This document shows positions 1 through 64,000 of a stretch of 64,000 nucleotides of DNA, piece after piece (within the stretch, counting starts at the first letter, position 1; every line of letters begins with the position of its first letter). Both the position numbers and the translations under genes were made by a program. The stretch lies in assembly GCA_017436345.1 (NCBI GenBank), contig JAFSDH010000004.1, positions 2,661 to 66,660 on the forward strand, written 5' to 3'. The notes beneath the pieces were generated by a model. It did no database searches, had not been told where the DNA came from, and worked only from the letters and a program-made list of their open reading frames with translations. This DNA is from Bacilli bacterium. Lineage in GTDB: Bacteria; Bacillota_I; Bacilli_A; RF39; UBA660.

Positions 1-186
1 ATTAGAAGTATTATTTTTTTTCTGTTTAATTTCTGTAGTTCCGTCTTTATCAGAAATATCAAATTTTCCTGATGCTAAAATGGTCGGTTGTTCAATATTA
101 TCACTATGAATAGATATATCACAATCACAGACATCTATATTTATTGCATTTATATCACTTGATAACTTATACTCTTGTTTTTTCAT
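1..186 (-). CDS. hypothetical protein, 5' part only (gene continues past the left edge)
   Basis: The reverse strand has ATG at 186-184 preceded by an AGGTGA RBS (rc of 191-196). It stays open for 62 codons to position 1 (MKKQEYKLSSDINAINIDVCDCDISIHSDN...). It is absent from the ORF track because it is truncated. No family recognised. Confidence 0.4.
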   Translation of the reverse strand, partial: MKKQEYKLSSDINAINIDVCDCDISIHSDNIEQPTILASGKFDISDKDGTTEIKQKKNNTSN

Positions 187-290
187 AAAATCACCTGTTG
201 GTTATTATAAATTATTTATAAGTATAATGTCAAACATTGATATAAAAGAATAAAAACTCACAGTATTTCCAAGGCTGACAGCGTGAAATA

Positions 291-322
291 TAAAAAAAGA
301 ACTCAGTAATAACTAAGTTCTT
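291..322 (-). terminator. rho-independent terminator downstream of tRNA-Gly
   Basis: A 7-bp stem AAGAACT (297-303) pairs with AGTTCTT (316-322). The A-run at 292-298 becomes a T-run on the minus strand, 10 nt past the tRNA 3' end. Confidence 0.55.
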
Positions 323-332
323 AACTATCAAA

Positions 333-406
333 TGGAGCGGATGATGGGAATCGGACCCACGCAGTCAGCTTGGAAGGCTGAGGTTCTACCATTAAACTAC
401 ATCCGC
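333..406 (-). tRNA. tRNA-Gly (anticodon UCC)
   Basis: The reverse complement reads GCGGATGTAGTTTAATGGTAGAACCTCAGCCTTCCAAGCTGACTGCGTGGGTCCGATTCCCATCATCCGCTCCA. It has a cloverleaf with anticodon loop CTTCCAA, a T-arm, and an encoded CCA. Confidence 0.95.
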
Positions 407-462
407 ATCAGTAGACATTTACAAATATATCATAAGAATATTAGAAATGTCAATACTATTTT

Positions 463-975
463 TTAAAAAATTAAATCCAATACTCCGTAAGAGAAAATTG
501 CCATAATTATTCCTGCGATAAATACACCTAACACAGCGGCTAAAAAAGCCTTCTTTTTATCCATGTCAAGCATCGCAGCAATTAATGATCCTGTCCAAGC
601 TCCTGTACCTGGAAGAGGAATACCTACAAAGGCTACAATTCCCCAAAAGCCATATTTTTCAATTTGACCTTTTTTATTTTCTACTTTTTTATCTAGCCAT
701 TTAACAAATTTTTTAAAGCATTTGATTTTTCTCATCCAATCAATAACTTTTCTGATAAGCCATAATATGAAAGGAATTGGAATTATATTTGCTAAGAAAC
801 AAATAATAAAAGCTTTTATTAAAGATAAATCTAGCAATGCAGCAGCAATTAATCCACCCCTTAATTCAATAATTGGTAACATTGAAACGATAAACACTGT
901 AATACTTTTACCAATTTCAGAACTAGAAATACCACTAAATATATTTAAAAAAAACTCAACCAATGTCTCTGTCAT
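463..975 (-). CDS. small polytopic membrane protein (COG2426 small multidrug-export-like family, tentative)
   Basis: 170-aa ORF with several hydrophobic helices. The ELRGG and GTGAWTG patterns resemble that family from memory; not searched. Confidence 0.5.
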   Translation of the reverse strand: MTETLVEFFLNIFSGISSSEIGKSITVFIVSMLPIIELRGGLIAAALLDLSLIKAFIICFLANIIPIPFILWLIRKVIDWMRKIKCFKKFVKWLDKKVENKKGQIEKYGFWGIVAFVGIPLPGTGAWTGSLIAAMLDMDKKKAFLAAVLGVFIAGIIMAIFSYGVLDLIF

Positions 976-1076
976 TTATATCACTCCTAAACTTACTTAA
1001 TTATATTAAATAAAAATAATTAGGTCAATCTCTCATAATAAAGTATATTCATAAATATAATTAAATAGGTGAAGAA

Positions 1077-1685
1077 ATGGATAATTTTGTTTTAGATTTA
1101 ATAAATGATTTTGGATATATTGGCATGTTTTTTGGAATGATTTTAGAAGCAGTCATAATAATTATTCCGAGTGAATTAATACTAGCAACAGGTGGGATAT
1201 TAGCAAGCAAAAGAGTTTTTTCTTTACTAGGTGCATTTTTAATTGGACTTTTGGGAAGTGTGTTTTGCGCAATTATAATATACTTTATGGGTTATTTTGG
1301 AGGAAGTGCTTTTTCTAAAAAATATGGAAAATATTTTTTTATGAAAGAAAATGAAATAGAAAAGAGCAATGATTGGTTTGAAAAATATGGTTTATTAGCA
1401 GCATGTGTAGGTAGAAATATTCCCATTATAAGAACTTTGGTTTCTTTGCCAATAGGGATTGCCAAATTATCTTTTACTAAATTTGTGATATACACAACTA
1501 TTGGTAGTATTCCTTGGACGTTTGTTTTTGTCTACTTTGGGTATGCATTAGGAAATAATTGGACAATTCTAAAAGAATTTACTTCAAAAATTAAAGTTCC
1601 TATTAAAATACTTATAATAATATTAGTTATTTATTATATTTTTAAAAAAATTGTAAAAAATAAAAGAAATAATAAAGTTATTTAG
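1077..1685 (+). CDS. DedA / SNARE-associated family membrane protein
   Basis: 202 aa and multi-TM. The N-terminal GYIGMFFGMILEAV..IPSE segment and the overall layout are typical of DedA proteins. Confidence 0.7.
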   Translation: MDNFVLDLINDFGYIGMFFGMILEAVIIIIPSELILATGGILASKRVFSLLGAFLIGLLGSVFCAIIIYFMGYFGGSAFSKKYGKYFFMKENEIEKSNDWFEKYGLLAACVGRNIPIIRTLVSLPIGIAKLSFTKFVIYTTIGSIPWTFVFVYFGYALGNNWTILKEFTSKIKVPIKILIIILVIYYIFKKIVKNKRNNKVI

Positions 1686-3135
1686 AAACTTTGATGTCGT
1701 GTGAAGCAGGACCATATAATAAATTTCCATCTACATCAAAACTAGAACCATGGCATGGACAATCCCATGTTTTTGTTTGATAGTTAAAAGATAAACTACA
1801 TTTCATATGAGGACACAGATTTAAAACCTTATGTTCTTTTTTATCTTCATCTATATAAACACCATAATATACACCATTTTCTTTAACAATTTTTACATTG
1901 TCATAATAGAAAGTTTTATTTTTATTAATCTTTGTATTAATAAATGAAAAAGAATTTTGAATATTAAAATTAATGATTTTAGGAATATTATTTATATTTC
2001 TCTTTGGATCAAATAGTTCTGAATATTTATTCTTCTTATTATCTATTAAATCACTTATTATTTTACCCGCAAGTATGCCATTTGTCATTCCCCATGTATT
2101 ATAACCAGTGGCAAGATACATATTATTATCAATTTCTCCGATAAGCGGCATGTAATCCCAAGTTAAAATATCATAATTACTCCAACAATATTCTACAAGT
2201 GGTGTGAAATTTTTTCGTATATTCCATATTATTTTATCTCTTTTTTTTATATTATTAACATTATTATCCAAGGAATTTGTTTCTCCAACATATAGTAAAA
2301 AGTTTTTTTTATCTTTATGATATCTAAGAGAAATAACTGATTTGTCGACGTTAATGGCTGAAATCGGTTTAGTTTTTTCAACAACTCCTGCTGCTAAAAA
2401 AGATTTTTCCAAAGATGTTTTAAAAGGAAATAAATAAGGAAGTAAGAAGAAAGGATAATGACAAGCTAAAATAACCTGTTTTGTTTTTATTATTTTGTTA
2501 TTAGCTTTAAGTAAATAAAAATCATTATCTTTTTTTATTGAAGAAATATTGGTGTTTTCGTAAATGTCAATTTTATCTTTAACAATTTCGCTAAGATTTA
2601 GAACGAATTTAACAGGATGAAATACAAATGTATCATTTACTTCTAAAGAATTACAACATTTTGTTTGGATAGGCAAATTCTTTTTCTTCTTAATATTACA
2701 AGAATCCTTTAATAAATTATAATTTTTTAAAATTTTGTTTTTATTTTGATGTGAAGTGCAAAATATATATGAATTAACGGAATCTAAATTACACTTAATA
2801 TCATTTTCAATTATAATTTTTTTCGCCAAGGAAATAGCATCTTTTTGTGAGTTTAAATATAGTAATGCCTTATCTTTATTGTATATATTCTCAATTTTAC
2901 TAATTTTATCATCTTGTAAATATGTAAGTTTTCCAGTTGATTTTGCAGTTGTACCCGTGCAAAGCTTATTTCTTTCAACTAATACAATTTTCTTTTTTAA
3001 ATCTTTTAGAAAATAAGCACAACTTAATCCAGTTATTCCACCGCCAATTATTACTATATCGCACATAATATCATTAGACAGTTTAGAAAACTTTTTCCTA
3101 TTAATGCCATCTAACCAAATAGATTTATCTTTCAT
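1678..3135 (-). CDS. FAD-dependent oxidoreductase with C-terminal Rieske [2Fe-2S] domain
   Basis: N-terminal dinucleotide-binding motif DIVIIGGGITGLSCAYFL. C-terminal Rieske ligand pattern CPHMKC...CPCHGS. 485 aa. Confidence 0.75.
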   Translation of the reverse strand: MKDKSIWLDGINRKKFSKLSNDIMCDIVIIGGGITGLSCAYFLKDLKKKIVLVERNKLCTGTTAKSTGKLTYLQDDKISKIENIYNKDKALLYLNSQKDAISLAKKIIIENDIKCNLDSVNSYIFCTSHQNKNKILKNYNLLKDSCNIKKKKNLPIQTKCCNSLEVNDTFVFHPVKFVLNLSEIVKDKIDIYENTNISSIKKDNDFYLLKANNKIIKTKQVILACHYPFFLLPYLFPFKTSLEKSFLAAGVVEKTKPISAINVDKSVISLRYHKDKKNFLLYVGETNSLDNNVNNIKKRDKIIWNIRKNFTPLVEYCWSNYDILTWDYMPLIGEIDNNMYLATGYNTWGMTNGILAGKIISDLIDNKKNKYSELFDPKRNINNIPKIINFNIQNSFSFINTKINKNKTFYYDNVKIVKENGVYYGVYIDEDKKEHKVLNLCPHMKCSLSFNYQTKTWDCPCHGSSFDVDGNLLYGPASHDIKVSK

Positions 3136-3195
3136 ATTATCACCATTATATAATGAACTTTAATAAAAAAAATATTCATAGCTGAATAAAAAATC

Positions 3196-3223
3196 TTGAA
3201 ATTTTATGATTTTATGGTATAAT
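3196..3223 (+). promoter_or_regulatory. sigma-A type promoter upstream of typA
   Basis: TTGAAA (3196-3201), a 16-nt spacer, then extended -10 TGgTATAAT (3215-3223). Confidence 0.55.
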
Positions 3224-3252
3224 TGTAAAAGTTTATGGAAGAAGTGGTATAT

Positions 3253-5061
3253 ATGAAAAAAAGAAATGTAGCAATTATTGCGCACGTTGACCATGGTAAA
3301 ACTACTTTGGTTGATGAAATTTTAAAATCTAGTGGAACATTTAGAGAAAATGAAGATTTATCAAATGCTTCAATGGATTCAAACCAATTAGAAAGAGAAA
3401 GAGGTATTACAATTTTAGCTAAGACTACAGCTATTAATTATAATGACTATCGTATTAATATTTTAGACACTCCAGGGCATGCTGATTTCGGTGGAGAAGT
3501 AGAAAGAATTATGAATATGGTAGATGGTGTTATTCTTGTTGTAGATGCTTATGAAGGAACAATGCCTCAAACTAGATTTGTTTTAAAGAAAGCTCTTGCT
3601 GCCAAAGCAAAACCAATTGTTGTAATTAATAAAGTAGATAAAGAAAGTGCTAGATGTGCTGAAGTAGTAGATGAAGTACTAGAACTATTTATCGATTTAG
3701 GTGCCGATGAAGAACAATTAGAATTCCCTGTTGTATATGCATCAGCTATAAATGGTACAAGTAGTTTAAGTGATGATTTATCAACTCAAACTCCAGGGTT
3801 TACAGAATTATTAGATTTAATTATTTCAGAAATTCCAGCACCAACTGGTAATGAAGAAGAAGATTTACAATTCCAACCTGCTTTACTTGATTATAATGAT
3901 TACGTAGGTAGAATAGGTGTAGGAAGAGTACACAATGGTAAAATTAAAGTAGGTCAAATGGTTAATTGTCACCGTCTAGATGGGACTACAAAGCAATTTC
4001 GTGTTCAAAAATTATTTGGATATTTAGGGTTAAAGAAAATTGAAATCGAAGAAGCATGTGCAGGGGATATTTGTGCTGTAGCAGGTCTTCCTGATATTTC
4101 AGTAGGAGAAACATTATGCGAAGTAGGTAAGGATAAACCACTACCAAAATTACATATTGATGAACCGACATTACAAATGACAATTGGTACTAATTCATCT
4201 CCATTCTGTGGTAAAGATGGTTCGCTTTTAACAGCAAGAAAAATTGAAGAACGATTAATGAAAGAAACACAAAGAGATGTAAGTTTAAAAGTTGCTCCTA
4301 ATGATAGTGAAAGTTGGATTGTGTCTGGGCGTGGTGAATTACATTTAGGAATTTTAATCGAAAATATGAGAAGAGAAGGATTTGAACTTGAAGTATCAAA
4401 ACCAGCTGTAATCATTAAAGAAGAAAATGGTCAAAAATTAGAACCGTACGAAGAATTACAAATTGAATGTCCAGATGACACCGTTGGAACAGTAATTGAA
4501 CAATTAGGACTTCGTGGTGCTAATATGGAAAATATGATATCAGCAAATGGACAAACAAGACTTTTATATACAATTCCTTCCCGTGGTTTAATTGGTTTTA
4601 CAACTGATTTCTTAACAATGACTAAAGGTTATGGAATTATCAATCATACATTTAAAGAATATCGTGAAATGGTAAGTGTAGATATTGGTGAAAGAAAATT
4701 AGGTGTACTAGTTTCTATGGAAAATGGAAAAACAACAGCATATGCTTTAGGAGCCTTAGAGGACCGTGGAGTAATGTTTGTTGAACCAGGTGTAGAAGTT
4801 TACGAGGGAATGATTGTTGGTGAACACTCTAGAGAAAATGATTTAGCTGTTAATGCTGTTAAAGGAAAAAATTTAACAAACGTTAGAGCATCAGGTAGTG
4901 ATCATACAGTTGTTTTAAAAAGACCAAGACCAATTACTCTTGAGTATGCTTTAGACTATATTAACTCTGATGAATTAGTTGAAGTTACACCTTCTAATAT
5001 AAGATTGAGAAAAAGAATACTTAATACTGAAACAAGAAAGAAATTCGATGCTAAAAAGTAA
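3253..5061 (+). CDS. typA: translational GTPase TypA/BipA
   Basis: GTPase motifs [17 protein letters not shown] and NKVD, with full-length EF-G-like architecture typical of BipA. The ORF track starts at 3235, but that ATG sits only 12 nt after the -10 box. The ATG at 3253 ([18 protein letters not shown]) is the more likely start. Confidence 0.93.
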
Positions 5062-5118
5062 TTTCTTTTTTTCTTTTTCTTTGTTATAATTATTTTATAA
5101 ATAGAAAGTGGTGAAGAG

Positions 5119-5685
5119 ATGGCAACTAAAAAGAAAGAAAATAATAAAAAAGTTACGAAAAAGCAACCAGTAGTTGCACAAGAAGAAGTACGCATTATTA
5201 AACCAAAGAATTATGTTATATTATCATTAATTTTTATTTTTACATTTGCATTAGTTATCCTATTAAGAAATTGGTATATTTCATATCACAACTATGAATT
5301 ATCAATCTCTGTATTAAAAGATAAACTAAACGAAGTAACAATTGAAGAAATAGATACTTATTTAGCAGAAAACTTAGATGCGATTATATATATCGAAGTA
5401 AGTGAAGATGAAAATTCTCGCGAAGTTGCAGAAGGATTGTTAAATATAGTTAAAGAAAGAAATTTAACAGATCGTGTAGTTTATTTAAATATAAGTTCTG
5501 TTAAAGATAAAGAAAAATTCTTAAATGATTTCAGTCAAAAATATGGAATTGAAGAAAAAATTGAATATTATCCGGCTTTAGTATTATTTTATGAAGGAAA
5601 AATTGAAACATTTGCATCACGAACAGAAAATCAAAGATTAAATATTGGTAATGTTGAGCAATTGTTTGATGAATATGAGTTGTAG
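5119..5685 (+). CDS. membrane-anchored thioredoxin-fold-like protein lacking CxxC (hypothetical)
   Basis: Lys-rich N-terminus and one TM (YVILSLIFIFTFALVILL). The C-terminal domain carries a YPALVLFYEGK beta-strand pattern typical of the thioredoxin fold, but has no cysteine pair. It resembles the product of 38691..39194. Confidence 0.35.
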   Translation: MATKKKENNKKVTKKQPVVAQEEVRIIKPKNYVILSLIFIFTFALVILLRNWYISYHNYELSISVLKDKLNEVTIEEIDTYLAENLDAIIYIEVSEDENSREVAEGLLNIVKERNLTDRVVYLNISSVKDKEKFLNDFSQKYGIEEKIEYYPALVLFYEGKIETFASRTENQRLNIGNVEQLFDEYEL

Positions 5686-5691
5686 AAATTT

Positions 5692-6201
5692 ATGATAAAT
5701 ATTGTATTATATGAACCTGAGATACCAGGAAACACTGGTAACATTATGCGCACATGTGTAGCAACAGGAACACGATTACATCTAATTGAACCATTAGGAT
5801 TTAAATTAGATGAGAGTAGTATAAAAAGAAGCGGAGTAAACTATATTGATAAACTTGAATATAAAGTTTATAAAAATTGGGATGAATTTAAAAAAGCTAA
5901 CAAAGGAACATATTATTTTTTTACAAGATATGGTCATAAGCCACATAGTAGCTTTGATTATTCTAACAAAGAAGAAGATATATATTTAATTTTTGGTAAA
6001 GAGTCAACCGGTATACCTAAAGAAATATTGCGTGAAGATTTAGATAGGTGTATGAGAATACCAATGACTGACAATGTAAGAAGTCTTAATTTATCTAATT
6101 GTGCCGCTATTGTTTTATATGAAGTTTTAAGACAACAAGATTATCGAGATTTATTAAGAGATGAGCCGCATAAAGATAAAGATTTTATAATAAAAGATTA
6201 A
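5692..6201 (+). CDS. trmL: tRNA (cytidine/uridine-2'-O-)-methyltransferase TrmL (SpoU/TrmH family)
   Basis: N-terminal LYEPEIPGNTGNIMRTC and C-terminal SLNLSNCAAIVLYE knot motifs. The 169-aa size is typical of TrmL/YibK. Confidence 0.85.
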   Translation: MINIVLYEPEIPGNTGNIMRTCVATGTRLHLIEPLGFKLDESSIKRSGVNYIDKLEYKVYKNWDEFKKANKGTYYFFTRYGHKPHSSFDYSNKEEDIYLIFGKESTGIPKEILREDLDRCMRIPMTDNVRSLNLSNCAAIVLYEVLRQQDYRDLLRDEPHKDKDFIIKD

Positions 6202-6218
6202 AAAAATTAAAAATGTTG

Positions 6219-6247
6219 TTGACAAAAATCAATTGATATAATATACT
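6219..6247 (+). promoter_or_regulatory. sigma-A type promoter for tRNA-Ala
   Basis: TTGACA (6219-6224), a 17-nt spacer, then TATACT (6242-6247). The tRNA starts 26 nt downstream. Confidence 0.55.
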
Positions 6248-6272
6248 TTTATTTGTCAGTTGATGAACAACT

Positions 6273-6348
6273 GGGGCATTAGCTCAGCTGGGAGAGCGCC
6301 ACGTTTGCACCGTGGAGGTCAGCGGTTCGATCCCGCTATGCTCCACCA
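6273..6348 (+). tRNA. tRNA-Ala (anticodon UGC)
   Basis: GGGGCATTAGCTCAGCTGGGAGAGCGCCACGTTTGCACCGTGGAGGTCAGCGGTTCGATCCCGCTATGCTCCACCA. Includes the G3:U70 Ala identity pair, anticodon loop TTTGCAC, and an encoded CCA. Confidence 0.95.
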
Positions 6349-6357
6349 TATGAATTC

Positions 6358-6383
6358 AAACTCGAGTAAAATCGAGTTTTTTT
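6358..6383 (+). terminator. rho-independent terminator after tRNA-Ala
   Basis: Stem ACTCGA (6360-6365) pairs with TCGAGT (6372-6377), followed by a T-run to 6383. Confidence 0.7.
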
Positions 6384-6594
6384 AAAGGAAAAATTGTTGA
6401 TATATCATATAATTCTAATGACGAAAAGTATTATTGTATAGAATATGATGATGATTTTAAACATTTAGATGAAGATATGGGAATAGTATATCTAACAGAA
6501 GAAAAAATAATGGACACTGAATAGTGTCTTTTTTTTGTAAATATTTGAATAAAGTACTAATATATTTAATAAAAATGATATAATTAAATAGAGG

Positions 6595-7401
6595 ATGAGA
6601 AATATGAGTAAAAGTATAATTATTGGTAGTTTAAATATTCAAAACAAATATAAATTAACAGATTACGATGGATTAGATGAAAAAGGAAATGACAATGCTC
6701 AATTATTAAATCGATTTTTAATAGAAAATAATATTGATATATTAGGAACACAGGAATTAGTTAGAGATTTTATAGAGCGAATTAAAGATACGATAAAACC
6801 GAAATATAAAATGTATGGTAATTTTCGTTTTGGCAGTTCTAAACTTGTAAGAAAATTAGAAATCTTTGATAAATTTAACGAAACTGTTAGTGTTATTACA
6901 AAACATTCTGTTCAAAAAAATAAAACGGTTACTTTGCCATGGTTTCCTATGAATCCTAAAGATATTTATAAAAGTATAAAGTGTGGTTCTCTTCGTCCGC
7001 GTGTTGCTACAATGACACTAATTGATATTGAAGATTTTGGAAAAATTAATTTTATCAATACTCACCTTGATCATAAAATGTCTATTATTCAAATAAAGCA
7101 GATGAATTATTTATATGATTTAATAAAAAAATCTAAGTACCCAGTTGTCTTAACGGGAGACTTTAACATGACACTTAATTTTCCACGTTTTAGGAAATTT
7201 GTAGAAAATTTAAACCAAATTGGTTATATTCGTGTTCCTAATAATGAATTAACTTGGAAAAAACAAAAAGATAAGCTACCGATTGATCATATTTTTATTC
7301 CAAACTCATGGAAAATAGAAGAAATAGCAGTTATCAAAGATAAGTATTTGAACCATTTTAGTGACCATTATCCGCTTTTGGTTAAAGTATCAAAAAAGTA
7401 A
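6595..7401 (+). CDS. endonuclease/exonuclease/phosphatase (EEP) family protein
   Basis: Shows the EEP-fold motifs NTHLDH, TGDFN, IDHIF and C-terminal SDHYPL. The start could instead be the ATG at 6604, which has better RBS spacing. Confidence 0.75.
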   Translation: MRNMSKSIIIGSLNIQNKYKLTDYDGLDEKGNDNAQLLNRFLIENNIDILGTQELVRDFIERIKDTIKPKYKMYGNFRFGSSKLVRKLEIFDKFNETVSVITKHSVQKNKTVTLPWFPMNPKDIYKSIKCGSLRPRVATMTLIDIEDFGKINFINTHLDHKMSIIQIKQMNYLYDLIKKSKYPVVLTGDFNMTLNFPRFRKFVENLNQIGYIRVPNNELTWKKQKDKLPIDHIFIPNSWKIEEIAVIKDKYLNHFSDHYPLLVKVSKK

Positions 7402-7423
7402 GTCTCGGGTGAGACTTTTTTTT
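7401..7423 (+). terminator. rho-independent terminator
   Basis: Stem GTCTC (7402-7406), loop GGGT, stem GAGAC (7411-7415), then a T-run. Confidence 0.7.
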
Positions 7424-7517
7424 ATATAAAAATATTTGTAAATAAATGGTAAATTCAATTTACTTATTAATAGAAAAAATGATACAATCAAATTAGTTCA
7501 TTAAGGAGATGTTTTAA

Positions 7518-8885
7518 ATGATATTAATCCCTAAAAAAGGTTGTAACGAAATAAAATATGATAGTGATTTGGCCAAAAAATTAGAACATGTAATAATCAT
7601 CAACGATGTTGACAGTAGCAATGTTGGGGATTTATTTAGTATATGGAATCAAAAATGTAAGGTAACAATTTGTAATGACATAACAGATTATTATGATTTT
7701 ATCAAAAAAGAAAAAAAATTAACTCCTAATACTAATATAATGATTATAGGAACTAAAAATACAAGTTATGAAACTATTTTAGAATATAAGAATTTAACAT
7801 CATTTTATTTATTTTATACTAATGAAGTTAAAAAAATTGAAAAAGAAATGTCCAAATGGAATAAAACTTTTATTAATAAAAAAGATAATATCTTAGTAAA
7901 AGATGCAATGACTAAATTTGTTTTTATGAATTCAAATGGAAAATATCTAAGAGCACTTTTGATTGCTTTAGGTTACTTTATTGCAACAAAAAAGGATGAT
8001 AATTCATATTTACCATTAGCTGCGGCTTACGAAACTTTTCAAACTTCAATTTTAGTACATGATGATATTATTGATAATGCTGAATTACGTCGTGGTAAAA
8101 AAACGATTCATCAAAAATATTTAGAAAAATTTGATAAATATGATCTGTTAGATGATAATTTTAAGAATAGAAAAATTAATACAGCTAATTCGATAGGAAT
8201 TTGTGTTGGCGACATTGGTTTTTATATTGCTAATAATATGATTGTTGAAAGTTATATGAATAATCCTAATCTAGGTAAAGTGTTAAAAGCATATAATGAT
8301 ATAGTTATAAATACTGGTAAAGGAGAACTTATTGATGTTGTTTTACCTTTTAATGAACAATATTATTCGAAGAATAAATGCTTAGAAAAAGATATTATGG
8401 AAATATATAATCTTAAAACATCTTGGTATACTATAGTTGGACCAACATCTTTAGGATTATTGTTAGGTGGTAGTAGTGATAGAGTAGTTGAATCAATTAT
8501 AAAAGCTTTAACACCGCTTGGTACAGCATTTCAAATAAAAGATGATATTTTGGGAATATATGGAAATATAAAGAGTTTAGGGAAAAGTAATACATCAGAT
8601 ATAACAGAATTCAAACAAACAATTTTATATTCATATGTTGTTAATGAAACAGAATATAAAGAAGAATTAAGAAAATATTATGGGAAAAATAATTTAACCG
8701 AAAAAGATTTTAATAGAGTAAGAGATATTTTTGATAAAAGTGGTGCTAAAAAATATGCGATAGATAAAATGAATGATTTATTTATTGAATCTAAAAAACT
8801 AGTTATTAAAAATCGTAATATCCCAACTTATTACAAAGAAGTATTATTAGGGTTTATTACATACTTGGAAATAAGAGATAATTAA
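7518..8885 (+). CDS. polyprenyl (isoprenyl) diphosphate synthase family protein with ~110-aa N-terminal extension
   Basis: First Asp-rich motif LVHDDIIDNAELRRGK and second Asp-rich motif FQIKDDILG. Strong RBS (AAGGAG) before 7518. The catalytic domain begins around residue 130. Confidence 0.8.
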   Translation: MILIPKKGCNEIKYDSDLAKKLEHVIIINDVDSSNVGDLFSIWNQKCKVTICNDITDYYDFIKKEKKLTPNTNIMIIGTKNTSYETILEYKNLTSFYLFYTNEVKKIEKEMSKWNKTFINKKDNILVKDAMTKFVFMNSNGKYLRALLIALGYFIATKKDDNSYLPLAAAYETFQTSILVHDDIIDNAELRRGKKTIHQKYLEKFDKYDLLDDNFKNRKINTANSIGICVGDIGFYIANNMIVESYMNNPNLGKVLKAYNDIVINTGKGELIDVVLPFNEQYYSKNKCLEKDIMEIYNLKTSWYTIVGPTSLGLLLGGSSDRVVESIIKALTPLGTAFQIKDDILGIYGNIKSLGKSNTSDITEFKQTILYSYVVNETEYKEELRKYYGKNNLTEKDFNRVRDIFDKSGAKKYAIDKMNDLFIESKKLVIKNRNIPTYYKEVLLGFITYLEIRDN

Positions 8886-8918
8886 GCAACACTAGTTGCT
8901 TTTTTATTTGGAGGATAT

Positions 8919-9548
8919 ATGAAAAATAAACCAAAAATCAACTTAAAATACATAGAAGAAACAACAATAAGTGAATTAGATTTCGAATATGATATAGAAT
9001 ATAAAAAAATAGAGAATTCAGAATTTGAAAAAAACATTAAAGGAATTGAATTAAATGCATGTATCTTTGAAAAAGTAGATTTTTCAAGAGTAAAAGTAGA
9101 AAAGATAGATTTGATAGATTGTATCTTTAATAATTGTGATTTATCTAATGTAGATTTATCTGAAAAGTTAGTTCTTAGATGTGAATTTAATAATTGTAAA
9201 CTTATAGGTGCTAAGTTTAATGAAACATCTATTCAAAGTACAGTTTTCAGTAATTGTAATATGAGCTATACCAATTTTAATAATTCAAGAATAAAAGAAT
9301 TGGAATTTAATGATAGTAATTTAAAGGATTCATCATTTATTGAGGTAGAACATTCAAAATTAGAATTTAACCAAAGTATTCTTGAGTCTGCTGAATTCTT
9401 TAACACAAAATTAAAAGATGTAGATTTATCTACATCAAACATTGAAGGAATTATAATTAATCCTAAAGACTTAAGAGGTTCATACATTAATAGTTATCAA
9501 GCTACATTGATAATAAGGGGACTTGGGATAAATATAAAAGATGAATAA
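8919..9548 (+). CDS. pentapeptide-repeat protein
   Basis: Long run of A(D/N)LxX-type pentapeptides, e.g. NNCDLSNVDLSEKLVLRCEFNNCKLIGAKFNETSIQSTVFSNCNMSYTNFNNSRI. Confidence 0.75.
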   Translation: MKNKPKINLKYIEETTISELDFEYDIEYKKIENSEFEKNIKGIELNACIFEKVDFSRVKVEKIDLIDCIFNNCDLSNVDLSEKLVLRCEFNNCKLIGAKFNETSIQSTVFSNCNMSYTNFNNSRIKELEFNDSNLKDSSFIEVEHSKLEFNQSILESAEFFNTKLKDVDLSTSNIEGIIINPKDLRGSYINSYQATLIIRGLGINIKDE

Positions 9549-9605
9549 TATACAAATAATAAAATATATGTTATTATAAAATCAGTTAGTAAAGAAGGTT
9601 GAAAT

Positions 9606-10592
9606 GTGAAAAAGTGTACTATTATATATAATCCACATAGTGGAAAAAAAGTAAAATCAAATTTTTTAGCTGCATATGTTGATATGTTATTAGAAAATGA
9701 TTATGACCCTGAAGTTATTTTTTCTAAGTATAAGGGACATATCAAAAAAATTGTTGAAAAACTACCTAAATGTGATTTAGTAATTAGTATAGGTGGAGAT
9801 GGTACTTTTAATGAAGCTGTTACTGGTAATTTAAAAAGAAAAGAGCCATTATTACTATCTCATATACCTTTAGGGACTACAAATGATATAGGAGCAATGT
9901 TTGGTTATGGTAATGACATTGTTGAAAATTTGAAAGCACTTTTAAATGGAGTGGAAAAAAAGATCGATATATGTACAGTTAATAAAAAACCATTCGTATA
10001 TGTTTCAGGTTTTGGTAAGTTCATGACAATTCCTTTTGAAACGAGTCGTAGTTCTAAAAAGAACCTAGGTAAAATTGCTTATATAAAAGATGGTGTTAAA
10101 GAATTCTTTAGTCATACTAAATTACATGAATTAACCTACAGAGTTAATGGCGAAGAATTTAAAGGATTATTTTCGTTTATATTAATATCCAATGCTAATC
10201 ATATTGCGGGTATTAGTAACTTTTATAATAATGTATATCTAGATGATGGAAAGTTTGAAGTATTATTTTGTAATTTAACTAGAAGACAAGATATTATTAA
10301 AAGTCTATTATACTTAGCGGCAAGCGATATCACAAAAGTTCCTGGATTCTATTTTTATAAAACAGATAAACTAGAAATAGAATTTGAAAAAGAAACAGAT
10401 AAATGGTGTGTTGATGGTGAAGAACTTGAACAAAAAACAAAAGTTTATACTATCGAAATGGTAAAAGATTTCCGAATTATGTTACCAAAGAAAAATATAA
10501 AAACATTGTTTGTTGATGAAAATAAAAAATCTAATCCTAAAACTAAAACACAACCTTTAGTAGAAAGAGTTAAGAGTATTATAAAAAAATAA
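9606..10592 (+). CDS. diacylglycerol/lipid kinase family protein (DagK/YegS-like)
   Basis: GTG start. N-terminal IIYNPHSGK and the catalytic GGDGTFNEAV motif. Confidence 0.8.
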   Translation: MKKCTIIYNPHSGKKVKSNFLAAYVDMLLENDYDPEVIFSKYKGHIKKIVEKLPKCDLVISIGGDGTFNEAVTGNLKRKEPLLLSHIPLGTTNDIGAMFGYGNDIVENLKALLNGVEKKIDICTVNKKPFVYVSGFGKFMTIPFETSRSSKKNLGKIAYIKDGVKEFFSHTKLHELTYRVNGEEFKGLFSFILISNANHIAGISNFYNNVYLDDGKFEVLFCNLTRRQDIIKSLLYLAASDITKVPGFYFYKTDKLEIEFEKETDKWCVDGEELEQKTKVYTIEMVKDFRIMLPKKNIKTLFVDENKKSNPKTKTQPLVERVKSIIKK

Positions 10593-10604
10593 TACTCTTT
10601 TTTA
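10572..10604 (+). terminator. rho-independent terminator ending the lipid-kinase gene
   Basis: 9-bp stem AAGAGTATT (10572-10580) pairs with AATACTCTT (10591-10599), followed by a T-run. The stop codon lies in the loop/stem. Confidence 0.6.
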
Positions 10605-10633
10605 TTGAAAAAAAATATGAAAAAAATTATAAT
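10605..10633 (+). promoter_or_regulatory. sigma-A type promoter at the left edge of the Tad/T4SS locus
   Basis: TTGAAA (10605-10610), a 17-nt spacer, then TATAAT (10628-10633). It lies 30 nt upstream of the GGAGTGGAG RBS and the ATG at 10664. Confidence 0.6.
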
Positions 10634-10663
10634 TAATATAGTAGGTAGAATAGGAGTGGAGAT

Positions 10664-11374
10664 ATGAAGAAAAAAAGAATATGTCTATTGCTTATAATAT
10701 TATCAATCTTTTTATTTAAGATTGATGTAAATGCAGCAGGAACTTGTACGAAAGATGAAAAACAAAGTTTAGAGAAAATTGCATATGAAATAGATGTAAA
10801 TTATGAGGTCGTTTCAATTGAAAATATACACTCAGATGATTTTAATTATGCATATAATCTTGTTATAAATAATTTTTCAGAAGACTTTTATTTGCTAGTA
10901 GGGAATTATGAAAAAAGGTTAGATTATAATGTTAATGTAAATACATATGAAAATGTATTTATAGGGGGTGGCTATAACGGGAAAATAAAAGTATATAGTA
11001 GCTCGAATACATCTTGTCCAGATACTTTGATACGTTCGTTTGAGATATGGGTTCCCTATTATAATAAATATAGTGAGCGTGCAGAATGTGAAGAATATAA
11101 AGAATATGATATTTGTAAGGTTGCAACTGATACAACCGGTATTAGTGAAGAAGAATTTATAAAAAAAATAGATAAAATTAAAGAGAGTCAAGTAACTGTT
11201 GAGCCAATTGTTGAAGAAGAAAAAAAATGGTATGAAGATATTTATGATTTTTATACTGAGCATAAAGTTTTAATTTTATCTTCAGTAGTAATTATAATCA
11301 TATTAATAGCTACCATAACTATTGTTGTTAAAAAGAAACAAAAAAATAAAATTAAAGTAGATTTAGAGGTGTAA
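10664..11374 (+). CDS. cassette 1, gene A: secreted, C-terminally membrane-anchored 4-Cys protein (unknown family)
   Basis: Signal peptide ...FLFKIDVNA/AG. Ectodomain with SSNTSC and ECEEYKEYDIC patterns, an acidic linker, a C-terminal TM (VLILSSVVIIIILIATITIVV) and a KKKQK tail. Paralog of 15670..16404, which has INTEC and ECKGIEEFSLC. Confidence 0.6.
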   Translation: MKKKRICLLLIILSIFLFKIDVNAAGTCTKDEKQSLEKIAYEIDVNYEVVSIENIHSDDFNYAYNLVINNFSEDFYLLVGNYEKRLDYNVNVNTYENVFIGGGYNGKIKVYSSSNTSCPDTLIRSFEIWVPYYNKYSERAECEEYKEYDICKVATDTTGISEEEFIKKIDKIKESQVTVEPIVEEEKKWYEDIYDFYTEHKVLILSSVVIIIILIATITIVVKKKQKNKIKVDLEV

Positions 11375-11375
11375 T

Positions 11376-14300
11376 ATGAAAAAAAATAAGTTATTAATAT
11401 TAATAATTTGTCTAATAAGTTTTTTACCTTGTTTAACAAATGCTAGTGAGTGTAGTAGCACACCTAGTTATTCTGGGGTAGCAGAATCTGGATATGCAGC
11501 TGCTGGAGGGAAAACTAATTGTAATCCTCCTTGTTATACTAATAGATTCGCAGGATTGAGATTTAGAATTTATTCCTATAAAGATGGAAATTTAAAACCA
11601 CTTGGTAATGGTGTAGATATATGGAGTAAAAAAGCAACTGAAGTTATTACATCATCTGGAAGATATTCATCACCAAATACTGATTTTTTAAACAAAAGAA
11701 TAAATAATAGTTGCACTAATAACGGAAAATTTACAAAATGGAGTACTAGTTTTTCGTTAAACGCTAGTCAATATAAGCAAATGAAAGTATTTTATGATTC
11801 AGAACTAGGATCAGCAAATGCCAAATTAGGACAATACGATTTTGGTGGTTTTATATTAAAATATAATGATAAAGGTGAACCTAATGATGGTTGGTTATAC
11901 GACAATTTATATTCAAAAATAATGAATAGGTCAACCGCTAATGACGAGTTTATCAAAAACTTATGGGGGATAGAAGCGAATTCATTAGTTGCACAAGGTG
12001 AAGATATATATATAGGTGTAGAAATATTACAACGAGTTGATACTAGCTCATATGGTAATTCTAATTATGGAATTAGTACATATAAACTATATTATGGTAG
12101 TCCTTCAGATTTTGCTCCTATTTATGGTACAGCGGAAGCATATGTATCTTTATATAATAGTACAAGTAAAACACCTGTTGGTAAATTAGCAACAACAGGA
12201 AATTTAAAAGGGACATATAAAATTAAAATTAAAAATCCAATGAATACAAACGCTGGATGTTGGGGAAATAGTTGTAGTACATATAATCAATATGCTGGTA
12301 CTGTTTTTGGTTTTTTAGGTGGGAATACAGGATTGTATAATGCTACATACGCTGCAGCTTGTAATAATACTATTGGTATGGCAGTGTTTCATTTTGCTGA
12401 GTGTGAAAAATGTGTTAACAGCTGTGATAATGAATGTGGAAAATATTCAGATGGAACGACTGAGAGAAGAGCTTGTGCTATGAAATATTGTAAAGAGAAC
12501 CCTGTAAAAGGTGAGTCGTATGATTCTTGTATTGCAGCATGTTCTCCAGGTCCATCAAAAGATGAAGGATGTGATCCGAGTGAAAAATGCGATCCAAATA
12601 AATTAGTCACAAATTATAAAGGTGATAAAGTATGTGATGAAAAGGATGATATGAATCAAAAATGTGATGTAGACACAACTATAACAAGTAAAGTTTGTTA
12701 CGATGACAATACTAATATTTCAATACCAGGTGAAGTTATTAGTGATTCAACGGCTAAAGATTTGGAAATTATATATTATAGAATTAATTGTGATGAGAAA
12801 TTGAAGGTGTTTAATGGGTCAAATGGTACTAAGGTATTACAATTTGAAAACAGAGTAGCAGATTTACATATTGGTCTTTCTACAACTTTTGAAAAAAACT
12901 GTACTTTACAATTTAAAGAAAGATACATGGAGTCTGGAACATACAAGTATAAATGGGAAAATGCAAAAGGTAAAGATAAAGACACATCAGCATTAATAAT
13001 GGAAGATATAAAAACTTATGAAGATTATCGTGATAAAACTAAAGATGTAGATTTATACAATGAATATGATAAAATAATAAAAAAATTAAATAATACTTAT
13101 AATAGAGCATATAATCGATTGTCATATGTTACAGAATTAGACACAACAAAAGTAGATGCAACCACAAAAGTGGAAATAGTAAATGAAAGTTTAACTGACT
13201 CTAAAACAATAAACATAAAACTTAAACCAATTTTTTGTGAAATGGGTGATTCAAAAGTTGGATCTGCTTCTATGACTAATTTAAAATGTGTTTTAAAAGA
13301 AGATAAGATTTATTTGCAAGAAGATAACTCTGTTATTTGTGGTAATGACGGTGCCGCAGATATTAAAATAAATAATACCACAGGCGGAACTGGGAATTAT
13401 AAATATACGGTATATTATGGAACTGAATCTACTTGGAATTCTTCATATGGTGATCTTGATGACGTGTATGTAAGTGATGCTACAGAGAGTGGCAGAGAAA
13501 AATGTTTAACAGCAGTGGAAATATTTAATGGATATTGTACTGAGATAGAAGATGTATATAGGTTCAAGCCGTTTACTGCTGGAATTAATACATCAACAAC
13601 TATAACTAAAACAACTGGTAAATATGATATTTACATATCTGGTTATGGTTCTTGTGGACAAATAAAGTTTGGCTGTTGTGCTGACTATAAAATAGAAGAC
13701 GGTAATAAATGTAATAAATGTATGGATTATGATCCAACATCTCAAGAATATTTAGATTGTTATAAAGCATATTGTAGCTGTGATGTTATTTGTGGAGCTA
13801 ATGTTGCATGTCGTGCTAAATATTGTCCTTTAGAATGTGAAGGATGTGAAGTTGGATATACTGATATAACTTCAACTGATGACTCTTGTGACACGTGTGT
13901 TGAAAAATGTAATACTGATTTCTCACCAGCTGGTGGTGGTGGCACTAATAAAAATTTATCAAGTAATATTGTTTGTCGATATGATTGTTGCAATGCATCA
14001 TGTGATATAGGAAATGATACATGTCGTTTTGATTGTTGTATTACAAAGTGTAATAGTTTACAAGAAAAAAATTTACTTGAATATATGGGATATAAAACAA
14101 CAGCTTCTATGACAGCGTTAGAAGCATGTTATCAAGATTGTAGATGTCCTAATGGTAATTGCGGTAATGATTATTACTATAGAACTATAAATCAAGAAAA
14201 ACCATTCCCAGATAGAACTCCAGGAGCTAACTGGTATAATAAAGTAGAACATATTACTGAAAGTGAAAACGTTAATGGGAAATATTATGATCCAACAAAT

Positions 14301-14546
14301 GGGAAAAATTCAGGATATGAATATAAAATTTCTTTAAGCAGTGAAGATATTCAAAAAATTAAAAATGATAAAAAAATAAATACAACGTATACTCAAAAAA
14401 TGAGTTCAGAAGATAAAGCAAATTTGGATGATCGTGGTGTATATTGTAGTTATCTATTACATGATTATTTAAATAATGAATTAAACATTCGAATTGAAGA
14501 AGGTTCGGATGGAAAATATGGAAGTGGGTGTGCTAATATAGGATGA
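11376..14546 (+). CDS. cassette 1, gene B: 1056-aa secreted cysteine-rich protein (unknown family; putative surface/pilus-associated adhesin)
   Basis: Signal peptide MKKNKLLILIICLISFLPCLTNA/SE. About 55-60 Cys by manual count, clustered in CxxC-rich blocks (ECEKCVNSCDNEC...; NKCNKC...CSCDVIC...CEGCE...CRYDCCNASC...CRFDCCITKC). C-terminal motif YYYRTINQEKPFPDR. Starts 1 nt after the upstream stop. Paralog of 16388..19408. Confidence 0.65.
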   Translation: MKKNKLLILIICLISFLPCLTNASECSSTPSYSGVAESGYAAAGGKTNCNPPCYTNRFAGLRFRIYSYKDGNLKPLGNGVDIWSKKATEVITSSGRYSSPNTDFLNKRINNSCTNNGKFTKWSTSFSLNASQYKQMKVFYDSELGSANAKLGQYDFGGFILKYNDKGEPNDGWLYDNLYSKIMNRSTANDEFIKNLWGIEANSLVAQGEDIYIGVEILQRVDTSSYGNSNYGISTYKLYYGSPSDFAPIYGTAEAYVSLYNSTSKTPVGKLATTGNLKGTYKIKIKNPMNTNAGCWGNSCSTYNQYAGTVFGFLGGNTGLYNATYAAACNNTIGMAVFHFAECEKCVNSCDNECGKYSDGTTERRACAMKYCKENPVKGESYDSCIAACSPGPSKDEGCDPSEKCDPNKLVTNYKGDKVCDEKDDMNQKCDVDTTITSKVCYDDNTNISIPGEVISDSTAKDLEIIYYRINCDEKLKVFNGSNGTKVLQFENRVADLHIGLSTTFEKNCTLQFKERYMESGTYKYKWENAKGKDKDTSALIMEDIKTYEDYRDKTKDVDLYNEYDKIIKKLNNTYNRAYNRLSYVTELDTTKVDATTKVEIVNESLTDSKTINIKLKPIFCEMGDSKVGSASMTNLKCVLKEDKIYLQEDNSVICGNDGAADIKINNTTGGTGNYKYTVYYGTESTWNSSYGDLDDVYVSDATESGREKCLTAVEIFNGYCTEIEDVYRFKPFTAGINTSTTITKTTGKYDIYISGYGSCGQIKFGCCADYKIEDGNKCNKCMDYDPTSQEYLDCYKAYCSCDVICGANVACRAKYCPLECEGCEVGYTDITSTDDSCDTCVEKCNTDFSPAGGGGTNKNLSSNIVCRYDCCNASCDIGNDTCRFDCCITKCNSLQEKNLLEYMGYKTTASMTALEACYQDCRCPNGNCGNDYYYRTINQEKPFPDRTPGANWYNKVEHITESENVNGKYYDPTNGKNSGYEYKISLSSEDIQKIKNDKKINTTYTQKMSSEDKANLDDRGVYCSYLLHDYLNNELNIRIEEGSDGKYGSGCANIG

Positions 14547-15085
14547 ATTCGTCAATGTGGGGAGTATTGTTTTTAGCCTTAGGTATAACAGGAATTGTTT
14601 TAATTAATATTTTTGGAGAAATAACAATACAAAATGAACAAAACTATTATTCTTTAAAAGAAGTTACAAAAGCAGCAATGGAAGATGCTGTTGATGAATA
14701 TGCACTAGAAAACGGTATAGGATATGATGGGGTAACTCAAACTGCATACCCTGAATATATGCACTGTGAAGAAGGTGTACCTGGTACTGTAAGAATTATC
14801 AAAGAAAGATTTGTTGAATTATTTATTTTGAAATTTTCTGAAAGTGTAAATATAAATAATGATTATGAAATAGTCTTTAATGATATAGATGAGTGTCCAC
14901 CAAAAGTTACTGTTACGGTAACATCATCTCAAAACTTTAGTATGATACAAAGAGTATTTGGATTAGGTGGCTCAAGAGAAGTTGCTGATGCCGATATTGA
15001 AAATATTATTCATGGTGTTTTAGAAACAGAAAAAACGCAAGATGATGGTATTGCTGAAGATAGAGCAGAACGAGCAGGTGCATAA
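14543..15085 (+). CDS. cassette 1, gene C: small N-terminally anchored TadE/pseudopilin-like protein
   Basis: ATGA start/stop overlap with the upstream gene. Begins MNSSMWG followed by a hydrophobic helix (VLFLALGITGIVLINIFG), and has conserved MHC...IDECPPKVTVT. Roughly half its residues are identical to 19418..19918 by eye. Confidence 0.5.
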   Translation: MNSSMWGVLFLALGITGIVLINIFGEITIQNEQNYYSLKEVTKAAMEDAVDEYALENGIGYDGVTQTAYPEYMHCEEGVPGTVRIIKERFVELFILKFSESVNINNDYEIVFNDIDECPPKVTVTVTSSQNFSMIQRVFGLGGSREVADADIENIIHGVLETEKTQDDGIAEDRAERAGA

Positions 15086-15112
15086 AAAAAGAAGCGATTT
15101 AACGCTTCTTTT
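15086..15112. terminator. bidirectional rho-independent terminator between convergent genes
   Basis: Stem AGAAGCG (15090-15096) pairs with CGCTTCT (15103-15109). It is flanked by an A-run upstream and a T-run downstream, exactly between the stop codons at 15085 (+) and 15113 (-). Confidence 0.75.
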
Positions 15113-15556
15113 TTATTTTTCAATTAATCCATTTGCTTTTAATTTAGAAACTACAGTATCTGCATTTTGATTTCCTACAATTCTTTTTAAAGTACTTGTT
15201 TCGCGTCCATTTTTAAAGAATAAAACAACCGGTGTACCATCAATTCCGTAGTCATCCAAAAACTCACTTCGATCTTTTTCTGTCATATTTGTAATGTTTA
15301 TACTAAATGCTGTTAAATTATATTCGTTTAACACAGATTCAAGTGTAGGAGTAAAATTGCTACAATTTGAGCAACCGGTTTGAACAACTTCAAGAATAAA
15401 ATTATCTTTGTTTGAAAGTTTTTCATTAAAAACTTTATATTCAATTTCAGTTATTGGACTATTTTCGTTTTGATTAGCTTTATTATTTTGGTTACATCCA
15501 ACAATAAAACAAGCAAATATAAGAATTAAAGAAAAAATTTTAATTACTTTTTTCAT
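15113..15556 (-). CDS. thioredoxin-like thiol-disulfide oxidoreductase lipoprotein (CxxC = CSNC)
   Basis: Likely start is MKKVIKIFSLILIFACFIVGC (ATG at 15556-15554, GAGGTGG RBS), with lipobox IVG/C. Active-site-like GCSNCSNF and a cis-Pro strand DGTPVVLFFKNG are typical of the thioredoxin fold. The ORF-track start at 15583 is probably too far upstream. Confidence 0.75.
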   Translation of the reverse strand: MKKVIKIFSLILIFACFIVGCNQNNKANQNENSPITEIEYKVFNEKLSNKDNFILEVVQTGCSNCSNFTPTLESVLNEYNLTAFSINITNMTEKDRSEFLDDYGIDGTPVVLFFKNGRETSTLKRIVGNQNADTVVSKLKANGLIEK

Positions 15557-15669
15557 TATCCACCTCAAAAAATATACTAGCATAAATAAAAAAATAACAC
15601 AATAAAAGATTGTTTTTTACAATAAATTATCGTATACTATAGATAGTATAAAATAGAGGGTGTTGTCGA

Positions 15670-16404
15670 ATGTGTTTTAACAGTAAGAAAAATAAAATTG
15701 CTTTACTTTTAATCATTGTAACATTTTTATTTTTTAATAGAGTTGATGCCGCAAGTTGTACTAACACAATAAAGAGGGAACTTGTAAAAGAAGCGGAAAA
15801 AGTAGAGATTGTTCCTTATTTAAATGAGGAATATAATCCGATGCATGTATATAAATATAATGTTTATATAACAAATTTATCAGAAAATATATTTATTATA
15901 GACTCTATAGGAAATAGATACGAATATGATGAATTCCAAGATGAGAATTCAGTTTTTGGCATGTATGCACCAGGAAGTAAAATAACTTTTACGATTTATG
16001 CCTCTATAAATACTGAGTGTAATAATGCTAAATTAACTAGTTTAACTATAAATTTTGATTATTATAATGATTATTCAACACGTGAAGAATGTAAAGGAAT
16101 TGAAGAGTTTTCTTTGTGTAAAAGAAATTATAATGGAAAAATAGAATCTGATGAATGGTTTAAACAAAAGGTTGAAGAATATAAAAATGGAAATCATGAT
16201 GTTGAAATAGAAGAAGAATCAGAAGAAGAAACTAATAAAATAAAAGATATTATTTTTCATCCTATTACAATAACTATTTTTTCTCTTTTACTTATAGGAA
16301 TAATTGTATTAATTATATATAAATTAAGAAAGAATAAAGGAAAAGTTAAAATAAAATACAAAGATATAAAAGAACGAGGTGAAGAATATGAAGAAAATAA
16401 ATAA
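15670..16404 (+). CDS. cassette 2, gene A: secreted, C-terminally membrane-anchored 4-Cys protein (paralog of 10664..11374)
   Basis: Signal peptide ...FFNRVDA/AS. It has the same Cys spacing pattern as its paralog, an acidic EIEEESEEE linker, a C-terminal TM (ITITIFSLLLIGIIVLIIY) and a basic tail. Confidence 0.6.
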   Translation: MCFNSKKNKIALLLIIVTFLFFNRVDAASCTNTIKRELVKEAEKVEIVPYLNEEYNPMHVYKYNVYITNLSENIFIIDSIGNRYEYDEFQDENSVFGMYAPGSKITFTIYASINTECNNAKLTSLTINFDYYNDYSTREECKGIEEFSLCKRNYNGKIESDEWFKQKVEEYKNGNHDVEIEEESEEETNKIKDIIFHPITITIFSLLLIGIIVLIIYKLRKNKGKVKIKYKDIKERGEEYEENK

Positions 16405-19400
16405 AATATTTTTTGCCATAGCAATAGCTTTATTATCGAACCTAGCTCTAACGGTAGATGCGAAAGTTAACGTTACACCAGGTGGAGGAGGAACTCCACC
16501 AGCTAGTGGTTGTAGTGAATGTGCATGGGTATACTCAAGTGATGGACTAGGAGTAAGATTAAGCTTATATAAGTATGATGAAAAAAATCTAGTATTTAAA
16601 ACTTCAATAGATTTAGTAAATCAACCTTCTAATTATCCAGCAAAGGCAAATACTACAAAGGATAAATTTGGAAGATATAGTTATACTAAACTTAATAAGA
16701 CAATAGATTTTGCCTATTATACAGTTGGAGCGAAAGATATAAATAACTATGGATTTTCAACTATAAATGAAGATAGTGATTCTTGGTCAACAAAATTTGC
16801 TAAAGAAGTTCAAAACTATTTTGGAGAAACAGAAAGCGAAACGATTTCTGGTATTAAAAAAATGTTTGGAGTTACAGTTCCTGTTAATGAACTATCACAA
16901 TATTATATTGTTGCCGAACCAACAGCTTTCTTCTATAGCCGTGTAGGACAATTTTATACTTATGCAACTGGTTATGAATATATGGTTGTTTTAAATGATA
17001 TTGATAAATATACTGGAAATTACTCTTGGAATTTATGGGAATCTCAAGGAAGACATACATTCCTTGGATATATGTTTAATGGTATGTATAACAAAACTGA
17101 TTCAAGTATAGAAACAGAAATAAAAAAAGAATGGGGATTTACAGATGGAAGATATGATTTCTATAACTTCTTATCTCGTAGTAATAATAAATCATTAGTT
17201 AAAACTACATCTAGCTTAATAAGTGAAAAGTCTAAGATTAGAGATAACAATGCATATGCTAAGTCAAACTATCCTTATGGTGTTATGGTATTCTGGATTG
17301 GAAAAAATAGTACTGTAATTGGTGGATGTGAAAATGTATGTACTGACAAAAATGGAAATAAGTTAACAGGTGATGCATTACTTAAATGCGCTGAAAACTA
17401 TTGTTCAAGTTTAGATAATGTAAAAAATAAAGAAGATAAGGCTGATTGTATCACAAATAGTTGTAAATATACTTTTACAAGATTAACTTGTGATAATACA
17501 ACAAGTAAAAATGGTAATGATACAGTATGTACAGCAAGTACAAATTCCAATAAAAAAACTTGTGAAATTAAAAATACACAAAATTATTCATATAAAGTAG
17601 AATGTCAAAATTTTTCAACAGTTGAGTTCCCTGAAACTTTACCAAGTACTTTTGTTGCTGGTCAAGGTTTTGAGTATCGTGTAAGACTATATGGAAACAA
17701 AACATGTACTGTTAAATTGGATGAAGCTTTATGGAAATATAATTATGCATCAAGTTATACAGATACTGAAAGACAAACCTATATTAATGCGTTAAATAGT
17801 TATAATAGCTTAAACTTTTCAGATTATTATTTTGATTCATCAACTGCTAATATAAATGTTAATATTGATAAGAGTAAAGATGGAAAAAAATCAACTGATA
17901 AAGTTCAGTTAAAAGCAGAAGAAAGATATGAACATGGTGATAAAAAAGTAACAACGACATATACAAATCAAAACATTGTTAGTTATCATAAAAATAGCAA
18001 TGTTACAAAATCAGTAAAATTATATACAACCGAGTCAAGTAATGGTACTTACTATGAACTTCCAGGTGTTTGTATATCTGAAAAAGATAATGAAACCCCT
18101 AAAGAAGGATCTGTATGTGAAAAAGGTTTAGGTCCATATAATAAATATTACACTAATATCTATGCAGACGAAGGTAATAACAATATTGAAACGACAGTTA
18201 CATATAATCCAGCGGGACTAGATAATGTTGTAAATAAGTGTGATTATACAATAACTGATGAACCTTTAAGTTGTTATATTGATGTTCAAACAGCATCTAA
18301 TCAAAAAGGTGAAACATTAAAAAATAACGAAGATATTAATTTTATATTAACTGTTATAACTCAAGACAGAACTAGATCAATAAGAAAGAATATTGGTACA
18401 ACACCATTAACAATGGATGATCAATTTAATAATAAAAATGTTTATACTATTTTGAAAAACACAATAACAACAAATAAAGATATAACAGTATATGGAACTG
18501 TTACAGATGGTGAACATATAGCCATTTGTGAAAAAAGAGTCAATATAAATCCACAACAATGCGAATGGACAGTGACTGAAAATAATAATGAAGTAACAGT
18601 TTCATTAAAGCAAATAAAAAATACAAATGCTAAATATTATATTAGAACATCTACAAGTAATACTTGGATGGAAACAAGAACAAGAACTTTCAATAAAACT
18701 AATAAATTAGAAATTGAAGGAAAAATAGTTTCAGGAAGCGATACATATACATGTTATTATTCCGCTAATTTATCTGGTCAAACATGTACAGAATTATATG
18801 AACCAGCACAGTACGATAAAATAAAAAATTATTGTGATACATCATGGCAAAATGATACAGCAAATTATAGTAGTGCAAATGATTGTTTTACTGGATGTAC
18901 TGGAACAAATAAATGTAAAATTCTACATGCATGTACAGAAGTAGAAAAAATAAGAAATTATTGTAAAACTAATTTTGCGGATGATGGATATGAAAATGTT
19001 GGAAGTTGTATAAATGATTGTTCATGTGGTGGGGGACTAGACTATTACTATAGAACAATATCAGTTGATGATCCATTCCCAAAACGTGATGCTCATTACA
19101 ATTGGTTAGGATATGAAGAATATATAACTAATGATAAAGATGATTTAACATCATCGTATACTGATAGTCCTGAATATGAAATAGTTCTTGATAAAAATCG
19201 TATTGATGCTATCAAATCAGATACAAAAAGATATAATTCCAAAACTGGTAATGATGCTTATGGTGATTATATTAGATATGACAAAGAAGATGAAGAAACA
19301 AGCGATTTTAATGAACCATATAAAAGTAAATTTATTCATTTCGATGATACTGAAAATGGTGGATTTAAATCATATTTCACTTATATCGAAGGTGTAAAAA

Positions 19401-19408
19401 CAAGTTAG
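16388..19408 (+). CDS. cassette 2, gene B: ~1006-aa secreted cysteine-rich protein (paralog of 11376..14546)
   Basis: ATG at 16388 follows a GAGGTGA RBS; the ORF track uses the GTG at 16379. Signal peptide MKKINKIFFAIAIALLSNLALTVDA/K and about 30 Cys. Blocks shared with the paralog: GVRLSLYKY vs GLRFRIYSY; GGCENVC...LKCAENYC vs ECEKC...ACAMKYC; YYYRTISVDDPFPKR vs YYYRTINQEKPFPDR. Confidence 0.65.
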   Translation: MKKINKIFFAIAIALLSNLALTVDAKVNVTPGGGGTPPASGCSECAWVYSSDGLGVRLSLYKYDEKNLVFKTSIDLVNQPSNYPAKANTTKDKFGRYSYTKLNKTIDFAYYTVGAKDINNYGFSTINEDSDSWSTKFAKEVQNYFGETESETISGIKKMFGVTVPVNELSQYYIVAEPTAFFYSRVGQFYTYATGYEYMVVLNDIDKYTGNYSWNLWESQGRHTFLGYMFNGMYNKTDSSIETEIKKEWGFTDGRYDFYNFLSRSNNKSLVKTTSSLISEKSKIRDNNAYAKSNYPYGVMVFWIGKNSTVIGGCENVCTDKNGNKLTGDALLKCAENYCSSLDNVKNKEDKADCITNSCKYTFTRLTCDNTTSKNGNDTVCTASTNSNKKTCEIKNTQNYSYKVECQNFSTVEFPETLPSTFVAGQGFEYRVRLYGNKTCTVKLDEALWKYNYASSYTDTERQTYINALNSYNSLNFSDYYFDSSTANINVNIDKSKDGKKSTDKVQLKAEERYEHGDKKVTTTYTNQNIVSYHKNSNVTKSVKLYTTESSNGTYYELPGVCISEKDNETPKEGSVCEKGLGPYNKYYTNIYADEGNNNIETTVTYNPAGLDNVVNKCDYTITDEPLSCYIDVQTASNQKGETLKNNEDINFILTVITQDRTRSIRKNIGTTPLTMDDQFNNKNVYTILKNTITTNKDITVYGTVTDGEHIAICEKRVNINPQQCEWTVTENNNEVTVSLKQIKNTNAKYYIRTSTSNTWMETRTRTFNKTNKLEIEGKIVSGSDTYTCYYSANLSGQTCTELYEPAQYDKIKNYCDTSWQNDTANYSSANDCFTGCTGTNKCKILHACTEVEKIRNYCKTNFADDGYENVGSCINDCSCGGGLDYYYRTISVDDPFPKRDAHYNWLGYEEYITNDKDDLTSSYTDSPEYEIVLDKNRIDAIKSDTKRYNSKTGNDAYGDYIRYDKEDEETSDFNEPYKSKFIHFDDTENGGFKSYFTYIEGVKTS

Positions 19409-19417
19409 GAGGTAAAA

Positions 19418-19918
19418 ATGAATTCATCAACATGGGGATATTTATTCCTAGTATTAGGTTTATTAGGTATTTTACTAATTAATTTGTTTGGTAATATAAC
19501 TATAAATAATGAACAAGATTATTATTTATTAAAAGAAGTAACAAAATCAGCTATGCTTGATTCTGTTGATATAATGGCATTTCGTGAAGGGATTGGTTAT
19601 GATGGAATAACTTCAACATCTGATCCTGAATCAATGCATTGTATTACTGGTAAAACAGGAGAAATTCGAATTGTCAAAGAAAGATTTGTAGAAAGTTTTA
19701 TTAGACATTTCGCTGAAAATGTTGATCGAAACAAAAAGTATACAATAAGTTTCAAAGATATTGATGAATGTCCTCCTAAAGTAACAGTTACAATTAAAAC
19801 AGAAGAATCATTAAGTTGGTTTGCAAAGTTACTTGGTAAAACAGATAAAATGGATTATGAAACAGATACAGCCGATGTAGTGAATATCTTAAATGCCATA
19901 TTAGAAAGTGAAGTTTAG
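19418..19918 (+). CDS. cassette 2, gene C: small N-terminally anchored TadE/pseudopilin-like protein (paralog of 14543..15085)
   Basis: Begins MNSSTWG followed by a hydrophobic helix. Shares NEQ.YY.LKEVTK.AM, GIGYDG, MHC, IRI.KERFVE and IDECPPKVTVT with its paralog. Confidence 0.5.
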   Translation: MNSSTWGYLFLVLGLLGILLINLFGNITINNEQDYYLLKEVTKSAMLDSVDIMAFREGIGYDGITSTSDPESMHCITGKTGEIRIVKERFVESFIRHFAENVDRNKKYTISFKDIDECPPKVTVTIKTEESLSWFAKLLGKTDKMDYETDTADVVNILNAILESEV

Positions 19919-19933
19919 AAAGGGTGATAATTT

Positions 19934-20809
19934 ATGAATAGTACTTCAATAAAAATTAAAAAGTTTTTAAGTAACAGAAATACAGTTACAATTATTTGTG
20001 CATTTATAGGTATAGTGGTTTTATATGTTGGATATACAATGAAAGTTCAATCTGCAATTGAACCAATCGAAGTACCACATGCTAAAGTTACAATTCAACC
20101 ACGTACCAAAATAAAAGATGATATGATTGGATATATCGAAGTAGCAAGTGCAGCTGTTGAGGAAATGGGAGATAATATTATTATTTGTAATAAAGAAACA
20201 TGTCCTAAAAAATTAGTAGGAAGATATACAGCTGTAAATACATTAATTCCTCAAGGAAGCTTATTCTATGAATCTGCAGTAGTAGATAAGGATGAATTAC
20301 CTGATGCTGCTGTATACGAAGTAAAAGATGGGGAAACATTATATAACTTAAGTGTTAATATGAGTACAACATATGTAAATTCAATTATTCCTGGTGGATA
20401 TATTGATATTTATATAAGAACAATTGATGAGCAAGGTATGGTTAGAGTAGGTAAATTTATTGAAAATATAAAGATTTTAGCTGTAAAAACATCAAGTGGT
20501 TTAAATGTATTTGAAAATAGTGAAGAACAAAGAGTACCTGCATATGTATTATTTGCCTTACCAAATGAGCAATATTTATATCTATCAATGGCAGCCAAAT
20601 TAGGTCTTGAAATTATTCCAGTACCTATCAATGTAGATTTGGATAATAGTCCAGAAACATCTGAAATGACAAGTAAACAATTATATGAATATATTCAAGG
20701 TTTAGCTGATGAATTTGCTCAAGGAGGATTTACTCTTGAAGAAGAAGATCCAACTAATCCATTACCACCAACTGATCCAACAGTAAATAATGGAACAAAA
20801 GGTGAATAA
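19934..20809 (+). CDS. CpaB/RcpC-like pilus assembly protein (tentative)
   Basis: N-terminal TM (VTIICAFIGIVVLYVG). This is followed by a SAF-like segment (VPHAKVTIQPRTKIKDDMIGYIEV) and a Pro-rich C-terminal tail. It sits immediately upstream of the Tad ATPase. Confidence 0.4.
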   Translation: MNSTSIKIKKFLSNRNTVTIICAFIGIVVLYVGYTMKVQSAIEPIEVPHAKVTIQPRTKIKDDMIGYIEVASAAVEEMGDNIIICNKETCPKKLVGRYTAVNTLIPQGSLFYESAVVDKDELPDAAVYEVKDGETLYNLSVNMSTTYVNSIIPGGYIDIYIRTIDEQGMVRVGKFIENIKILAVKTSSGLNVFENSEEQRVPAYVLFALPNEQYLYLSMAAKLGLEIIPVPINVDLDNSPETSEMTSKQLYEYIQGLADEFAQGGFTLEEEDPTNPLPPTDPTVNNGTKGE

Positions 20810-20810
20810 T

Positions 20811-22796
20811 ATGGATGAAACAATGAATTTAAATGGGATGGGAATAGGTGTAACAGAAACTAAAGTAACTGAAGTTCCTGTTGCTGCACCTGTTGAAGCA
20901 TCAAATGAAAATCAGGATGTCACAACAAACATTCCTGATAATTCATCTGCTTCTCCTGTTCAAGTAGAAAGTAATGAAACAAACATTGAAACAAATGAAA
21001 ATAAGTCACTAGAAGCCAACAATGAAGTTGACTTCGGTGATTTAGATATGATTAAAGAACTACGCGCTGAAGAAGCAGAAAGTAGAAAAAAAGAGAGTAT
21101 TTTCTCTAATATGGACTTTGGTTCTTTAAAAAAATATTTAGATGATGATGATGTAACTGATATATCATATAGTAATGGTGGACAACTTTGGCTAAAAACT
21201 TTAAGTAAAGGTGTTTACCGTGTGCAACAAGATGATATAAATGATGCCTTAATTGAAAAAATAGCTTTCCAATGTTCTAACGTTATGGGAAAAACATTCA
21301 ATATGGCTCATCCATTTTTGGACTCTGAATCAGCTGAACTTCGTATGAATTTCATCCATGATTCAATTGCTAGAAATGGTATTGCTGTTGTATTTCGTAA
21401 AACACCAGCAAAAATTCGTCTTGAAAAAGAAAAATTAATGAAAGAAAACTATGTATCATTAAGTATCCATGATTTTCTAATAAAAGCTGTTCAAGGGCAC
21501 TGTAATATAATCATGTGTGGGGAAACTGGTTCAGGTAAAACAGAATTCTTAAAATATTTAGCTAGTCACACATTTGAAAATGAAAAAATCGTTACAGTTG
21601 AAGATACCTTAGAACTTCACTTGGATAGAATTTATCCACATCGTGATATAGTTGCGATGAAAACTAATAATGTTGCGTCTTATTCAGATGTATTAGTTAC
21701 ATGTATGAGACAAAACCCAATTTGGATATTGTTATCAGAAGTTCGTAGTGCAGAAGCAGTTACTGCTGTTCGTAACTCAATATCTTCTGGGCACTTTATC
21801 CTTTCAACAATCCATGCTGATAAAGCAGCTAATATTCCTTATCGTTTATATAGTTTGCTTGAGTCAAATATTGATGTTGAACAATTCTTAAATACAATTT
21901 ATCGTTATATCCAATTAGGTGTATACTTAAGAGGTAGATTTGATGCTAAACAAGGTAGATTTGTTCGTGAAATAGGAGAAGTAACAGAGTTTTATGTTAA
22001 TGATAATAATGAATGTATTTCTAATACTATTTATCAAAAAACAATTAAAGGTGATGTTAAATATAAACCTATAAGTAATCATTTACTTGAATATCTAGAA
22101 GGGCAAGGAATTGATATGTCATCAATTCGTGATGCTAATGGGGACTTAGAAAAAGCTCAATCATATAGTGATGAAGAAACAAAAAATGAATCTGTAGCAG
22201 AAGAAAAAAAAGAAGAAACTTCTATAGAAATTAAACCTATTACTGAAGAAGTAAAGGTAGATCAATCAATAAACAATGTTACAGAAGAAAAAGATATAAA
22301 ACCTATTGCACCAGCAGTAGAAGAAAAGGTTGCTCCAATAACAGTAGAACAACCAGTAAATAGTGTTACAGCGGAAGTAAAACCAATTACTCCAGTAACC
22401 GAAGAAAAAGTTGTACCATTAACGAATGTACAACCTATAAATAACTTGGAAAATGTAGAAGTAAAACCTATTGCACCAGCAGTAGAAGAAAAGGTTGTTC
22501 CAATAACAACAGAACAACCAGTAAATAGTGTTATGGCGGAAGTAAAACCAATTACTCCAGTAACCGAAGAAAAAGTTATTCCAACAACAATAGAACAACC
22601 AACCCCATTGACTAATATTACACCTGTTGTTGATCCAACTCAAAAAGTAGAAACACCTACTAGTCCAAGTCAAGAAGCAAGTGGAAATGCTGTTAATGAA
22701 GTAAAAACAATTACTCCTATTACTCCAAATAGTGATAGTGATGGAACTTCACAACCAGTAAATTTCACACCAATTAATGTTACAAATATTCAATAA
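20811..22796 (+). CDS. CpaF/TadA-type (VirB11 superfamily, T2SSE) secretion ATPase with acidic N-terminal and repeat-rich C-terminal extensions
   Basis: Walker A GETGSGKT, VTVEDTLEL, Walker B-like IWILLSEVRSAEA and His-box LSTIHA. The ATG at 20811 has an AAAGGTGA RBS and avoids overlapping the upstream gene; the ORF track starts at 20790. TadB/TadC-like genes lie directly downstream. Confidence 0.85.
   Translation: MDETMNLNGMGIGVTETKVTEVPVAAPVEASNENQDVTTNIPDNSSASPVQVESNETNIETNENKSLEANNEVDFGDLDMIKELRAEEAESRKKESIFSNMDFGSLKKYLDDDDVTDISYSNGGQLWLKTLSKGVYRVQQDDINDALIEKIAFQCSNVMGKTFNMAHPFLDSESAELRMNFIHDSIARNGIAVVFRKTPAKIRLEKEKLMKENYVSLSIHDFLIKAVQGHCNIIMCGETGSGKTEFLKYLASHTFENEKIVTVEDTLELHLDRIYPHRDIVAMKTNNVASYSDVLVTCMRQNPIWILLSEVRSAEAVTAVRNSISSGHFILSTIHADKAANIPYRLYSLLESNIDVEQFLNTIYRYIQLGVYLRGRFDAKQGRFVREIGEVTEFYVNDNNECISNTIYQKTIKGDVKYKPISNHLLEYLEGQGIDMSSIRDANGDLEKAQSYSDEETKNESVAEEKKEETSIEIKPITEEVKVDQSINNVTEEKDIKPIAPAVEEKVAPITVEQPVNSVTAEVKPITPVTEEKVVPLTNVQPINNLENVEVKPIAPAVEEKVVPITTEQPVNSVMAEVKPITPVTEEKVIPTTIEQPTPLTNITPVVDPTQKVETPTSPSQEASGNAVNEVKTITPITPNSDSDGTSQPVNFTPINVTNIQ
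22293..22628 (+). repeat. in-frame tandem repeat inside the ATPase gene (about four copies of a 27-28-aa Pro/Glu/Val module)
   Basis: The repeated module is (D/E)(I/V)KPI(A/T)P(A/V)(V/T)EEKV(A/V/I)P(I/L/T)T..EQP.N. At the DNA level, 22299-22411 and 22464-22576 are near-identical (165-nt period). Confidence 0.85.
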
Positions 22797-22816
22797 AAAG
22801 GAAAGTTGGTGAGTTT

Positions 22817-23710
22817 ATGGAATTAGTAATTTTGCTATTCTTATTTGTATTTGCAACTCTATATTATTTAAAGAAAGGTGACTCTTTATATAAATTTATT
22901 ATTGATGGAGCCAATGTTGTATATGATAAATATGCACCTTTCTCATATAAAACAATAAGAGAAAAAGTAAAAGATTTAGGCCAAAACTATACAGTTAAAG
23001 ATTATACTATTCAATTATGTTTATTTGGTGGAGGAGCTTTCATCGTTTCATATTTGTATTTTTATAGCATAATAGTATCTTTAGTTTACGTAGTAGCCGC
23101 GATATCTTTGATTCCATATCTACAATACTTAAGATGTAAACGTATATATAGTGAATTTATTTTTGAACAAGTTCAAGTATATACAACAAATACAATCATG
23201 GAATTCCAAACAACTCAATCTTTTGTAAAAGCTTTAGAAGGTGTATATGGATCTGGTGTATTACAAGATCCAGTCCTAGCTGATGTAAAAATTATGATTG
23301 ATATGGCTTATCAAAATGGGGTAATTGATGAATCAATTGAATATATGAATGAAAGATATGATTTCTATATGACAAGAAACATGCATCAATTATTCTTACA
23401 AATTACTAAAGAAGGTTCAAGGGATTCAAATGATGTACTTGAAAATATGTTACAAGATATCGATACTCTTGTAGAAGGAGTATACCGCGATAGAATGGAC
23501 CGTGCTAACTTCCATAGACAATTCTTAACATATGGTTTTATGTTATATCTATTGATTATGTTAGTACAGTATTTATTACAAGTAGAAACATATCGAGAGT
23601 TACTTAAAGATAATTTAGTAGTAGTTATATTACATATCATAGTTATATCAAATAGTTATTTTCTTGTATCAGGAGAAAAATATTATAACGAGAATGTAGG
23701 TGCTGAATAA
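22817..23710 (+). CDS. TadB-like inner-membrane platform protein (T2SSF-domain-like)
   Basis: 297 aa with N-terminal, central and C-terminal TM segments. The cytoplasmic helical domain (...SFVKALEGVYGSGVLQDPVLADVKIMIDMAYQNGVIDESIEYM...) is in the style of T2SSF/TadB. Position next to the ATPase supports the call. Confidence 0.55.
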   Translation: MELVILLFLFVFATLYYLKKGDSLYKFIIDGANVVYDKYAPFSYKTIREKVKDLGQNYTVKDYTIQLCLFGGGAFIVSYLYFYSIIVSLVYVVAAISLIPYLQYLRCKRIYSEFIFEQVQVYTTNTIMEFQTTQSFVKALEGVYGSGVLQDPVLADVKIMIDMAYQNGVIDESIEYMNERYDFYMTRNMHQLFLQITKEGSRDSNDVLENMLQDIDTLVEGVYRDRMDRANFHRQFLTYGFMLYLLIMLVQYLLQVETYRELLKDNLVVVILHIIVISNSYFLVSGEKYYNENVGAE

Positions 23711-24489
23711 TGGTTATATTAATAATTGCAGGTTTAGTAGTATTTGTACTTGTTTATACAAAAACAGTTGATGGAAATCAATTCTTACAAGAAAATGATA
23801 TGTATGTTCAAATGCTTAAAGAAAAAGATTGGGATTTCTATGTATCAGCAAAATATGGAGATCGAGTAAATGCTGATGAACTATTTAATAAAAGAATAAG
23901 AGATACATTTTGGATATCAGCTATTATCATATTAATAATGATGACTAATTTTTCATTCATAAATCTAGTATTTATGATGGTTATGATTTTTGTGATATTT
24001 AAAATGCCTTATCAAAATTTAAGATCATATTATAAAAGATATATGTCTAAAATTGACCAAATGCTACCATACTATTTAAAAGGATTAGAAATCCTATGCC
24101 AAAACTATACAGTGCCGGTAGCACTTGCAAGATCAATTGAAGATGCACCTGAAATATTTAAACCAGGTTTACGTCAAATGGTTGAAAAAATTAATAATGG
24201 TGATTCATCAATTCAACCATATATGGATTTTGCAAATCAATATCCTGTTAGAGATTCAATGCGTATGATGCGTTTATTATATCGTCTTGGATTAGGAGCT
24301 CAAGAAAATAAATATCAACAATTAATTATGTTCTCTAAATCAGTTTCATCATTACAAAATAAAGCTCGTGAAGATAAATATAAAAAGAGATTACAAGTAA
24401 TGGAACAAAAAACAATGATCATGTTGGTTGTAACTGGTGGCGGAACAATGGTTGTATTATTATTTGCAATGATGTTCTTAATGGGATAA
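23710..24489 (+). CDS. TadC-like inner-membrane platform protein (T2SSF-domain-like)
   Basis: TAATG stop/start overlap with the upstream gene. The central domain LPYYLKGLEILCQNYTVPVALARSIEDAPEIFKPGLRQMVEKINNGDSSIQPYMDFANQY matches the T2SSF pattern. A C-terminal TM pair is present. Confidence 0.6.
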   Translation: MVILIIAGLVVFVLVYTKTVDGNQFLQENDMYVQMLKEKDWDFYVSAKYGDRVNADELFNKRIRDTFWISAIIILIMMTNFSFINLVFMMVMIFVIFKMPYQNLRSYYKRYMSKIDQMLPYYLKGLEILCQNYTVPVALARSIEDAPEIFKPGLRQMVEKINNGDSSIQPYMDFANQYPVRDSMRMMRLLYRLGLGAQENKYQQLIMFSKSVSSLQNKAREDKYKKRLQVMEQKTMIMLVVTGGGTMVVLLFAMMFLMG

Positions 24490-24495
24490 AAAATA

Positions 24496-24524
24496 TTGAA
24501 AAAAAAAGTTTATATTGCTATAAT
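24496..24524 (+). promoter_or_regulatory. near-consensus sigma-A promoter directly upstream of the small pilin-like gene
   Basis: TTGAAA (24496-24501), exactly 17 nt of spacer, then TATAAT (24519-24524). It is followed by a strong RBS (GAGAGGAGGA) and the ATG at 24556. Confidence 0.65.
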
Positions 24525-24555
24525 TAATTTATGATAGAGAGAGGAGGAATAATAA

Positions 24556-24747
24556 ATGAAAGAGGCAAGTGGAGAATTAAATATGACAATTGTAACAGTA
24601 GTTGCAATCGCTTTAATCTTAGCATTCGCTACAATGTTCGTACCAGATATTCTTGAAGGAATCCAAGAAAAATGGAACATTGCAGAACAAGATGCACAAG
24701 AAGGTTTAGATAATAAAGACAATACTTACCAAGACCAACATGGTTAG
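24556..24747 (+). CDS. small Flp/pilin-like protein (putative major pilin)
   Basis: 63 aa: MKEASG / ELNMTIVTVVAIALILAFATMFV, then a short polar tail. The size, the single N-terminal hydrophobic helix after a Gly, the dedicated promoter and the position inside the Tad-like operon support the call. It lacks the canonical Flp G/xxxxEY motif. Confidence 0.45.
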   Translation: MKEASGELNMTIVTVVAIALILAFATMFVPDILEGIQEKWNIAEQDAQEGLDNKDNTYQDQHG

Positions 24748-24776
24748 GATAAAGAAGAATAAGAGGTGTTTAAATT

Positions 24777-25214
24777 ATGCGTGAGTCAATAGGTGGAACT
24801 TTATTAATGTATTTAGTTATAATATTCTTGTTCATATATATTGTATTTATGGCAGTTGTTATTAACTATGGTCGCGTATTTAGAGCAAAGAATAGCTTAA
24901 TTTCATATATTGAAGCAGAAGAAGGATTTAAAGGTGCTGATTCTGTAAATGATTTTATTACTAAAGCTAATAGTTTAAATTATAGAGGACCATTATACCT
25001 ATGTTATACTCAAGGTAATGGCGACACAAAATATTTTTCAATTAGATTAGCTATACAATTCGATATACCATTAACAAATGGATCTGCTAATGTATGGATC
25101 ACAGGAGAAACAAGTGGTATTAGAAATGTTACAAACAATACTGGAAATAATAGTATTGAAGAATGTAATGCAACAGGTAATAAATTTACAAATGCTTCAA
25201 AAATAAGAGGGTAA
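24777..25214 (+). CDS. TadE-like pseudopilin/membrane protein
   Basis: MRESIGG followed by a hydrophobic helix, then YGRVFRAKNSLISYIE. This matches the TadE N-terminal pattern of a TM followed by a conserved helix. Confidence 0.45.
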   Translation: MRESIGGTLLMYLVIIFLFIYIVFMAVVINYGRVFRAKNSLISYIEAEEGFKGADSVNDFITKANSLNYRGPLYLCYTQGNGDTKYFSIRLAIQFDIPLTNGSANVWITGETSGIRNVTNNTGNNSIEECNATGNKFTNASKIRG

Positions 25215-25226
25215 AGGAGGTTCTAT

Positions 25227-26282
25227 ATGAACGTATTAATTACAAATCAACAAGAGACTTTACTTTCTGGCTTAACTGTAGAAATTATTAAAACGTTGCG
25301 TGGTGAATATGAAGCTGAAGAGATAATTGGAACTTTTTCCAATTTCTTTTTTGGAAGAATGATTTTAGATTTAACTGCAATTAAGGATTATCAAAATTTA
25401 ACAAATATTCAAAAGTTATCTATTGGTTTACCAGTAGAGAAGATAATCCTTTTATTGCCAGCCAACGGAAACTATTCAACTAATGCATATTTATCAAAAT
25501 TAATATCAATGGGATTTTATAACTTTACAACTAATTTAGAAGGAGTAGAGTATTTAATTAATAATCCTAATACTTATAAAGATGTTGCGCATCTTCATCA
25601 AATTGAACCAGTTATGCCAGTTGCACCAATGCCTATTCCAGGAGTTGTTACAACGGCTTCTAATAGTCAACCAGTTCAAGAAGAAATGCAACAGGCAGTA
25701 ATACCAGAAACTCCTCAAATTAGGACAATTGGTATAAAAAATGCAACAGACAGTGCTGGTGCAACAACTCTTGTTGTTACTATGAAAAAAGAATTAGAAA
25801 AATTTCATGGTTTAAGTGTAAAAGCAATTGAAGTTGGTAAAAGAGATTTTGTTTATTTTAATGATAAATCCCTTGTTTCAATTGGTAAACCTGAATTTTT
25901 ATCTGAAATTTCAAAATCTGCTAATTATGATTTAGTATTAGTAGATATGAATGATATGGATGATAATGCTGTAAGTGAAGTTTATTATTTAATAGAGCCA
26001 TCTATTATTAAAATAAATAAAATTGTTAAAAGAGATAAAAATATATTTCAAAAATTAAAAGATGAAAAAATTATAATAAATAAAAGTATGATATCAAACG
26101 ACGAAATATCTGAATTTGCTGCTGAATCAGGATTAAAGATATTTACTGCATTAAGACCATTTAATGATCGTAGTAGAAGTCAAGTTTTAACTAGTTTGTT
26201 AAATAGAATGGGAATAATTCAAACTGATACTTCTGATAATGGTGGTAGAAGTAGTGGATTTGGTGGTATTTTTAGACACTAG
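25227..26282 (+). CDS. TadZ/CpaE-like protein: receiver-like N-domain plus ParA/MinD-fold domain with degenerate Walker A
   Basis: N-terminal ~115-aa beta-alpha domain, then a Pro-rich linker. The following segment, RTIGIKNATDSAGATTLVVTM, sits where MinD/ParA proteins have KGGxGKTT. YDLVLVDMND corresponds to the Walker B region. Confidence 0.5.
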   Translation: MNVLITNQQETLLSGLTVEIIKTLRGEYEAEEIIGTFSNFFFGRMILDLTAIKDYQNLTNIQKLSIGLPVEKIILLLPANGNYSTNAYLSKLISMGFYNFTTNLEGVEYLINNPNTYKDVAHLHQIEPVMPVAPMPIPGVVTTASNSQPVQEEMQQAVIPETPQIRTIGIKNATDSAGATTLVVTMKKELEKFHGLSVKAIEVGKRDFVYFNDKSLVSIGKPEFLSEISKSANYDLVLVDMNDMDDNAVSEVYYLIEPSIIKINKIVKRDKNIFQKLKDEKIIINKSMISNDEISEFAAESGLKIFTALRPFNDRSRSQVLTSLLNRMGIIQTDTSDNGGRSSGFGGIFRH

Positions 26283-26296
26283 TTTTACATAAAATG

Positions 26297-26326
26297 TTGA
26301 CAAGAAAGATAATTTTGTCGTATAGT
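26297..26326 (+). promoter_or_regulatory. sigma-A type promoter at the start of the T4SS-like module
   Basis: TTGACA (26297-26302), an 18-nt spacer, then TATAGT (26321-26326). It lies upstream of the GAGGAGG RBS and the ATG at 26357. Confidence 0.55.
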
Positions 26327-26356
26327 TTAGATATAAAGAAGTGAGGAGGAAAAAGA

Positions 26357-26662
26357 ATGTATTTTTTAGATGTAGATTGTTCAGATATAGATGCAATCAT
26401 AAGTTTTATTAAAGGAGTACTAAAACTAATTCAAATTTTAATACCAATAGCTTTAATTATTATGGGAAGTGTTGATTTAGGTAAAGCTGTACTATCAAGT
26501 GATGATAAAGAAATTAAACAAGCAACAAGTAAATTAATTAAAAGAGCAATTGCTGCTGTTGTTATATTCTTCATCCCATTTATTGTAAATTTAGTAATGG
26601 GACTTGTATCTGACTCTGGTCCAGAAGGTTCTGATACAACAACATGGGCAGATTGTTGGTAG
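26357..26662 (+). CDS. VirB2/TrbC-like small two-TM protein, leaderless paralog
   Basis: 101 aa. Two TM helices flank a polar loop (GSVDLGKAVLSSDDKEIKQATSKLIKRAIAAVVIFFIPFIV). Collinear with 28005..28406 (CSSDFVSVVTSQDDNAMKKAGSRIIKRFIAAAAFFFVPVII), but it has no signal peptide. Confidence 0.45.
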   Translation: MYFLDVDCSDIDAIISFIKGVLKLIQILIPIALIIMGSVDLGKAVLSSDDKEIKQATSKLIKRAIAAVVIFFIPFIVNLVMGLVSDSGPEGSDTTTWADCW

Positions 26663-26670
26663 GATAATAA

Positions 26671-26697
26671 AAAAGAATGTAAACATTCTTTTTTTTA
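26671..26697 (+). terminator. rho-independent terminator
   Basis: Stem AGAATG (26674-26679), loop TAAA, stem CATTCT (26684-26689), then a T-run to 26696. Confidence 0.7.
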
Positions 26698-26726
26698 TTG
26701 TTATTTTATTTTTAGTATATTATAAT
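26698..26726 (+). promoter_or_regulatory. sigma-A type promoter
   Basis: TTGTTA (26698-26703), a 17-nt spacer, then TATAAT (26721-26726). Upstream of the GAGGTG RBS and the ATG at 26744. Confidence 0.5.
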
Positions 26727-26743
26727 GATAATGAGGTGTTAAT

Positions 26744-27913
26744 ATGTTAGAAAGTATGAAAAAAGCCGATAAAAAAATAATAATTATGGGTGGAATGGTA
26801 TTAGGAATTATTGTAATTTTCATTATTGCTATATTTGTTGTATCACTTTCTAGTGGTGGAAAATTATCATTTGAAAAAATAGAAAAAAAATTAGTTTCTG
26901 CAGCTGAAAGTTACTATGAAGATAATGAAGATGCTCTTCCAGAAAAAGTTGGTAAAAGTGCTGAAATTGATAGTGATGAATTAGTTTCTGGAGGATATAT
27001 CAAAGATTTATCTGAATTTACTGATGAAGATGTAGTTTGTAGTGGTAAAGTAATTGTTGGTAAAACAGAAAGTGGTTACGACTATGTTGCTTCTTTAGAT
27101 TGTGGAGAAGACTATAAAACAGAATTCTTAGCAGATAAATTAATTGAAGAAGACGTTGTTACTAGTGGTGAAGGACTATATAAAATGGAAGATGTAGTTG
27201 AATATGGAACTACTTTAGGAATGGATGAAGATGGTTATGATTTATCAACAAATGAATTAATGACTGGATATATCTATCGTGGAGAAGATCCTGATAACTA
27301 TGTGAAAATCGAAGGAGATAATAATTTATATCGTATTGTAAAAATTGATGGTAATAAAGATATAACTTTATTTTCAACTTATAAAAAACAAAAAGGTAAA
27401 TTTGATACCAACTATAATACAGAAGCACAAAATAACTATGGTATAAATGAATATCCATTAAGTGCAGCTTATAATTCTTTAAAAGATTATTATGAAAGTG
27501 ATCTAATTAATGAATACTTAAAATCTAAAGTAGTTACTAAAAATGTTTGTGTAGGGGCTAGAAGTGTTGATGAAACATCAACTGATGGTAGTGTAGAATG
27601 TAGTGTTGTTCAAAAAGATCAAGCAATTAGTTTAATACCTGTATTTGATATTATGAATGCAAGTTTATCTGATGCTTGTGAAACAACTGTTAATAAAGAA
27701 TGTCAAAATTATAATTATTTAATTAAAGATGTTAGAATGTGGACAATGACTCCTTCAACTGAAAATTCATACACTGGATATAGGGTAGCTTCTGGTATTG
27801 TAGCATCTAGATCAAGTGAAAGTACTATTTATGGTCATGTGTATTATTTATCAAATAGAGTTATTTTTGCCGGTGGTACTGGTACTGAAAAAGATCCATT
27901 TATTTTAAAATAA
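26744..27913 (+). CDS. N-terminally anchored secreted protein with pilin-like head region and large C-terminal domain (unknown family)
   Basis: MLESMKKADKKIIIMGG followed by a TM. Next comes a helix (EKIEKKLVSAAESYYEDNEDALPEK) and a Cys-bracketed loop (VVCSGKVIVGKTESGYDYVASLDCG) reminiscent of Gram-positive type IV pilin head domains. About 250 further residues contain additional Cys. Confidence 0.35.
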   Translation: MLESMKKADKKIIIMGGMVLGIIVIFIIAIFVVSLSSGGKLSFEKIEKKLVSAAESYYEDNEDALPEKVGKSAEIDSDELVSGGYIKDLSEFTDEDVVCSGKVIVGKTESGYDYVASLDCGEDYKTEFLADKLIEEDVVTSGEGLYKMEDVVEYGTTLGMDEDGYDLSTNELMTGYIYRGEDPDNYVKIEGDNNLYRIVKIDGNKDITLFSTYKKQKGKFDTNYNTEAQNNYGINEYPLSAAYNSLKDYYESDLINEYLKSKVVTKNVCVGARSVDETSTDGSVECSVVQKDQAISLIPVFDIMNASLSDACETTVNKECQNYNYLIKDVRMWTMTPSTENSYTGYRVASGIVASRSSESTIYGHVYYLSNRVIFAGGTGTEKDPFILK

Positions 27914-27929
27914 AGTTTATTAATAAAAT

Positions 27930-27963
27930 AATAGTAAAACCCTTTTACTATTATTTTTTTTTT
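27930..27963 (+). terminator. rho-independent terminator
   Basis: 10-bp stem AATAGTAAAA (27930-27939) pairs with TTTTACTATT (27943-27952) around loop CCC. A long T-run follows. Confidence 0.75.
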
Positions 27964-28004
27964 GATATAATTAGTATGATATATTGGTCTTCATGGAGGA
28001 AAAT

Positions 28005-28406
28005 ATGAAAAAAAGTAGTATAAAAAAATTAATTTTAACATTTGTAATAGGATTCTTTTTAAGTATTAATATGGTTTTTGCTGATGATTGTAGTGGGCTT
28101 TTGACAGTAGAAGCTGCTGATTTAATCAAAGAAATAGTAGGATATTTAAGGGTTGGGGTTCCTATTTTATTAATAATTTTATGTTCAAGTGATTTTGTTT
28201 CAGTTGTTACATCACAAGATGATAATGCTATGAAAAAAGCTGGGAGTCGAATTATTAAAAGATTTATTGCAGCTGCAGCATTCTTTTTTGTTCCTGTTAT
28301 AATTGAATTTATTTTAGGAATAGACGCTATTAAAAATAGTTTAAACTTAGTTGATGATCCAACTTGTGGTGTTGTAGAAGACGATACTGTACCAGGTGCA
28401 GATTAA
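28005..28406 (+). CDS. VirB2/TrbC-like pilin-type protein with signal peptide
   Basis: ATG at 28005 follows a GGAGGA RBS; the ORF track starts at 27984. Signal peptide MKKSSIKKLILTFVIGFFLSINMVFA/DD, two TM helices, and a KKAGSRIIKRF loop. Confidence 0.5.
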   Translation: MKKSSIKKLILTFVIGFFLSINMVFADDCSGLLTVEAADLIKEIVGYLRVGVPILLIILCSSDFVSVVTSQDDNAMKKAGSRIIKRFIAAAAFFFVPVIIEFILGIDAIKNSLNLVDDPTCGVVEDDTVPGAD

Positions 28407-28424
28407 AAGGAGAAGTGATTAATT

Positions 28425-30206
28425 GTGACAAGAAACTTTTTTAACGACTTCATACGTGGTTTGTTTGCATCAATTGATTACTTTATTTATTCATCAATTG
28501 AATGGATAACACAAGGTATTTTTGATATATCTAAATTGCGTACAGATGTCGATTTAGTTGAAACTGTTAGACAAAAAATTTATATTATATTAGGTATATT
28601 TATGCTGTTTAAGATATCAGCTTCTCTGGTTAATTATATGATTAATCCAGATCAAATGACTGATAAGGAAAAAGGTGCTACAAAACTTATTTCTAGAACA
28701 ATAACTATGTTAGCATTATTAATGATGTTACCAACGATATTTGATTTTTTATATCGAATTCAAACAGCATTCTTACCAGTATTACCAAGATTATTACTTG
28801 GAAAAGATGCTTCTGAAATAGAAGATACAGTATCTGAGTGTTCTAATGATATGGCTGTAGGTCTCTTACAAGCCTTCTTCCATCCGTATTATTCGGAAGA
28901 AGAAGGAGACTATTATGCAGCAATAGATGGTAAAGAGGAAATAAAAACATTAGAAGAATTCTATGCTAATGTTAATGAAGGAAACGCTATGTCGATTCCA
29001 ATTCTTGGGACGGCAGCTGGATATAGTTATGAATATCGATTCTTATTATCAACTGTTGTTGGAATAATCGTACTGGTATTATTAATTGGAATAACAATTG
29101 ACTTAGCTGTTCGTTTATTTAAGATGTTAGTCTTAGAAATGTTAGCTCCTATACCAGTAATGAGTTATATTGATCCTAAGTCACAAAAAGATGGACCATT
29201 CCAAAACTGGTTAAAGGAATTAGGAAGAACATATATTGATATCTTTGTAAAACTAGGATTGATATATTTAGTATTATTCTTTATTTCAGAATTACACAAT
29301 AATTCATTGTTTGTAAGTTATGAAGGTGCAGAAGGAACCACAAGTAATCCTATCTCACCAGTTAGATTAATGTATTTAAAGGTATTTATCATAATAGGTA
29401 TGTTAATGTTCTTAAAACAAGCAAGCAAATTTATCAAGAATATTCTTGGTATCAAAGACAACAAAAATGGAGGAAGCTTCCTTGGAAACGTTGTTGGTGG
29501 ACTTGCAGGATTTGGAACTGGAGCAATATCTGGTGCTATATCAGGTCGTGGTCTTTCAGGAGCACTTACTGGTGGTATAGCAGGTATGTCAGCAGGATAT
29601 AATGGTGCTGCTAGTGGAAAACCATCAAATGCATGGCGTAGTGCTGGTGATGCCGCTATTCAAGCTAGGCTTGGTGATAAGAATGCTAAGAGTGGAGTGC
29701 TTGCTGCACTACAATCTAAAGCTTCAAATGCTCAAATGAGATCTCAAGCTGCAAAACTAAACTTAACAGAACAAACTGTGGCTGCTGCTAAAGATAATAT
29801 GCTTGCTGCCCAAGCTGCTGCAACACAAGCAGAATGGGATTACAGAGATCTTATTTCACAAGGACCTATGGCTGGTGAAAGTCAAGATGCATACAATGCA
29901 AGAAGAACTGCTGCTTACAATGATTGGCAAGATAAAGTTACAAGAAGTGGAGACGCAGAAAGAAATTACACAAAAGGAAAAGAAGCATACGAAAAGAGTT
30001 ATGGACAAGAAGACAAAGCATATACAAGATATGCTAATGGAACTGTTCATAGAGCTAAAAAAGCAACGACAACAGCAATTAAGAGTGGGGCAACAACTGT
30101 TTACGACTCTGCATCAACAGCTGTTGGTGGTTCTACAATAGAAAGAAGACGTGAGGAACGAACTCAAAAAGTTGCTGATCGTGGTGGATTTAACCCAAAT
30201 AAATAA
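28425..30206 (+). CDS. VirB6/TrbL-like polytopic channel protein with Gly/Ala/Gln-rich C-terminal tail
   Basis: GTG start after an AAAGGAG RBS. 593 aa with at least 6 hydrophobic helices in the first ~350 aa. This is followed by a glycine-zipper-like segment (GGLAGFGTGAISGAISGRGLSGALTGGIAGMSAG) and a coiled-coil-like tail. It occupies the VirB6 position, upstream of VirB3/VirB4. Confidence 0.55.
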   Translation: MTRNFFNDFIRGLFASIDYFIYSSIEWITQGIFDISKLRTDVDLVETVRQKIYIILGIFMLFKISASLVNYMINPDQMTDKEKGATKLISRTITMLALLMMLPTIFDFLYRIQTAFLPVLPRLLLGKDASEIEDTVSECSNDMAVGLLQAFFHPYYSEEEGDYYAAIDGKEEIKTLEEFYANVNEGNAMSIPILGTAAGYSYEYRFLLSTVVGIIVLVLLIGITIDLAVRLFKMLVLEMLAPIPVMSYIDPKSQKDGPFQNWLKELGRTYIDIFVKLGLIYLVLFFISELHNNSLFVSYEGAEGTTSNPISPVRLMYLKVFIIIGMLMFLKQASKFIKNILGIKDNKNGGSFLGNVVGGLAGFGTGAISGAISGRGLSGALTGGIAGMSAGYNGAASGKPSNAWRSAGDAAIQARLGDKNAKSGVLAALQSKASNAQMRSQAAKLNLTEQTVAAAKDNMLAAQAAATQAEWDYRDLISQGPMAGESQDAYNARRTAAYNDWQDKVTRSGDAERNYTKGKEAYEKSYGQEDKAYTRYANGTVHRAKKATTTAIKSGATTVYDSASTAVGGSTIERRREERTQKVADRGGFNPNK

Positions 30207-30225
30207 AAAGGAATAAGGTGATATA

Positions 30226-30561
30226 GTGGAAAACAATTATTTAATCCCTGCCAATGCTAATCGTGGTAAGTTGATAATGGGATTCTTTAGAGGAATAGAT
30301 TTAGCTATATTTGGATCAGGAGCCGGCATAACATTGCTTGGGCTTCTGATATTCCAAAATGCTTTATCAAATGTTGCAATTGCAATAACAGTATTATTAC
30401 CAGTTTTAGTTACTGGATTCTTAGTTATACCAGTTCCACATCAACATAATGTTTTGGTATTTCTAACGAATTTTTATAAATTCTATTTTGTAAATCAAAA
30501 GACGTTTAAATGGAAAGGTTGGTGTAATGAATATGGCGAAGAAGACAACAAACAACAATAA
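30226..30561 (+). CDS. PrgI/VirB3-like small membrane protein
   Basis: 111 aa with a GTG start. IPANANRGKLIMGFFRGIDLAIFGSGAGITLLGLLIF plus a second TM matches the PrgI-family layout. It lies immediately upstream of VirB4. Confidence 0.5.
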   Translation: MENNYLIPANANRGKLIMGFFRGIDLAIFGSGAGITLLGLLIFQNALSNVAIAITVLLPVLVTGFLVIPVPHQHNVLVFLTNFYKFYFVNQKTFKWKGWCNEYGEEDNKQQ

Positions 30562-31090
30562 TAAATATTGTGAAGATTGGCTTCCAGTTGAAAGTATAAG
30601 TAATGGTATGATTATACTTCAAAAAAACTTGAAAGTAACAGGGGTAAAGATAACTCCAAGAAATATATTCATTTTAGATGCAGATTCTCAAATGGGTATA
30701 ATTAATAATTTAAAGAATTTCTATAATCAAATAGATTTTGAATTCTGGTTAGTAGTAGCTGATAGACCTGTAGATATATCTGTATATATGTCTCAACTAC
30801 AATTACTATATAACCAAACACAATCACCTGCAGTTAGAAAATTAATAACTGAGGATATTCAAAAAGGTAATAACTTTATGAATAACAATGTAGTAGATAC
30901 AGAGTATTATGTATTATTCAAAGAATCAGATATTGATAAAATTCAAAAGAGAATAAGAAACTTAATTAATTCTTTATCATCTTGTGGATTAACTGCTAGT
31001 CAAACTAGTAATGAAGATTTAAGAATTATTCTTGATAACTTCTTAAATGGTGGACAAACAACTGAATTTGGAACGGTGGTGGCACTATGA
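30527..31090 (+). CDS. VirB4 N-terminal-domain-like protein (separate ORF)
   Basis: 187 aa. DWLPVESISNGMIILQKNLKVTGVKITPRNIFILDADSQMGIINNLKNFYNQIDFEFWLVV resembles the N-terminal domain of Gram-positive VirB4/TcpF/PrgJ-type ATPases. Its end overlaps the start of the next gene by ATGA. Confidence 0.5.
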   Translation: MNMAKKTTNNNNKYCEDWLPVESISNGMIILQKNLKVTGVKITPRNIFILDADSQMGIINNLKNFYNQIDFEFWLVVADRPVDISVYMSQLQLLYNQTQSPAVRKLITEDIQKGNNFMNNNVVDTEYYVLFKESDIDKIQKRIRNLINSLSSCGLTASQTSNEDLRIILDNFLNGGQTTEFGTVVAL

Positions 31091-32883
31091 GTACAACAAT
31101 GAAATTTAAATCTCAAATTGCACCAAAAGGATTACAATTTGGTGCTAGTGACTTCTTCATTAGTGATAAATATGCAACTGTTTTAACTGTTGTATCATAT
31201 CCAAAATTTATTGCACCAGGTTACTTGTCTACACTTACAACAATGTCTGGTATTAAAATAGTAATTAAGCATATTCCAGTTCCTTTTACTACAATATCTA
31301 AAATGTTAAATAAGCAAATTGCTGATTTAAAAATGCGATATCAAGAAGAAAGAGATCGTACTGTTCAAGAAAGAATTAGATTGGACTATGAATCATTAGA
31401 ATATTTCGTATCAATGTTAGCAGGAAGTCAAGCTAGAATCTTCGATTTCCAAATGCATATCATGATAACAGCAGATACAAAAGAAGACTTAGAATTAAAG
31501 AAAGTAAATGTTAAAAATTACTTAGAAGCAATGGAATTAAGAGCAGTTTCTTTACGTTTTGAACAAGAAAAAGTATTAAAATCAATGCTTCCAATTTTCC
31601 CTAGTCAAGATATTGAAACACGTATTGGAACACCAATACCTTCTGTAACAATAGCTGCGATGTATCCATTTATTTTCGATAGTATTAAAGACCCAGGATT
31701 ATCTACATTATTAGGAGTAGACTTCTCAGGTGGGGTTATTCTATTTAATCAATTCTTATATAAATTAAAGAAAGAAAATAACCGTAATAATGCTAATTTG
31801 ATTTTACTTGGGACTTCAGGGTCAGGGAAATCAACTGCTGCAAAATTGTTATTAAGAAATCATATTCGTAATGGATGCCAAATTGTTGCAATTGACCCAG
31901 AAAACGAACTTGAAGAAATGACTAAAACATTCGGTGGAGATACAATCGACTTAGGTAAGGGTGGAGAATATGGTATGATTAACCCTTTACAAATTGTTAT
32001 TGATGCTGATGAAGAAGAAATTAAACAAGGATTAGGATATACAGTATTAACTCGTACACTTCAATTCTTAAAAGCCTTCATGAAGTATTATGATCCGTCA
32101 ATGGAAGAAGATACTTTAACTATTTTTAGTGAAATAGTTCAAGATACATATAAAAGATTTGGTATAGATTTTGATAAAGATTTCTATCATTTCACAGCAA
32201 ATGACTATCCAACTTTCTCTGATGTTTATGCAACAATTAAAAGTAGAATTATTTCTATGCCTGAACATACTCATGAAAGAGAAACAATGGAAAAGTTAGA
32301 GTTAAAAATTAGACCATTAACTAATGATTTAAGATATTATTTTGATGGTAAAACAACAATTACACATAACAGTGATTTCATTACATTTAATATCAAAGAA
32401 TTAATGAATGCTGAACAAAATATCAAAAATGCCTTATTCTTTAATATCTTAAAGTACGCATGGGGACTATGTTTAAATAAAGAAATAGATACAGTATTTA
32501 TGATTGACGAAGCACACGTATTATTAGGAGATGCTAATACATTAGGAGCTGATTTCTTAGCTCAAGTACAACGTCGTGCTCGTAAATATAATAGTGGTAC
32601 AATTATTATTACACAACAACCAAGTGACTTTGCTGCACCAAATATTATCATGCAAGGTAAAGCTATTTTCGATAACGCATCTTACTATTTAATCATGGGA
32701 TTAAAGAAACAAGCTGCTGAAGACTTATCAAAATTAGTGGACTTAAATGATAATGAAAAAGAAAGTATTAAACACTATAATCAAGGTGAAGCGTTGTTTA
32801 TCTGTGGTAACAGACGTATGAGAATAAATGTAATCTTAACTCCAGAAGAATTAGCATCATTTGGTAGTGGTGGAGGACTATAA
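31087..32883 (+). CDS. VirB4-family T4SS ATPase (ATPase portion)
   Basis: Walker A LLGTSGSGKST and Walker B VFMIDEAHVLL, plus QRRARKYNSGTIIITQQPSDF. The size and order are as in conjugative VirB4 (TraE/TcpF/PrgJ). Confidence 0.85.
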   Translation: MSTTMKFKSQIAPKGLQFGASDFFISDKYATVLTVVSYPKFIAPGYLSTLTTMSGIKIVIKHIPVPFTTISKMLNKQIADLKMRYQEERDRTVQERIRLDYESLEYFVSMLAGSQARIFDFQMHIMITADTKEDLELKKVNVKNYLEAMELRAVSLRFEQEKVLKSMLPIFPSQDIETRIGTPIPSVTIAAMYPFIFDSIKDPGLSTLLGVDFSGGVILFNQFLYKLKKENNRNNANLILLGTSGSGKSTAAKLLLRNHIRNGCQIVAIDPENELEEMTKTFGGDTIDLGKGGEYGMINPLQIVIDADEEEIKQGLGYTVLTRTLQFLKAFMKYYDPSMEEDTLTIFSEIVQDTYKRFGIDFDKDFYHFTANDYPTFSDVYATIKSRIISMPEHTHERETMEKLELKIRPLTNDLRYYFDGKTTITHNSDFITFNIKELMNAEQNIKNALFFNILKYAWGLCLNKEIDTVFMIDEAHVLLGDANTLGADFLAQVQRRARKYNSGTIIITQQPSDFAAPNIIMQGKAIFDNASYYLIMGLKKQAAEDLSKLVDLNDNEKESIKHYNQGEALFICGNRRMRINVILTPEELASFGSGGGL

Positions 32884-32908
32884 TTTATAGTCATACAAAA
32901 ACTTATAT

Positions 32909-32943
32909 AAAAGTGATTTTAATGATTTTAAAATCACTTTTTT
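32909..32943 (+). terminator. rho-independent terminator after VirB4
   Basis: 11-bp stem AAAGTGATTTT (32910-32920) pairs with AAAATCACTTT (32930-32940), followed by a T-run. An extended -10 TGgTATAAT follows at 32946-32954. Confidence 0.7.
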
Positions 32944-32983
32944 AATGGTATAATTTAAGTATATGTAGTAAAGAGGTGATAGA

Positions 32984-35233
32984 ATGAGCAAAGATAATTC
33001 TAATTTAGAATCACCAAGAGATATCATAGAAAAAAATAAAGCAAGAAACACAAGAGCTCATAATCCAAGTGTGGTAAAAAATCCAATTAATAATTCAAGA
33101 GGTATGGCATCAAACTCTCTAGCAGGCGAAGAAGACTTTGATGGTTCCTTTAAAGATGCTGATGTAGAAGCAAATATCGAATCTCCTGGATCAACAGCTA
33201 TTAGTGGTATTGTATATGCCACTAGAAATTTATTTTTAAATAAATGGTTAATAATAACAATGATGGGAGCAGCATTATTTGGTTTTGTTATGATGATTGC
33301 TGTTGTATTCTTGATTAAAAATACCGATTCATTAAATTACGCGTCAGGAACATATTTAGCTAGTGAAGAATATCGTAAAATTTATGATACAGTAGATAAA
33401 GTAGTTCAAGAATATAAAACTAAATATGGCGTTACTGTTGATAAATATTTAATAATATCTGCTTTAACAGCATATCAAGGAAATGAAATGTATGTAGATA
33501 CAACTGATAGTTCTGCATATGACACTATAACAGTAGATACTGAAGGTGAAGATGGTGTATTTAGTAAATCAGTAACAGAGATGGAAAACTATGTTGAAAT
33601 ACTCGCAAAATATCAAATTGTAACTAAATCAAGTTGTAGTTTAGATAGTAGCACACCTCGTGCAATTGCAAGTAATGATGACTCAACAAATTTATTTAAT
33701 TTCTGGACATCTGCGGCATCTAAAGAAAAAAACTACGATTGTAGTGGTGGAAGTGGATATAGTCTTTCAGTTGATGAGGGACGTCTTGAAGATGATGAAA
33801 GTGGAAGTGCATTCTACTGGAATATGATTGATGAAGATTTTCTATTAGAATATTACTCAAAATATTTTAATGGTGTAAATGATGAAATATATGAATCTCA
33901 TGCTGCTGATGTTGTTGAATATATATATTTATATGCGGAAACATTAGAAACTTATGATACAACAAATACAACTGTAGCTGCTTGTAATGGAACATCATTT
34001 TGGTGGCCAATTGGAAGTAGTGAAACACAAGAAAAAAACGGTGTGTTATTTGCTAGTGGAGAACCTGTAAATACAACTATCACAGCTGATTTTTCTGGAA
34101 ATGATAGTGTTCATAGAGGTTCTCATGGTGGTATTGATATAGCAACTGGAGGAAATCCATATATTATTGCCGCTAAAGCCGGAACTGTTATTTATCCTAG
34201 TGATTTATCACAAACTAATAATGGCGCAGGTTTTTATTGTCAAGATGGAAGATGTATGGGAGCTGGATGTAAAAGTAATACATGTGCAACTGACAGTTGC
34301 TCAAATTATGGTGGAGGATATGGAAACTATGTAAAAATAGAACATTCGGATGGAACATATACAGTATATGCACACATGCTTGCAGGATCGATTACTGTTA
34401 AGTCTGGTGACAAAGTAGCACAGGGGCAAGTTATTGGTAAGATGGGAACAAGTGGTTGCTCAACCGGAGAACACCTTCACTTTGAAGTAAGATTAAGTTC
34501 TGAGAATAAAGTTAATCCACTTGATTATGTAAAAAAAGATGATCCTCGACCAGGATGTGGAGATTTTTCATTAACTTCAACATCTCTTACAAAACAAGAA
34601 TTTGTAACATTAATGCGTAATTATTGTTTATCTAGTGGAAATTCTAATTTTTGTAACAACTTTTCTAGTAATGCAGAACTTGTATATGATGTTTCCCTTC
34701 AAAATAATGTAAATCCTGAACTAGTTGTAGTAACAGCAGGAACAGAACAAGGATGGGGAAAATGTGATGGGTTATATAACTTCTGGGGAATAGGAATTCC
34801 TAATGGTGCTGGATGTAGTGCCGGACCACAACTTACTTCAATGGAAGCTGGAATCAAAAAATATGCAGAAACTATTAATGCTTATTTAGAAGGTGGAAGT
34901 TATGCTAATTCAATAACAAAACGTTATAATGAAAGATCTAGTGCTGGTTGTGATCCTGCAGGACACGGTCTTCCAGGAACATTAGCTGGTATGCAATCTG
35001 TTTACTCTTGGATTGGAGATCATAGATACAATCCAGGAAACTGGGGAAAAGGTGGATGTGTATACTTAAATATAATTTATGGAAGTGATTATTGTTCAAG
35101 TAAAATAACATGTGGTAGTCCATATAGTGGATGTCCACCAGAATCGAAAACTACTACTTGTGAACAAAACGATTATACTACTTGGCAATTAAAGGGAAAG
35201 GTTGAAAAAAGACAAGAAATATTTGGTTTATAG
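32984..35233 (+). CDS. membrane-anchored bifunctional cell-wall hydrolase (M23 peptidase + glucosaminidase/lysozyme-like domain), VirB1/TcpG/PrgK analogue
   Basis: TM at ~residue 85-110. M23 motifs HRGSHGGIDIA and GCSTGEHLHFEV. The C-terminal NVNPELVVVTAGTEQGWGK resembles the glucosaminidase-domain signature. Many Cys throughout. Confidence 0.75.
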   Translation: MSKDNSNLESPRDIIEKNKARNTRAHNPSVVKNPINNSRGMASNSLAGEEDFDGSFKDADVEANIESPGSTAISGIVYATRNLFLNKWLIITMMGAALFGFVMMIAVVFLIKNTDSLNYASGTYLASEEYRKIYDTVDKVVQEYKTKYGVTVDKYLIISALTAYQGNEMYVDTTDSSAYDTITVDTEGEDGVFSKSVTEMENYVEILAKYQIVTKSSCSLDSSTPRAIASNDDSTNLFNFWTSAASKEKNYDCSGGSGYSLSVDEGRLEDDESGSAFYWNMIDEDFLLEYYSKYFNGVNDEIYESHAADVVEYIYLYAETLETYDTTNTTVAACNGTSFWWPIGSSETQEKNGVLFASGEPVNTTITADFSGNDSVHRGSHGGIDIATGGNPYIIAAKAGTVIYPSDLSQTNNGAGFYCQDGRCMGAGCKSNTCATDSCSNYGGGYGNYVKIEHSDGTYTVYAHMLAGSITVKSGDKVAQGQVIGKMGTSGCSTGEHLHFEVRLSSENKVNPLDYVKKDDPRPGCGDFSLTSTSLTKQEFVTLMRNYCLSSGNSNFCNNFSSNAELVYDVSLQNNVNPELVVVTAGTEQGWGKCDGLYNFWGIGIPNGAGCSAGPQLTSMEAGIKKYAETINAYLEGGSYANSITKRYNERSSAGCDPAGHGLPGTLAGMQSVYSWIGDHRYNPGNWGKGGCVYLNIIYGSDYCSSKITCGSPYSGCPPESKTTTCEQNDYTTWQLKGKVEKRQEIFGL

Positions 35234-35243
35234 AGGTGAAAAT

Positions 35244-35780
35244 ATGCAAAATATAAAACCAATTGAAAAGAAAATATTAATTGTCATGGCAATTGTTTTT
35301 GTTGGATTAATAATATTTGGTTTGACAAGAGAATATAAACATGATGAAGAAACATTAGTTAAAGAATATGAAGTATTCGCTATCAAAGATGAAAATAGAT
35401 ATCTTTCTATAACATCAGCTATTACGACATACATAAATAATGTAAGAGCAAAAAATGTTGATAATTTAATGGTAATCTTAGATAAAAAATATGTTGAAGA
35501 AAATAAAATTAATTTATCAAATGTATTGGATATATTAGAAAAATATGATACAAATTACATCGTGAATATACGTGAAATTTATCAGGTTATGGAGTTTGAT
35601 GATATAACAATATACTATCTCAAAGGACGAATAATGAGAGAAATCTTTGAATCTTATGAGCAAGAATATATAAGAGATAATTATTATAAAATTACTATAA
35701 ATGAAAATACTTTAGCTTTTGCTATTGCGCCACTTTCTAAAGAAGAATATATAAGTAAGGTTGGTGATAAAGATGAATAA
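35244..35780 (+). CDS. small N-terminally anchored protein, VirB8/TcpC-like (NTF2-fold) candidate
   Basis: ATG at 35244 follows a GAGGTGA RBS; the ORF track starts at 35202, inside the upstream gene. One TM, then a ~150-aa domain (AITTYINNVRAKNVDNLMVILDKKYVEEN...). The call rests on position and size only. Confidence 0.3.
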   Translation: MQNIKPIEKKILIVMAIVFVGLIIFGLTREYKHDEETLVKEYEVFAIKDENRYLSITSAITTYINNVRAKNVDNLMVILDKKYVEENKINLSNVLDILEKYDTNYIVNIREIYQVMEFDDITIYYLKGRIMREIFESYEQEYIRDNYYKITINENTLAFAIAPLSKEEYISKVGDKDE

Positions 35781-36255
35781 TAATCCAACTAGAATTCTTT
35801 TTGTTATTGCTGGTGTTGCTATTTTACTTTTGTTTGGTCTTTTTACTTATAATGAAAATGCATCGAGTGAGAAAAGAGAAAAAATTATTAAAGAAAAAAC
35901 AGAGGCTGTTGATACAACTAATGAACCATCAGAAGTTAATATTTATTCTGTTAAAAGTGTTAATCAAGAAGAAATGGCAAAACTGTATTATTATGATTAT
36001 AAAAATTTAATTGTAAATTTTGAAGATGAAGCATATGCAATGATAGAAAATAGTGATGTTATTACTAAAGCATCATTTATGGATTATCGTAATCAATTAA
36101 TGTCTGATTACTATAATTACAATTTTGAAAGTTTTTCATACTATAAAGAAACAACAACTAATAGCTATGTTTATCGAGTAACGACTACTCAAGGAGAAAT
36201 ATTTTCTTTTAAAACAACAGCTGTAATGCAATATAAGGTTAATATTGAATTATAA
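35773..36255 (+). CDS. small N-terminally anchored protein, second VirB8-like candidate
   Basis: The ATG at 35773 (MNNNPTRILFVIAGVAILLLFGLF) is more plausible than the TTG at 35761. One TM plus a ~130-aa domain. No family recognised. Confidence 0.3.
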   Translation: MNNNPTRILFVIAGVAILLLFGLFTYNENASSEKREKIIKEKTEAVDTTNEPSEVNIYSVKSVNQEEMAKLYYYDYKNLIVNFEDEAYAMIENSDVITKASFMDYRNQLMSDYYNYNFESFSYYKETTTNSYVYRVTTTQGEIFSFKTTAVMQYKVNIEL

Positions 36256-36259
36256 AATG

Positions 36260-36287
36260 TTGAATTTTCAAATAAATTTGTTATAAT
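36260..36287 (+). promoter_or_regulatory. sigma-A type promoter upstream of the coupling-protein gene
   Basis: TTGAAT (36260-36265), a 16-nt spacer, then extended -10 TGtTATAAT (36279-36287). Confidence 0.55.
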
Positions 36288-36321
36288 ATTATTGAATTTT
36301 GAATGAAAGAGGGAATTACAC

Positions 36322-38616
36322 ATGAAATTTAGGTTTAGGGCTGACGCACAAGACGTATTAATATTTGTATTATTTGCAATATTCTTATTGTATGTTGTGT
36401 CATTAGGTGTAATAAATTTATCATATTTAGCTGAAGGAGAAAGTTTAACATTAAATCCATTTCCAGCTTTTAGTCCAGAATATCTTACAAGTACAATTGT
36501 ATTCTATATAATAGCTTTAATTGCTTTATTATTAAGTGTTAGTTCATACTTTTTTGATCGAGAAGAAGGAGTGGGATTCTCACTTGGTAAAAAAGATAAA
36601 GGCTACAGTAGATGGGCTAAAGATAAAGAAATGAAAGCTGTCTTAAAAGAAGTTGATCCAAAACAACCAACAAGTGAATACGCGGGTATTCCACTAATTA
36701 GTAAAAATGGTAAGCTATGGGTTGATAATGGTGAATATCATACTTTAGTTATTGGGGCTACTGGTGCTGGGAAAACACAAAGTACAATTTTACCAGCAAT
36801 TCAATGTTTAGCTAAGAAGGGTGAATCAATGATTTTGACTGACCCTAAAGGTGAATTATATGAAGGAACTGGGGAACTATTAAAATCTAAAGGATATGAC
36901 ATTATTGTATTAAACTTCCGTAGTCCACAAAAGGGGAATGCTTGGAATCCAATGACATTACCATATAGACTTTATACAAGTGGTAATAAAGATAAAGCAA
37001 TCGAATTGTTAGATGACCTTGCATTAAATATCCTATATGAAGAAAATAGTGGTAATTCAGATCCATTCTGGGAAAAAACTTCAGCAGACTATTTTTCAGG
37101 TTTAGCACTTGGATTGTTTGAAGATGCTCCAGAAGAAAAAATTAATATAAATAGTATTAGTTTAACTACTACAGTAGGTGAAGAAAAATGTGGTGGTTCA
37201 ACTTATGTAAAAGAATATTTCAATTTAAAAGATCCTAACTCTCCAGCTTATATTAACGCTAGTGGTACTATTATGGCACCAAACGAAACAAAAGGATCAA
37301 TTATTTCTGTATTTAAACAAAAAGTAAAACTATTCTCATCTCGTGAAAATTTATCAGAGATGTTAAGTTATAGTGATTTTGATTTGAGAACTATTGGTGA
37401 AAGACCAACTGCTGTATTCATAATTATTCAAGATGAAAAGAAAACATACCACTCACTTGCAACAATCTTTATTAAACAATGTTACGAAACATTAATTGAT
37501 GTTGCACAAGAACATGGTGGAAAACTTCCTTGTCGTACAAACTTCTTGCTAGATGAGTTTGCTAACATGCCGCCATTAAAAGATGTTACAACGATGATTA
37601 CTGCTGCTCGTTCAAGACAAGTACGTTTTACAATGATTATCCAAAACTTTGCTCAATTAACGCAAGTATATGGTAAAGAAAATGCTGAAACAATAAAAGG
37701 TAACTGTGGTAACATTGTTTACTTAATTTCAACTGAGTTGTCAGCTTTGGAGGAAATTAGTAAATTATGTGGTGAAGTTAAATCTAAGAAAGATGATAAA
37801 ACAGCATCTACACCACTTGTTACAGTATCAGATTTACAACGTATGAAACAATTTGACCAAATTGTATTACGTTTACGTATGCAACCGTTTAAAACATCTT
37901 TTACACCAAACTTTAAAATAGATTGGGGTAATCAAAAATTCCCTAAAATGGGCTATATAGAAAGAGAAAAACGTCCAGTACAAGTATTTGATGTACGTGA
38001 ATTTGTTAAAGAAAAACGTCAACAAAAAATTAGAGAAATGATGATGGACAATAGTGGTAGTGCTGCACCTGCAGGAGTAGGTGGAGGAATAATGTCTACA
38101 CCAGCACCAACACCTTTAATACCACCATCTCAACCAAAAGATTCTCCAGTATCTTCTGCAAGTAATACTGGAAGTCAATCTGTAGATATAGATGATTTAG
38201 TTAGAAAAATAGATGCTAAAATAGCTGAAATAGAAAAAGAAGAAAAAGCTAAAAATGATGCTGCTAAAAAAGATCAAGAACAACCAAAATCATCTGGTGG
38301 AATTTTATCTTCTCCAAGTGTTGTTGAAAATAAAGAAGTTAATAATAAAACAGTCATTAAGGAAGATACATTTATTTCTAATGAAAGCATTGAAAACAAA
38401 GTAAATGAGATGTTTACTAATAGTGCTTTTGAAGAAAAAATGGATAGAATTGATGAGAAAGTTGAAGAAACAATTATTAAACCTGGTGAAATTATTAAAG
38501 AAGAAAGTATTGTTGAACCTAAACCATCAGTTACTTCTCAAACACCAGCAAAACCAACAATATCACTTGATGATATCGATGAAAATCAATTTTTTGATGA
38601 TTTTTTTGAAGATTAA
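36322..38616 (+). CDS. VirD4/TraG-type type IV coupling protein (T4CP) with long disordered C-terminal tail
   Basis: Two N-terminal TMs. Walker A VIGATGAGKTQS and Walker B NFLLDEFANMP, plus RSRQVRFTMIIQNFAQL. The last ~230 aa are low-complexity and end in DDIDENQFFDDFFED. Confidence 0.85.
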   Translation: MKFRFRADAQDVLIFVLFAIFLLYVVSLGVINLSYLAEGESLTLNPFPAFSPEYLTSTIVFYIIALIALLLSVSSYFFDREEGVGFSLGKKDKGYSRWAKDKEMKAVLKEVDPKQPTSEYAGIPLISKNGKLWVDNGEYHTLVIGATGAGKTQSTILPAIQCLAKKGESMILTDPKGELYEGTGELLKSKGYDIIVLNFRSPQKGNAWNPMTLPYRLYTSGNKDKAIELLDDLALNILYEENSGNSDPFWEKTSADYFSGLALGLFEDAPEEKININSISLTTTVGEEKCGGSTYVKEYFNLKDPNSPAYINASGTIMAPNETKGSIISVFKQKVKLFSSRENLSEMLSYSDFDLRTIGERPTAVFIIIQDEKKTYHSLATIFIKQCYETLIDVAQEHGGKLPCRTNFLLDEFANMPPLKDVTTMITAARSRQVRFTMIIQNFAQLTQVYGKENAETIKGNCGNIVYLISTELSALEEISKLCGEVKSKKDDKTASTPLVTVSDLQRMKQFDQIVLRLRMQPFKTSFTPNFKIDWGNQKFPKMGYIEREKRPVQVFDVREFVKEKRQQKIREMMMDNSGSAAPAGVGGGIMSTPAPTPLIPPSQPKDSPVSSASNTGSQSVDIDDLVRKIDAKIAEIEKEEKAKNDAAKKDQEQPKSSGGILSSPSVVENKEVNNKTVIKEDTFISNESIENKVNEMFTNSAFEEKMDRIDEKVEETIIKPGEIIKEESIVEPKPSVTSQTPAKPTISLDDIDENQFFDDFFED

Positions 38617-38640
38617 AAGCCTTATGGCTTTTTTTATTTT
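38616..38640 (+). terminator. rho-independent terminator after the T4CP gene
   Basis: Stem AAAGCC (38616-38621), loop TTAT, stem GGCTTT (38626-38631), then a T-run. Confidence 0.7.
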
Positions 38641-38690
38641 TATATTATTTATAAAATATATATGATATAATTTTAATAGTAGGTGGTAAT

Positions 38691-39194
38691 ATGAGTAATA
38701 AGAAAAAAATAAAGAAAGAGAGTAAAAAGACAACTATTAAAAATTTAATTTTTATATTTATTGTGATATTTATAATAGGAATAATATTTATACTTTCTAA
38801 TAATACTAATAAAAAAGATAATAATGGTTTATTTTATTTTAATACATCAGAATTCTCTAATATAACAGCAATTGGCCTACCTGAATATCAAGCTTCATTA
38901 AATTATGAAGATAAATCAATTATTTTCATTTGTAGTAATGAGAGTGAAGATTGTTACAATACTTTAAATAATTTAAATAGTGTAGGAAAAGATAAAAATA
39001 TAAGTATTGAATATTTAAATGTTTTAGAATTAGTTGAAGAAGAAAAAAACGAATTACTACAACTTCTACCAGATTTTGAAAAAAAAGAATATCCATACTT
39101 AGTTGTTATAAATGAAAAAGAAAGTACTATTTATAAAGATTATTTAGAAAAAAGTCATATAGAAGAAATATTAAAAGATAATAAAATAAGTTAG
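38691..39194 (+). CDS. membrane-anchored thioredoxin-fold-like protein without canonical CxxC
   Basis: Lys-rich N-terminus plus a TM. IIFICSNESEDCYNTLNNL (C-x7-C rather than CxxC) and a YPYLVVINEKEST strand. Resembles 5119..5685. Confidence 0.35.
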   Translation: MSNKKKIKKESKKTTIKNLIFIFIVIFIIGIIFILSNNTNKKDNNGLFYFNTSEFSNITAIGLPEYQASLNYEDKSIIFICSNESEDCYNTLNNLNSVGKDKNISIEYLNVLELVEEEKNELLQLLPDFEKKEYPYLVVINEKESTIYKDYLEKSHIEEILKDNKIS

Positions 39195-39206
39195 TAAAGG
39201 TGAAAT

Positions 39207-40421
39207 ATGAAAAGAACGTTGTCATATATATTAATTTTTATATTAGTAATATTAATCTACCAATTGATTGTTGTATTTTTTGCTAATAGTCACGAAGTAG
39301 TATATGAGATAGTTAGTGATAATAATAACTATAAAATAAACGAAAAATATGTAAGGGATGATAGTGGGGATGGATATTATCTTTCAATATCAATAGATGA
39401 TAAAAACTATGCATATTACACAAATAATTATTTCAATAAGCAAAAAAGAATAATTAAAAATATAAAGTCATATGAAGAAAAAGATTATTTATGTATATAT
39501 CCAGTCGATATTAAACAAGAGAATAGTTTTGAAGTATTATGTAGTGATGGAAAAGAAACATATTCATCGTATTATTTAGAAAATAAAATCGATATTGAAA
39601 AGTTTTATAAAGAAATAGGAACAACTTATAAACATTTACAAAACTTAGAAGTTACTCATGATTATAATAATATGTCCTTTTATAAAAATAATTTTTATGA
39701 TAATGAATATTTAGAAGTATATCGTTATAAATCTTTATACGTATATAATAAAAATAAGAACTATGATATACAATTTTCTGATAAAGATATTTATAAAAAT
39801 AATTTAGGTGTTTATATTGATGAGTATTTCTTTGTACCTATCATTAAATCAAATTCCATTAAGTCATATTATTTAATTAATTGTTTAACTAATGAAAAAC
39901 AAACAATAGATTTAGATCAAGAATTATCAACCAATATATATATAATAGGAACATTAAAAGATAAAGTATATATATTTGATTTAAATAATAAATTAGAATA
40001 TGAATTAAGTACTGATGGATCTTTTAAACAAATTGGTAACGTTAATGATGGATTTACAATGTACAAAAAAGGTAGATGGGAAGATACTAGTATTACTGAG
40101 TTTACCAATAATCGTATAACTATCGAAAAAATAATAAGTGATGAATTCGTATATGATTATGAAAATATCTATGAATTAGATAATTCATATTACTTTGTTA
40201 GTGAAAATAAGCTATATAAAACTTATAAGGAAAATTTGGAAAGTAGAATATTACTTTTAGAATTAAATGATTATAGTAATCTACAAGTATCAAATGATAG
40301 AGTATACTATATAAGTGGGGAATATTTATATAGATATGATCAATATGGATTGAAAAATTTAGTTAAAAATAATGAATTTAACTATAATAATACTAATATA
40401 TATCATATATATAATGATTAA
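39207..40421 (+). CDS. N-terminally anchored extracytoplasmic protein, unknown function
   Basis: 404 aa. TM LSYILIFILVILIYQLIVVFF, then a Tyr/Asn-rich beta-type sequence with repeated ...Y.I.....LY..D patterns (propeller-like?). No family recognised. Confidence 0.4.
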   Translation: MKRTLSYILIFILVILIYQLIVVFFANSHEVVYEIVSDNNNYKINEKYVRDDSGDGYYLSISIDDKNYAYYTNNYFNKQKRIIKNIKSYEEKDYLCIYPVDIKQENSFEVLCSDGKETYSSYYLENKIDIEKFYKEIGTTYKHLQNLEVTHDYNNMSFYKNNFYDNEYLEVYRYKSLYVYNKNKNYDIQFSDKDIYKNNLGVYIDEYFFVPIIKSNSIKSYYLINCLTNEKQTIDLDQELSTNIYIIGTLKDKVYIFDLNNKLEYELSTDGSFKQIGNVNDGFTMYKKGRWEDTSITEFTNNRITIEKIISDEFVYDYENIYELDNSYYFVSENKLYKTYKENLESRILLLELNDYSNLQVSNDRVYYISGEYLYRYDQYGLKNLVKNNEFNYNNTNIYHIYND

Positions 40422-40494
40422 GGATTAAAAGTCCTTTTTCTTATATCTTTTATTGATTTTATATTTTTATTATTATAAAATAAAAAGTAGAGAA

Positions 40495-41892
40495 ATGAGT
40501 GATAATATGAAAAAAGATTTAGTAAATATATATAAAGAAACAGAAAAATATTTAAATGAAAAAGTAATCGTTGAAGGATGGGTTAGAAATCACCGTAAAC
40601 AAAAAGAATTTGGTTTTATAGATTTTTCTGATGGAACATGTTTTAAAACATTACAAGTAGTATATGACAATAAATTATCTAACTTCGATGAAATTCAAAA
40701 AATAAGAGTAGGTAGTGCAATTTCTGTAGAAGGAACACTAATTGAAAGTCCAAAAGAAGGGCAACCATTCGAATTACAAGTAGAGAACTTAGAATTATTA
40801 GGAGATTCTCCTGAAAATTATCCAATTCAACCAAAAAGACATACAAGAGAATTTTTAAGAGAACAAGCATATCTTCGTCCAAGAACAAATCTTTTCCAAG
40901 CAGTTTTTAGAATTAGAAGTTTAGCAGCTATGGCAATTCATGAATACTTTCAAAATAATGGATATGTCTATGTTCATACTCCACTAATAACATGTGCAGA
41001 CTGTGAAGGTTCAGATCAAATGTTTAAAATTACTACACTTGACTTTGATAACATAAAAAAAGATGAAGATGGCAAAGCTGACATGAAAGAAGATTTATTT
41101 GGACAAAAGGCTTTTGTTACAGGTAGTGGACAACTTCATGGAGAAGCATTTGCTCTTGCTTACAAAAAAATATATACATTTGGACCAACTTTTAGAACAG
41201 AAAATTCTAATACTAAGACACATGCTAACGAATTTTGGATGATAGAACCAGAAATAGCATTTTGTGATTTAAATGGTTTAATGGACGTAGAAGAAGAAAT
41301 GTTAAAATATGTAGTAAATTACGTATTAGAAAGAGCTAAAGAGGAGCTTACATTCTTAGATAATTTTGTTGAAAAAGGATTAATTGAAAAACTAACAAAA
41401 CTTGTTAATTCAGAATTTACAAGAATTACTCATGAAGATGCAATTACAATATTAAAGAATGCTAACGTTAATTGGGAATTTGAACCTGAATATGGTGAAG
41501 ACATTGCTAAAGAACATGAAAAATATATTACTGAGCATTTTGGGGGACCTGTATTTATTACAAACTGGCCAAAAGATATTAAAGCATACTATATGAAACA
41601 AAATCCAGATGGTAAAACAGTTGCAGCTGTTGATTTAGAAGTACCAGGTGCTGGAGAATTGATGGGTGGTTCTCAACGTGAAGAAGACTATGATAAATTA
41701 ATTAAGAGAATTGAAGAAATGGAAGTAGATCGTGAAACTATTGAATGGTATATCAATTTAAGAAAATTTGGTGGATGTGTTCATAGTGGATTTGGTATGG
41801 GATTTGAAAGACTACTTATTTATCTAACAGGAGTAGAAAATATAAGAGATGTAATTCCGTTCCCAAGAACTCCAGGATCATGTTTATATTAA
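40495..41892 (+). CDS. asnS: asparagine--tRNA ligase
   Basis: N-terminal OB fold (VIVEGWVRNHRKQKEFGFIDFSDGT). Class II motifs FRTENSNTKTHANEFWMIEPE, GGSQREE and GFGMGFERLL. The start is at 40495 or 40507; the ORF-track TTG at 40453 is unlikely. Confidence 0.93.
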   Translation: MSDNMKKDLVNIYKETEKYLNEKVIVEGWVRNHRKQKEFGFIDFSDGTCFKTLQVVYDNKLSNFDEIQKIRVGSAISVEGTLIESPKEGQPFELQVENLELLGDSPENYPIQPKRHTREFLREQAYLRPRTNLFQAVFRIRSLAAMAIHEYFQNNGYVYVHTPLITCADCEGSDQMFKITTLDFDNIKKDEDGKADMKEDLFGQKAFVTGSGQLHGEAFALAYKKIYTFGPTFRTENSNTKTHANEFWMIEPEIAFCDLNGLMDVEEEMLKYVVNYVLERAKEELTFLDNFVEKGLIEKLTKLVNSEFTRITHEDAITILKNANVNWEFEPEYGEDIAKEHEKYITEHFGGPVFITNWPKDIKAYYMKQNPDGKTVAAVDLEVPGAGELMGGSQREEDYDKLIKRIEEMEVDRETIEWYINLRKFGGCVHSGFGMGFERLLIYLTGVENIRDVIPFPRTPGSCLY

Positions 41893-41946
41893 AAAGACGA
41901 AAGTCTTTTTTTTATTTATATTCATATAATCTATTAGGAGGAATAT

Positions 41947-42396
41947 ATGGATATATATATAGTAAAAGAAAATGAGACAATTGAGGATATCGCTAAAAAA
42001 TTTAATCTTACTGTAAACGAAATAGGTAGGGTAAATGATATAAATCTATACGAAATAAAAGCGGGAGATACTATTTACATACCTTTTATATTATCAAATG
42101 ACTTTATTTATTATGAAATATTAGAAGGAGATACATTAAAGAATATTGCTTCTACTTTAAACATTGATTATAAGACACTTGCGTATTTAAATGGTATGGA
42201 TATAGATGATTATATATACCCTAAACAAGTAATAATTGTACCTAGAGAAAATGTTATGGTATACATTACGAAAATAGGAGATCGAATTAAAGATTTAGAA
42301 GAAAAATTTCAAGTACCAATAAGTAAAATAATAGAAGATAATCCAGATATATATCTAGTTGAAAACCAGTTAATAATAGAAAGAGAAAATACATAA
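41947..42396 (+). CDS. LysM-repeat protein (three LysM domains, no signal peptide seen)
   Basis: Three repeats of the LysM pattern: ETIEDIAKKFNLTVNEIGRVNDI, DTLKNIASTLNIDYKTLAYLNGM and DRIKDLEEKFQVPISKIIEDNP. Confidence 0.75.
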   Translation: MDIYIVKENETIEDIAKKFNLTVNEIGRVNDINLYEIKAGDTIYIPFILSNDFIYYEILEGDTLKNIASTLNIDYKTLAYLNGMDIDDYIYPKQVIIVPRENVMVYITKIGDRIKDLEEKFQVPISKIIEDNPDIYLVENQLIIERENT

Positions 42397-42458
42397 ATTC
42401 TCTTTTTTTTTTATTTGAAATAATATATACTTATTATAGAGAATAAGGGGATGAGATA

Positions 42459-44084
42459 ATGGTATTAAGAAAACCATATGCATTCTTAATAAAGAATTTT
42501 AAATTAATTCATTTAATATTAGCTATATTAATGGGATTGTTTTTTTCTAAATTAAGAAGTATAGCCGAATTTTTTAAAAATTATATAGACGAAGGAATTT
42601 ATGGTCAAGTATTTAATGCTGTGAGTGATAACGTTGGTGCTTTTGGAATTATATTACCTCTAATTATTATTGGAGTAATTATTTTAATCGCATATATTCT
42701 TCATATGAAACAAAAACCGATAAGGTTTTATATTGTTTCTGTAATAGCATTTATAGTTGAAATAATTGCAGTAATAGTAGCAACAGTTATATTAAATACT
42801 ATTCAACTAGGGCATCCAACAATGTTAATAGTAGATGTTTTCTACGACTTTTATAATATTATTTCTTATATTCCAATTCCTTTTATAATAATAACCATAG
42901 CAAGAGCTGTAGGATTTAATATTAAACAATTTAATTTTAAAAAAGATTTAATGGAATTAAACATAGCTGATGAAGATAGTGAAGAATTTGAATTAGAAGT
43001 AGATGTAGATACAGAAGATATAAAAGCAAAAATTAATCGAAAAATAAGATTTTTTAAATATATTTATTTGGAGAATAAACCAGCATTTATTATTGGTATA
43101 GTTGTCTTATTTTTAGCATCTATATTTGGTATATATACATATATAAATAGTATAGAAAAAATTTATGATGAAGGATATCAGTTTAATGCTTATGGATTAG
43201 ATGTAACTATTAATAAAAGTTATAAAACTAAATATGCCAGTAATGGTAAAGAAATTGATAAAAATAAATTCTTTATTGTTGTTGATTTAACTATAAAAAA
43301 TAAATATGAAACAGATCAAATATTACCATATGAATTTATTTATTTAAGATTAGATGAATTAGAAAAAATATCACCTACAGATAAATATAAGGAAGAATTA
43401 TCAGACTTTGGATTGAGATATGTGGAAAATGACAAGATAAAAGCTAAAGAAGAAAGACAAGTAATATTAGTTTATGAAGTTAGAAATAAATATAAGGATA
43501 ATAATTTTCGTCTAGAATATCTTTTAGATAAGATTCAAGAGGATGATAATTCTGGTAGTTATAAATATTCTAAGATTAATCTAAAACCAATTGAATTTAA
43601 AGAAGTATCTAAAATAAGTGAAAAAAAATTAACAGAAGAACTTGATTTTCAAGGAAGTTTAATTGAAGGAACTAAAATAAAAATAGATGAAGCTTATCTA
43701 GATAAGAAATTTAGTTATAAGTATAAACAATTAATTGGAGGACAAGAAAAAGAGTTCACAAAAACAATTGTTCCGACTGATACTGGTTCATATAAAAAAG
43801 CTGTTTTAAAATTAAAAGTTTATATTACCAAAAATGATAAGTTAAATAAAAAAGTATACGATAGTATATTTGAAAAGTTTGCTAATATTGAATATGAAAA
43901 AGAGGGAAAAGTATATAAACAAAAACCAGTAATTATCGATCTTACTCCATCTAATTCAGAATATACTTTCTTAGAAGTAGTAAATGATGCAACTTCAGCT
44001 GAAAAAGTTACATTAGTATTTACTATAAGAGATAAAGAATATCGATATATATTAATAGATAAAAAAATAGAAGAACAAAAATAG
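42459..44084 (+). CDS. polytopic membrane protein with large C-terminal extracytoplasmic domain (hypothetical)
   Basis: 541 aa with about 5 TM helices in the first 230 aa. The C-terminal segment FFIVVDLTIKNKYETDQ resembles DUF4352-type Ig-like domains; from memory, low certainty. Confidence 0.45.
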   Translation: MVLRKPYAFLIKNFKLIHLILAILMGLFFSKLRSIAEFFKNYIDEGIYGQVFNAVSDNVGAFGIILPLIIIGVIILIAYILHMKQKPIRFYIVSVIAFIVEIIAVIVATVILNTIQLGHPTMLIVDVFYDFYNIISYIPIPFIIITIARAVGFNIKQFNFKKDLMELNIADEDSEEFELEVDVDTEDIKAKINRKIRFFKYIYLENKPAFIIGIVVLFLASIFGIYTYINSIEKIYDEGYQFNAYGLDVTINKSYKTKYASNGKEIDKNKFFIVVDLTIKNKYETDQILPYEFIYLRLDELEKISPTDKYKEELSDFGLRYVENDKIKAKEERQVILVYEVRNKYKDNNFRLEYLLDKIQEDDNSGSYKYSKINLKPIEFKEVSKISEKKLTEELDFQGSLIEGTKIKIDEAYLDKKFSYKYKQLIGGQEKEFTKTIVPTDTGSYKKAVLKLKVYITKNDKLNKKVYDSIFEKFANIEYEKEGKVYKQKPVIIDLTPSNSEYTFLEVVNDATSAEKVTLVFTIRDKEYRYILIDKKIEEQK

Positions 44085-44125
44085 TTCTTCTTTTTTTAAA
44101 ATTTATAAAAAAATGATTAGCTTAA

Positions 44126-44154
44126 TTGACAAATAAAACTTAATAGTGTAATAT
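44126..44154 (+). promoter_or_regulatory. sigma-A type promoter for tRNA-Cys
   Basis: TTGACA (44126-44131), a 17-nt spacer, then TAATAT (44149-44154). The tRNA begins 31 nt downstream. Confidence 0.6.
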
Positions 44155-44184
44155 TATAAATACGGAACGAATAATATGAAATAT

Positions 44185-44258
44185 GGGTCTATAGCCAAGT
44201 GGTAAGGCATGGGACTGCAACTCCCCGAGCGTTGGTTCAAATCCGACTAGGCCCTCCA
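44185..44258 (+). tRNA. tRNA-Cys (anticodon GCA)
   Basis: GGGTCTATAGCCAAGTGGTAAGGCATGGGACTGCAACTCCCCGAGCGTTGGTTCAAATCCGACTAGGCCCTCCA. Has anticodon loop CTGCAAC, a T-arm GGTTCAAATCC, and an encoded CCA. Confidence 0.9.
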
Positions 44259-44267
44259 TATGTCAAT

Positions 44268-44294
44268 AAAAGAAATCAAATGATTTCTTTTTTA
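44268..44294 (+). terminator. rho-independent terminator after tRNA-Cys
   Basis: Stem AGAAATC (44271-44277) pairs with GATTTCT (44282-44288), followed by a T-run. Confidence 0.7.
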
Positions 44295-44362
44295 TTTTAT
44301 ATAATTGCTTTTTAGACTTTTATAAATTATAATGAAATTATAAAAGAATAGGAGGTATATCT

Positions 44363-44668
44363 ATGTTAAAAAAGGGAGAAGAAAATAAAACAATAGAAGA
44401 ATTAACAAAAGCTGAATTTGCCAAACTTGATATTCAATATTCAAGAACACATATTGGTAAGTTAATGTATCGTGCTAGTTTAACACCTATAATAATAACT
44501 ATTTTCTTAGTTTTCTATATATTCTCATATGGATTAGCTAATGGTTACATAAATATAATGGATATTGGTAGTGTTTTATTGATTGGACTTGGAATATCAT
44601 CAATTACTAAAATGTTATACTATCAAAGTCTAAATAGTTTTTATAGAAATATGAACAAAAAAAAATAA
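44363..44668 (+). CDS. small two-TM membrane protein (hypothetical; bacteriocin-immunity candidate by position only)
   Basis: 101 aa with a GGAGG RBS and two hydrophobic helices. No family recognised. Confidence 0.4.
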   Translation: MLKKGEENKTIEELTKAEFAKLDIQYSRTHIGKLMYRASLTPIIITIFLVFYIFSYGLANGYINIMDIGSVLLIGLGISSITKMLYYQSLNSFYRNMNKKK

Positions 44669-44679
44669 AGGTTTAACCT

Positions 44680-45018
44680 TTATTTTTTTGATGTTTTCTT
44701 TTTAGTTGTTGTTTTTCTAGGAGCAGCTTTAGTAGTTACTGCTTTTTTTCTATTGTTAGGAATTTCCATTTTGATAATAAAGAATCCTAATTTTATTAAA
44801 AGAGCAATGATAATAAAAATAGGTAAAAGAGCTAAATAGAATTCACCAACTTTATCAGAATTATCAACTACGAATTCTAACATTTCGATTAATTCAGTAT
44901 TATATCCTAAAACAATTATGAATAATAATGATAACCAAATAATAGCTTCAACGACACCAATAAATAATTCTTTCCATAAAACTTTAGTAAACTTAACTTT
45001 TTCATTAAAAATATTCAC
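44680..45018 (-). CDS. small membrane protein with Lys/Thr-rich C-terminal tail (hypothetical)
   Basis: 112 aa with two TM helices and the tail RKKAVTTKAAPRKTTTKKKTSKK. GAGGTG RBS on the minus strand. Confidence 0.4.
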   Translation of the reverse strand: MNIFNEKVKFTKVLWKELFIGVVEAIIWLSLLFIIVLGYNTELIEMLEFVVDNSDKVGEFYLALLPIFIIIALLIKLGFFIIKMEIPNNRKKAVTTKAAPRKTTTKKKTSKK

Positions 45019-45167
45019 ACTAACACCTCACTTCTTATTTTATTCTAATATTATTATATATTAAAAAAAAATAAAAATAAAGTACTATTATTTATTTTAT
45101 GTAAAGTGTAAAAAAAGTAGGAAATAAAACTTTTATCGCTAATGATATTTAGTGAGGAAGTGATAAG

Positions 45168-47252
45168 GTGTTTAAAGAATATCAATGTGTTTTACAAGAA
45201 GGAACTAAAGATTGTGGGGCATGTTGTCTTTTAACTATTATAAAAACATATGGTGGTAATGTTAGCTTAGAATATTTAAAAGATTTAACTAGAACTACAA
45301 AAGATGGTACAAACGCTTTTCTAATAATGAACGCAGCAAAGGAGATGGGATTATCATCAAAAGCCGTTCGAGGAAGTGTTTTTGACTTAGATGATAATAT
45401 GTTTCCATGTATAGCACATGTAATTATTAATAAAAATATGGGACATTTTATTGTTATTCATAAAATAGATCGCAATAAAAAAATATTAACAATAGCAGAT
45501 CCTGCCGTAGGTAGAAGATTAATGTCATACACAGAATTTTTAGAAATAACAACAAATCAATTTTTATTATTCACTCCTATAAAAAAAATACCTAATTACG
45601 AAATGAAAAATAAATTAAAAGAATCTATAATAAATATAATTAAAGAGAATCTAAATGTTTTATTAACAATCTTTTTATTTTCTTTAATATGTGTTGTTAT
45701 AAATATAATTACTTCTTTTAATATGCAATTTATCATAGATAATGTTATTTCATATAATTCTAAAGATAATCTAAAATTAATTATGATAATTATGATTTTT
45801 TTAATGATAATAAAAGTTATAAATAATTATATTAGAAATAACTTATTAAATTATATAAATCATAATTTAGACCAAATAATGATTAAAGATATTTTTAAAC
45901 ATATTATTTCACTTCCTTACCTATATTATAAAAATAGAACAACTGGCGAAGTAATATCTAGAATAAATGACTTATGCGAAGTACGAGATGTAATAAGTAA
46001 ATTATTTATCACCATTTTTGTTGATATAACTTTAGTAATTTTTGTATTAATTTCATTAATATCAATAAATATAAAATTAACTATTATTGGAATAATAATA
46101 ATGATATTATATGGAATAATATTAATTATATTTAATCCAATTATAAAGACCTATATTAAAAGACTTAAAGATGATAGTGCAACAGTTAATTCATATTTAC
46201 ACGAATCTATTACAAGTATAGATGTTATTAAAGGATTATCCATAGAAGATAATATTTATAATAACTTCAGTAAAAAATATTTAAAGTATTTGAATAATAA
46301 TTTTAGATTTAATGTAATATATAATATTCAAAATTTATTTAAAGAACTAGTAGATTACCTAGGAGTAATATTTATAACTATTGTAGGAACATACTTTGTT
46401 TTAAGAAATGATATGAATATTGGTGAATTAATTACATTTAATAGTCTAATAATATATTTCTTAGACCCAATAAAAAATATATTAAATTTTGATATAGATA
46501 TAAAAAAAGTAAAAGAAACTATTAAAAGAGTAAATGAATTATATAGTATTAAAAATGAAAATCTAGAATTTAATGAAAAATATACTAATAAAGACTTCAA
46601 AGGAAATATTAAAATTAATGATTTATCATTTTCATATGATAATAAAAATAAAATCTTAGAAAAAATAAAATTAAATATTAAAAAAGGAGAAAAAGTATTA
46701 ATAACTGGAAATAGTGGAAGTGGTAAAAGTACATTAGTAAAAATTCTTATGAAGTATTTAGATATTGAAAATCAAAAAATAGAAATAGATGAAAAAGACA
46801 TTAATTATTTTAATATTAAAGAATTAAGACAAAAGATAAGCTATATATCACAAAATGAAATTTTATATAACGATACTTTATATAATAACGTGACAATAAA
46901 TCGCTATATAGATTATGATGAATTTTTAGAAATATGCAAGTTAACTAAAGTCGATGAAATAATGAATAAAAATTCATTTGGTTCTTCTTTAATGATTGAA
47001 GAAAATGGTTTTAATTTAAGTGGAGGAGAAAGACAAAGAATTATGTTAGCCCGTGCATTAGTTAAACAAGCAGAAATATATATTTTAGATGAGAGCCTAA
47101 GTCAAATAGATGTTGCTAAAGAAAGAGTTATACTAAAAGATTTATTTAAAAAATATAAAGATAAAACTTTTATTGTAATATCCCATAGAAATGATAATTC
47201 AGACTTATATAATCGAAAAATAGAATTAAAAAAAGGAAAAATTAATGATTGA
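45168..47252 (+). CDS. bacteriocin ABC exporter with N-terminal C39 double-glycine peptidase domain (ComA/LagD type)
   Basis: GTG start. C39 catalytic pattern Q...DCGACC, GHFIVIH and ADP. Six-TM domain. NBD motifs GNSGSGKST (Walker A), LSGGERQR (signature) and IYILDES (Walker B). Confidence 0.88.
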   Translation: MFKEYQCVLQEGTKDCGACCLLTIIKTYGGNVSLEYLKDLTRTTKDGTNAFLIMNAAKEMGLSSKAVRGSVFDLDDNMFPCIAHVIINKNMGHFIVIHKIDRNKKILTIADPAVGRRLMSYTEFLEITTNQFLLFTPIKKIPNYEMKNKLKESIINIIKENLNVLLTIFLFSLICVVINIITSFNMQFIIDNVISYNSKDNLKLIMIIMIFLMIIKVINNYIRNNLLNYINHNLDQIMIKDIFKHIISLPYLYYKNRTTGEVISRINDLCEVRDVISKLFITIFVDITLVIFVLISLISINIKLTIIGIIIMILYGIILIIFNPIIKTYIKRLKDDSATVNSYLHESITSIDVIKGLSIEDNIYNNFSKKYLKYLNNNFRFNVIYNIQNLFKELVDYLGVIFITIVGTYFVLRNDMNIGELITFNSLIIYFLDPIKNILNFDIDIKKVKETIKRVNELYSIKNENLEFNEKYTNKDFKGNIKINDLSFSYDNKNKILEKIKLNIKKGEKVLITGNSGSGKSTLVKILMKYLDIENQKIEIDEKDINYFNIKELRQKISYISQNEILYNDTLYNNVTINRYIDYDEFLEICKLTKVDEIMNKNSFGSSLMIEENGFNLSGGERQRIMLARALVKQAEIYILDESLSQIDVAKERVILKDLFKKYKDKTFIVISHRNDNSDLYNRKIELKKGKIND

Positions 47253-47667
47253 TATAAATGATTATAAGCAAATATATAATAAAAAAATAAAGAGCGTTAC
47301 TAAAATATGGGTATTGTTTATAATTTTTATAATAATAGGAATTATTTATATAAATAATAGTTTTAAATATATAAGATATTATTCTAATTTAGGAGAGTAT
47401 AAAAAAGATAATCTTTATATATATGTTTTAATAGATGATTTAAATAAAATAACAAAGAATAATAAAGTATTAATAGAAAATAAAGAATTTGCTTACAAGA
47501 TTAAAGAAATTAGTGAAGAAAATATAAATATAAATAATAATTATTACAAAGAGGTAAAACTAGATATAAAAGATAATAAATTTATAAATAATGAAGTAAT
47601 AAATATTACTATTAAAATCGAAGAATTAGATTTAATAAAATATATATATAAAACCATATGGAGGTAA
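47245..47667 (+). CDS. small N-terminally anchored protein co-translated with the exporter (accessory or immunity candidate)
   Basis: 140 aa, overlaps the exporter stop by 8 nt, one TM (IWVLFIIFIIIGIIYI). It is far shorter than typical HlyD-like accessory proteins, so the function is unclear. Confidence 0.4.
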   Translation: MIDINDYKQIYNKKIKSVTKIWVLFIIFIIIGIIYINNSFKYIRYYSNLGEYKKDNLYIYVLIDDLNKITKNNKVLIENKEFAYKIKEISEENININNNYYKEVKLDIKDNKFINNEVINITIKIEELDLIKYIYKTIWR

Positions 47668-47668
47668 G

Positions 47669-47812
47669 ATGACAGAGATAAGAGAAAAAGAATTAGAAAA
47701 CGTTAAAGGTGGAGGAATATCTCCTTGGATTGCTTTTGGAGTAGGTGCTGCAGTTGTATTTTTAATTGGACTATATGATGGGTTTGTTCGTCCTTTAGGA
47801 TGTCGTGAATAA
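47669..47812 (+). CDS. class II bacteriocin precursor with double-glycine leader (peptide 1)
   Basis: Not in the ORF track because it is only 47 aa. GGAGG RBS, then MTEIREKELENVKGG / GISPWIAFGVGAAVVFLIGLYDGFVRPLGCRE. The leader fits the consensus: hydrophobic at -4, -7, -12 and -15, Glu at -8, GG at -2/-1. The mature peptide is hydrophobic and Gly-rich with GxxxG-like spacing. Confidence 0.8.
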   Translation: MTEIREKELENVKGGGISPWIAFGVGAAVVFLIGLYDGFVRPLGCRE

Positions 47813-47814
47813 AG

Positions 47815-47982
47815 ATGATAGAAACTATAAGAAGTGAAGAAGAATTATTTATAATAACAGGAGGAATAAATCTTAGTGGTAATATTATAAATGCTATTGT
47901 TTCAGGAGCAAAAATAGTTTTAGAACTAGGAAGAAGTCTAGGATCAGCAATAAGAAGAAGTATAACTGGAAACGTTTGTTAA
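47815..47982 (+). CDS. class II bacteriocin precursor with double-glycine leader (peptide 2)
   Basis: Not in the ORF track because it is only 55 aa. MIETIRSEEELFIITGG / INLSGNIINAIVSGAKIVLELGRSLGSAIRRSITGNVC. It starts 2 nt after the peptide 1 stop and is followed by a terminator. Confidence 0.7.
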   Translation: MIETIRSEEELFIITGGINLSGNIINAIVSGAKIVLELGRSLGSAIRRSITGNVC

Positions 47983-48010
47983 AAAAAGACCAATTTAAGG
48001 TCTTTTTTTC
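47983..48010 (+). terminator. rho-independent terminator closing the bacteriocin operon
   Basis: Stem AAAGACC (47985-47991) pairs with GGTCTTT (47999-48005), followed by a T-run. Confidence 0.75.
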
Positions 48011-48080
48011 TATTTGCAAGTAAAATAAAATGATAGTATAATTAAAGTGAATGATATAAGAAGATGGAGGAGCGTTATTC

Positions 48081-49310
48081 ATGAGAAAAATATATACAGG
48101 AATTGATATAGGTAGTGATACAATAAAAATAGTTGTTGCTGAAGTGCAAAATGATAATTTTCATGTATTAGCTTCTACATCAACTAAAAGTAAGGGAATT
48201 AAAAGAGGATTAGTAGTTGATCGCGAACTAGCTGCTAGTTCATTAGAAAAAGCTATTGATAATATTGAGAAAAAAATAGGTGTTAGAATTGATAAAGCGG
48301 TTGTAACAGTTCCATCTCATGGGCGAAAGTTAAAAATTGTATCAGGTAAGATAAAATTACAAGGGGAAGACAAAAAAGTAACAGGCCAAGATATAAATAA
48401 AACTTTAGAAAAAGCAGTTCATGGAAATGTTGATGAAGATGATGAAGTTGTTACAATAATTCCAATTGTATTTACTGTAGATGATCGAGATAATATTTTT
48501 GATCCAAAAGGTGAAGTAGGAAATGAACTTGGAATAAAAGCTGTAATAGGAGTTGCTCCTAAAAAATATTTATATCCATTTATGACAATATTTAATGATT
48601 GTAATGTTGAAATAATTGATATTGTTTTTGGTAGTATTGGCGACTATTATAGTGCATCCAATAAGGAAAGAGATAAAACTCTTGGTGCAATAATAAATAT
48701 TGGTGAAGAAATAATAAATGTATCAATATTTAATAAAAAAATTATTATAAAAAATGATATTATTAAGCTTGGAAGCAAGAATATTGATAATGATATTATG
48801 TATATATATGGCGTTAGTGCTAAAGACGCAAGGTACTTAAAAGAAAATTTTGCAGTTTCAAGTTCTAGATATGCTGATGTTAACGAAACTGTCGATATCA
48901 AGATTAGTGATAACGAAATGGTAACAATTAATCAAGATGACCTGGCAAAAGTAGTAGAATCACGTATTGAAGAACTACTAAAACTTTCAAAAAAACTAAT
49001 AAATAGCTTAACAAATAGGAAAATAAGTTATATAATTGTTACAGGTGGTATTACAGAATTAACTGGATTTAACTCTGTAGTAGAAAATACATTAGGCATA
49101 AGCGCAAGTACATTAAACGACAATATAATAGGAATTAGGAATAATAAGTTTTCTAGTGCCGCTGGAATAATAAAATATTTTGATAAGAAAATGGAGTTAA
49201 GAGATAAAATATATTCAATGTTTGATAATAATCAAATAGTTAGTATGATGGACTACGATAATGGTAATATGGTCCCATTTGAAGAAGACTCTACTGATGA
49301 TGTTGAATAA
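48081..49310 (+). CDS. ftsA: cell division protein FtsA
   Basis: Actin/Hsp70-fold N-terminus IYTGIDIGSDTIKIVVAEV and later IVTGGITELTGF. It lies directly upstream of ftsZ. Confidence 0.9.
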   Translation: MRKIYTGIDIGSDTIKIVVAEVQNDNFHVLASTSTKSKGIKRGLVVDRELAASSLEKAIDNIEKKIGVRIDKAVVTVPSHGRKLKIVSGKIKLQGEDKKVTGQDINKTLEKAVHGNVDEDDEVVTIIPIVFTVDDRDNIFDPKGEVGNELGIKAVIGVAPKKYLYPFMTIFNDCNVEIIDIVFGSIGDYYSASNKERDKTLGAIINIGEEIINVSIFNKKIIIKNDIIKLGSKNIDNDIMYIYGVSAKDARYLKENFAVSSSRYADVNETVDIKISDNEMVTINQDDLAKVVESRIEELLKLSKKLINSLTNRKISYIIVTGGITELTGFNSVVENTLGISASTLNDNIIGIRNNKFSSAAGIIKYFDKKMELRDKIYSMFDNNQIVSMMDYDNGNMVPFEEDSTDDVE

Positions 49311-49339
49311 TATTTTACTAGCAATTAAGGAGGTTATTT

Positions 49340-50476
49340 ATGTTTGGTGATTTAGCAATGGACCAATTAGCTAAAATTAAGGTAATTGGTATTGGTGGTG
49401 GCGGAGGAAATGCCGTTAATCGTATGATAGAATCTGGAGTTAAAGGAGTAGAATTTATTGTTGCAAATACAGACTTGCAAGTTTTAAATAATTCTTTGGC
49501 TGAAAATAAAATTCAATTAGGGGCTAATTTAACAGATGGATTAGGAGCAGGTGCAAAACCAGACACTGGTCGTGAAGCTGCAGTAGAATCAAAAAAAGAA
49601 ATAGAAGAAGCACTAAAAGGTGCAGATATGGTATTCATCACATGTGGAATGGGTGGAGGAACAGGTACAGGTGCTGCTCCAGTTGTAGCAGAAATAGCAC
49701 AAGCTTTAGGTGCTCTTACTGTTGCCATCGTTACAAAACCATTTACATTTGAAGGAAGAAAAAGAATGGAAAATGCGATTGTTGGTTTAGAAGAATTAAA
49801 AAAACACGTTGATACATTAATCGTTATCCCTAATGATAAATTAAGAGAAATTATTGATAAAACAACACCAATGTTAGAAGCATTTAAAGAAGTAGATAAC
49901 GTATTACGTCGTGGTGTACAATCTATCTCAGACTTAATCGCTGTAGTAGGGTTAGTTAACCTTGACTTTGCAGATGTTAAAGCTGTTATGAAAGATTCTG
50001 GTAATGCTATTATTGGTATTGGTATTGGTATGGGAGAAGAAAGAGCTATCGAAGCTGCAAAACAAGCCGTGTCATCTCCACTTCTTGAAACTAGTATTGC
50101 TGGTGCAACAGATGCAATTATCAATATTACTGGTGGAATGAATTTAACTTTATTTGAAGCAGAACAAGCTGCTGAAGTTGTTAGAGCTGCTGCAAATACT
50201 GATATTAATACAATCTTTGGATCAGTTATTAATGAAAATTTAACTGATGAAGTAATTGTTACTGTTATCGCAACAGGTTTCGATAAATCAAATAAAGAAA
50301 AAGCTGCTTATCCAACAGCACAAGTTGTTAGAAAACCAGTTCAAGAACCTACACCAGCACCAGTTGTTGAAAGACCAGTAGTTAAAGAAGAAGCACCATT
50401 ATTAGATGATGAAGATGATGATGCAACTAGTGGTGGATATGAATTACCACCATTCTTAAGAAATAGAAATTATTAA
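49340..50476 (+). CDS. ftsZ: cell division GTPase FtsZ
   Basis: [13 protein letters not shown] and the tubulin signature [16 protein letters not shown]-terminal conserved peptide YELPPFLRN. Confidence 0.97.
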
Positions 50477-50565
50477 AAGTTCGTAAGAACTTTTTTTTTG
50501 ACAAAAAAATATAAATAATTAATTCTTTATGTTATAATGTATATGTATAGTATTGGAGGCGTATT

Positions 50566-52923
50566 ATGGCTAAAAGAAAAAAGAGAAAACAAGAAACAGA
50601 AGAAAAAAATTTTCAGCTTCCTATAGAAGTTCATGGTGTAATATATATTATTCTTGCAGTATTAGCTTTTTTGCCAGGTAATGGATTAGTTGGTCGACTA
50701 GTAAGATGCTTTGGAGTATTTTTATTTGGATCATGGAATATAATTCTATTAATTATTTTATTAATTATGGGCTTATTTATTGTTATTAAAAAGAGATATC
50801 CTAACTTCTTAGACAAAAAACTCATTGGTTTTTATATTGTGTTATTAGGAATTTTAATAAGATCACATTCATCATTTGTTGAACTTAATGATGGAAATTC
50901 GACAGTAATTTTTAAAGAGAGTTGGAATCATATTTTAGAAGCGATAAATTCTATTATGAATAAGCAACAGTTTGATGTAGTTGGTGGTGGAATAATCGGT
51001 TCATTATTTGCAGTGCTATTTCAAATCCTTTTCGACTCTCAAGGAACAATTATTGTTTCATATGTCATGATTGTTTTAGGTTTATCATTGTTTACTGGTG
51101 TATCAATCTTTGATTATTTAAGAAAAGGTGTAGATAAAGGTAAAGAAATAATTAATAAAGAAAAAACAAAAGCAAAAGATGAAGAAGAAACAGAAGAAGA
51201 TGTAGAATTTGATGAAGAAACTGGTGAGGTTAAAGAATCAAAGAAGAAACATATTGAAGAAAATATTGATTTAGATGAACGTGTAGTTGTTGCTAGCATT
51301 GAAGAGTTAAATGAAGCAACTCAAGCTAGAAAAGAAGAAAAAGAAAAGAAAAAGAATAAAGAAGAAATAAAAGAAGAAGAATCTAAAATTAATATTCCTG
51401 AAATTAATTTTAATCAAGATATTAAACCAACTTCAGATTATAAATTACCAACTTTAGATTTACTTAAGAAGACAAAACAAAAGAATAACTTTAATGAAGA
51501 AACTATTCGTGCAACTGGGGAACTTTTAGTATCTGTATTAAGTGAATTTGGTATAGAAGGTGTAACTATTGTTGATATTCATGTTGGACCTAGTGTTACT
51601 CAATATGAATTATCTATCAAAACGGGAACTAAATTAAGTAAGATTTTAAGTATTAATAAAGAAATATCTTTAGCTCTTGCTAAAAAAGATGTACGTATTC
51701 AAGCTCCTATTCCTGGTAAAAGAACTGTTGGAGTAGAAGTTGCTAACGATGCAATTCAACCTGTTGGATTTAGAGAAGTACTTGAAAAAGCACCTCTTAA
51801 CAAAGCTAATTCTAAACTTTTAGTAGCTTTAGGTAAAAATATTATGGGTGAAACTAAATTTGCCGAAATTGATAAAACGCCACACTTACTAGTTGCTGGG
51901 GCAACTGGTAGTGGTAAATCAGTTTGTATAAACTGTATCATTGCATCAATTTTAATGCGTACTAAACCAGATGAAGTAAAATTAGTTATGGTTGACCCTA
52001 AAAAAGTAGAATTAAGTAATTACAATGGAGTGCCACATTTATTAATGCCTGTTGTAACAGATCCTAAAAAAGCAAGTGTTGCGCTTCAAAAAATAGTTCA
52101 TGAAATGGAATTAAGATATGACGAGTTTGAAGCTAAAAAAGTAAAAAATATTTCAACATATAATGCTTGGGTTGAAAAAGAAAATGAAAATAGAGTAGAT
52201 ACAGATAGAATTAGAAAAATGCCATATATTGTTGTTATTGTAGATGAACTTGCTGATTTGATGTTAGTAGCATCAAAAGAAGTAGAAGACTCAATTATGC
52301 GTATTACTCAAATGGCTCGTGCAGCTGGGATTCACTTAATCGTTGCAACTCAAAGACCATCTACTGATGTAATTACTGGGGTTGTTAAAGCTAATATCCC
52401 ATCACGTATTTCTTTTGCGGTATCATCAAGTATTGATTCCCGTACTATCTTAGATATGACAGGTGCTGAAAAATTACTTGGTAAAGGTGATATGTTATTC
52501 TTACCAATGGGAGAAAATGCTCCAGAACGTATTCAAGGTGCTTTTGTATCAGATGAAGAACTTGAATCTATTATAAATTGGACAGTTAATCAACAAAAAG
52601 CTCAATATGATGAAAAATTTATGAATTTACAAGCAGCAGCTGACGAACAAGGAAATGCTGGTGGACATCCAAGAGATGTTGAAGAAGAATATGATGATCC
52701 ACTTTATAATGATATTGTTGATTTTGTTATTGAAACAAGAAAAGCAAGTGCCTCATTAATTCAAAGAAGATTTAAAGTAGGATATAATCGTGCGGCTAGA
52801 ATTGTCGATTTATTAGAAGAAAGAGGCATAATTGGTCCACAAAATGGTTCTAAACCACGAGAAGTACTTGTCGGTAAAGACGAAGGTAGTGAAGAAGATT
52901 ATTCTGAGGAAGAAGAATATTAA
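50566..52923 (+). CDS. ftsK: DNA translocase FtsK/SpoIIIE
   Basis: N-terminal TM domain and a Lys/Glu-rich linker. Walker A VAGATGSGKSV and Walker B IVVIVDELADLM. C-terminal gamma wHTH LIQRRFKVGYNRAARIVDLLEERGIIG. Confidence 0.93.
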   Translation: MAKRKKRKQETEEKNFQLPIEVHGVIYIILAVLAFLPGNGLVGRLVRCFGVFLFGSWNIILLIILLIMGLFIVIKKRYPNFLDKKLIGFYIVLLGILIRSHSSFVELNDGNSTVIFKESWNHILEAINSIMNKQQFDVVGGGIIGSLFAVLFQILFDSQGTIIVSYVMIVLGLSLFTGVSIFDYLRKGVDKGKEIINKEKTKAKDEEETEEDVEFDEETGEVKESKKKHIEENIDLDERVVVASIEELNEATQARKEEKEKKKNKEEIKEEESKINIPEINFNQDIKPTSDYKLPTLDLLKKTKQKNNFNEETIRATGELLVSVLSEFGIEGVTIVDIHVGPSVTQYELSIKTGTKLSKILSINKEISLALAKKDVRIQAPIPGKRTVGVEVANDAIQPVGFREVLEKAPLNKANSKLLVALGKNIMGETKFAEIDKTPHLLVAGATGSGKSVCINCIIASILMRTKPDEVKLVMVDPKKVELSNYNGVPHLLMPVVTDPKKASVALQKIVHEMELRYDEFEAKKVKNISTYNAWVEKENENRVDTDRIRKMPYIVVIVDELADLMLVASKEVEDSIMRITQMARAAGIHLIVATQRPSTDVITGVVKANIPSRISFAVSSSIDSRTILDMTGAEKLLGKGDMLFLPMGENAPERIQGAFVSDEELESIINWTVNQQKAQYDEKFMNLQAAADEQGNAGGHPRDVEEEYDDPLYNDIVDFVIETRKASASLIQRRFKVGYNRAARIVDLLEERGIIGPQNGSKPREVLVGKDEGSEEDYSEEEEY

Positions 52924-52938
52924 AAGAGATAATATAAA

Positions 52939-54063
52939 TTATCTCTTTTCTTTTTTTAATATTTTTTGATATGTATCTAAATTACTATAACCATCTTTAT
53001 AAAAAGTAATACCATATCTTTCTAACATAATAAATGGATATTTTCCCATTGAAATACCTTCTATATCACTAATAATATTTTTATATCCATTTTTATATTT
53101 AAAAAATAAATCTAGTGCTACTAAATAAGAAAAACTATAGCATAAATCTCTATTAAAAGAAACCATACTATCTCTCATATCTAAATTTGAAAAACCTGTA
53201 AAACGAAGACCTTTACTCTTTAAATCACTTTTAATACGTCTTAAATCAAACTTATCATCCTTAAAGTAATTATGATAATTATGAGAAATAAAAATATTTC
53301 TAACAAAATCTTTTGTATTATTAAAATTCATAATTTCTATACTTCTAGCATCATCCATAAAAATCTTATTTTTATATAAATAATCAGTAACAATTAAATC
53401 TGAAAAAGCACCTTCTACTTCTTCAGTGTAAAAACTATCATCACTATAAGAAGTAATTCGATTATTATCTTCTATTACTAAATGAAATATTTCATGAACT
53501 AAAGTATAAAGATCTCTTATTTTATTATTACTATATATTTTAGCGTATCCAATTTTATTATAATTATCTTTAACTGAAAAACCACTATAAATAGTTTTAA
53601 AATTAATAATTTCACTACTATTAGAAATATCAAGTAAATGATTATCTTCATCTAAAATACTATTTACTTTTTTCATAAGTTCAGGATCATTAAAAGAACT
53701 AAATATGTCTTTACACATATCAATCACAGATTTAATTTCTAGTGTTTCATTACTATAATCAGTATCAATAAAATTATTTCTTTCAAAGGTATTACATGCA
53801 TTATTAACAACAGTAATAATATCAGGATTAATACTTCTATACATATTAATAAAATATTTAGATGTGAATATTCTATCGCTTAAATCTTCTTCAACTTCAC
53901 TATAATCTTCAGAATTATATTTTCCAAGTAAAAAATCATAAGTTGCAATCGAATCATCGATTATCATTAGTTTTTCATCACTTGTTTTTTTTCTTTTACT
54001 TTTTCTTAGACTAATTAAATATTCTCTTTTCTTTTTAAATTCTTCAAGATCCCAATTATACAT
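52939..54063 (-). CDS. putative zinc metallopeptidase (HExxH gluzincin-like), family not recognised
   Basis: Carries LVHEIFHLV (HExxH), with EEVEGAF about 20 residues downstream as a possible third ligand. 374 aa, no signal peptide. Confidence 0.45.
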   Translation of the reverse strand: MYNWDLEEFKKKREYLISLRKSKRKKTSDEKLMIIDDSIATYDFLLGKYNSEDYSEVEEDLSDRIFTSKYFINMYRSINPDIITVVNNACNTFERNNFIDTDYSNETLEIKSVIDMCKDIFSSFNDPELMKKVNSILDEDNHLLDISNSSEIINFKTIYSGFSVKDNYNKIGYAKIYSNNKIRDLYTLVHEIFHLVIEDNNRITSYSDDSFYTEEVEGAFSDLIVTDYLYKNKIFMDDARSIEIMNFNNTKDFVRNIFISHNYHNYFKDDKFDLRRIKSDLKSKGLRFTGFSNLDMRDSMVSFNRDLCYSFSYLVALDLFFKYKNGYKNIISDIEGISMGKYPFIMLERYGITFYKDGYSNLDTYQKILKKEKR

Positions 54064-54185
54064 AATATCACCTTTATTTAGCTTTATATATTAACAAAAA
54101 AAATAATCTAAGTCAAAAATATGTTATAATATATATACTTAATTTATAATAATTAAAAAAGTATACATAATAATAAATAGGTGAT

Positions 54186-55454
54186 GTGATGAAATATATA
54201 AAGAAAACATACGGTAGTTATAATTTACATATGTTAAAAACAGATCGATTTAAAACTATAACTATCGATTTAATTTTTAGAAAAAAAGTTAGTAAAGAAG
54301 ATATTACTAAGACAAATTTCTTAGCAGATATGTTAACTTTTTCAAGTAAAAATTATAAAACAAGAAGAGAAATGGCTATTAAACAACAAGATTTATATGC
54401 TTGTGAAGTTGATTTTAATTGTTATCGTTTAGGTAATTATTATAATACAGATATTTCTTTATTATGTTTAAATGAAAAATATACTGAAAAAGGTATGATT
54501 AAACAAACAATAAATTATTTATCTGATATCATCTTTAATCCAAATGTTGATAATGAAAAATTTGATAGTACTGCTTTTGAAATAATAAAAACTAATACTA
54601 TAAAACAAATAGAAAGTATTAAAGAAGATACTAGAAAATATAGTTTGGTTAAAATGTTAGAAAAAATGGGACCAAAAGAAAAATATTCTTTACATGGATT
54701 TGGTTATATTGAAGACTTAGAAAAAATAACAGAAGAAAATTTATATGAATATTATAAAGATTTTATAAGAACTAGTGGATTAGATATCTTTATTATAGGA
54801 GATATAGACTTTGATGAAATAGAACAAATATTTAAAGAAAATTTTAAATTTGATATTTATCATAAAAAAGATAATGATTTTATTATTGAACATGAAAAGA
54901 TTAGAAAACTTCCTAAAACAATTGTTGAAGAATATCCTTCTTCTCAATCTAAATTATCGATTGGATGTAAGATAAAGGATTTAACAGAGTTTGAAAGAAA
55001 CTATGCTTTAACCATTTTTAATATGATTTTAGGAGGAAGTAGTGAGTCTAAGTTGTTTAGAAATGTTAGAGAAAAAAATTCACTTTGTTATTATATAAGT
55101 TCTAACTCTAATAAAATAGATAATCTATTATTTATAACATCAGGAATAACTAAAAATAATATGAAAAAAGTTGTTTCTTTAGTAAAAAAAGAATTGAAAA
55201 ATATTCAAGAAGGTAAGTTTACTGAAGATGAAATAGAAAAAGCTAAAGTAAAATATATATCTTTAGTAGAAGAAATGTATGACTATCCATCTCAAATAAT
55301 ATCTTACTATTATGCATCTGAAATCTTAAATTCTGATTTACCAGAAGAAAGAAAAAAAATGGTTGATAAAGTAACTAAAGAAGACATTATTAATGTTAGT
55401 AAAAAAGTATACATAGATACTATCTATTTACTAGGAGGAGAAGACGATGAATAA
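54186..55454 (+). CDS. M16 (pitrilysin/insulinase) family protein, non-catalytic partner subunit
   Basis: Length and layout match M16 proteins, but there is no HxxEH motif. It is paired with, and overlaps, the catalytic-type M16 gene downstream, like the YmfF/YmfH arrangement in Bacilli. Confidence 0.65.
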   Translation: MMKYIKKTYGSYNLHMLKTDRFKTITIDLIFRKKVSKEDITKTNFLADMLTFSSKNYKTRREMAIKQQDLYACEVDFNCYRLGNYYNTDISLLCLNEKYTEKGMIKQTINYLSDIIFNPNVDNEKFDSTAFEIIKTNTIKQIESIKEDTRKYSLVKMLEKMGPKEKYSLHGFGYIEDLEKITEENLYEYYKDFIRTSGLDIFIIGDIDFDEIEQIFKENFKFDIYHKKDNDFIIEHEKIRKLPKTIVEEYPSSQSKLSIGCKIKDLTEFERNYALTIFNMILGGSSESKLFRNVREKNSLCYYISSNSNKIDNLLFITSGITKNNMKKVVSLVKKELKNIQEGKFTEDEIEKAKVKYISLVEEMYDYPSQIISYYYASEILNSDLPEERKKMVDKVTKEDIINVSKKVYIDTIYLLGGEDDE

Positions 55455-56724
55455 ATTAGAATTAATAGGAATAGGTCAAGATGTATATTATGAAGAACTA
55501 GAAAATGGTTTGAAAATTTATATATTACCATTTAATAATAAAAACAATTATTTTATTAGTTATTTTACTAAATTTGGATCTTTAATATTAGATTTTGAAA
55601 AAGATAAAAAGATGATTCATGTTCCTGAAGGAATTGCTCATTTCTTAGAACATAAAATGTTTGAACAAGAAGATGGAATTGACCCTTTTGCTTTTTTTGC
55701 TCAAAGTGGTACAGGATGTAATGCATCAACTAGTTATAAAGCAACTCGTTATTACTGCATGGGAAATGAAAAAGTATATGAAAATTTAGATTATTTGATT
55801 AGTTATGTTAATAGTCCATATTTTACAGATGAAAATGTGGAAAAAGAAAAAGGAATTATCTGTGAAGAAATAAATATGTTAAAAGATAACCCAGAATGGT
55901 TTGCAGAAGAAGAAATGCAAAGAATGTTATATCATAAACACCCTTTTAGAATACCTATTGCAGGATCATGTGAAAGTATAAAAACAATTACTAAAGAAGA
56001 ATTATATGATACATATAATGCCTTTTATAATCCTAATAATATGTATTTAATAATAGGTGGAAATGTTGATGTTAATGAAGTCTTATCAACTATTAAAAAT
56101 AATGATATTTTAAATAATATAAAAAAGAAAGATATTCCTAAAATTAAAGAAGTAAAAGAACCATTAGAAATAAAAGAAAAATACCAAGAAATAGAGCTAG
56201 AAAATGTTTCTACAACTAAGTTAGGTTATGCTATTAAAATTGATTCTAATATTTTTAAAGAAAAAGATCGTTTTGAATTAAGTTTATATATTGGAATGAT
56301 TTTAAATATATTATTTGGATCAACTTCTATATTTAAAGATAAAATGTTAGAAAATGGTATTTTATCTAGTTTATTCTTAGAAAGAATGTATGTTGATGAC
56401 TTCTTAATAATAGAATTTTGGGCTGAAACAGATCAACCTAAAAAATTAATTGAAGAATTAAATAATCATCTTAATACTTATGAAATAACTAAAGAAGAAG
56501 TAGAAAGATGTAAAAAAGTATGGATATCATCAGAAGTAATGACAACAGATAATGTTGAAGCAACTGTATCATCACTTATAAATGATATTATTGAATATGA
56601 TGAAGTGAAATTAAATAGAAGTGAATATATAAGAAATATGAATTATGATAAATTAATTAAGATAAAGAATAAATTAAATTTCTCTAATTCAAGTACTTTG
56701 ATATTAAAAAATAAAGAAAACTAA
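55447..56724 (+). CDS. M16 family zinc peptidase (catalytic-type subunit)
   Basis: Inverted zinc motif HFLEH (HxxEH) in GIAHFLEHKMFE, and a downstream EKGIICEE Glu region. Confidence 0.75.
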   Translation: MNKLELIGIGQDVYYEELENGLKIYILPFNNKNNYFISYFTKFGSLILDFEKDKKMIHVPEGIAHFLEHKMFEQEDGIDPFAFFAQSGTGCNASTSYKATRYYCMGNEKVYENLDYLISYVNSPYFTDENVEKEKGIICEEINMLKDNPEWFAEEEMQRMLYHKHPFRIPIAGSCESIKTITKEELYDTYNAFYNPNNMYLIIGGNVDVNEVLSTIKNNDILNNIKKKDIPKIKEVKEPLEIKEKYQEIELENVSTTKLGYAIKIDSNIFKEKDRFELSLYIGMILNILFGSTSIFKDKMLENGILSSLFLERMYVDDFLIIEFWAETDQPKKLIEELNNHLNTYEITKEEVERCKKVWISSEVMTTDNVEATVSSLINDIIEYDEVKLNRSEYIRNMNYDKLIKIKNKLNFSNSSTLILKNKEN

Positions 56725-56873
56725 TAGTTTTCTTTTTATTTATATTTTGATTATCTTATTCTTTAGTTAAGAAAATAACCATCTAAAAACATTAAATAGA
56801 GAAAGATATTGATTTTATGTCATTTTTCTTTCTTTTTTTTATTATTTAGTGTTATAATTTATTATAGAATAGG

Positions 56874-58646
56874 GTGGATAGTATGATTGGAAGCATATTT
56901 AGTATAGACGATAATTATGTAATGGTAAAATTAGGTATTGATATATCAACGCAAGAAAATTTAATCAATATACATGTTGTTTTTGAAGATGGTTCAAAAA
57001 AAATAGTTGGAGAAATTGTTAATATTAATGCTGATGTTGCTAAAATAGGGGTAGTAGGTGAAATAACTGATAATAAATTTATTCCTGGTATTAATAAAAA
57101 ACCTTCATTTAAATCTAGAATAAGAATAATTTCACTTGAAGAACTATATCTTATATTGGGGGATCAAAGAGTAGTCGATAATACTCAAGTTTATTTTGGT
57201 TTATCTAACGTTTACGCTAATTATCGTATTAATGTTAATATTAATGATTTCTTTAGTAATCACTTTTCAATATTAGGTAATACTGGTAGTGGTAAGAGTT
57301 GTACAACAGCAAGAATTCTTCAAAATGTTTTTACTAGTAGTAATTATGTTCCTATAAACGCTAAAATATTTATCTTTGATGCATATGGTGAATATATTAG
57401 AGCTTTCTCTAAATTGAATGAAATATCACCTATGTTAAATGATAAAGTTTATACAACTAATGTAAATGATACTGAACATGAATTATTAAGAATACCATTA
57501 TGGGTATTAAATACAGATGATATTGCAATTCTTTTAGAAGCAACAGATGCATCACAATTATCAATCATTGAAACAACTTTAAAGTACGTACCTATTTTTA
57601 AATCAGATAATAAAGATGTAATGATTTTTAAAAATGATATAATTGCAAGAGCTTTATTAGATATTTTAAATAGTGGTAAAGATTCAAGTAAGATAAGAGA
57701 CCAAATAATTGCTGTTCTTACTAGTACAAATACAGAACAATTAAATCTGGATACAATTATTCGTGAACCAGGTTATGATCGTACATTAAAACAATGTTTA
57801 ATGATAGATGCTAATGGAAAATTAACTGAAATAGAAAAAGTAGTAGGTTTACTAAATAATTTTAGAATTGATGGTTTAGAAATACCTGATGCTAAAGGTG
57901 ATACATATTATACTTTAAGAGACTTAGAACAAGCCCTAGAATTTGCTCTTATTGGTGAAGGGGTTTTAAAAAGTGATAAAGTATTTGACTATGCTAATGT
58001 TTTAAAAGTAAGACTACATTCATTAATTAATTCTGATGCTGCTCGTTATTTCGATTATCCAAATATGATAACAAGGGATCAATATATTGATAACTTTACT
58101 CGTGCTAAAGATGGAAAAGCAGCACAAATAGTTGATATAAATATAAATTATGTTAATGATAGAATGGCAAAATCAATTACTAAAATAATTTCAAAAATGG
58201 TATTTGAAAGAGCTTGTTTTGATAATAGAAGAGGAAAAAATCCGACACATATTATTATCGAAGAAGCTCATCGATATGTTCAAAAAGATAGTGATGTTGA
58301 ACTTCTTGGGTATAATATCTTTGAACGTATTACAAAAGAAGGTCGTAAATATGGTGTAATTCTTGGTTTAATTACACAAAGACCTAGTGAATTAAGTGAA
58401 ACTTGTATTTCACAATGTACAAATTTTGTAATCTTAAGAACATTACATCCAAAAGATTTAGCATATATTAGAGAAATGGTACCTAATATAAGTGAAGAAG
58501 GAGCAAAACAACTAAAAACGCTACAACCAGGTCATGCTTTAGCGTTTGGTTCAGCATTTAAAGTTCCTGTTGAAATAAAGTTTGATAAACCAAATCCTGA
58601 ACCATTAAGTAATAATAGTGATATTGTATCTGCTTGGTTTGGATAA
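56874..58646 (+). CDS. HerA-like (DUF87) P-loop ATPase
   Basis: N-terminal HerA-barrel-like IGSIFSIDDNYVMVKL. Walker A ILGNTGSGKSCT and Walker B THIIIEEAHRYV, plus GVILGLITQRPSEL. No NurA-like or other partner gene is adjacent. Confidence 0.7.
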   Translation: MDSMIGSIFSIDDNYVMVKLGIDISTQENLINIHVVFEDGSKKIVGEIVNINADVAKIGVVGEITDNKFIPGINKKPSFKSRIRIISLEELYLILGDQRVVDNTQVYFGLSNVYANYRINVNINDFFSNHFSILGNTGSGKSCTTARILQNVFTSSNYVPINAKIFIFDAYGEYIRAFSKLNEISPMLNDKVYTTNVNDTEHELLRIPLWVLNTDDIAILLEATDASQLSIIETTLKYVPIFKSDNKDVMIFKNDIIARALLDILNSGKDSSKIRDQIIAVLTSTNTEQLNLDTIIREPGYDRTLKQCLMIDANGKLTEIEKVVGLLNNFRIDGLEIPDAKGDTYYTLRDLEQALEFALIGEGVLKSDKVFDYANVLKVRLHSLINSDAARYFDYPNMITRDQYIDNFTRAKDGKAAQIVDININYVNDRMAKSITKIISKMVFERACFDNRRGKNPTHIIIEEAHRYVQKDSDVELLGYNIFERITKEGRKYGVILGLITQRPSELSETCISQCTNFVILRTLHPKDLAYIREMVPNISEEGAKQLKTLQPGHALAFGSAFKVPVEIKFDKPNPEPLSNNSDIVSAWFG

Positions 58647-58713
58647 AATTGGTACTTTAAAAAGAAAATACGTTATGATATAATAAAATATATATGATAT
58701 GGAGGATTAAAAA

Positions 58714-59124
58714 ATGGCTTTCAAGAATTTTATTAACAATCTTACTGGGGTAGAACCAGAAGATGACGATATTGAAAAAGAAATAAATGCTAATAATGAT
58801 AAATATATGGTAGAAGAAAATAATGCAGCTAGTAAAATGATTCTTTTAGAACCAAGAGCATACTCTGAATCACAACAAATCGCAGATTATTTAAAATCAA
58901 ACTCATCAGTAGTTGTAAACCTAAAAAGAGTTACTCCTGATCAAGCAAAAAGAATTGTTGATTTTTTAAGCGGAACTTTATATGCCATTGAAGGAGATTT
59001 ACAAAAACTTGGTGGAGGAATATTTTTATGTACTCCAAAATCTATCAATGTAGAAGGTTCAATTAGTGATGATGGTGGAAAACCAAAAACTAAGAAAGAT
59101 GAAGAAGAAGATTTTAATTGGTAA
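58714..59124 (+). CDS. sepF: cell division protein SepF
   Basis: Core LLEPRAYSESQQIADYLKSNSSVVVNLKRVTPDQAKRIVDFLSGTLYAIEGDLQKLGGGIFLCTP is typical of SepF/YlmF. Confidence 0.88.
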   Translation: MAFKNFINNLTGVEPEDDDIEKEINANNDKYMVEENNAASKMILLEPRAYSESQQIADYLKSNSSVVVNLKRVTPDQAKRIVDFLSGTLYAIEGDLQKLGGGIFLCTPKSINVEGSISDDGGKPKTKKDEEEDFNW

Positions 59125-59157
59125 TGTAATATAACTGTTGTGAAAAGAGGTGATTAG

Positions 59158-59592
59158 GTGGAAAAGTTTACAAGAGAACAAGACGGATACAATAAAGCTG
59201 AAGTTAATAAGTTTATTGATGACGTTATTGTGCAAACTGAAGCCGTAATCAATCGTGTAAAATCACAACAAGAAGAAATAAAATCTTTAAAAAAAGAATT
59301 AGAGCATTATAAAACAATTGAAGAAACATTAAAAAGTGCATTACTAAATGCTGAAAAAGCTAGTAATGATATTAAGAAAAATGCTATTGAAGAGAGTAAA
59401 ATTATTGTTATGGATGCTAAAAGAAATGCATCACATATAATAAATGATGCTTTAATAAGAGCTGAAAAAGTAGAAGTTAAAGCAGAAACTTTAGAAAGAA
59501 ATATAATTACTTTTAAGAGAAAATTAAAACTAATTGTTGAACAACAATTAGCTGTAGTAGAAGATATTGAAGAACTAGATTTAAAAGGCTAG
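59158..59592 (+). CDS. DivIVA-domain protein
   Basis: GTG start after an AGAGGTGA RBS. The N-terminal F.REQDGYNKAEVNKFIDDV DivIVA signature is followed by a coiled coil. Confidence 0.8.
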   Translation: MEKFTREQDGYNKAEVNKFIDDVIVQTEAVINRVKSQQEEIKSLKKELEHYKTIEETLKSALLNAEKASNDIKKNAIEESKIIVMDAKRNASHIINDALIRAEKVEVKAETLERNIITFKRKLKLIVEQQLAVVEDIEELDLKG

Positions 59593-59631
59593 TTCTTTTT
59601 TTGCAAAAAAAAATATCCCATTTCTAGGATA

Positions 59632-59814
59632 CTAAGCAGCGATTTGTTGATCTTTCTTTAAAGTTCTTAATTCTTTAGCGCTAACTCTATATTTTTTTCC
59701 GTTTACATCTCTAACAACAACAAGATTTAATCCTTGTTTTTTTCTAGTACTGTTTAAAGCATGAGAACGTGTATTTTTAAAATTTGGTTTTCTATTAGAT
59801 ACATTAACAGCCAT
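59632..59814 (-). CDS. rpmB: 50S ribosomal protein L28
   Basis: MAVNVSNRKPNFKNTRSHALNSTRKKQGLNLVVV...; ATG at 59814-59812 preceded by an AAAGGAGGAAA RBS. The longer ORF-track start (59886) is upstream of the RBS. A hairpin (TATCCTAGAAATGGGATA) plus T-run lies on the minus strand at about 59601-59630. Confidence 0.92.
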   Translation of the reverse strand: MAVNVSNRKPNFKNTRSHALNSTRKKQGLNLVVVRDVNGKKYRVSAKELRTLKKDQQIAA

Positions 59815-59967
59815 TATAATTTCCTCCTTTTTTGAATATAATAACACTTGCTTATTAAGATTACCATAAAAAAAGAAATTAGTCAATTATTTTTATTTTA
59901 AGTATTTTTCATTGTTCGATTTTTATTTTAAAATTATTATGTTATTATAAAGACAAGGAGGGATGTT

Positions 59968-62904
59968 ATGTATACACCATTATATATAAAAACTAATTAT
60001 TCATTATTATCTAGTTTAGTTACTATTGAAAAAATAATTGATTTATGTAAAAAAAATAATTTAAAAGAAATAGCTATATGTGATGATGACATGACATCTA
60101 CAATGGTTTTTTATAAAGAATGTAAGAAAAATGGTATTAAACCTATTATTGGTTTAGATGTTAAAATAGATGATTTATCTATTCTTTTATACGCTAAAAA
60201 TTATGAAGGATATCAAAACTTAATTAAATTATCAACTAAAAAATATGAGAGGTCGTTATCAATCGAAGATTTAAAAGAAAGAAAAGCTAATCTTATTTGT
60301 CTATTACCATTTGAATCTCGTTCTAAAGTAAATGAATTAAAAGAAATATATGAAGAATTGTATTTAGGATATCAAAATAAATTTGAAGAAGAAGAAGCAA
60401 GAAAATATATTAAAAATATTGTTTTTCTAAATAAAGTCTTATATCTTTCAAAAGAAGAATCTACATATTTAAAATACATATACATGATAAGAGACGGTAA
60501 AACGATAAGTGATGAAACTTATTATCCAGAAAATGGATATTGCTTTATCCCTGAAAATGAAGTTATAAATCTTTCTAGTAATGAAGGATTGAATAATACT
60601 AAAAATATTGCGGATAATTGTAATTTTGAATTCAAGGATAATGGTAACTTATTACCGATATATAAAGTAGAAAATGGAGATAGTTTTGAATACTTAAAAA
60701 ATTTAAGTATAAAAGGACTATCCAAAAGATTAAATAATGAAATAAATGATATCTATAAAGAAAGGTTATTATATGAACTAAATATAATTAATGATATGGG
60801 ATTTTCTAATTATTTTTTAGTTGTATATGACTTTATAAAATATGCGAAAAAAAATGGTATTTTAGTAGGACCTGGAAGAGGAAGTGCTGGGGGTTCACTT
60901 GTTGCTTATTCTTTAGGTATTACGGATATAGATCCTATTTATTATGATCTTTTATTTGAACGTTTCTTAAATCCTGAACGTGTTACTATGCCAGATATAG
61001 ATACCGATTTTCCAGATATTTATCGTGATCAAGTAATAAATTATGTTACAGAAAAGTATGGAAAGAAAAATGTTAGCGGTATTGTAACTTTTGGAACTTT
61101 AGGTGCTAGATTAGTTATAAGAGATGTCGGAAGAGTTCTTAATGCTGATGTAAGTGACATTGATTATCTTTGTAAAAGAATTCCACATGTAACTAAAGAT
61201 AAAATAAGTGATTTTTATAAAAAAGATCGTGAATTTAGAAACATGATCGAAAGTGATAGTAAATTAAAACTTTTATATCGTATTTGTAATATGATTGAAG
61301 GATTTCCTCGTCATACATCAATGCATGCGGCAGGAATTGTTATGAGTGAAAAAAATCTTGATGAAGTAATTCCTCTTGTTAAAAATAATGATATTTATTT
61401 ATCTGGTTTTACGATGGAACATTTAGAAGAATTAGGTCTATTAAAAATGGACTTTCTAGGGTTAAAAAACTTAACAACAATTATGAATATAATAAGTGAT
61501 ATTGAAAAAGGTGAGGGAATAAAGATAGATTTCTCTAATATTCCATTTGATGATAAAGATGCTTTAAAACTTTTTCAAAAAGCTGATACTAGTGGCATAT
61601 TTCAATTTGAATCTGATGGTATGCGTAATTTTCTTCGTAAATTAAAACCTAATAACCTAAATGATATAATTGCGGCAATTGCCTTATTTAGACCAGGGCC
61701 AATGGAAAACATAGATACATATATTAAAAGAAAGTATAATGAAGAAAAAATAGAATACTTAGATGATTCTTTAAAACCTATTTTAGAAAGTACATATGGA
61801 ATAATTATATATCAAGAACAAATTATGCAAATAGCTAGTACTATGGCTGGGTTTAGTTTAGGGGAAGCTGACATATTAAGACGTGCTATGAGTAAAAAGA
61901 AAAAGGAAGTATTAAGTAGTTTAGAAGAAAAATTTATTGCAGGATGTCTTGATAATGGTCATTCAAAAGAAACTAGTAAACAAGTTTATGATTTAATATT
62001 AAAATTTGCTAATTATGGATTTAATAAATCCCATTCAGTTGCATATTCAATAATCGCATATCGAATGGCTTATTTAAAAGCAAAGTATCCTAAATATTTC
62101 TTTAGTAATCTATTATCTAGTGTTATTGGAAGTGAGACTAAAACTAAAGAATATATAGATGAAGCTAGAAGATTAAATATAAAAATACTAAATCCTAATA
62201 TAAATAATAGTATGGGTTATTATACTGTTGAAAAAGAAGGAATTCGTTTTCCACTATCTAATATTAAGAATGTTGGAACAGTAACTTGTAATGATATTAT
62301 TTCTAAAAGAGAATCATATAAAGATATTTATGATTGTATAAGTAAGATTTTATCTAAAAACGTTAATAAAAAAGTATTGGAAGCTTTAATCGATTCCTCA
62401 TGCTTTGAAGATTATGGTTATAATATAAGAACTTTAAATGAGAACTTAGATAATTTAATTAATTATGCAACGCTTGCTAAAGATTTAGATGAATCACTAA
62501 TATTAAAACCAGAAATAGAAGTAAAAGAAGAATATTCAAAAGAAGCCTTAATGGCAAGAGAAAAAGAACTATTTGGCTTTTATTTAAGTAACTATCCAAC
62601 AACTAGTTATAAAGCTAAATTTAAAGTAGTAAATTTAAATGAAATAGATCGCTATTTTAATAAAACAATCGATGTAATAGTCCTAGTTGATAGAATTAAA
62701 GAAATTACTACTAAAAAAGATGAAAAAATGGGATTTATTTTTGGAAGTGATGAAAGTGGTAACTTAGATTTAACGTTATTTCCAATGGTTTATAAAAAAT
62801 ATAATATTAATAAAGGTAATATTATTCTTGCGCGAGGAAAAGTCGAAAGAAGAATGGATAGATATCAATTAGTTGTCGACAAGTTAAGAATTCTCTACGA
62901 TTAA
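59968..62904 (+). CDS. dnaE: DNA polymerase III alpha subunit DnaE
   Basis: N-terminal PHP domain. GPGRGSAGGSLVAYSLGITDIDP and catalytic MPDIDTDF, with later FNKSHSVAYS. 978 aa. Confidence 0.93.
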   Translation: MYTPLYIKTNYSLLSSLVTIEKIIDLCKKNNLKEIAICDDDMTSTMVFYKECKKNGIKPIIGLDVKIDDLSILLYAKNYEGYQNLIKLSTKKYERSLSIEDLKERKANLICLLPFESRSKVNELKEIYEELYLGYQNKFEEEEARKYIKNIVFLNKVLYLSKEESTYLKYIYMIRDGKTISDETYYPENGYCFIPENEVINLSSNEGLNNTKNIADNCNFEFKDNGNLLPIYKVENGDSFEYLKNLSIKGLSKRLNNEINDIYKERLLYELNIINDMGFSNYFLVVYDFIKYAKKNGILVGPGRGSAGGSLVAYSLGITDIDPIYYDLLFERFLNPERVTMPDIDTDFPDIYRDQVINYVTEKYGKKNVSGIVTFGTLGARLVIRDVGRVLNADVSDIDYLCKRIPHVTKDKISDFYKKDREFRNMIESDSKLKLLYRICNMIEGFPRHTSMHAAGIVMSEKNLDEVIPLVKNNDIYLSGFTMEHLEELGLLKMDFLGLKNLTTIMNIISDIEKGEGIKIDFSNIPFDDKDALKLFQKADTSGIFQFESDGMRNFLRKLKPNNLNDIIAAIALFRPGPMENIDTYIKRKYNEEKIEYLDDSLKPILESTYGIIIYQEQIMQIASTMAGFSLGEADILRRAMSKKKKEVLSSLEEKFIAGCLDNGHSKETSKQVYDLILKFANYGFNKSHSVAYSIIAYRMAYLKAKYPKYFFSNLLSSVIGSETKTKEYIDEARRLNIKILNPNINNSMGYYTVEKEGIRFPLSNIKNVGTVTCNDIISKRESYKDIYDCISKILSKNVNKKVLEALIDSSCFEDYGYNIRTLNENLDNLINYATLAKDLDESLILKPEIEVKEEYSKEALMAREKELFGFYLSNYPTTSYKAKFKVVNLNEIDRYFNKTIDVIVLVDRIKEITTKKDEKMGFIFGSDESGNLDLTLFPMVYKKYNINKGNIILARGKVERRMDRYQLVVDKLRILYD

Positions 62905-62970
62905 ATCTAATAATTGATTGTAATACTAAAAAATACATAGTAGAATTATTATAGTAGAGGAGTAAGTCGT

Positions 62971-63753
62971 ATGAATAATAATTATAATAACAATGGTAAT
63001 GGTGGCTATGTTTATAACTATTATAATGAAAGTAATCATAGTAGCAATACCAACTATAATAATACAAGCTATAGTAATACAACTATTACTACATCATATC
63101 AACAGGAAATTAAAAAAACAGCTAATAAAGTAAATATCATTGCCTATATTGGTCTTATTATTATAATGATTGGAACTTTTTTAGATTTTGCAACAATGAG
63201 TATTACTTATGAAGGATCAGTAATGCAAAGTGCTACAGTAAACTACTTTGTAACTGAAGGAGAGCCTAAAGATGGTATCTTTGTATTTTTCTTAGCAATA
63301 AGTGCTATGGCTATGATTTATAAAAACAAAAATATGAGAGCTATGATAACTAGTTTAATTGCTGGTGGTATAGTTTTAATGGATTATCAATCAATGCCTG
63401 AAACTATTGCTGAAATTGAATCAGAATTTTCTTTTTATTTTTCATATGGCTTTAAAGTAGAATATGCATACGGACCAGCACTTTATTTTTGTATAGCTGG
63501 ATTTGCCATTTTATTAATATATTTCATAGCATATTTTAAATCGATAGGAAATACCAATACGGTAACAATATCGGCATCTAATCAACCAACAAGCTATAAT
63601 CCACAAATGAAATATGCATCAGCTGACCAATACCAAAATCAACCTCAGAATAATCAAAATATAAATTATAATCAACAACCAACATATGGTACTAATCAAA
63701 ATTATATGGATAATGGATATTATAATCCTCCAAATAATATAAATAACTTTTAG
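62971..63753 (+). CDS. polytopic membrane protein with Asn/Tyr/Gln-rich low-complexity termini (hypothetical)
   Basis: GAGGAG RBS. N-terminus MNNNYNNNGNGGYVYNYYNESNHSSNTNYNN.... Central region with about 5 TM helices. C-terminus ...YQNQPQNNQNINYNQQPTYGTNQNYMDNGYYNPPNNINNF. Confidence 0.5.
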   Translation: MNNNYNNNGNGGYVYNYYNESNHSSNTNYNNTSYSNTTITTSYQQEIKKTANKVNIIAYIGLIIIMIGTFLDFATMSITYEGSVMQSATVNYFVTEGEPKDGIFVFFLAISAMAMIYKNKNMRAMITSLIAGGIVLMDYQSMPETIAEIESEFSFYFSYGFKVEYAYGPALYFCIAGFAILLIYFIAYFKSIGNTNTVTISASNQPTSYNPQMKYASADQYQNQPQNNQNINYNQQPTYGTNQNYMDNGYYNPPNNINNF

Positions 63754-63842
63754 AAGAGAATTTTCTCTTCTTTTTATTTATTTATCTTTTAAAAAAATTC
63801 TTCTCATGATATATTTATATTATGTATAGAGAAGGTGGACTT

Positions 63843-64000
63843 ATGAATATAGAATTTGTAACAAATGATTATTTATTAGCATGGTACTTATTATTTAAAC
63901 CATCTTTTTCAGAAGAAATGCAAAAATTAAAAGTAAAACTATATCAAAACTATGGAAAACAGTACATGCGTCTAGAAAAAGAAAATATCGAGATTTTAAA
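63843..64000 (+). CDS. hypothetical protein, 5' part only (runs off the right edge)
   Basis: AAGGTGG RBS, then the ATG at 63843 (MNIEFVTNDYLLAWYLLFKPSFSEEMQKLKVKLYQNYGKQYMRLEKENIEIL...). Open to the end of the window. Confidence 0.4.
   Translation, partial: MNIEFVTNDYLLAWYLLFKPSFSEEMQKLKVKLYQNYGKQYMRLEKENIEIL

Follow-up and report, generated by a model that had tools for sequence, protein, structure and literature searches.

What does a VirB4/VirD4 T4SS, set beside a Tad-like pilus module, do in the chromosome of a Bacilli bacterium when no relaxase and no integrase are encoded near it? The locus (10664-40421 of the 64-kb stretch of DNA that was analysed, referred to here as the window) contains 27 ORFs, 26 of which lie on the plus strand (Table 1), which agrees with the layout described in the original prediction but not with its tally of 27 plus-strand genes out of 28. 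It is chromosomal and bordered, as had been claimed, by core genes (typA, trmL, uptA, prenyl synthase and lipid kinase on the left; asnS, ftsA, ftsZ, ftsK and dnaE on the right), its GC content is inside the range of the remaining window, and several of its genes overlap (14543/14546, 20790/20809, 23710, 30527/30561 and 31087/31090). Three modules make up this locus, that is, (i) two adhesin-like cassettes with a thioredoxin, (ii) a Tad-like pilus set and (iii) a Gram-positive VirB4/VirD4 T4SS with two VirB2-like pilins. Promoter-like sites before the pilin gene and before the T4SS, which are consensus matches only and whose count in this AT-rich DNA does not exceed the shuffled expectation, suggest that the modules may be transcribed partly independently.

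Table 1. Genes and putative regulatory elements of the locus (positions are those of the window).
Feature	Position	Strand	Supporting match or remark
Lipid-kinase terminator	10572-10604		
Promoter-like site just 3' of lipid-kinase terminator	10605..10633	+	11/12 consensus positions
Cassette 1: 236-aa protein, signal peptide and C-terminal membrane anchor	10664..11374	+	without known family
Cassette 1: 1056-aa secreted Cys-rich giant (59 Cys), candidate adhesin	11376..14546	+	
Cassette 1: DUF5411 protein	14543..15085	+	Pfam PF17424 9e-33
Terminator-like hairpin between convergent genes	15085..15114	.	
Membrane-anchored thioredoxin, CSNC motif	15113..15583	-	Pfam Thioredoxin 1.3e-10; sole minus-strand gene
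Cassette 2: 244-aa anchored protein	15670..16404	+	paralogue of 10664-11374
Cassette 2: 1009-aa secreted Cys-rich giant (30 Cys)	16379..19408	+	
Cassette 2: DUF5411 protein	19418..19918	+	Pfam 3e-39
CpaB/RcpC-like (SAF) bitopic protein	19934..20809	+	Pfam RcpC 8e-5, TIGR03177 3e-5, both below cut-off
TadA/CpaF/VirB11/FlaI-clade secretion ATPase, 668 aa	20790..22796	+	Pfam T2SSE 2.9e-26
TadB-like platform protein	22817..23710	+	4 hydrophobic segments around a cytoplasmic domain of ~150 aa
TadC-like platform protein	23710..24489	+	phmmer 3.4e-9 to pBMB67 ORF
Promoter-like site before 63-aa pilin gene	24496..24524	+	11/12, extended -10 TG; consensus match only
63-aa pilin-like protein	24556..24747	+	leader MKEA[ST]G then hydrophobic helix, 12 orthologues aligned
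145-aa pseudopilin-like (TadE-like) protein	24777..25214	+	leader MRE[AS]xGG then hydrophobic helix (alignment)
TadZ/CpaE-like protein	25227..26282	+	N-terminal alpha/beta domain, ParA/MinD-fold domain, degenerate Walker A
Promoter-like site between Tad and T4SS modules	26297..26326	+	11/12; consensus match only
VirB2-like T4SS pilin 1, two-helix hairpin	26357..26662	+	PF18895 2.6e-7, 31 bits, above cut-off
389-aa bitopic surface protein between the two pilin genes	26744..27913	+	
VirB2-like T4SS pilin 2	27984..28406	+	PF18895 2.6e-4, 21 bits, below cut-off
VirB6-like polytopic channel protein	28425..30206	+	TrbL_4 6e-5
PrgI/VirB3-like protein	30226..30561	+	TcpE 1.3e-3
TrsD/TraC-like protein, equivalent of VirB4 N-terminal domain	30527..31090	+	PF26593 (precomputed annotation)
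VirB4 ATPase	31087..32883	+	Mycoplasma ICE VirB4 family 4.5e-105; PDB 4AG5 4.8e-57
749-aa membrane-anchored cell-wall hydrolase (VirB1 role)	32984..35233	+	Pfam M23 8e-24
Two small bitopic proteins, 192 and 164 aa	35202..36255	+	
VirD4 coupling protein, long low-complexity tail	36322..38616	+	Pfam 1.8e-57; intact Walker A and B
Terminator-like hairpin right after virD4	38615..38632	+	
Membrane-anchored thioredoxin-fold paralogue without CxxC	38691..39194	+	BLASTP E 2e-6 to 15113-15583
404-aa bitopic protein travelling with T4SS	39207..40421	+	

The Tad-like genes would encode a Tad/archaeal-type filament motor made of the CpaB-like protein, a hexameric ATPase, two platform proteins, the 63-aa pilin and the pseudopilin-like protein. 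All motifs originally quoted are found in the translations, including GETGSGKT, ILLSE and STIHA in the ATPase, the assignment of which is secured by Pfam; its NCBIfam matches (VirB11 1e-29, TIGR03819 2e-26, TrbB 4e-26) are all below cut-off, FlaI (5e-17), CpaF (9e-16) and VirB11 (8e-15) are matched in the PDB, and its repetitive Pro/Val/Glu-rich tail includes a tandem repeat (22292-22603). The CpaB-like assignment is supported by two profile matches below cut-off and by the SAF protein of plasmid pBMB67 (phmmer 4.7e-26), and homologues, often annotated as cpaB, occur on 367 plasmids, 358 of which are from Bacillus. The two platform proteins predicted to be T2SSF-like have no direct Pfam match, nor does the TadB-like one match any family directly in profile searches, but both resemble pBMB67 ORFs (4.9e-10 for the TadB-like protein, to an ORF downstream of the plasmid ATPase) and five of 44 distant TadC-like homologues match Pfam T2SSF (best 3e-5), this protein having 507 representative homologues; TadB-like orthologues are 81-89% identical. 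For the predicted pilin and TadE-like protein the basis is a short, conserved leader with Gly as its last residue and a hydrophobic helix after it, and neither has a family match: the 63-aa protein lacks the Flp G/XXXXEY motif, hhalign of the 145-aa protein to the DUF4320 protein of pBMB67 is not significant, and no A24 prepilin peptidase is encoded in the 64-kb window. The TadZ-like assignment is borne out by an AlphaFold model (pLDDT 81) whose C-terminal domain has a ParA/MinD fold, with Foldseek matches to ParA, MinD, FlhG, ParF and FleN at 1e-5 to 1e-4.

The core proteins of the T4SS are identified firmly. VirB4 (with GTSGSGKST and MIDEAH) and VirD4 (with GATGAGKT and LLDEFANMP) are what they had been taken for, the latter scoring 300 bits in the NCBIfam CD1115 family, above the cut-off of 250. 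The two VirB2-like genes are supported by PF18895, one above and one below cut-off, and by a mutual identity of 39%; the first matches the Mbov_0395 pilin-like family too (5.8e-4). Weaker matches agree with the remaining assignments, that is, for the VirB6-like protein MMCAP2_0566 (6e-8), the Mycoplasma ICE family Mbov_0396 (3e-7) and pLS20_p028 (1.6e-4) in NCBIfam in addition to TrbL_4, and for the PrgI/VirB3-like protein TcpE, pBMB67 PrgI (phmmer 8e-5) and residues 3-96 of the fused Mycoplasma ICE VirB4 family. The TrsD-like protein, 88-90% identical among orthologues, aligns with residues 92-276 of the Mbov_0397 family at 6e-17. The hydrolase was predicted to combine M23 and glucosaminidase-like domains, of which the M23 domain is confirmed but the glucosaminidase-like C-terminus is not. 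Among the accessory proteins, the 389-aa one keeps its position in relatives and has no match in searches, the 192- and 164-aa ones, for which a VirB8-like role is a guess, have no family match and no detectable orthologue beyond the same species, and the 404-aa one has 27-28% identical homologues downstream of VirD4 in four related loci (L032, L052, L054 and L056).

Each of the two fast-evolving cassettes encodes three proteins, one anchored, one giant, Cys-rich and secreted, and one of the DUF5411 family. The anchored proteins are paralogues (32% identity, E 2e-17), orthologues of the first being 30-36% identical. The 1056-aa giant has no match in Pfam, NCBIfam or PDB and its orthologues are only 25-32% identical, but its C-terminal YYYRTI..PFP region is conserved, matches its cassette 2 paralogue and weakly resembles the C-terminus of an 851-aa ORF of pBMB67 (E about 1e-3). 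The first DUF5411 protein, in which an alignment reveals a 7-residue leader ending in Gly and an N-terminal hydrophobic helix, is possibly a minor pilin; the model of the second (pLDDT 67) has a 46-residue N-terminal helix and a small sheet, for which Foldseek found no structural match, to pilins or otherwise. We infer that the giants are adhesins, most likely exchangeable and possibly displayed by the pilin-like DUF5411 subunit, and the membrane thioredoxins would make their disulfides, the minus-strand one keeping its place beside the lipid kinase in relatives.

Where did this combination come from? The idea that a Tad module next to a Gram-positive T4SS module is a new hybrid, because the two normally occur apart, has to be abandoned. 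In the Bacillus thuringiensis conjugative plasmid pBMB67, a single transfer region contains a MobP3 relaxase gene as well as genes homologous to those of CpaB, the ATPase, the two platform proteins, TrsD, PrgI, VirB4 and VirD4. The order there is MobP3 relaxase-VirD4-pilin-like-TrbL-PrgI-TrsD-like-VirB4, then 851-aa ORF-small ORF-SAF/CpaB-AAA-T2SSE ATPase-two membrane ORFs-DUF4320. In phmmer searches, the locus matches this plasmid at 3.5e-78 (VirB4), 1e-70 (VirD4), 3e-34 (ATPase) and 1e-16 (TrsD), and the small ORFs of the plasmid have no detectable homology to small locus proteins. For the tra region of pAW63/pXO2/pBT9727-type plasmids, the published description names "VirB11, VirB4, VirD4" (PMC1196294, PMC9673590). 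These plasmids argue that the pairing was inherited from a conjugation machine and, judging by homology, it is not a new hybrid. Unlike pBMB67, however, the locus has no relaxase within the 64-kb window.

The claimed lack of mobility genes withstood profile searches, which found no relaxase, integrase or transposase among ORFs of >=100 aa in the 64-kb window, where att-like or flanking direct repeats, which would have pointed to an ICE, are also absent. Only four locus proteins are without a hydrophobic segment (the ATPase, TadZ-like, TrsD-like and VirB4), all four are assigned and none is a relaxase candidate. A relaxase, including a Rep-type MOBT one, or a prepilin peptidase may be encoded elsewhere in the genome. 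The absence of DNA-nicking and integration genes nearby makes the locus look like a mating apparatus turned core cell-contact organ, and VirD4 without a relaxase could, as was originally reasoned, imply a non-canonical substrate.

The locus is old, vertically inherited and under very strong purifying selection, in line with the original suggestion of a domesticated apparatus rather than a self-transmissible element. About 100 related gut/rumen loci of other species share its gene order and its left flank with the lipid kinase; the same order, usually after lipid kinase and thioredoxin, is present in 11 GTDB species genomes and further metagenome loci. VirB4 orthologues are 94-96% identical, relatives are encoded on at least 482 metagenome stretches, and in 80 fetched metagenome loci, many from human gut, VirB4 is 75-86% identical, whereas for the best plasmid VirB4 the identity is no more than 28%. 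Synonymous divergence of VirB4 (dS about 0.6-1.35) is like that of the flanking lipid kinase (1.1-1.4), and its dN/dS is lower (0.03-0.06 versus 0.10-0.17). Variability is wide among surface parts (giants 25-59%, pilins 36-72% identical) and spares the motor proteins.

Do the modules act together, or are they merely adjacent? Among the 39 informative loci, the Tad core adjoins the T4SS in 27, and in the 12 others it is absent (six have no Tad genes within 10 kb, five only the TadZ-like gene, one only the ATPase and the TadZ-like gene). Adjacency is thus common, not obligatory, and the modules are separable because the Tad core is missing from these 12 loci and the lipid kinase-thioredoxin-giant-DUF5411 cassette stands alone in one lineage. 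Co-divergence (the identities of Tad proteins correlate with that of VirB4, rho 0.56-0.87) nevertheless narrows the question that the original prediction had left open, and we infer that the modules cooperate.

Altogether, the locus is probably a derivative of a pAW63/pXO2/pBMB67-like Gram-positive conjugation apparatus, chromosomally fixed, relaxase-less within the 64-kb window and a core trait of an uncultured low-GC gut/rumen Bacilli clade, in which three co-inherited modules would form one cell-contact machine. The Tad-type motor would polymerise a thin pilus to find and hold a partner cell, a task that thin pili perform in IncI R64 and PAPI-1 transfer. The monoderm T4SS (two VirB2-like pilins, VirB6-, VirB3- and TrsD-like proteins, VirB4, wall hydrolase and VirD4) would open a channel across the membrane and the wall, through which it would move a substrate that VirD4 recruits from the cytoplasm. 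The TadZ-like protein with its ParA/MinD fold, whose gene lies at the junction, probably serves to position or couple the machines. Contact-dependent transfer is the best reading of its use. Ancestry makes DNA or nucleoprotein the likeliest substrate, and it may quite possibly pass between related cells after nicking by an unrecognised or distant gene, a proposal we make tentatively; with a little less confidence, we consider a Patescibacteria-like part in an obligate interaction with other cells, the cargo being protein or something else. The essential T4SS of Patescibacteria, also relaxase-less, chromosomal and monoderm with VirB2-like pilin arrays (PMC12102498, PMC12857230), is the nearest analogue of the present one. 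What speaks for a small-genome lifestyle here is contig size only, with a 663-kb scaffold in this genome and contigs of up to 1.28 Mb in relatives.

It is unlikely that these are two or three independent systems placed side by side, a Tad-like pilus with adhesins and a separate T4SS devoid of functional coupling. The loci lacking the Tad core, the solitary cassette, the separate promoter-like sites (24496 and 26297) and the DUF5411/CpaF-type operons of Roseburia, Ruminococcus and Eubacterium, with no T4SS reported (PMC9523054), fit such a view, but co-divergence does not, nor does a pairing also found inside a conjugative Bacillus plasmid transfer region (pBMB67; PMC1196294). Moreover, adjacency and order are held in most species despite saturated synonymous divergence, no terminator was detected between the modules, and the TadZ-like gene stays with the T4SS where the Tad core is absent.

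Rather doubtful is protein delivery, that is, interbacterial toxin injection or host-cell effectors with the hydrolase or other secreted proteins as cargo. VirD4-dependent effector T4SSs are common (PMC12857230), a C39-ABC bacteriocin-type exporter is near the locus, and hydrolase catalytic domains swap between species (M23 here, a SpoIID+CHAP protein at the same position in relative L108). However, neither effector-immunity pairs nor secretion-signal domains could be recognised, and all role-less locus proteins bear a signal peptide or membrane anchor, which therefore points to Sec export and not to recruitment by VirD4 from the cytoplasm.

Less probable still is a DNA-uptake machine, with the pilus catching DNA and the T4SS bringing it in as with Helicobacter ComB or archaeal Ced, feeding a reduced genome with nucleotides or genes. 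VirD4 acts in export, recruiting its substrates from the cytoplasm, and 31 of the 32 informative loci keep it downstream of VirB4; the ComB importer is not known to use a VirD4. The window has no ComEC-type gene, and the essentiality of the Southlakia T4SS is not due to ComEC-dependent competence (PMC12857230). In favour of uptake, T4SS-derived importers exist (PMC12857230), Micrococcus luteus transformation needs Flp/Tad pili (PMC4322843), and two variant loci encode homologues of staphylococcal nuclease close to the T4SS.

Finally, an ordinary ICE or integrated plasmid, active or recently decayed, with its relaxase and integrase outside the examined region is very improbable, for although the closest characterised homologues all belong to conjugation systems (CD1115 VirD4, Mycoplasma ICE VirB4/VirB6/pilin and pBMB67) and relaxase genes can be far from virB4 (PMC12102498), the lack of mobility genes and att repeats, the unremarkable GC content, the distance to any plasmid VirB4, the core-gene-like dS with very low dN/dS and the chromosomal position conserved across species all oppose it, as do the housekeeping genes that flank the variant loci.

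The best-supported reading of the locus lying between the lipid kinase gene and asnS is that of a domesticated conjugation apparatus. Judged from profile searches, the T4SS assignments are solid, and the set of two VirB2-like, one VirB6-like and one PrgI/VirB3-like proteins, VirB4 and VirD4 that the original prediction had recognised by motifs (all of which are present in the translations) is backed by profile matches. VirB4 matches the Mycoplasma ICE VirB4 family Mbov_0397 of NCBIfam (4.5e-105, although the window scores against Mycoplasma ICE families are all below the family cut-offs), CD1110 (2e-53) and the Thermoanaerobacter VirB4 structure (PDB 4AG5, 4.8e-57), and VirD4 matches Pfam T4SS-DNA_transf (1.8e-57) and exceeds the cut-off of the CD1115 conjugal family in NCBIfam (300.6 bits for a cut-off of 250). 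The first VirB2-like pilin is above the Pfam cut-off for PF18895 and the second is its paralogue (39% identical), while the VirB6-like protein has weak but concordant matches to TrbL_4 and to three Mollicutes or pLS20 conjugation families (MMCAP2_0566, Mbov_0396 and pLS20_p028), and the PrgI/VirB3-like protein weak ones to TcpE and to PrgI of the Bacillus thuringiensis conjugative plasmid pBMB67. The fused VirB4 family of Mycoplasma ICEs is matched consecutively over residues 3-96, 92-276 and 294-889 by proteins of 111, 187 and 598 aa, which therefore represent VirB3/PrgI, TrsD and VirB4, one protein there and three genes here. The wall hydrolase, predicted to combine M23 and glucosaminidase-like parts, is confirmed for the first (8e-24) and not for the second, its C-terminus having no PDB match by phmmer; the 389-aa protein between the pilins has no PDB match by the same method. 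The catalytic domains of this hydrolase are swapped between species at the same position, M23 in the window being replaced by SpoIID and CHAP in the related locus L108 (17465-19612).

Features of the window and their homology to proteins of plasmid pBMB67, scored by phmmer
Feature	Window position	E-value against pBMB67
Thioredoxin-fold protein, PedC-like/DUF6568	5119-5685	
Adhesin-like cassettes and thioredoxin	10664-19918	
First giant secreted protein	11376-14546	
Second giant secreted protein	16379-19408	
CpaB	19934-20809	5e-26
ATPase	20790-22796	3e-34
Repeats in ATPase tail	22292-22603	
TadB-like	22817-23710	5e-10
TadC-like	23710-24489	3e-9
63-aa pilin-like	24556-24747	
145-aa TadE-like	24777-25214	
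TadZ-like	25227-26282	
VirB2-like pilin 1	26357-26662	
389-aa protein	26744-27913	
VirB2-like pilin 2	27984-28406	
VirB6-like	28425-30206	
PrgI/VirB3-like	30226-30561	8e-5
TrsD-like	30527-31090	1e-16
VirB4	31087-32883	3.5e-78
Wall hydrolase (M23)	32984-35233	
VirD4	36322-38616	1e-70
541-aa protein	42459-44084	
C39-peptidase ABC exporter cluster	44363-47667	
HerA-family ATPase	56874-58646	

Assignments in the Tad-like set are uneven: of what had been predicted, the ATPase stands and the TadZ-like protein does so at the level of fold. The ATPase (Pfam T2SSE, 2.9e-26) falls within the TadA/FlaI/VirB11 clade, with scores against PDB structures (FlaI 5e-17, CpaF 9e-16, VirB11 8e-15) that do not separate the TadA/CpaF type from VirB11. 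Weak support for CpaB comes from two profile libraries, both below cut-off (Pfam RcpC, 22.9 bits for a cut-off of 28.8; TIGR03177, 23 bits for a cut-off of 71), together with strong homology to plasmid genes annotated cpaB. No sequence match was found for the 351-aa TadZ-like protein in family libraries, or in the PDB with a profile of its ortholog alignment; its AlphaFold model (pLDDT 81) has an N-terminal alpha/beta domain and a C-terminal ParA/MinD-fold domain, the latter matched by Foldseek to ParA, MinD, FlhG and ParF (1e-5 to 1e-4), a likeness of fold only. This modelled domain layout is that of TadZ/CpaE. The TadB-like and TadC-like proteins have no direct Pfam, NCBIfam or PDB match, T2SSF included, the ortholog-alignment profile of the former has none in the PDB, and the two are not significantly similar in hhalign. 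Their topology nevertheless fits that of platform proteins, both are homologous to the two ORFs that follow the ATPase of pBMB67, and T2SSF is matched by 5 of 44 remote homologues of the TadC-like protein (best 3e-5).

The 63-aa and 145-aa proteins and two DUF5411 proteins encoded upstream have in their alignments a common leader of 6-7 residues ending in Gly (MKEA[ST]G, conserved in the 63-aa protein) and then a hydrophobic helix, a sequence arrangement that resembles a prepilin. The Tad-like set is like the canonical Tad/Flp pilus (Aggregatibacter, Caulobacter, Bifidobacterium) in its same-clade ATPase, two putative platform proteins, CpaB/RcpC-like protein, TadZ-like protein and small pilin-like proteins, and unlike it in that (i) the 63-aa protein has neither a G/XXXXEY motif (no E/Y at +5/+6) nor a match to the Flp family, (ii) direct Pfam matches to T2SSF or Flp/TadE are missing from the set and (iii) no A24 prepilin peptidase (TadV/CpaA) is found among ORFs of at least 100 aa in the 64 kb window. 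The tail of the ATPase is disordered and contains Pro/Val/Glu-rich tandem repeats of 165 nt (55 aa); it appears to grow and shrink across species, as homologues span 370-813 aa (some possibly truncated). Distant loci from archaea, Proteobacteria and Magasanikbacteria (L017-L021) were considered as relatives through their ATPase and dropped, the P-loop region of the ATPase being all that is held in common.

On the premise that Tad systems are normally separate loci, the original prediction saw here a possible hybrid apparatus, a novelty that does not survive comparison with plasmids of the Bacillus cereus group, where the same pairing is found in pBMB67 and in the transfer regions of pAW63/pXO2/pBT9727. 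When 72,556 plasmids were searched with VirB4 (tblastn), nothing exceeded 28% identity and the best matches were B. thuringiensis plasmids. The T4SS part of pBMB67, which is typed as conjugative with a MOBP relaxase, consists of a MobP3 relaxase, VirD4 (CD1115 family), a VirB2-like small protein, TrbL, PrgI, a 227-aa ORF and VirB4, and is followed farther on by ORFs of 851 and 134 aa, SAF/CpaB, an AAA ATPase, a T2SS/T4P/T4SS-family ATPase, two membrane ORFs, an 89-aa ORF and DUF4320. Homology to the window extends through both parts (see table), and the C-terminal YYYRTI..PFP region of a giant protein of the window has a weak counterpart at the C-terminal end of the 851-aa ORF; comparisons of the small proteins of the window with the small ORFs and the AAA ATPase of pBMB67 (hhalign) were not significant. 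The pAW63/pXO2/pBT9727 transfer region was published with VirB11, VirB4 and VirD4 homologues; next to its "VirB11" gene are two conserved hypothetical genes and, not far off, one for a surface protein of 1416 aa (PMC1196294, PMC9673590). Of 367 plasmids with CpaB-like genes, 358 are from Bacillus.

The B. cereus-group plasmids and the window both have a monoderm T4SS (CD1115 VirD4, VirB2-like, TrbL/VirB6, PrgI, TrsD-like and VirB4), a Tad-like set (SAF/CpaB, a ParA-like ATPase, the T2SSE ATPase published as VirB11, two membrane proteins and small pilin-like ORFs) and a giant surface protein upstream, which makes the combination an inherited conjugation architecture and not a new hybrid. The differences are that (i) the plasmids, and not the window, carry a MobP3 relaxase immediately 5' of virD4, replication/partition genes and IS elements, (ii) protein identities are only 23-34%, (iii) the plasmids have the relaxase and VirD4 before VirB6, and the TadZ-like gene between those for CpaB and the ATPase, an order not seen in the window and (iv) the window locus sits in the chromosome, is passed on vertically and evolves under strong purifying selection. 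The region that in B. cereus-group plasmids is annotated or published as a lone VirB11-type ATPase includes on pBMB67 (27673-36994) ORFs of SAF/CpaB, ParA-like, platform-like (two) and small pilin-like type around this ATPase, and has the appearance of a complete Tad-like module. Probably the same is true of the "VirB11" regions of pXO2/pAW63-type plasmids, which would revise the view of Gram-positive conjugation as pilus-free.

In the relatives of the locus, the two modules are usually co-inherited yet separable. Of the 39 loci whose upstream sequence extends over 9.5 kb or more, 27 have a full Tad core adjoining the T4SS, one has the ATPase and TadZ-like genes only, five the TadZ-like gene only (in the order lipid kinase-thioredoxin-TadZ-like-T4SS) and six no Tad genes within 10 kb of the T4SS. 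The closer a locus is to the window in VirB4, the closer it tends to be in its Tad proteins (rho 0.56-0.87 between identities), much as for VirB6 (0.74) and TrsD (0.78), and VirD4 is encoded 3' of VirB4 in 31 of 32 informative loci. The modules therefore probably cooperate, as on plasmids, and the TadZ-like protein appears to be tied to the T4SS. Lineages with the full set, the ATPase and TadZ-like proteins, the TadZ-like protein alone or the T4SS alone form a natural series, which could show which parts cooperate. In L036 (2227-5390) the order is lipid kinase-thioredoxin-ATPase-TadZ-like-T4SS, platform and pilin genes being missing, and the TadZ-like-only arrangement is that of L026-L029 (e.g. 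L028 3456-4409).

A third module, left unassigned by the original prediction, lies upstream of the Tad set and consists of two paralogous cassettes, in each of which an anchored protein of ~240 aa accompanies a DUF5411 protein and a secreted giant, with 59 cysteines in the first cassette and 30 in the second. Between the cassettes lies a gene for a membrane thioredoxin, and a degenerate paralogue of it is encoded 3' of virD4. The giant protein has no PDB match (phmmer) and the AlphaFold model of DUF5411 no significant Foldseek match, so the idea that DUF5411 proteins could be pilins relies on topology. In Clostridia, DUF5411 had been noted before in operons predicted to be pilus-like, next to CpaF- and PilC-like genes (PMC9523054). 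These operons of Roseburia, Ruminococcus and Eubacterium have in common with the window DUF5411, a CpaF-family ATPase, a platform protein and a large surface protein, and differ in belonging to class Clostridia and in having no adjoining T4SS reported (PMC9523054). An adhesin-like cassette can exist without adjacent Tad or T4SS genes, as in L104-L106 (~3233-10495, on a 1.27 Mb contig), where the lipid kinase is followed by a thioredoxin, two small proteins, a 1298-aa giant, DUF5411 and then housekeeping genes.

The window comes from a ruminant gut metagenome, where it belongs to a scaffold of 663 kb (ENA ERZ28654015); its GC content is ~27% and its genes are strongly biased to the plus strand. 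The ORF coordinates, strand bias and overlaps described previously hold, the count of 27 plus-strand genes out of 28 being corrected to 26 out of 27. Core genes flank the locus on the left (typA, trmL, uptA, prenyl-diphosphate synthase, pentapeptide-repeat protein and lipid kinase) and on the right (asnS, LysM protein, C39-ABC exporter, ftsA, ftsZ, ftsK, yfmF/yfmH, sepF, divIVA and dnaE). Proteins identical or related to those of the window are labelled "Bacilli bacterium" in database records. A mislabelled Patescibacterium as host can be dismissed, given five independent submissions naming the relatives Bacilli, Bacillota or Erysipelotrichaceae (one label reads "Clostridium sp.") and the Bacillus-type yfmF/yfmH, sepF, divIVA and uptA in the window. 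Terminator-like hairpins are found 3' of the first cassette and 3' of virD4, and none was detected between the Tad set and the T4SS by the hairpin scan. Promoter-like sites, which are consensus matches only, lie 5' of the first cassette, the pilin gene and the T4SS; because scan counts were not above shuffled expectation in such AT-rich DNA, only intergenic 11-of-12 sites are cited.

That the locus might be an ordinary integrative conjugative element is suggested by its ancestry, and contradicted by its content and its evolution. Mycoplasma ICEs, for example, move by a DDE recombinase; no integrase or DDE recombinase was found in the window. The earlier claim that mobility genes are absent holds for ORFs of at least 100 aa across the 64 kb, none of which belongs to relaxase, recombinase, transposase, partition or replication families, and there is no homologue of the pBMB67 MobP3 relaxase in the window. 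The only proteins of the locus without a hydrophobic segment are the ATPase, TadZ-like, TrsD-like and VirB4 proteins, which are all assigned, so no unassigned protein lacking a membrane segment is left. No direct or att repeats bracket the locus, neither of whose borders has a tRNA gene. Housekeeping genes make up the flanks of variant loci, where the 25 families listed include none linked to mobility. Among the genes that flank the T4SS in variant loci (from the set L028, L032, L036, L052 and L101) are two ORFs with staphylococcal-nuclease domains, and VWA and dockerin domains are also found there.

Neither patchy presence nor a divergence lower than that of the host genome, either of which would point to horizontal spread, is seen: dS equals that of flanking core genes and position is kept across species. 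The same gene order is found in 11 GTDB species genomes and further metagenome contigs, often 3' of the same lipid kinase and thioredoxin. VirB4 is 94-96% identical to its relatives at a dS of 0.64-1.35 (dN/dS 0.03-0.06), when the lipid kinase is 73-79% identical at a dS of 1.1-1.4 (dN/dS 0.10-0.17). Across the locus, identity rises from 25-59% in the giants to 36-72% in pilins, 81-89% in platform proteins, 88-90% in TrsD and the value of VirB4, a gradation that together with dS indicates long divergence under unequal constraint, not recent transfer. At least 482 metagenome stretches encode a relative of VirB4; in 80 of these loci, many from human gut, it is 75-86% identical. In two metagenome loci encoding both, TypA is 82% and VirB4 78-79% identical to the window copies, a level of sequence constraint on VirB4 comparable to that on a translation factor. 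Domestication in a widespread gut clade we take to be real.

None of the other closest systems fits fully, any more than the pBMB67/pAW63 type does. The T4SS of Patescibacteria (Southlakia epibionticum, TM7x) is likewise monoderm, MPF-FATA-related, chromosomal and in most cases devoid of a relaxase. Its VirB2-like pilin genes (PF18895) form arrays, which a non-pilin gene may interrupt, and it has TrsD-, PrgI- and VirB6-like proteins together with VirB4, and peptidase or lysozyme genes downstream (PMC12102498, PMC12857230). The gene content described for this family (PMC12102498) is found here: a chromosomal locus, no relaxase in the window, PF18895 pilins, and TrsD/PrgI/VirB6 near virB4. In Patescibacteria, however, VirD4 is usually not near virB4 and pili, alongside which the T4SS works in these small genomes (PMC12102498, PMC12857230), are not encoded with it; moreover, the host here belongs to Bacillota, class Bacilli, according to the five submissions. 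Mycoplasma ICEs (ICEA/ICEB; Mbov_0395-0397, MMCAP2_0565/0566) provide the best NCBIfam matches for the pilin-like, VirB6 and VirB4 proteins and have the same order of pilin-like, membrane protein and VirB4; they are mobile, without wall hydrolase and without Tad module (PMC12857230). The IncI R64 thin pilus and P. aeruginosa PAPI-1 likewise have a type IV-filament machine encoded with a VirB4/VirD4 system. Their pilus makes or stabilises donor-recipient contact and is essential for PAPI-1 transfer (PMC12857230). Unlike here, these are diderm mobile elements with type IVb pili and relaxases, and their sequence relationship to the window is limited to ATPase superfamilies. Literature searches on RF39 and RFN20 turned up nothing on this system, and full-text searches yielded no account of it as a chromosomal system in Bacilli.

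We infer that a domesticated conjugation apparatus of this composition would work by (i) establishing contact with another cell through the giant adhesins (assisted by thioredoxins) and a Tad-like pilus, (ii) opening a conduit across membrane and wall, the T4SS with its VirB2-like pilins and (iii) feeding a cytoplasmic substrate to the T4SS by VirD4. By analogy with its ancestry, DNA or nucleoprotein is the favoured substrate. A role critical to lifestyle is favoured by the extreme constraint and by the resemblance to the T4SS of Patescibacteria, which is essential and relaxase-less (PMC12102498, PMC12857230), and a VirB4 as constrained as a translation factor suggests an apparatus central to how these organisms live. 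If this reading is right, chromosomal fixation of a conjugation machine has occurred in two monoderm lineages, Patescibacteria and the present one, which is common in the guts of animals and humans, and the constraint on the apparatus is a handle on whether these organisms are cell-attached and dependent. A 2025 T4SS review considers VirB2-type pilins and essentiality in monoderm T4SSs unique to Patescibacteria. It is a bolder and, we think, unlikely proposition that this gut/rumen Bacilli clade (human gut members included) depends on its apparatus as Saccharibacteria do on theirs, which would make it an essential pilus-bearing Gram-positive T4SS for attachment to, or exchange with, other cells, i.e. 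a second case (independent or even ancestral) of Patescibacteria-type T4SS, in Bacillota, joined physically with a Tad-like pilus and exchangeable adhesins of its own.

Several other genes of the window deserve mention. The thioredoxin-fold protein encoded left of the locus (PedC-like/DUF6568), added to the thioredoxins of the locus, brings extracytoplasmic thiol-disulfide proteins in the window to three or four. Downstream of asnS, the 541-aa protein is without family match and has homologues (27-28% identical) at ~1470 in L015 and L016, from more distant genomes, where they lie upstream of the Tad/T4SS locus. The C39-peptidase ABC exporter, with small ORFs beside it, forms a bacteriocin-type export cluster. 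Finally, the HerA-family ATPase that adjoins sepF and divIVA partially matches anti-phage HerA, the archaeal DNA-translocating CedD and the C-terminus of CD1110-type VirB4.

Follow-up and report, generated by a model that had tools for sequence, protein, structure and literature searches.

Paired A/B/C cassettes beside a Tad-like filament operon of an uncultured gut bacterium: candidate strain-variable surface-recognition modules

An uncultured gut bacterium with a small genome carries two related three-gene cassettes (A, B and C) next to genes for a pilus and for secretion, and one of the cassettes varies between strains in a sharply bounded block. Going by sequence and genomic context, we put at about even the chance that B is a variable-head adhesin that docks on C through a constant C-terminal domain, the three proteins together serving in surface recognition. 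The analysis covered 64,000 nt of a Bacilli bacterium of RF39/UBA660 (the window; JAFSDH010000004.1 of GCA_017436345.1, positions 2,661-66,660, forward strand). All six cassette ORFs (A1, B1, C1, A2, B2 and C2) were found at the coordinates in Table 1.

Table 1. Coordinates of the cassettes and neighboring features in the window.
Feature	Coordinates	Strand	Description or basis
Promoter-like site, cassette 1	10605..10633	+	TTGAAA-17-TATAAT; consensus match only
A1	10664..11374	+	Signal peptide, ectodomain, acidic linker, TM helix, basic tail
Hypervariable block	10700..13780	+	Mature A1 and roughly 800 N-terminal aa of B1
B1 (type 1)	11376..14546	+	1056 aa, Sec-exported, 59 Cys, B superfamily
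B1 constant C-terminal part	13776..14546	+	Cys-rich block and conserved C-terminal domain
C1, DUF5411	14543..15085	+	PF17424 E 9e-33
Terminator-like hairpin, bidirectional	15085..15114	.	Between convergent C1 and thioredoxin genes
PedC-like thioredoxin lipoprotein	15113..15583	-	Lipobox FIVGC, active site CSNC; PF00085 E 1e-10
A2, A1 paralog	15670..16404	+	Pairwise comparison and family alignment
B2 (type 2)	16388..19408	+	About 1006 aa, Sec-exported, 30 Cys
C2, DUF5411, C1 paralog	19418..19918	+	PF17424 E 3e-39
CpaB/RcpC-like, first filament-operon gene	19934..20809	+	PF16976 E 8e-5, TIGR03177 E 3e-5, both below curated cut-offs
FlaI/CpaF/VirB11-clade secretion ATPase	20811..22796	+	PF00437 E 3e-26; repeat-rich C-terminal tail
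Two polytopic membrane proteins, TadB/TadC position	22817..24489	+	Position and conservation only
63-aa pilin-like, 145-aa (N-terminal helix) and 351-aa proteins	24556..26282	+	Operon conservation
Gram-positive-type T4SS module	26357..38616	+	Domain matches

A first-pass annotation of this DNA had described the cassettes as paralogs with a well-conserved C and strongly diverged A and B, and both points held. A1 and A2 were 32% identical (183 aa, E 2e-17, BLASTP) and C1 and C2 56% identical (165 aa, E 8e-55, BLASTP); the motifs listed for all three genes were present. Compared directly by BLASTP, B1 and B2 shared an 84-aa C-terminal stretch at 38% identity (E 5e-10) and a weak N-terminal match (E 0.003). 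When a B2 profile (21 sequences) was aligned to a B1 profile (5 sequences), hhalign gave a probability of 99.9% and E 2.9e-35, and many cysteines of the two proteins fell at equivalent columns. Because the combined B profile (positions 1-1007) aligned end to end with each of the B proteins from 75 related loci, B1 and B2 are homologous over their full length, most clearly at the C-terminus.

Gene junctions read from the sequence agreed with the translational coupling described earlier. The A1 stop at 11374 is followed by the B1 ATG at 11376 (ribosome-binding site GAGGTG), B1 and C1 share an ATGA overlap (14543-14546), and the most likely B2 start is the ATG at 16388, 8 nt downstream of GAGGTG, so that A2 and B2 overlap by 17 nt. 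The ORF tool had given the GTG at 16379 as the B2 start, but this codon falls within the ribosome-binding site. The gaps further on are 9 nt (B2 to C2), 15 nt (C2 to the CpaB-like gene) and 1 nt (CpaB-like gene to the ATPase, ATG 20811), as previously annotated. The promoter-like site of cassette 1, also reported before, was the best sigma-70-type match in 10400-20200 (11/12). The terminator-like hairpin, likewise in agreement with the earlier annotation, has a 12-bp stem flanked by an A-run on one side and a T-run on the other, and is therefore considered bidirectional. No terminator-like site was found in 19408-20200. On the best reading of these signals, cassette 1 would be a self-contained transcription unit with its own promoter-like and terminator-like sites, and cassette 2 would be co-transcribed with the filament machine.

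Variation within the species was assessed by comparing the window with two conspecific loci (L001 and L021) in all three pairwise combinations. DNA identity was 34-70% in the hypervariable block compared with 98-100% on both sides, and the three genomes carried three different alleles of this block. Between strains, B1 was 19-31% identical at residues 24-330, 47-51% at 331-800 and 96.5-98.8% at 801-1056. C1 and the whole of cassette 2 were constant across the three strains, as were the final ~250 aa of B1, and C1 of the window was 98% identical to that of L001 despite the differing A1 and B1. These patterns are best read as exchange of cassette 1 between strains via recombination in its conserved ends. 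A strain-variable version of one cassette is as expected of a target-recognizing part, and the limitation of the swap to A and the B head and stalk strengthens the earlier suggestion of two alternative binding specificities plugged into one machine.

The first-pass annotation had recognized neither the A nor the B family. B1 had no match in Pfam, NCBIfam, PHROG or PDB sequence searches, and the B family, the A family and A1 had none in Pfam or NCBIfam. The B superfamily is rare, with about 350 clusters among 1.84 billion representatives. B2 begins with an alpha/beta head and continues through Cys-rich helices, a run of Ig-like beta-sandwiches and further Cys-rich helices to a conserved C-terminal domain ending in YFTYIEGVKTS; the same domain of B1 carries the motif YYYRTI..PFP.R..NW..IT..EY.I.L..YCS..LH..GSGC. 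In an AlphaFold model of B (pLDDT 76), the alpha/beta head leads into successive beta-sandwich domains. A Foldseek search with this model returned exclusively tandem Ig/FN3 adhesion molecules, generic matches with TM-scores of about 0.1, among which GhpA fragments ranked first and sixth. As modelled, B looks like an adhesin composed of a stalk with a head. The S-layer protein EA1 was a weak match at rank 48.

A Dockerin_1 module, above Pfam's cut-off, was present in two B relatives and was the one binding domain identified among them. Enzymatic or toxin domains were not detected in 31 diverse members, toxin domains were not found in the window proteins, and searches for SLH, CWB2 and LPXTG anchors were negative; B itself lacks an anchor to the wall or the membrane. 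The C-terminal domain, which marks out the superfamily, is the one element common to all B relatives, including proteins of 509-576 aa, and sits on otherwise variable proteins of 500-1700 aa. Taken alone, it is the least confidently modelled part of B (AlphaFold), which would fit folding on a partner.

The A family, aligned over 16 sequences, has four conserved cysteines in the ectodomain; its basic tail is also conserved, as K.K(I/V)K(I/V)(D/N)L. A and B genes overlap or abut and are exchanged together between strains, and natural A2-B2 fusions (P0013, P0015 and P0154) have a topology that leaves both ectodomains outside. Extra copies of A were found in the L012 group, and A without B at L011, L031, L035 and L072. 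As some loci hold A and C without B, the latter is not obligatory to the set of A, C and machine.

C1 combines a hydrophobic helix at its N-terminus with a small alpha/beta domain in which a pair of cysteines is conserved. The earlier label of C as a TadE-like pseudopilin was not supported: C is a DUF5411 protein without a PF07811 (TadE) match, without the prepilin-peptidase site G/xxxxE (position 7 is G in only 39/47 sequences, with no E at +5) and without a significant pilin match in structure searches. C2 has 287 homologues, and PF17424 was present in all of 120 among the matches listed. In L009 and L010, DUF5411 forms the N-terminus of Cys-rich proteins of 931-1015 aa, so that C is fused to large ectodomains; together with separate B and C, these parallel the relation of PilK plus PilY1 to TadG/CpaL (PMC13533445). 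DUF5411 has also been noted independently in CpaF/PilC operons of Clostridia (PMC9523054).

The thioredoxin gene between the cassettes adjoins them in nearly all relatives and belongs to the cassette unit. Its orthologues match PF20207 (PedC-like). A and B have signal peptides, and conserved cysteines number four in A and two in C; the lipoprotein probably serves A, B and C as disulfide catalyst, and would make or shuffle disulfides outside the cell.

Relatives carry one to three cassettes. Linkage to Tad genes, as initially proposed, was seen at 36 of about 43 informative distinct loci, which adjoin the CpaB-like/ATPase operon; one locus (L050) adjoins canonical PilC plus PilD. The linkage did not extend to about 4-5 lineages, one of them an abundant species, in which a cassette has no Tad-like gene within 5-10 kb (L012-14/16/18/28/29, L040, L052 and L060). 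By its domain matches, the downstream machine reads as a Tad-like module running on into a Gram-positive-type T4SS. The nearest solved structures to the ATPase are FlaI, CpaF and VirB11, and its gene has tandem repeats at 22297-22603. The two polytopic proteins had no match in Pfam or PDB and were 85% and 82-83% identical to their L007 and L002 orthologues; the 63-, 145- and 351-aa proteins had no family match. The T4SS module comprises two T4SS_pilin genes, TrbL/VirB6-like, TcpE/VirB3-like and VirB4-like proteins, an M23 peptidase and a VirD4 coupling protein. No prepilin peptidase gene was found within the window. No relaxase was detected near the T4SS, so that DNA transfer would be a putative activity. 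L017 keeps the cassettes and filament module, with T4SS genes absent after the latter.

We propose that the products of each cassette form a surface recognition module, rich in disulfides and exported by Sec, that works with the adjacent Tad-like filament/T4SS apparatus. The variable N-terminal head and Ig-like stalk of B would set binding specificity, with the constant Cys-rich C-terminal domain as the docking element. C, anchored by its membrane helix, would be a constant adaptor that receives this domain and couples B to the machine, likely in a manner akin to the C-terminal beta-strand addition that holds PilC/PilY1 on the minor pilin PilK; the combination of a variable N-terminus with a constant C-terminal docking domain and a small N-terminal-helix partner fits that mechanism (PMC13533445; bioRxiv 10.64898/2026.09.18.752573). 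A would be a type I membrane protein whose ectodomain is matched to a particular B head, acting as anchor, chaperone or co-receptor.

The analogy to TadG or PilY1 suggested previously stands as one of role, on the strength of these same features, and the tip would be a putative site of B display. B/C resembles PilC/PilY1 on its PilK-family minor pilin (type IVa pili) in role, not in sequence. In both, the large protein (about 1000 aa) is exported by Sec, is not a pilin and has a variable N-terminal and a conserved C-terminal part, and Neisseria, with PilC1/PilC2, likewise has two paralogs per genome. PilC/PilY1 docks through its extreme C-terminus on a small N-terminal-helix partner, to which we liken the presumed seating of B on C, and the docking element may be supplied "in trans or in cis", as in B plus C and the C-fused proteins of L009/L010. 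In contrast to PilC/PilY1, B is unrelated in sequence and fold (no PilY1 beta-propeller or Pfam match; Ig-like sandwiches and Cys-rich helices in the model), C is a DUF5411 protein without a prepilin site, the cassettes add A and a dedicated thioredoxin, and the host is Gram-positive-type.

Other systems share parts of this layout. In Tad (type IVc) pili, the small N-terminal-helix proteins TadE/TadF and the large accessory protein TadG/CpaL, needed at the fibre start or tip, are encoded beside a CpaB/CpaF-type ATPase/platform operon. However, C, the 145-aa protein and B have no TadE or Tad family match, a TadV peptidase was not found in the window, and the cassettes precede cpaB instead of following tadC, in one to three copies. 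Miller et al. 2022 (PMC9523054) described a secretion/pilus operon in Roseburia, Ruminococcus and Eubacterium, a prediction only with no function assigned, in which DUF5411 neighbors an ATPase of CpaF type, a platform protein resembling PilC and a surface protein that carries an internalin-like domain for cell invasion. In that operon DUF5411 measures 112-127 aa, its large internalin-like partner falls outside the B superfamily, and the A family, thioredoxin and T4SS are not reported (PMC9523054). The R64 thin pilus is a type IV pilus that serves a conjugative T4SS, and alternative adhesin ends of PilV change recipient specificity (PMC12102498); its shufflon differs in that site-specific inversion rearranges the C-terminal segments of a true minor pilin inside a single cell, whereas variation here arises through paralogous cassettes and through alleles replaced between strains. 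A Tad-like cluster of TANB77, also a reduced-genome uncultured gut Firmicute, has CpaB, TadZ/CpaE, TadA, TadB/C and several unannotatable pilin-like genes; TANB77 belongs to the class Clostridia, and the A/B/C cassette, thioredoxin and T4SS are not described there (PMC11680825).

Could the cassettes instead form a surface coat or host/mucus adhesin independent of the filament, with A (C-terminal TM), C (N-terminal TM) or both tethering B to the cell as a strain-variable outer layer, and the Tad-like neighborhood reflecting shared regulation or history only? The stand-alone cassettes, the promoter and terminator of cassette 1 and the weak EA1 match are consistent with this. S-layer cassettes also have a conserved anchoring end and a hypervariable exposed end exchanged between strains. 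B is very Cys-rich, unlike typical S-layer proteins, and the anchors sought were not detected. The adjoining filament operon at most loci, its entry by cassette 2 without a terminator, and the company of DUF5411 with CpaF/PilC in distant Clostridia (PMC9523054) and with PilC/PilD in L050 further argue against a coat, which we regard as unlikely.

It is distinctly improbable, in our estimate, that B is cargo, an option raised already in the first-pass annotation. The Tad-like module would then act as a type II-secretion-like piston pushing folded, disulfide-bonded B through the wall, with the C-terminal domain as signal and C and A as loading factors. That domain does resemble a sorting domain in sitting on such variable proteins, B lacks an anchor, and the ATPase falls in the FlaI/CpaF/VirB11 clade. 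However, natural A-B fusions keep B beside a membrane protein, C-fused variants are membrane-anchored by construction, head and stalk replacement between strains fits a recognition device that stays on the cell better than it fits an enzyme that is set free, and the 31 diverse members are free of enzymatic or toxin domains.

We also doubt that A and B form a T4SS partner-recognition or exclusion pair, in which the B head recognizes its cognate A ectodomain, or else a polymorphic receptor, on a second cell and sets who can mate or be targeted, or prevents redundant transfer among identical cells, as in TraG/Eex and TraN/OMP pairs. The variable region of TraN sets partner specificity. Replacement of A and the B head as one block, the additional and B-less copies of A, and an operon running on into VirB4, VirB6 and VirD4 would suit such a pair. 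F-like T4SS offer a precedent, the Cys-rich surface protein TraN with a same-locus thioredoxin-fold disulfide isomerase, TrbB (PMC11315126), although TraN is a Gram-negative outer-membrane protein, unrelated in sequence to B and not attached to a type IV filament. Against it, a chaperone-client pair equally predicts joint A/B replacement, L017 lacks the T4SS genes, and no relaxase was detected. Known polymorphic toxin loci are arranged in reverse of B (variable N-terminal 800 aa, constant C-terminus, small gene upstream), and as B is Sec-exported, rich in Ig-like domains and without a toxin domain in the sequences searched, a toxin (B) with immunity protein (A) is very improbable despite the swapping of the variable region along with a small neighboring membrane protein.

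Overall, the first-pass interpretation was supported in part, through paralogy, linkage and the specificity reading, and not supported in its pseudopilin label. One element it had missed is the minus-strand thioredoxin gene (15113-15583), which travels with the cassettes in relatives.

The first-pass annotation described two diverged, paralogous three-gene cassettes, each encoding an anchored four-cysteine protein (A), a large cysteine-rich secreted protein (B) and a TadE-like protein (C), and all six open reading frames were found where it had placed them. Pairwise alignment supported the paralogy of A1 and A2 (32% identity over 183 aa, E 2e-17) and of C1 and C2 (56% over 165 aa, E 8e-55), while B1 and B2 aligned at 38% over the last ~85 aa (E 5e-10), with a weak N-terminal match in addition. 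Profile alignment of the B families with hhalign gave a probability of 99.9% (E 3e-35). Every B of the related loci aligned end to end with the combined B profile, and many cysteines of B1 and B2 occupied equivalent alignment columns. Therefore, B1 and B2 are full-length homologues. The shared motifs reported at first pass were all found and the gene junctions were as described, with a ribosome-binding site of the GAGGTG type preceding each downstream cassette gene. The ATG proposed as the start of B2 is likely, and a GTG at 16379 was disfavoured. The promoter-like site assigned to cassette 1 was the best in the region, its proposed terminator corresponded to a terminator-like, bidirectional hairpin, and no terminator-like site was present between cassette 2 and the next genes. 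B type and C type tracked cassette type by simple inheritance.

Positions of the cassettes, their parts and neighbouring features (nucleotides of the window, or residues where marked aa; L001 is the locus of a conspecific genome)
Feature	Position	Strand	Remarks
Promoter-like site	10605-10633
A1	10664-11374	+	40-47% protein identity between alleles
Variable block	about 10700-13780		A1 and head/middle of B1
B1	11376-14546	+
B1 head	aa 24-330		19-31% protein identity between alleles
B1 middle	aa 331-800		47-51% protein identity between alleles
B1 C-terminal part	aa 801-1056		96.5-98.8% protein identity between alleles
C1	14543-15085	+	98% protein identity, window vs L001
Hairpin	15085-15114		terminator-like, bidirectional
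Thioredoxin lipoprotein	15113-15583	-	lipobox FIVGC, active site CSNC
A2	15670-16404	+
B2	16388-19408	+
B2 head, alpha/beta	aa about 40-310		AlphaFold model
B2 first Cys-rich helical segment	between head and sandwiches		AlphaFold model
B2 beta-sandwich run	aa 387-800		AlphaFold model
B2 second Cys-rich helical segment	aa 803-881		AlphaFold model
B2 conserved C-terminal domain	after aa 881		AlphaFold model, pLDDT below 50
C2	19418-19918	+
CpaB-like	19934-20809	+
ATPase	20811-22796	+
Two platform-position proteins	22817-24489	+
T4SS module	26357-38616	+

The window has a G+C content of 27%, holds nearly all of its genes on the plus strand, and includes core genes for BipA, a SpoU methylase, tRNAs, an Asn/Lys-type tRNA synthetase, FtsA, FtsZ, FtsK and DnaE. 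B1 was 100% identical to an NCBI protein assigned to a 'Bacilli bacterium' MAG. Relatives were found in MAGs and in contigs from metagenomes; judging by the record names, these derive from rabbit, Hadza human gut and further gut or rumen material, and one contig carrying a cassette was 1.27 Mb long. Therefore, the organism is an uncultured member of the Bacilli, probably with a small genome, and the cassette locus is chromosomal. The same housekeeping genes flank the locus even in relatives with B2 identities as low as 39-58%. An origin as a mobile element or prophage was rejected, as the flanking housekeeping genes were kept across distant relatives and both relaxase and viral contigs were absent: no relaxase family was detected at 38691-40421, up to the tRNA synthetase gene at 40453, and IMG/VR contained no relative of C on viral contigs. 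Conjugative elements, in contrast, carry a relaxase and vary in genomic location. Derivation from a phage was also rejected, given that A, B and C had no PHROG match and C no viral-contig relative.

Cassette 2 had been described as fused to a Tad operon. It is followed by genes for a CpaB-like protein, an ATPase of the FlaI/CpaF/VirB11 clade, two polytopic membrane proteins, a 63-aa pilin-like protein and two more conserved proteins. The CpaF/TadA-type ATPase expected of a Tad (type IVc) locus was present, matching PF00437 with 92 bits, above the cut-off; its scores against NCBIfam equivalogs were all below their cut-offs, and its nearest solved structures were FlaI, CpaF and VirB11. The CpaB-like protein scored under curated cut-offs (22.9 vs 28.8 bits and 23.3 vs 71). 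No family match was obtained for the proteins in the TadB/TadC position, nor a TadB/TadC match in a PDB sequence search, and the 63-aa protein was also without a family match. No A24 prepilin peptidase was detected among nearly all of the larger ORFs scanned in the 64-kb window. Next on the same strand are genes for two T4SS_pilin proteins, TrbL/VirB6-like, TcpE/VirB3-like and VirB4-like proteins, an M23 peptidase and a clear VirD4 coupling protein. Scores were 196 bits for T4SS-DNA_transf and 84 bits for Peptidase_M23, with AAA_10 and TraG P-loop matches, and the TrbL_4 and TcpE matches were below cut-offs. This module includes the VirB4 ATPase, VirD4, VirB6-like channel and cell-wall hydrolase of Gram-positive (FATA-type) T4SS. 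As the gene row continues on one strand, the neighbour is a Gram-positive-type T4SS attached to a filament module of the Tad-like kind; the Tad-like part of the earlier description stands, but the locus is not a plain Tad operon.

Two features of these neighbours were observed in passing. The M23 peptidase of the T4SS contains 20 cysteines. The C-terminal tail of the ATPase (22297-22603) repeats a 27-aa (81-nt) unit, rich in Pro, Val, Glu and Lys, about 3.4 times; tail length differs among relatives, and ATPase lengths across the surveyed loci run from 400 to 748 aa.

Protein C had been called TadE-like, an assignment that we do not retain. Neither C1 nor C2 matched PF07811 at E <= 1, nor did the 145-aa protein of the filament operon match this family. 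Both C proteins belong to DUF5411 (PF17424), with 113.5 and 134.4 bits (E 1e-32 to 3e-39) against a gathering score of 30 bits, and PF17424 was present in 120 of 120 homologues listed. The only mention of DUF5411 in the literature is a prediction for a CpaF/PilC operon of Clostridia, where it lies beside an internalin-like protein (PMC9523054). The N-terminus of C is unlike the prepilin-peptidase site of prepilins, a short polar leader ending in an invariant Gly with Glu at +5: the Gly before the hydrophobic stretch (position 7) is not invariant, being found in 39 of 47 homologues (Met in 5, Ala in 2, Ser in 1), and Glu is lacking at +5. The invariant residues W6, G14, G17 and N22 are all within the membrane helix. 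The model of C (pLDDT 68.7) has a 46-residue N-terminal helix (3-48), hydrophobic in its first half, followed by a loop, a helix (87-101) and three strands. With this moderate model confidence, a Foldseek comparison with the PDB, used to look for the type IV pilin fold of a long N-terminal helix on an antiparallel beta-sheet, returned nothing below E 0.3, PilO ranking 7th and not significant. We also considered whether the cysteine loop of C (GIGYDG..MHC, DECPP) is tied to a full-length B directly upstream, and dropped the idea because the correlation was unclean: the DECPP motif occurred in 48 of 52 C proteins with B upstream and in 4 of 5 without.

The thioredoxin gene between the cassettes has orthologues that score as PedC-like. 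F-type systems combine a Cys-rich TraN with a thioredoxin-like TrbB (PMC11315126). A second thioredoxin-fold gene, PedC-like/DUF6568, is located 5 kb upstream of the cassettes (5119-5685), and the order BipA, PedC-like, SpoU is repeated at L019, a relative's locus.

B1 contains 59 cysteines and B2 contains 30, and both have a cleavable Sec signal peptide. Neither matched any entry in Pfam, NCBIfam, PHROGs or PDB sequences, and a Pfam search with 31 diverse B relatives found no domain in any of them. A word-indexed search of 5.8 billion proteins yielded 25 relatives of B2 and 5 of B1, and an exhaustive search of 1.84 billion cluster representatives with the B profile gave 357 matches at E <= 1e-3 (155 at E <= 1e-30), with lengths mostly of 900-1700 aa among the matches listed. 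The AlphaFold model of B2 (pLDDT 76) has five parts. No specific structural relative was accepted for it, as Foldseek against the PDB and BFVD returned generic tandem Ig/FN3 adhesion molecules with TM-scores near 0.1. Conservation within B is highest in the C-terminal domain, which is also the one element that every B relative shares, yet it was poorly modelled alone. In type 2 proteins its tail is conserved and strand-like (YFTYIEGxKT).

The C-terminal domains also differ between types in their cysteines. Those of type 1 (B1 tail, 14444-14546) have a Cys in 'YCS..LH' and a terminal 'GSGC'; those of type 2 (B2 tail, 19319-19408) have 'YKS..IH' and lack the terminal Cys. Across about 50 B sequences the YCS and GSGC cysteines were gained or lost together, which suggests that they may form a disulfide stapling the type 1 tail. 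A dockerin type I module scored above the Pfam cut-off in two relatives, the full-length B of L019 (7062-10001, at aa 687-739) and a 509-aa protein of locus L009 (1146-2675) with only the B C-terminal domain, a hint that these variants may bind cohesin-bearing partners.

Protein A has an ectodomain of ~150 aa after its signal peptide, in which four cysteines are conserved and the motif PYYN.YS.R.EC.G.E.F.LC occurs. An acidic linker and a single TM helix follow, and the protein ends in a basic tail that is conserved as K.K(I/V)K(I/V)(D/N)L. It had no match in Pfam, NCBIfam, PHROGs or PDB sequences. A is also present at loci that lack B.

Two more conspecific genomes, represented by L001 (GCA_965311905.1) and L021 (a Logan assembly), shared 98-100% DNA identity with the window in the flanking DNA, the thioredoxin gene, the whole of cassette 2 and the first part of the filament operon. 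Within cassette 1, DNA identity was 34-70% over a single block in all three pairwise comparisons among the window, L001 and L021. The left edge of this block lies within the signal-peptide coding sequence of A1 and its right edge at B1 residue ~800, the onset of the C-terminal Cys-rich block. Since the drop in identity spans this block in every pair, A and the head and stalk of B are exchanged between strains as one unit; the C-terminal end of B, C1 and the machine remain constant. No silent copies of other A1/B1 alleles were found in the window by tblastn. As it varies together with the B head, A is most simply viewed as a matched chaperone, anchor or co-receptor. A second, milder variable spot lies in the C-terminus of the CpaB-like protein (20388-20780), with 82-86% DNA identity between the window and L021 compared to 98-100% elsewhere. 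Between the window and L001, the CpaB-like and ATPase proteins were 92-93% identical.

To survey relatives, 75 loci were fetched by exact-protein look-ups and pattern scans of genome and metagenome collections, and annotated with profiles of A, B, C and other window proteins. Between the diacylglycerol-kinase-like and CpaB-like genes we found the orders tABC, ABCtABC, ABCtBC and ABABCt (t, thioredoxin gene on the minus strand); loci had one to three cassettes, with three in L004. Type 1 cassettes lie upstream of the thioredoxin gene and convergent with it, and type 2 cassettes between it and cpaB. The two types are old paralogs, of which lineages retain one, the other or both. Other arrangements included A-C or A-A-C without B (L011, L031, L035 and L072), the order B(576 aa)-A-C (L067-71), and natural A-B fusions in three relatives' proteins, P0013 (about 20 contigs), P0015 and P0154. 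In the fusions the B signal peptide directly follows the TM helix and basic tail of A, and both ectodomains are predicted to be outside. At L009 and L010, a 509-527-aa protein with only the B C-terminal domain precedes a Cys-rich protein of 931-1015 aa whose N-terminus is DUF5411. These DUF5411-fused proteins (L009:2677-5472 and L010:10001-13048) also gave weak PKD/Big_2-like matches. Both contigs were binned as 'Muribaculaceae', probably a binning error given their gene content.

From their sequences, A, B and C are outward-facing, disulfide-bonded proteins with a dedicated thioredoxin encoded alongside. B combines a variable exposed part with a constant C-terminal domain, C is a constant component anchored in the membrane by its conserved helix, and most lineages show genetic linkage of the cassette to an operon for a type IV filament. 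The best reading, to which we give about an even chance, is that B docks through its constant C-terminal domain on C, and that C would couple B to the filament machine. A precedent exists in PilC/PilY1, which is fixed to the minor pilin PilK by its last ~10-12 residues, added as a beta-strand; the same strand can also come in cis, as it does in the PilK homologues of T2SS and in the TadG/CpaL proteins of Tad pili (2026; PMC13533445; bioRxiv 10.64898/2026.09.18.752573). The universal presence of the C-terminal domain in B, its strand-like tail in type 2 proteins, its poor model when alone and the existence of C both separate from B and fused to a large ectodomain fit this precedent.

In role, PilC/PilY1 with minor pilins and TadE/F/G would be the closest known systems. 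The cassette is not a member of either group, as TadE/PilY1 domains and a prepilin site are absent. PilC/PilY1 proteins have a C-terminal beta-propeller (Neisseria_PilC family), whereas B1, B2 and the 31 relatives lack a Pfam match and the B2 model has no propeller. TadG consists of an N-terminal Tad/TadE-like helix and a von Willebrand A domain, unlike B with its cleavable signal peptide and no Pfam domain.

We weighed this docking of B on C against other functions. An adhesin or coat acting at the surface independently of the filament is unlikely. The association with Tad genes claimed at first pass held at 36 distinct loci, where Tad-like genes were adjacent, but about 4-5 lineages (the abundant species of L012-14/16/18/28/29, L040, L052 and L060) had no such gene within 5-10 kb; 19 distinct loci were too short to tell, and at one (L050) a canonical PilC and an A24 prepilin peptidase follow the cassette. 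S-layer proteins are typically poor in cysteine, in contrast to B1 and B2, and no SLH/CWB2-type wall-binding domain was found by Pfam, which argues against a coat of this kind. B might be cargo of a secretion-type piston, which we consider quite improbable. An A/B recognition or exclusion pair serving the T4SS is a still fainter prospect; at L017 no VirB6/VirB4/VirD4 genes come after the filament module. That B and A form a toxin-immunity pair is barely credible: polymorphic toxins have their variable toxin domain at the C-terminus and the immunity gene directly downstream, whereas B varies in its N-terminal part, the small gene precedes it and the searches revealed no toxin family.

A larger scheme, which we consider quite improbable, is that the A ectodomain and B head/stalk form a strain-specific partner-recognition code for a Tad-filament/T4SS apparatus that is chromosomal and relaxase-less. 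Gut Bacilli with small genomes would use it to attach to other cells and exchange material, A would be a cognate receptor or exclusion factor, and the dockerin variants hint that some targets might be cohesin-bearing, fibre-degrading bacteria. The apparatus would be a Gram-positive counterpart, with interchangeable specificities, of the machinery for attachment and transfer proposed for Patescibacteria epibionts. A relaxase-less T4SS is described in Patescibacteria (PMC12102498), and another clade of gut bacteria with reduced genomes has Tad-like clusters (PMC11680825).

An adhesin carried on a type IV filament follows a familiar logic. New here are the A and B families, the presence of A as a partner, clean allele replacement within one species, one to three interchangeable cassettes, the dedicated thioredoxin, and fusion of the filament module with a T4SS at a core chromosomal site. 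The A and B families were unannotated and DUF5411 had no assigned function; with this locus, all three acquire a concrete role in a single apparatus that can be put to the test. If B does dock on C, the PilC/PilY1 principle of a large adhesin on a small helix-anchored partner would reach an unrelated, Gram-positive-type Tad-like set. Allele replacement shows where on the cell surface diversifying pressure is strongest: at a variable head and partner protein set on a constant docking end and machine. Bearers of the cassette, still uncultured, occur widely in metagenomes of gut and rumen, and B provides both a natural strain marker and a way to learn what these organisms with reduced genomes bind, be it host, fibre or other bacteria. 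The conserved link of a type IV filament module with a relaxase-less T4SS at a core chromosomal position is of note in itself.

Some further details were recorded at L050 and in the window. At L050 (5032-12946), A-B-C is followed by PilC with two T2SSF domains and the A24 peptidase, two genes past the cassette, instead of the CpaB/ATPase operon, and its C protein has Thr before the hydrophobic helix where most have Gly. In the window, a tRNA-Cys is followed by a small ORF and a C39-peptidase ABC exporter of the bacteriocin-export type (44363-47667), similar to one downstream of the cassettes of L006. A HerA/DUF87-type ATPase and then two small ORFs lie among the core genes at 56874-58646.

Follow-up and report, generated by a model that had tools for sequence, protein, structure and literature searches.

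It is known already that secretion and pilus systems can have thioredoxin-like accessories tied to them. In Bacillus subtilis, the DsbA-like oxidoreductase BdbD (which carries a helical insertion) and its quinone-linked partner BdbC act on the competence pseudopilin ComGC, and the pair is needed for the disulfide of this pilin-type subunit. The T4SS of the F plasmid encodes TrbB, a CxxC isomerase thought to serve the Cys-rich proteins TraH, TraN, and TraU, and TraF is a Cys-less paralogue of TrbB (PMC7555446). Among Gram-positive bacteria, PedC has been described as the putative thiol-disulfide oxidoreductase that acts on pediocin (PMC4919988), and Tra09 of the Lactococcus lactis plasmid pNP40 is a thioredoxin-like conjugation gene that is non-essential for transfer (PMC8194271).

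In this paper, we focus on one small gene of this general kind, a thioredoxin-like lipoprotein gene within a 64,000-nucleotide stretch of DNA (the window) from an uncultured gut bacterium. What is such an enzyme doing there, and which proteins would it serve? We hold it to be reasonably probable that the protein is a thiol-disulfide oxidoreductase of the plain thioredoxin/PDI-a/PedC-Bta type, anchored by lipid and facing outward, and that it works as a facultative accessory of a Tad-plus-T4SS-like surface machine. It probably helps disulfide formation in the exported, cysteine-bearing proteins of the cluster.

A tethered thioredoxin domain

The gene (Table 1) starts with an ATG at 15556 (MKKVIK...), and GAGGTGG lies just 5' of it. 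An open reading frame extended to 15583 is not the gene, because M1-K2-K3 is invariant across the 22 homologues that we aligned; the GAGGTGG likewise favours the ATG at 15556. At its other end, a bidirectional intrinsic terminator serves both this gene and the DUF5411 gene that converges on it from cassette 1 (the scan found one such site, with 0.2 expected). The spacer that separates it from cassette 2 is presumably the site of both promoters, and promoter consensus matches within that spacer were weak and not above those in shuffled sequence. An earlier note, made from the letters of the window alone, had described this convergence and divergence correctly; it had also called the gene the only one of the locus on the minus strand, and it is indeed the sole plausible minus-strand gene from about 5.1 to 44 kb.

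Table 1. Features of the locus, in window coordinates
Feature	Position	Strand	Details
DUF6568 ("PedC-like") protein, Cys-less, membrane-anchored	5119-5685	+	PF20207.4 match, 90 bits
Cassette 1	10664-15085	+	three genes
Anchored protein, cassette 1	10664-11374	+	236 aa, 5 Cys
Giant secreted protein, cassette 1	11376-14546	+	1056 aa, 59 Cys
DUF5411 protein, cassette 1	14543-15085	+	
Bidirectional intrinsic terminator	15085-15114	.	12-pair stem between A-run and T-run
Thioredoxin-fold lipoprotein gene	15113-15556	-	147 codons/aa; ORF, motifs, Pfam, model
Divergent intergenic region, thioredoxin gene/cassette 2	15557-15669	.	113 bp
Cassette 2, heads Tad-like operon	15670-19918	+	three genes
Anchored protein, cassette 2	15670-16404	+	244 aa, 5 Cys
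Giant secreted protein, cassette 2	16379-19408	+	1009 aa, 30 Cys
DUF5411 protein, cassette 2	19418-19918	+	
Tad-like module	19934-26282	+	order conserved in relatives
VirB2-like two-helix protein, copy 1	26357-26662	+	101 aa, invariant Cys8 and Cys100 in tails
Pilin-headed protein	26744-27913	+	389 aa, 6 Cys
VirB2-like protein, copy 2	27984-28406	+	signal peptide, same invariant Cys pair
T4SS-like core	28425-38616	+	
M23 peptidase, in T4SS-like core	32984-35233		749 aa, 20 Cys
C39-ABC transporter (bacteriocin exporter)	45168-47252		30 kb from thioredoxin gene

The protein itself is simply laid out: a signal peptide (residues 1-20) with a basic N-terminus and a hydrophobic stretch, a lipobox (I-V-G-C21, with no variation at G20 or C21 among the 22 aligned sequences), a flexible linker (22-33), and a thioredoxin domain (34-147). 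As the mark of a lipoprotein, we took a signal peptide that ends in [LVI][ASTVI][GAS]C together with the presence of Lgt and LspA in the genome. The signal peptide fits that pattern and both enzymes are encoded (245 and 110 bits, respectively), and the protein is a predicted lipoprotein with acylation expected at C21; many orthologues are anchored by a membrane helix rather than by lipid. C62-S-N-C65 and G107-T108-P109, each invariant in 22 homologues, align with the CGHC motif and the G-x-P cis-Pro loop of PDI/thioredoxin. The lipobox, the CSNC motif, and the GTP cis-Pro strand had all been noticed in the first reading of the sequence, and all three are there.

What kind of thioredoxin is it? 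The domain scores 41.8 bits against Pfam Thioredoxin PF00085 (cut-off 23.5). An AF2 model built on the 22-sequence alignment has a pLDDT above 89 across residues 31-147, with a disordered linker at residues 19-30, and model and Foldseek agree on the beta-alpha-beta-alpha-beta-alpha-beta-beta-alpha order of a thioredoxin fold. The best 50 Foldseek matches are thioredoxins (probability 1.00), with DsbD-gamma and the Streptococcus pneumoniae bacteriocin transport accessory protein (1zma) among the neighbours, and a profile of the family finds its best matches among PDB sequences in the catalytic a-domains of protein disulfide isomerases. Together, these four lines point to a minimal, plain thioredoxin domain on a lipid tether, PDI-a or PedC/Bta-like, which bears out the proposal of a membrane-tethered, extracytoplasmic CxxC thioredoxin fold.

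Placing the protein in a named family is harder. The NCBIfam search returned no model at cut-off; PedC/BrcD (TIGR01295) gave 21.3 bits against a cut-off of 120, and F-type TrbB (TIGR02738) gave 18.9 bits against 132. The DSBA (PF01323) and Thioredoxin_4 (PF13462) profiles are unmatched, and the helical insertion of DsbA/BdbD is absent from the model; Redoxin and AhpC-TSA type Pfam profiles, the mark of TlpA/ResA/CcmG, are unmatched as well, and none of DsbA, TlpA, or ResA is among the best 50 Foldseek matches. PF20207.4 (DUF6568) leaves the thioredoxin lipoprotein unmatched and recognizes the Cys-less protein of Table 1, which is a distant paralogue; precomputed matches to PF20207.5, where the label is "PedC-like," are listed for all homologues. 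Of the relatives named in the earlier note, then, BdbD, TlpA, and ResA fit loosely, and "Bta-like" was the best suggestion.

The gene and its neighbours across the order

The thioredoxin gene lies within a 30-kb block that runs from a diacylglycerol kinase gene to a class II aminoacyl-tRNA synthetase gene and holds the two cassettes, a Tad-like module, pilin-like proteins, and a T4SS-like module. The Tad-like module comprises an RcpC/CpaB-like protein, a 668-aa T2SSE ATPase, two membrane proteins that are TadB/C-like by position only (neither has a Pfam match), a 145-aa pilin-like protein, and a 351-aa protein. The T4SS-like core begins with a TrbL/VirB6-like protein, a TcpE/VirB3-like protein, a 187-aa protein, and a VirB4-like ATPase, and it continues with the M23 peptidase, two small anchored proteins, and a VirD4-type coupling protein. 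Among the ORFs scanned, no relaxase family was recognized. On DUF5411, we found nothing in the literature beyond one incidental mention, and the paper on the T4SS of Patescibacteria mentions neither thioredoxin nor disulfides.

To place this arrangement among its relatives, we drew on 401 genomes from 145 genera of its order, each between about 0.6 and 1.9 Mb in size, and, within 45 genera, on 86 loci around orthologues of the thioredoxin gene, whose ORFs were called and labelled simply, by BLAST against the proteins of the window. The 86 loci were drawn from the best-scoring matches, with chosen counter-examples added, and are a non-random sample. The 23 indexed homologues are all metagenome proteins; the named relatives are MAGs under the labels Bacillota, Erysipelotrichaceae, or uncultured Bacilli, and some of them are "RUG" isolates or come from rabbit ("Lapin").

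In 63 of the 86 loci, the thioredoxin gene has a gene of the system no more than three genes away; the same count is 20 for DUF6568 and 10 for DAGK. We read this recurrence across independent genomes as the signature of a T4SS/pilus-associated accessory, which is a class defined by function and not by sequence. Sorted automatically by the operon that the gene faces, with a few misfiled, 44 loci have a Cys-rich giant together with DUF5411 and Tad genes in that operon, 5 have CpaB/Tad genes directly, and 14 have VirB2-like or other T4SS-system genes, mostly without a cassette; in 12 the divergent neighbour is unrelated, in 9 there is none (the genes are co-directional), and 2 stop at a contig end. 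Locus L031 was misfiled among the giants owing to a Cys-rich TrbL-like protein, and in L042 and L092 a single system gene is visible before the contig ends. The neighbours on the far side vary, with 0 to 3 cassettes per locus, and the thioredoxin gene still heads the system. "Wedged between two cassettes," the description first given of it, is accurate for this genome and a few close relatives and does not hold as a conserved arrangement.

Could the gene simply belong to the household, and owe its address to ancestry? A general extracytoplasmic oxidoreductase of the SdbA/BdbD-like kind, whose position is inherited chromosomal order, is an explanation to be taken seriously, and one that we consider unlikely. 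The VirB4-like ATPase is found in 45 of the 46 genomes tested, at 66-95% identity and in at least 33 genera, from which we conclude that the Tad-plus-T4SS-like machine is core and vertically inherited, not a mobile element. Since the whole region is inherited in this way, part of the conserved order could reflect descent rather than function, and conserved order of that sort carries less weight than a recurrence across contexts that are independent. It also speaks for a housekeeping role that about a quarter of the orthologues (23/86) lie away from the system, some of them in a conserved string of housekeeping genes, LysM - Trx - x - DUF6568 - w5692, and that other Cys-rich exported proteins are encoded elsewhere in the genome, namely two giants that are headed by a type IV pilin and have 22-24 Cys. 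Inheritance alone sits poorly, however, with a gene that stays with the system through rearrangements so much more often than DUF6568 or DAGK does, and that keeps its divergent position at the head of the operon whichever module stands first; general work, moreover, could be done by the at least three other exported thioredoxin-like proteins of the genome.

The earlier note had proposed a folding catalyst reserved for the Cys-rich proteins of the cassettes and for the Cys-rich hydrolase (the M23 peptidase), a reading under which the gene would have been recruited for them and be useless otherwise. The linkage to exported Cys-rich proteins on which that proposal rested is real: counted after residue 35, the flanking giants have 56 and 30 Cys, the top two among the predicted exported proteins of the genome, and a Cys-rich giant is in the divergent operon at just over half of the loci (the 44 above). 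Dedication, however, is decidedly unlikely, for the gene keeps its place without its supposed clients. In at least a dozen relatives, it stands at the head of the locus with no adjoining Cys-rich cassette and faces VirB2-like/T4SS or Tad genes, and conservation of just this sort had been named in the earlier note as what would refute its proposal. Across the genomes of the order, the gene and the cassettes turned out to be uncoupled: the family profile matches 266 of the 401 genomes, DUF5411 matches 328, the thioredoxin gene is present in 16 of the 20 listed DUF5411-negative genomes, and DUF5411 is present in 18 of the 20 listed genomes that have no thioredoxin gene. Clients without the catalyst exist as well, at 11 loci (from genomes without the gene or with weak profile matches) where giants of 20-45 Cys and Tad genes stand and the thioredoxin gene is absent.

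Cassette-free loci with the gene, taken together with cassette-bearing loci without it, argue that the gene is an optional helper to the locus in its entirety and is not reserved for the giants. Even as an accessory, it is dispensable or replaceable: of the genomes without it (135/401, about a third), all 20 that were tested have the VirB4-like ATPase, 66-95% identical, and Cys-rich cassettes are present in those that were inspected.

Candidate clients, redox partners, and direction

If the enzyme is such an accessory, its working life can be imagined as follows. The protein would be exported by Sec, acylated at Cys21, and held on the outer face of the membrane by a linker of roughly 12 residues; from there, it would hand the disulfide of C62-S-N-C65 to the cysteines of newly exported proteins of the locus, or it would shuffle those that had mispaired. 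Its clients in this genome would be the giants, which have 59 and 30 Cys, together with the small anchored protein of each cassette, the VirB2-like pilins, and the pilin-headed 389-aa protein, with the M23 hydrolase perhaps a further one. Re-oxidation would come from small-molecule disulfides or by another route, in a genome without DsbB, VKOR, or CcdA/DsbD.

Among these candidates, the VirB2-like protein deserves separate attention. Its family (26-27 sequences, 29% mean column identity) has 7 invariant columns only, and 2 of the 7 are cysteines, which lie in the two tails, the first ahead of helix 1 and the second beyond helix 2. In the model, the helices form a hairpin from whose one end both tails emerge, and the invariant tail cysteines thus make a tail-to-tail disulfide plausible. 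No significant match was returned by Foldseek for this model, helical hairpins being unspecific; copy 2 scores 21.4 bits with Pfam T4SS_pilin, under the cut-off. By its sequence and predicted fold, the VirB2-like protein is a candidate client that would explain the cassette-free loci. We put forward tentatively, and would not bet on, a bolder version: that the conserved client is the VirB2-like pilin, its N-tail and C-tail cysteines joined to give a ring-like two-helix subunit, and that the giants are secondary, lineage-specific clients. Were this true, the subunit would be a monoderm, disulfide counterpart of the head-to-tail peptide cyclisation of Gram-negative P-type VirB2/TrbC pilins.

Other pilin-like proteins also turn up opposite the gene. 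A homologue of the pilin-headed 389-aa protein is the first gene facing it in some relatives, and in two others it faces an operon with a 639-aa protein that has a type IV prepilin-like motif at its start. Across the predicted exported proteins of the genome, cysteine counts have no even excess (76 even versus 90 odd, as sorted by a crude signal-peptide predictor), which we weigh against our explanation.

In which direction would the enzyme run? In DsbA and PDI, the active-site dipeptide is of the C-x-H-C type. Active sites in the 134 relatives of at most 200 aa within the best 150 of a representative search were C-S-H-C (51), C-S-A-C (22), CPHC (7), CGHC (4), and CSNC (4), a mostly C-x-H-C family, which points to an oxidase or isomerase and suggests one recycled by small-molecule oxidants. 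The lipoprotein's own clade has CSNC instead, which weighs against carrying that direction over to it.

As for partners, the earlier note had seen no DsbB/BdbC/VKOR-like re-oxidant in the window, and that absence extends to the whole, 96%-complete genome: DsbB (PF02600) has no match in it, VKOR (PF07884) has nothing above 11.7 bits, CcdA/DsbD (PF02683, DsbD_TM) is unmatched, and DsbD_2 (PF13386) reaches 18 bits at an unrelated place only. Some clostridial DsbA homologues come from genomes without detected DsbB or VKOR, and it has been proposed that these are regenerated either by an oxidant of low molecular weight or by some unknown partner enzyme (PMC12453122). We also considered two less orthodox partners. 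A 400-aa protein on contig C22, encoded after a small cytoplasmic thioredoxin and without a family match, joins a signal peptide and a CPHC thioredoxin-like domain to a multi-pass membrane domain (NPC and LACSAGFP motifs); we rejected it as a DsbD-type carrier specific to our enzyme, because 12 of 26 genomes that have the thioredoxin gene, and 11 of 20 that do not, encode a full-length homologue. Two genes (about 240 and 290 aa) that follow helix-anchored orthologues were set aside too, having no conserved cysteines (0-5 Cys).

The same evidence bears on the reverse possibility, that the protein is a reductant, which keeps exported cysteines reduced or feeds ResA/TlpA/CcmG or Etrx-type repair and maturation. 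An anoxic habitat would suit a reductant, DsbD-gamma and cytoplasmic thioredoxins are among the structural neighbours, and F TrbB is itself active in the reduced state and needs DsbD (PMC7555446). We nevertheless regard the reductant as very improbable: the genome lacks a CcdA/DsbD membrane electron carrier, the one possible carrier (the C22 fusion) does not co-occur with the gene, the Redoxin/AhpC-TSA families are unmatched, and the family motif is mostly of the C-x-H-C kind. A part in cytochrome maturation we rejected on two of these grounds, there being no CcdA and no Redoxin-type profile match. Finally, a PedC/Bta-type accessory for a two-peptide bacteriocin of the C39-ABC transporter is scarcely credible, for all that the PedC/BrcD family matches weakly, 1zma matches in structure, and two GG-leader peptides with one Cys each near the C-terminus could form an intermolecular disulfide, because that exporter is 30 kb away, no exporter was recognized beside the gene in the 86 loci (by a comparison set without the window's own exporter), and the PedC_BrcD score is 21 bits against a cut-off of 120.

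Why should one care about a gene of 147 codons? Cysteine is usually avoided in the exported proteins of Bacillota, and to our knowledge, anaerobic gut Bacilli have not been held to depend on oxidative folding. Here, however, is an order of uncultured gut Bacilli whose reduced genomes (0.6-1.9 Mb) keep a Tad-plus-T4SS-like machine and most of which, as far as their sequences tell, encode a tethered thioredoxin-fold enzyme at the head of it. If the enzyme does make disulfides in the pilins and giant surface proteins of the machine, it would show how surface filaments are stabilized without DsbB or VKOR, and it would offer a simple handle on the question of which proteins of the machine face outside the cell. 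By itself, the gene is of a familiar accessory type; the machine around it is the more remarkable thing.

Comparison with known systems

By analogy, we take F-plasmid TrbB to be the closest functional counterpart of the thioredoxin lipoprotein, with pNP40 Tra09 and PedC the next resemblances; the likeness is one of role and fold, TrbB and PedC/BrcD profiles being below their cut-offs. Like TrbB, the lipoprotein is a small exported CxxC thioredoxin fold, encoded with a T4SS/pilus set of Cys-rich exported parts, and it appears to be ancillary to that set and not part of its core; as F has TraF, so this genome has a thioredoxin-like paralogue without Cys (the DUF6568 protein). The differences are plain enough. 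TrbB is periplasmic and plasmid-borne, whereas the protein described here is predicted to be lipid-anchored in a monoderm host and is encoded in a chromosomal, vertically inherited locus, and TrbB is kept reduced by DsbD, which this genome does not have.

From the Gram-positive side, PedC/BrcD and Bta are likewise minimal thioredoxin folds tethered to the membrane in Bacillota, and they act on particular exported products with cysteines, as our protein would; Bta (1zma) ranks with the closest structures that Foldseek found (TM 0.72, rmsd 2.4 A). The clients that we propose are large surface proteins and pilins, not peptides. pNP40 Tra09 offers a thioredoxin-like protein inside a Gram-positive conjugation/T4SS cluster, and its non-essentiality fits the facultative distribution of the gene here, although Tra09 is plasmid-borne, is listed without a membrane segment, and is likened to our protein by description. 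BdbD is a Gram-positive extracytoplasmic oxidoreductase with a pilin-type subunit as substrate; it is DsbA-like and works with BdbC, whereas here we see a plain thioredoxin fold and no DsbB-like partner. Streptococcus gordonii SdbA and the clostridial DsbA homologues are, like the putative enzyme of this locus, Bacillota oxidoreductases without a classical quinone-linked re-oxidant, but they are general enzymes, untied to any single gene cluster. What this locus would add to the list is a known type of helper in a new setting: a monoderm without the classical partners, in which the helper is chromosomally encoded and, if the predictions hold, anchored by lipid at the head of a surface machine.

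A core machine and its cysteines

Of 46 genomes of the order, 45 encode the VirB4-like ATPase, with 66-95% identity and in no fewer than 33 genera; DUF5411, the family that marks the cassettes, occurs in 328 of 401. Because of these two distributions, we read the Tad/T4SS-like machine as behaving like a core chromosomal feature of a reduced-genome order rather than like a mobile element. The window ORFs that were scanned showed no relaxase family.

Features discussed here (window positions unless a contig of the same genome, G000, is named; L numbers are fetched loci)
Feature	Position	Description
DUF6568 ("PedC-like") protein	5119-5685	Cys-less, membrane-anchored
VirB2-like proteins, two copies	26357-26662; 27984-28406	two-helix; homologues in fetched loci L012-L088
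VirB4-like ATPase	31087-32883	
541-aa protein	42459-44084	not in the block; follows the LysM gene
GG-leader peptides, two	47669-47812; 47815-47982	follow the C39-ABC exporter
Pilin-headed giants, two	G000 C19:5436-8678; C23:2337-5771	1080-1144 aa
Thioredoxin operon	G000 C22:40708-42178 (= L003 1507-2974)	NifS-like aminotransferase, 86-aa thioredoxin (WCGAC), 400-aa protein
PedC-like tandem paralogues, two	G000 C2:130395 region (= L005 491-1863)	PedC-like thioredoxin domain

In the VirB2-like family (the window copies and their homologues), only seven columns are invariant and two of these are cysteines: each tail, N-terminal and C-terminal, holds one. Some copies carry an extra Cys pair in the C-tail (CWxCAT...C). 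Elsewhere in the genome, two giants rich in cysteine (24 in the C19 protein, 22 in that of C23) open with type IV prepilin motifs (GFTMIELLAV... and GYTIIEILAV..., respectively). The GG-leader peptides have a single Cys each, near the C terminus (...LGCRE and ...GNVC), so that a single intermolecular disulfide could form in a predicted two-peptide bacteriocin.

Other thioredoxin-like proteins of the genome

The 400-aa protein of the C22 operon, found in about half of the tested genomes, joins a signal peptide and a CPHC thioredoxin-like domain to a multi-pass membrane domain that matched no Pfam or NCBIfam family and holds NPC and LACSAGFP motifs; it could be a DsbD/CcdA-like carrier that has gone unrecognised. 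The C2 paralogues (active sites CSYC and CSHC) combine a zinc ribbon at the N terminus with a single membrane helix and an outward-facing thioredoxin domain, scoring 36 and 21 bits with the PedC_BrcD profile.

Neighbours of the thioredoxin gene

The 541-aa protein, for which no family match was found, is probably part of the system: in many relatives its homologues head the operon opposite the thioredoxin gene, followed in order by a ~610-aa or pilin-headed protein, a ~260-aa protein, a giant, DUF5411 and CpaB. Helix-anchored orthologues of the thioredoxin are followed in seven loci (L058, L062, L068, L073, L076, L078, L079) by two co-directional genes of ~240 and ~290 aa. In several of the genomes for which the profile gave no thioredoxin gene or only weak matches (L103, L105, L109, L111), a gene pair likened to this one by size and position occupies the same divergent site, and the thioredoxin gene is absent. 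In another relative (L057, on contig C14 of genome G394), the thioredoxin gene lies three genes away from an ORF of 2264 aa, 179 of them cysteines.

The DUF6568 protein is a remote relative of the thioredoxin lipoprotein itself (26% identity, E = 1e-4), and in 20 of the 86 relatives, drawn from best-scoring matches and chosen counter-examples, its gene lies no more than three genes away. Here, the Cys-less protein and the lipoprotein together are reminiscent of the TraF/TrbB pair of F.
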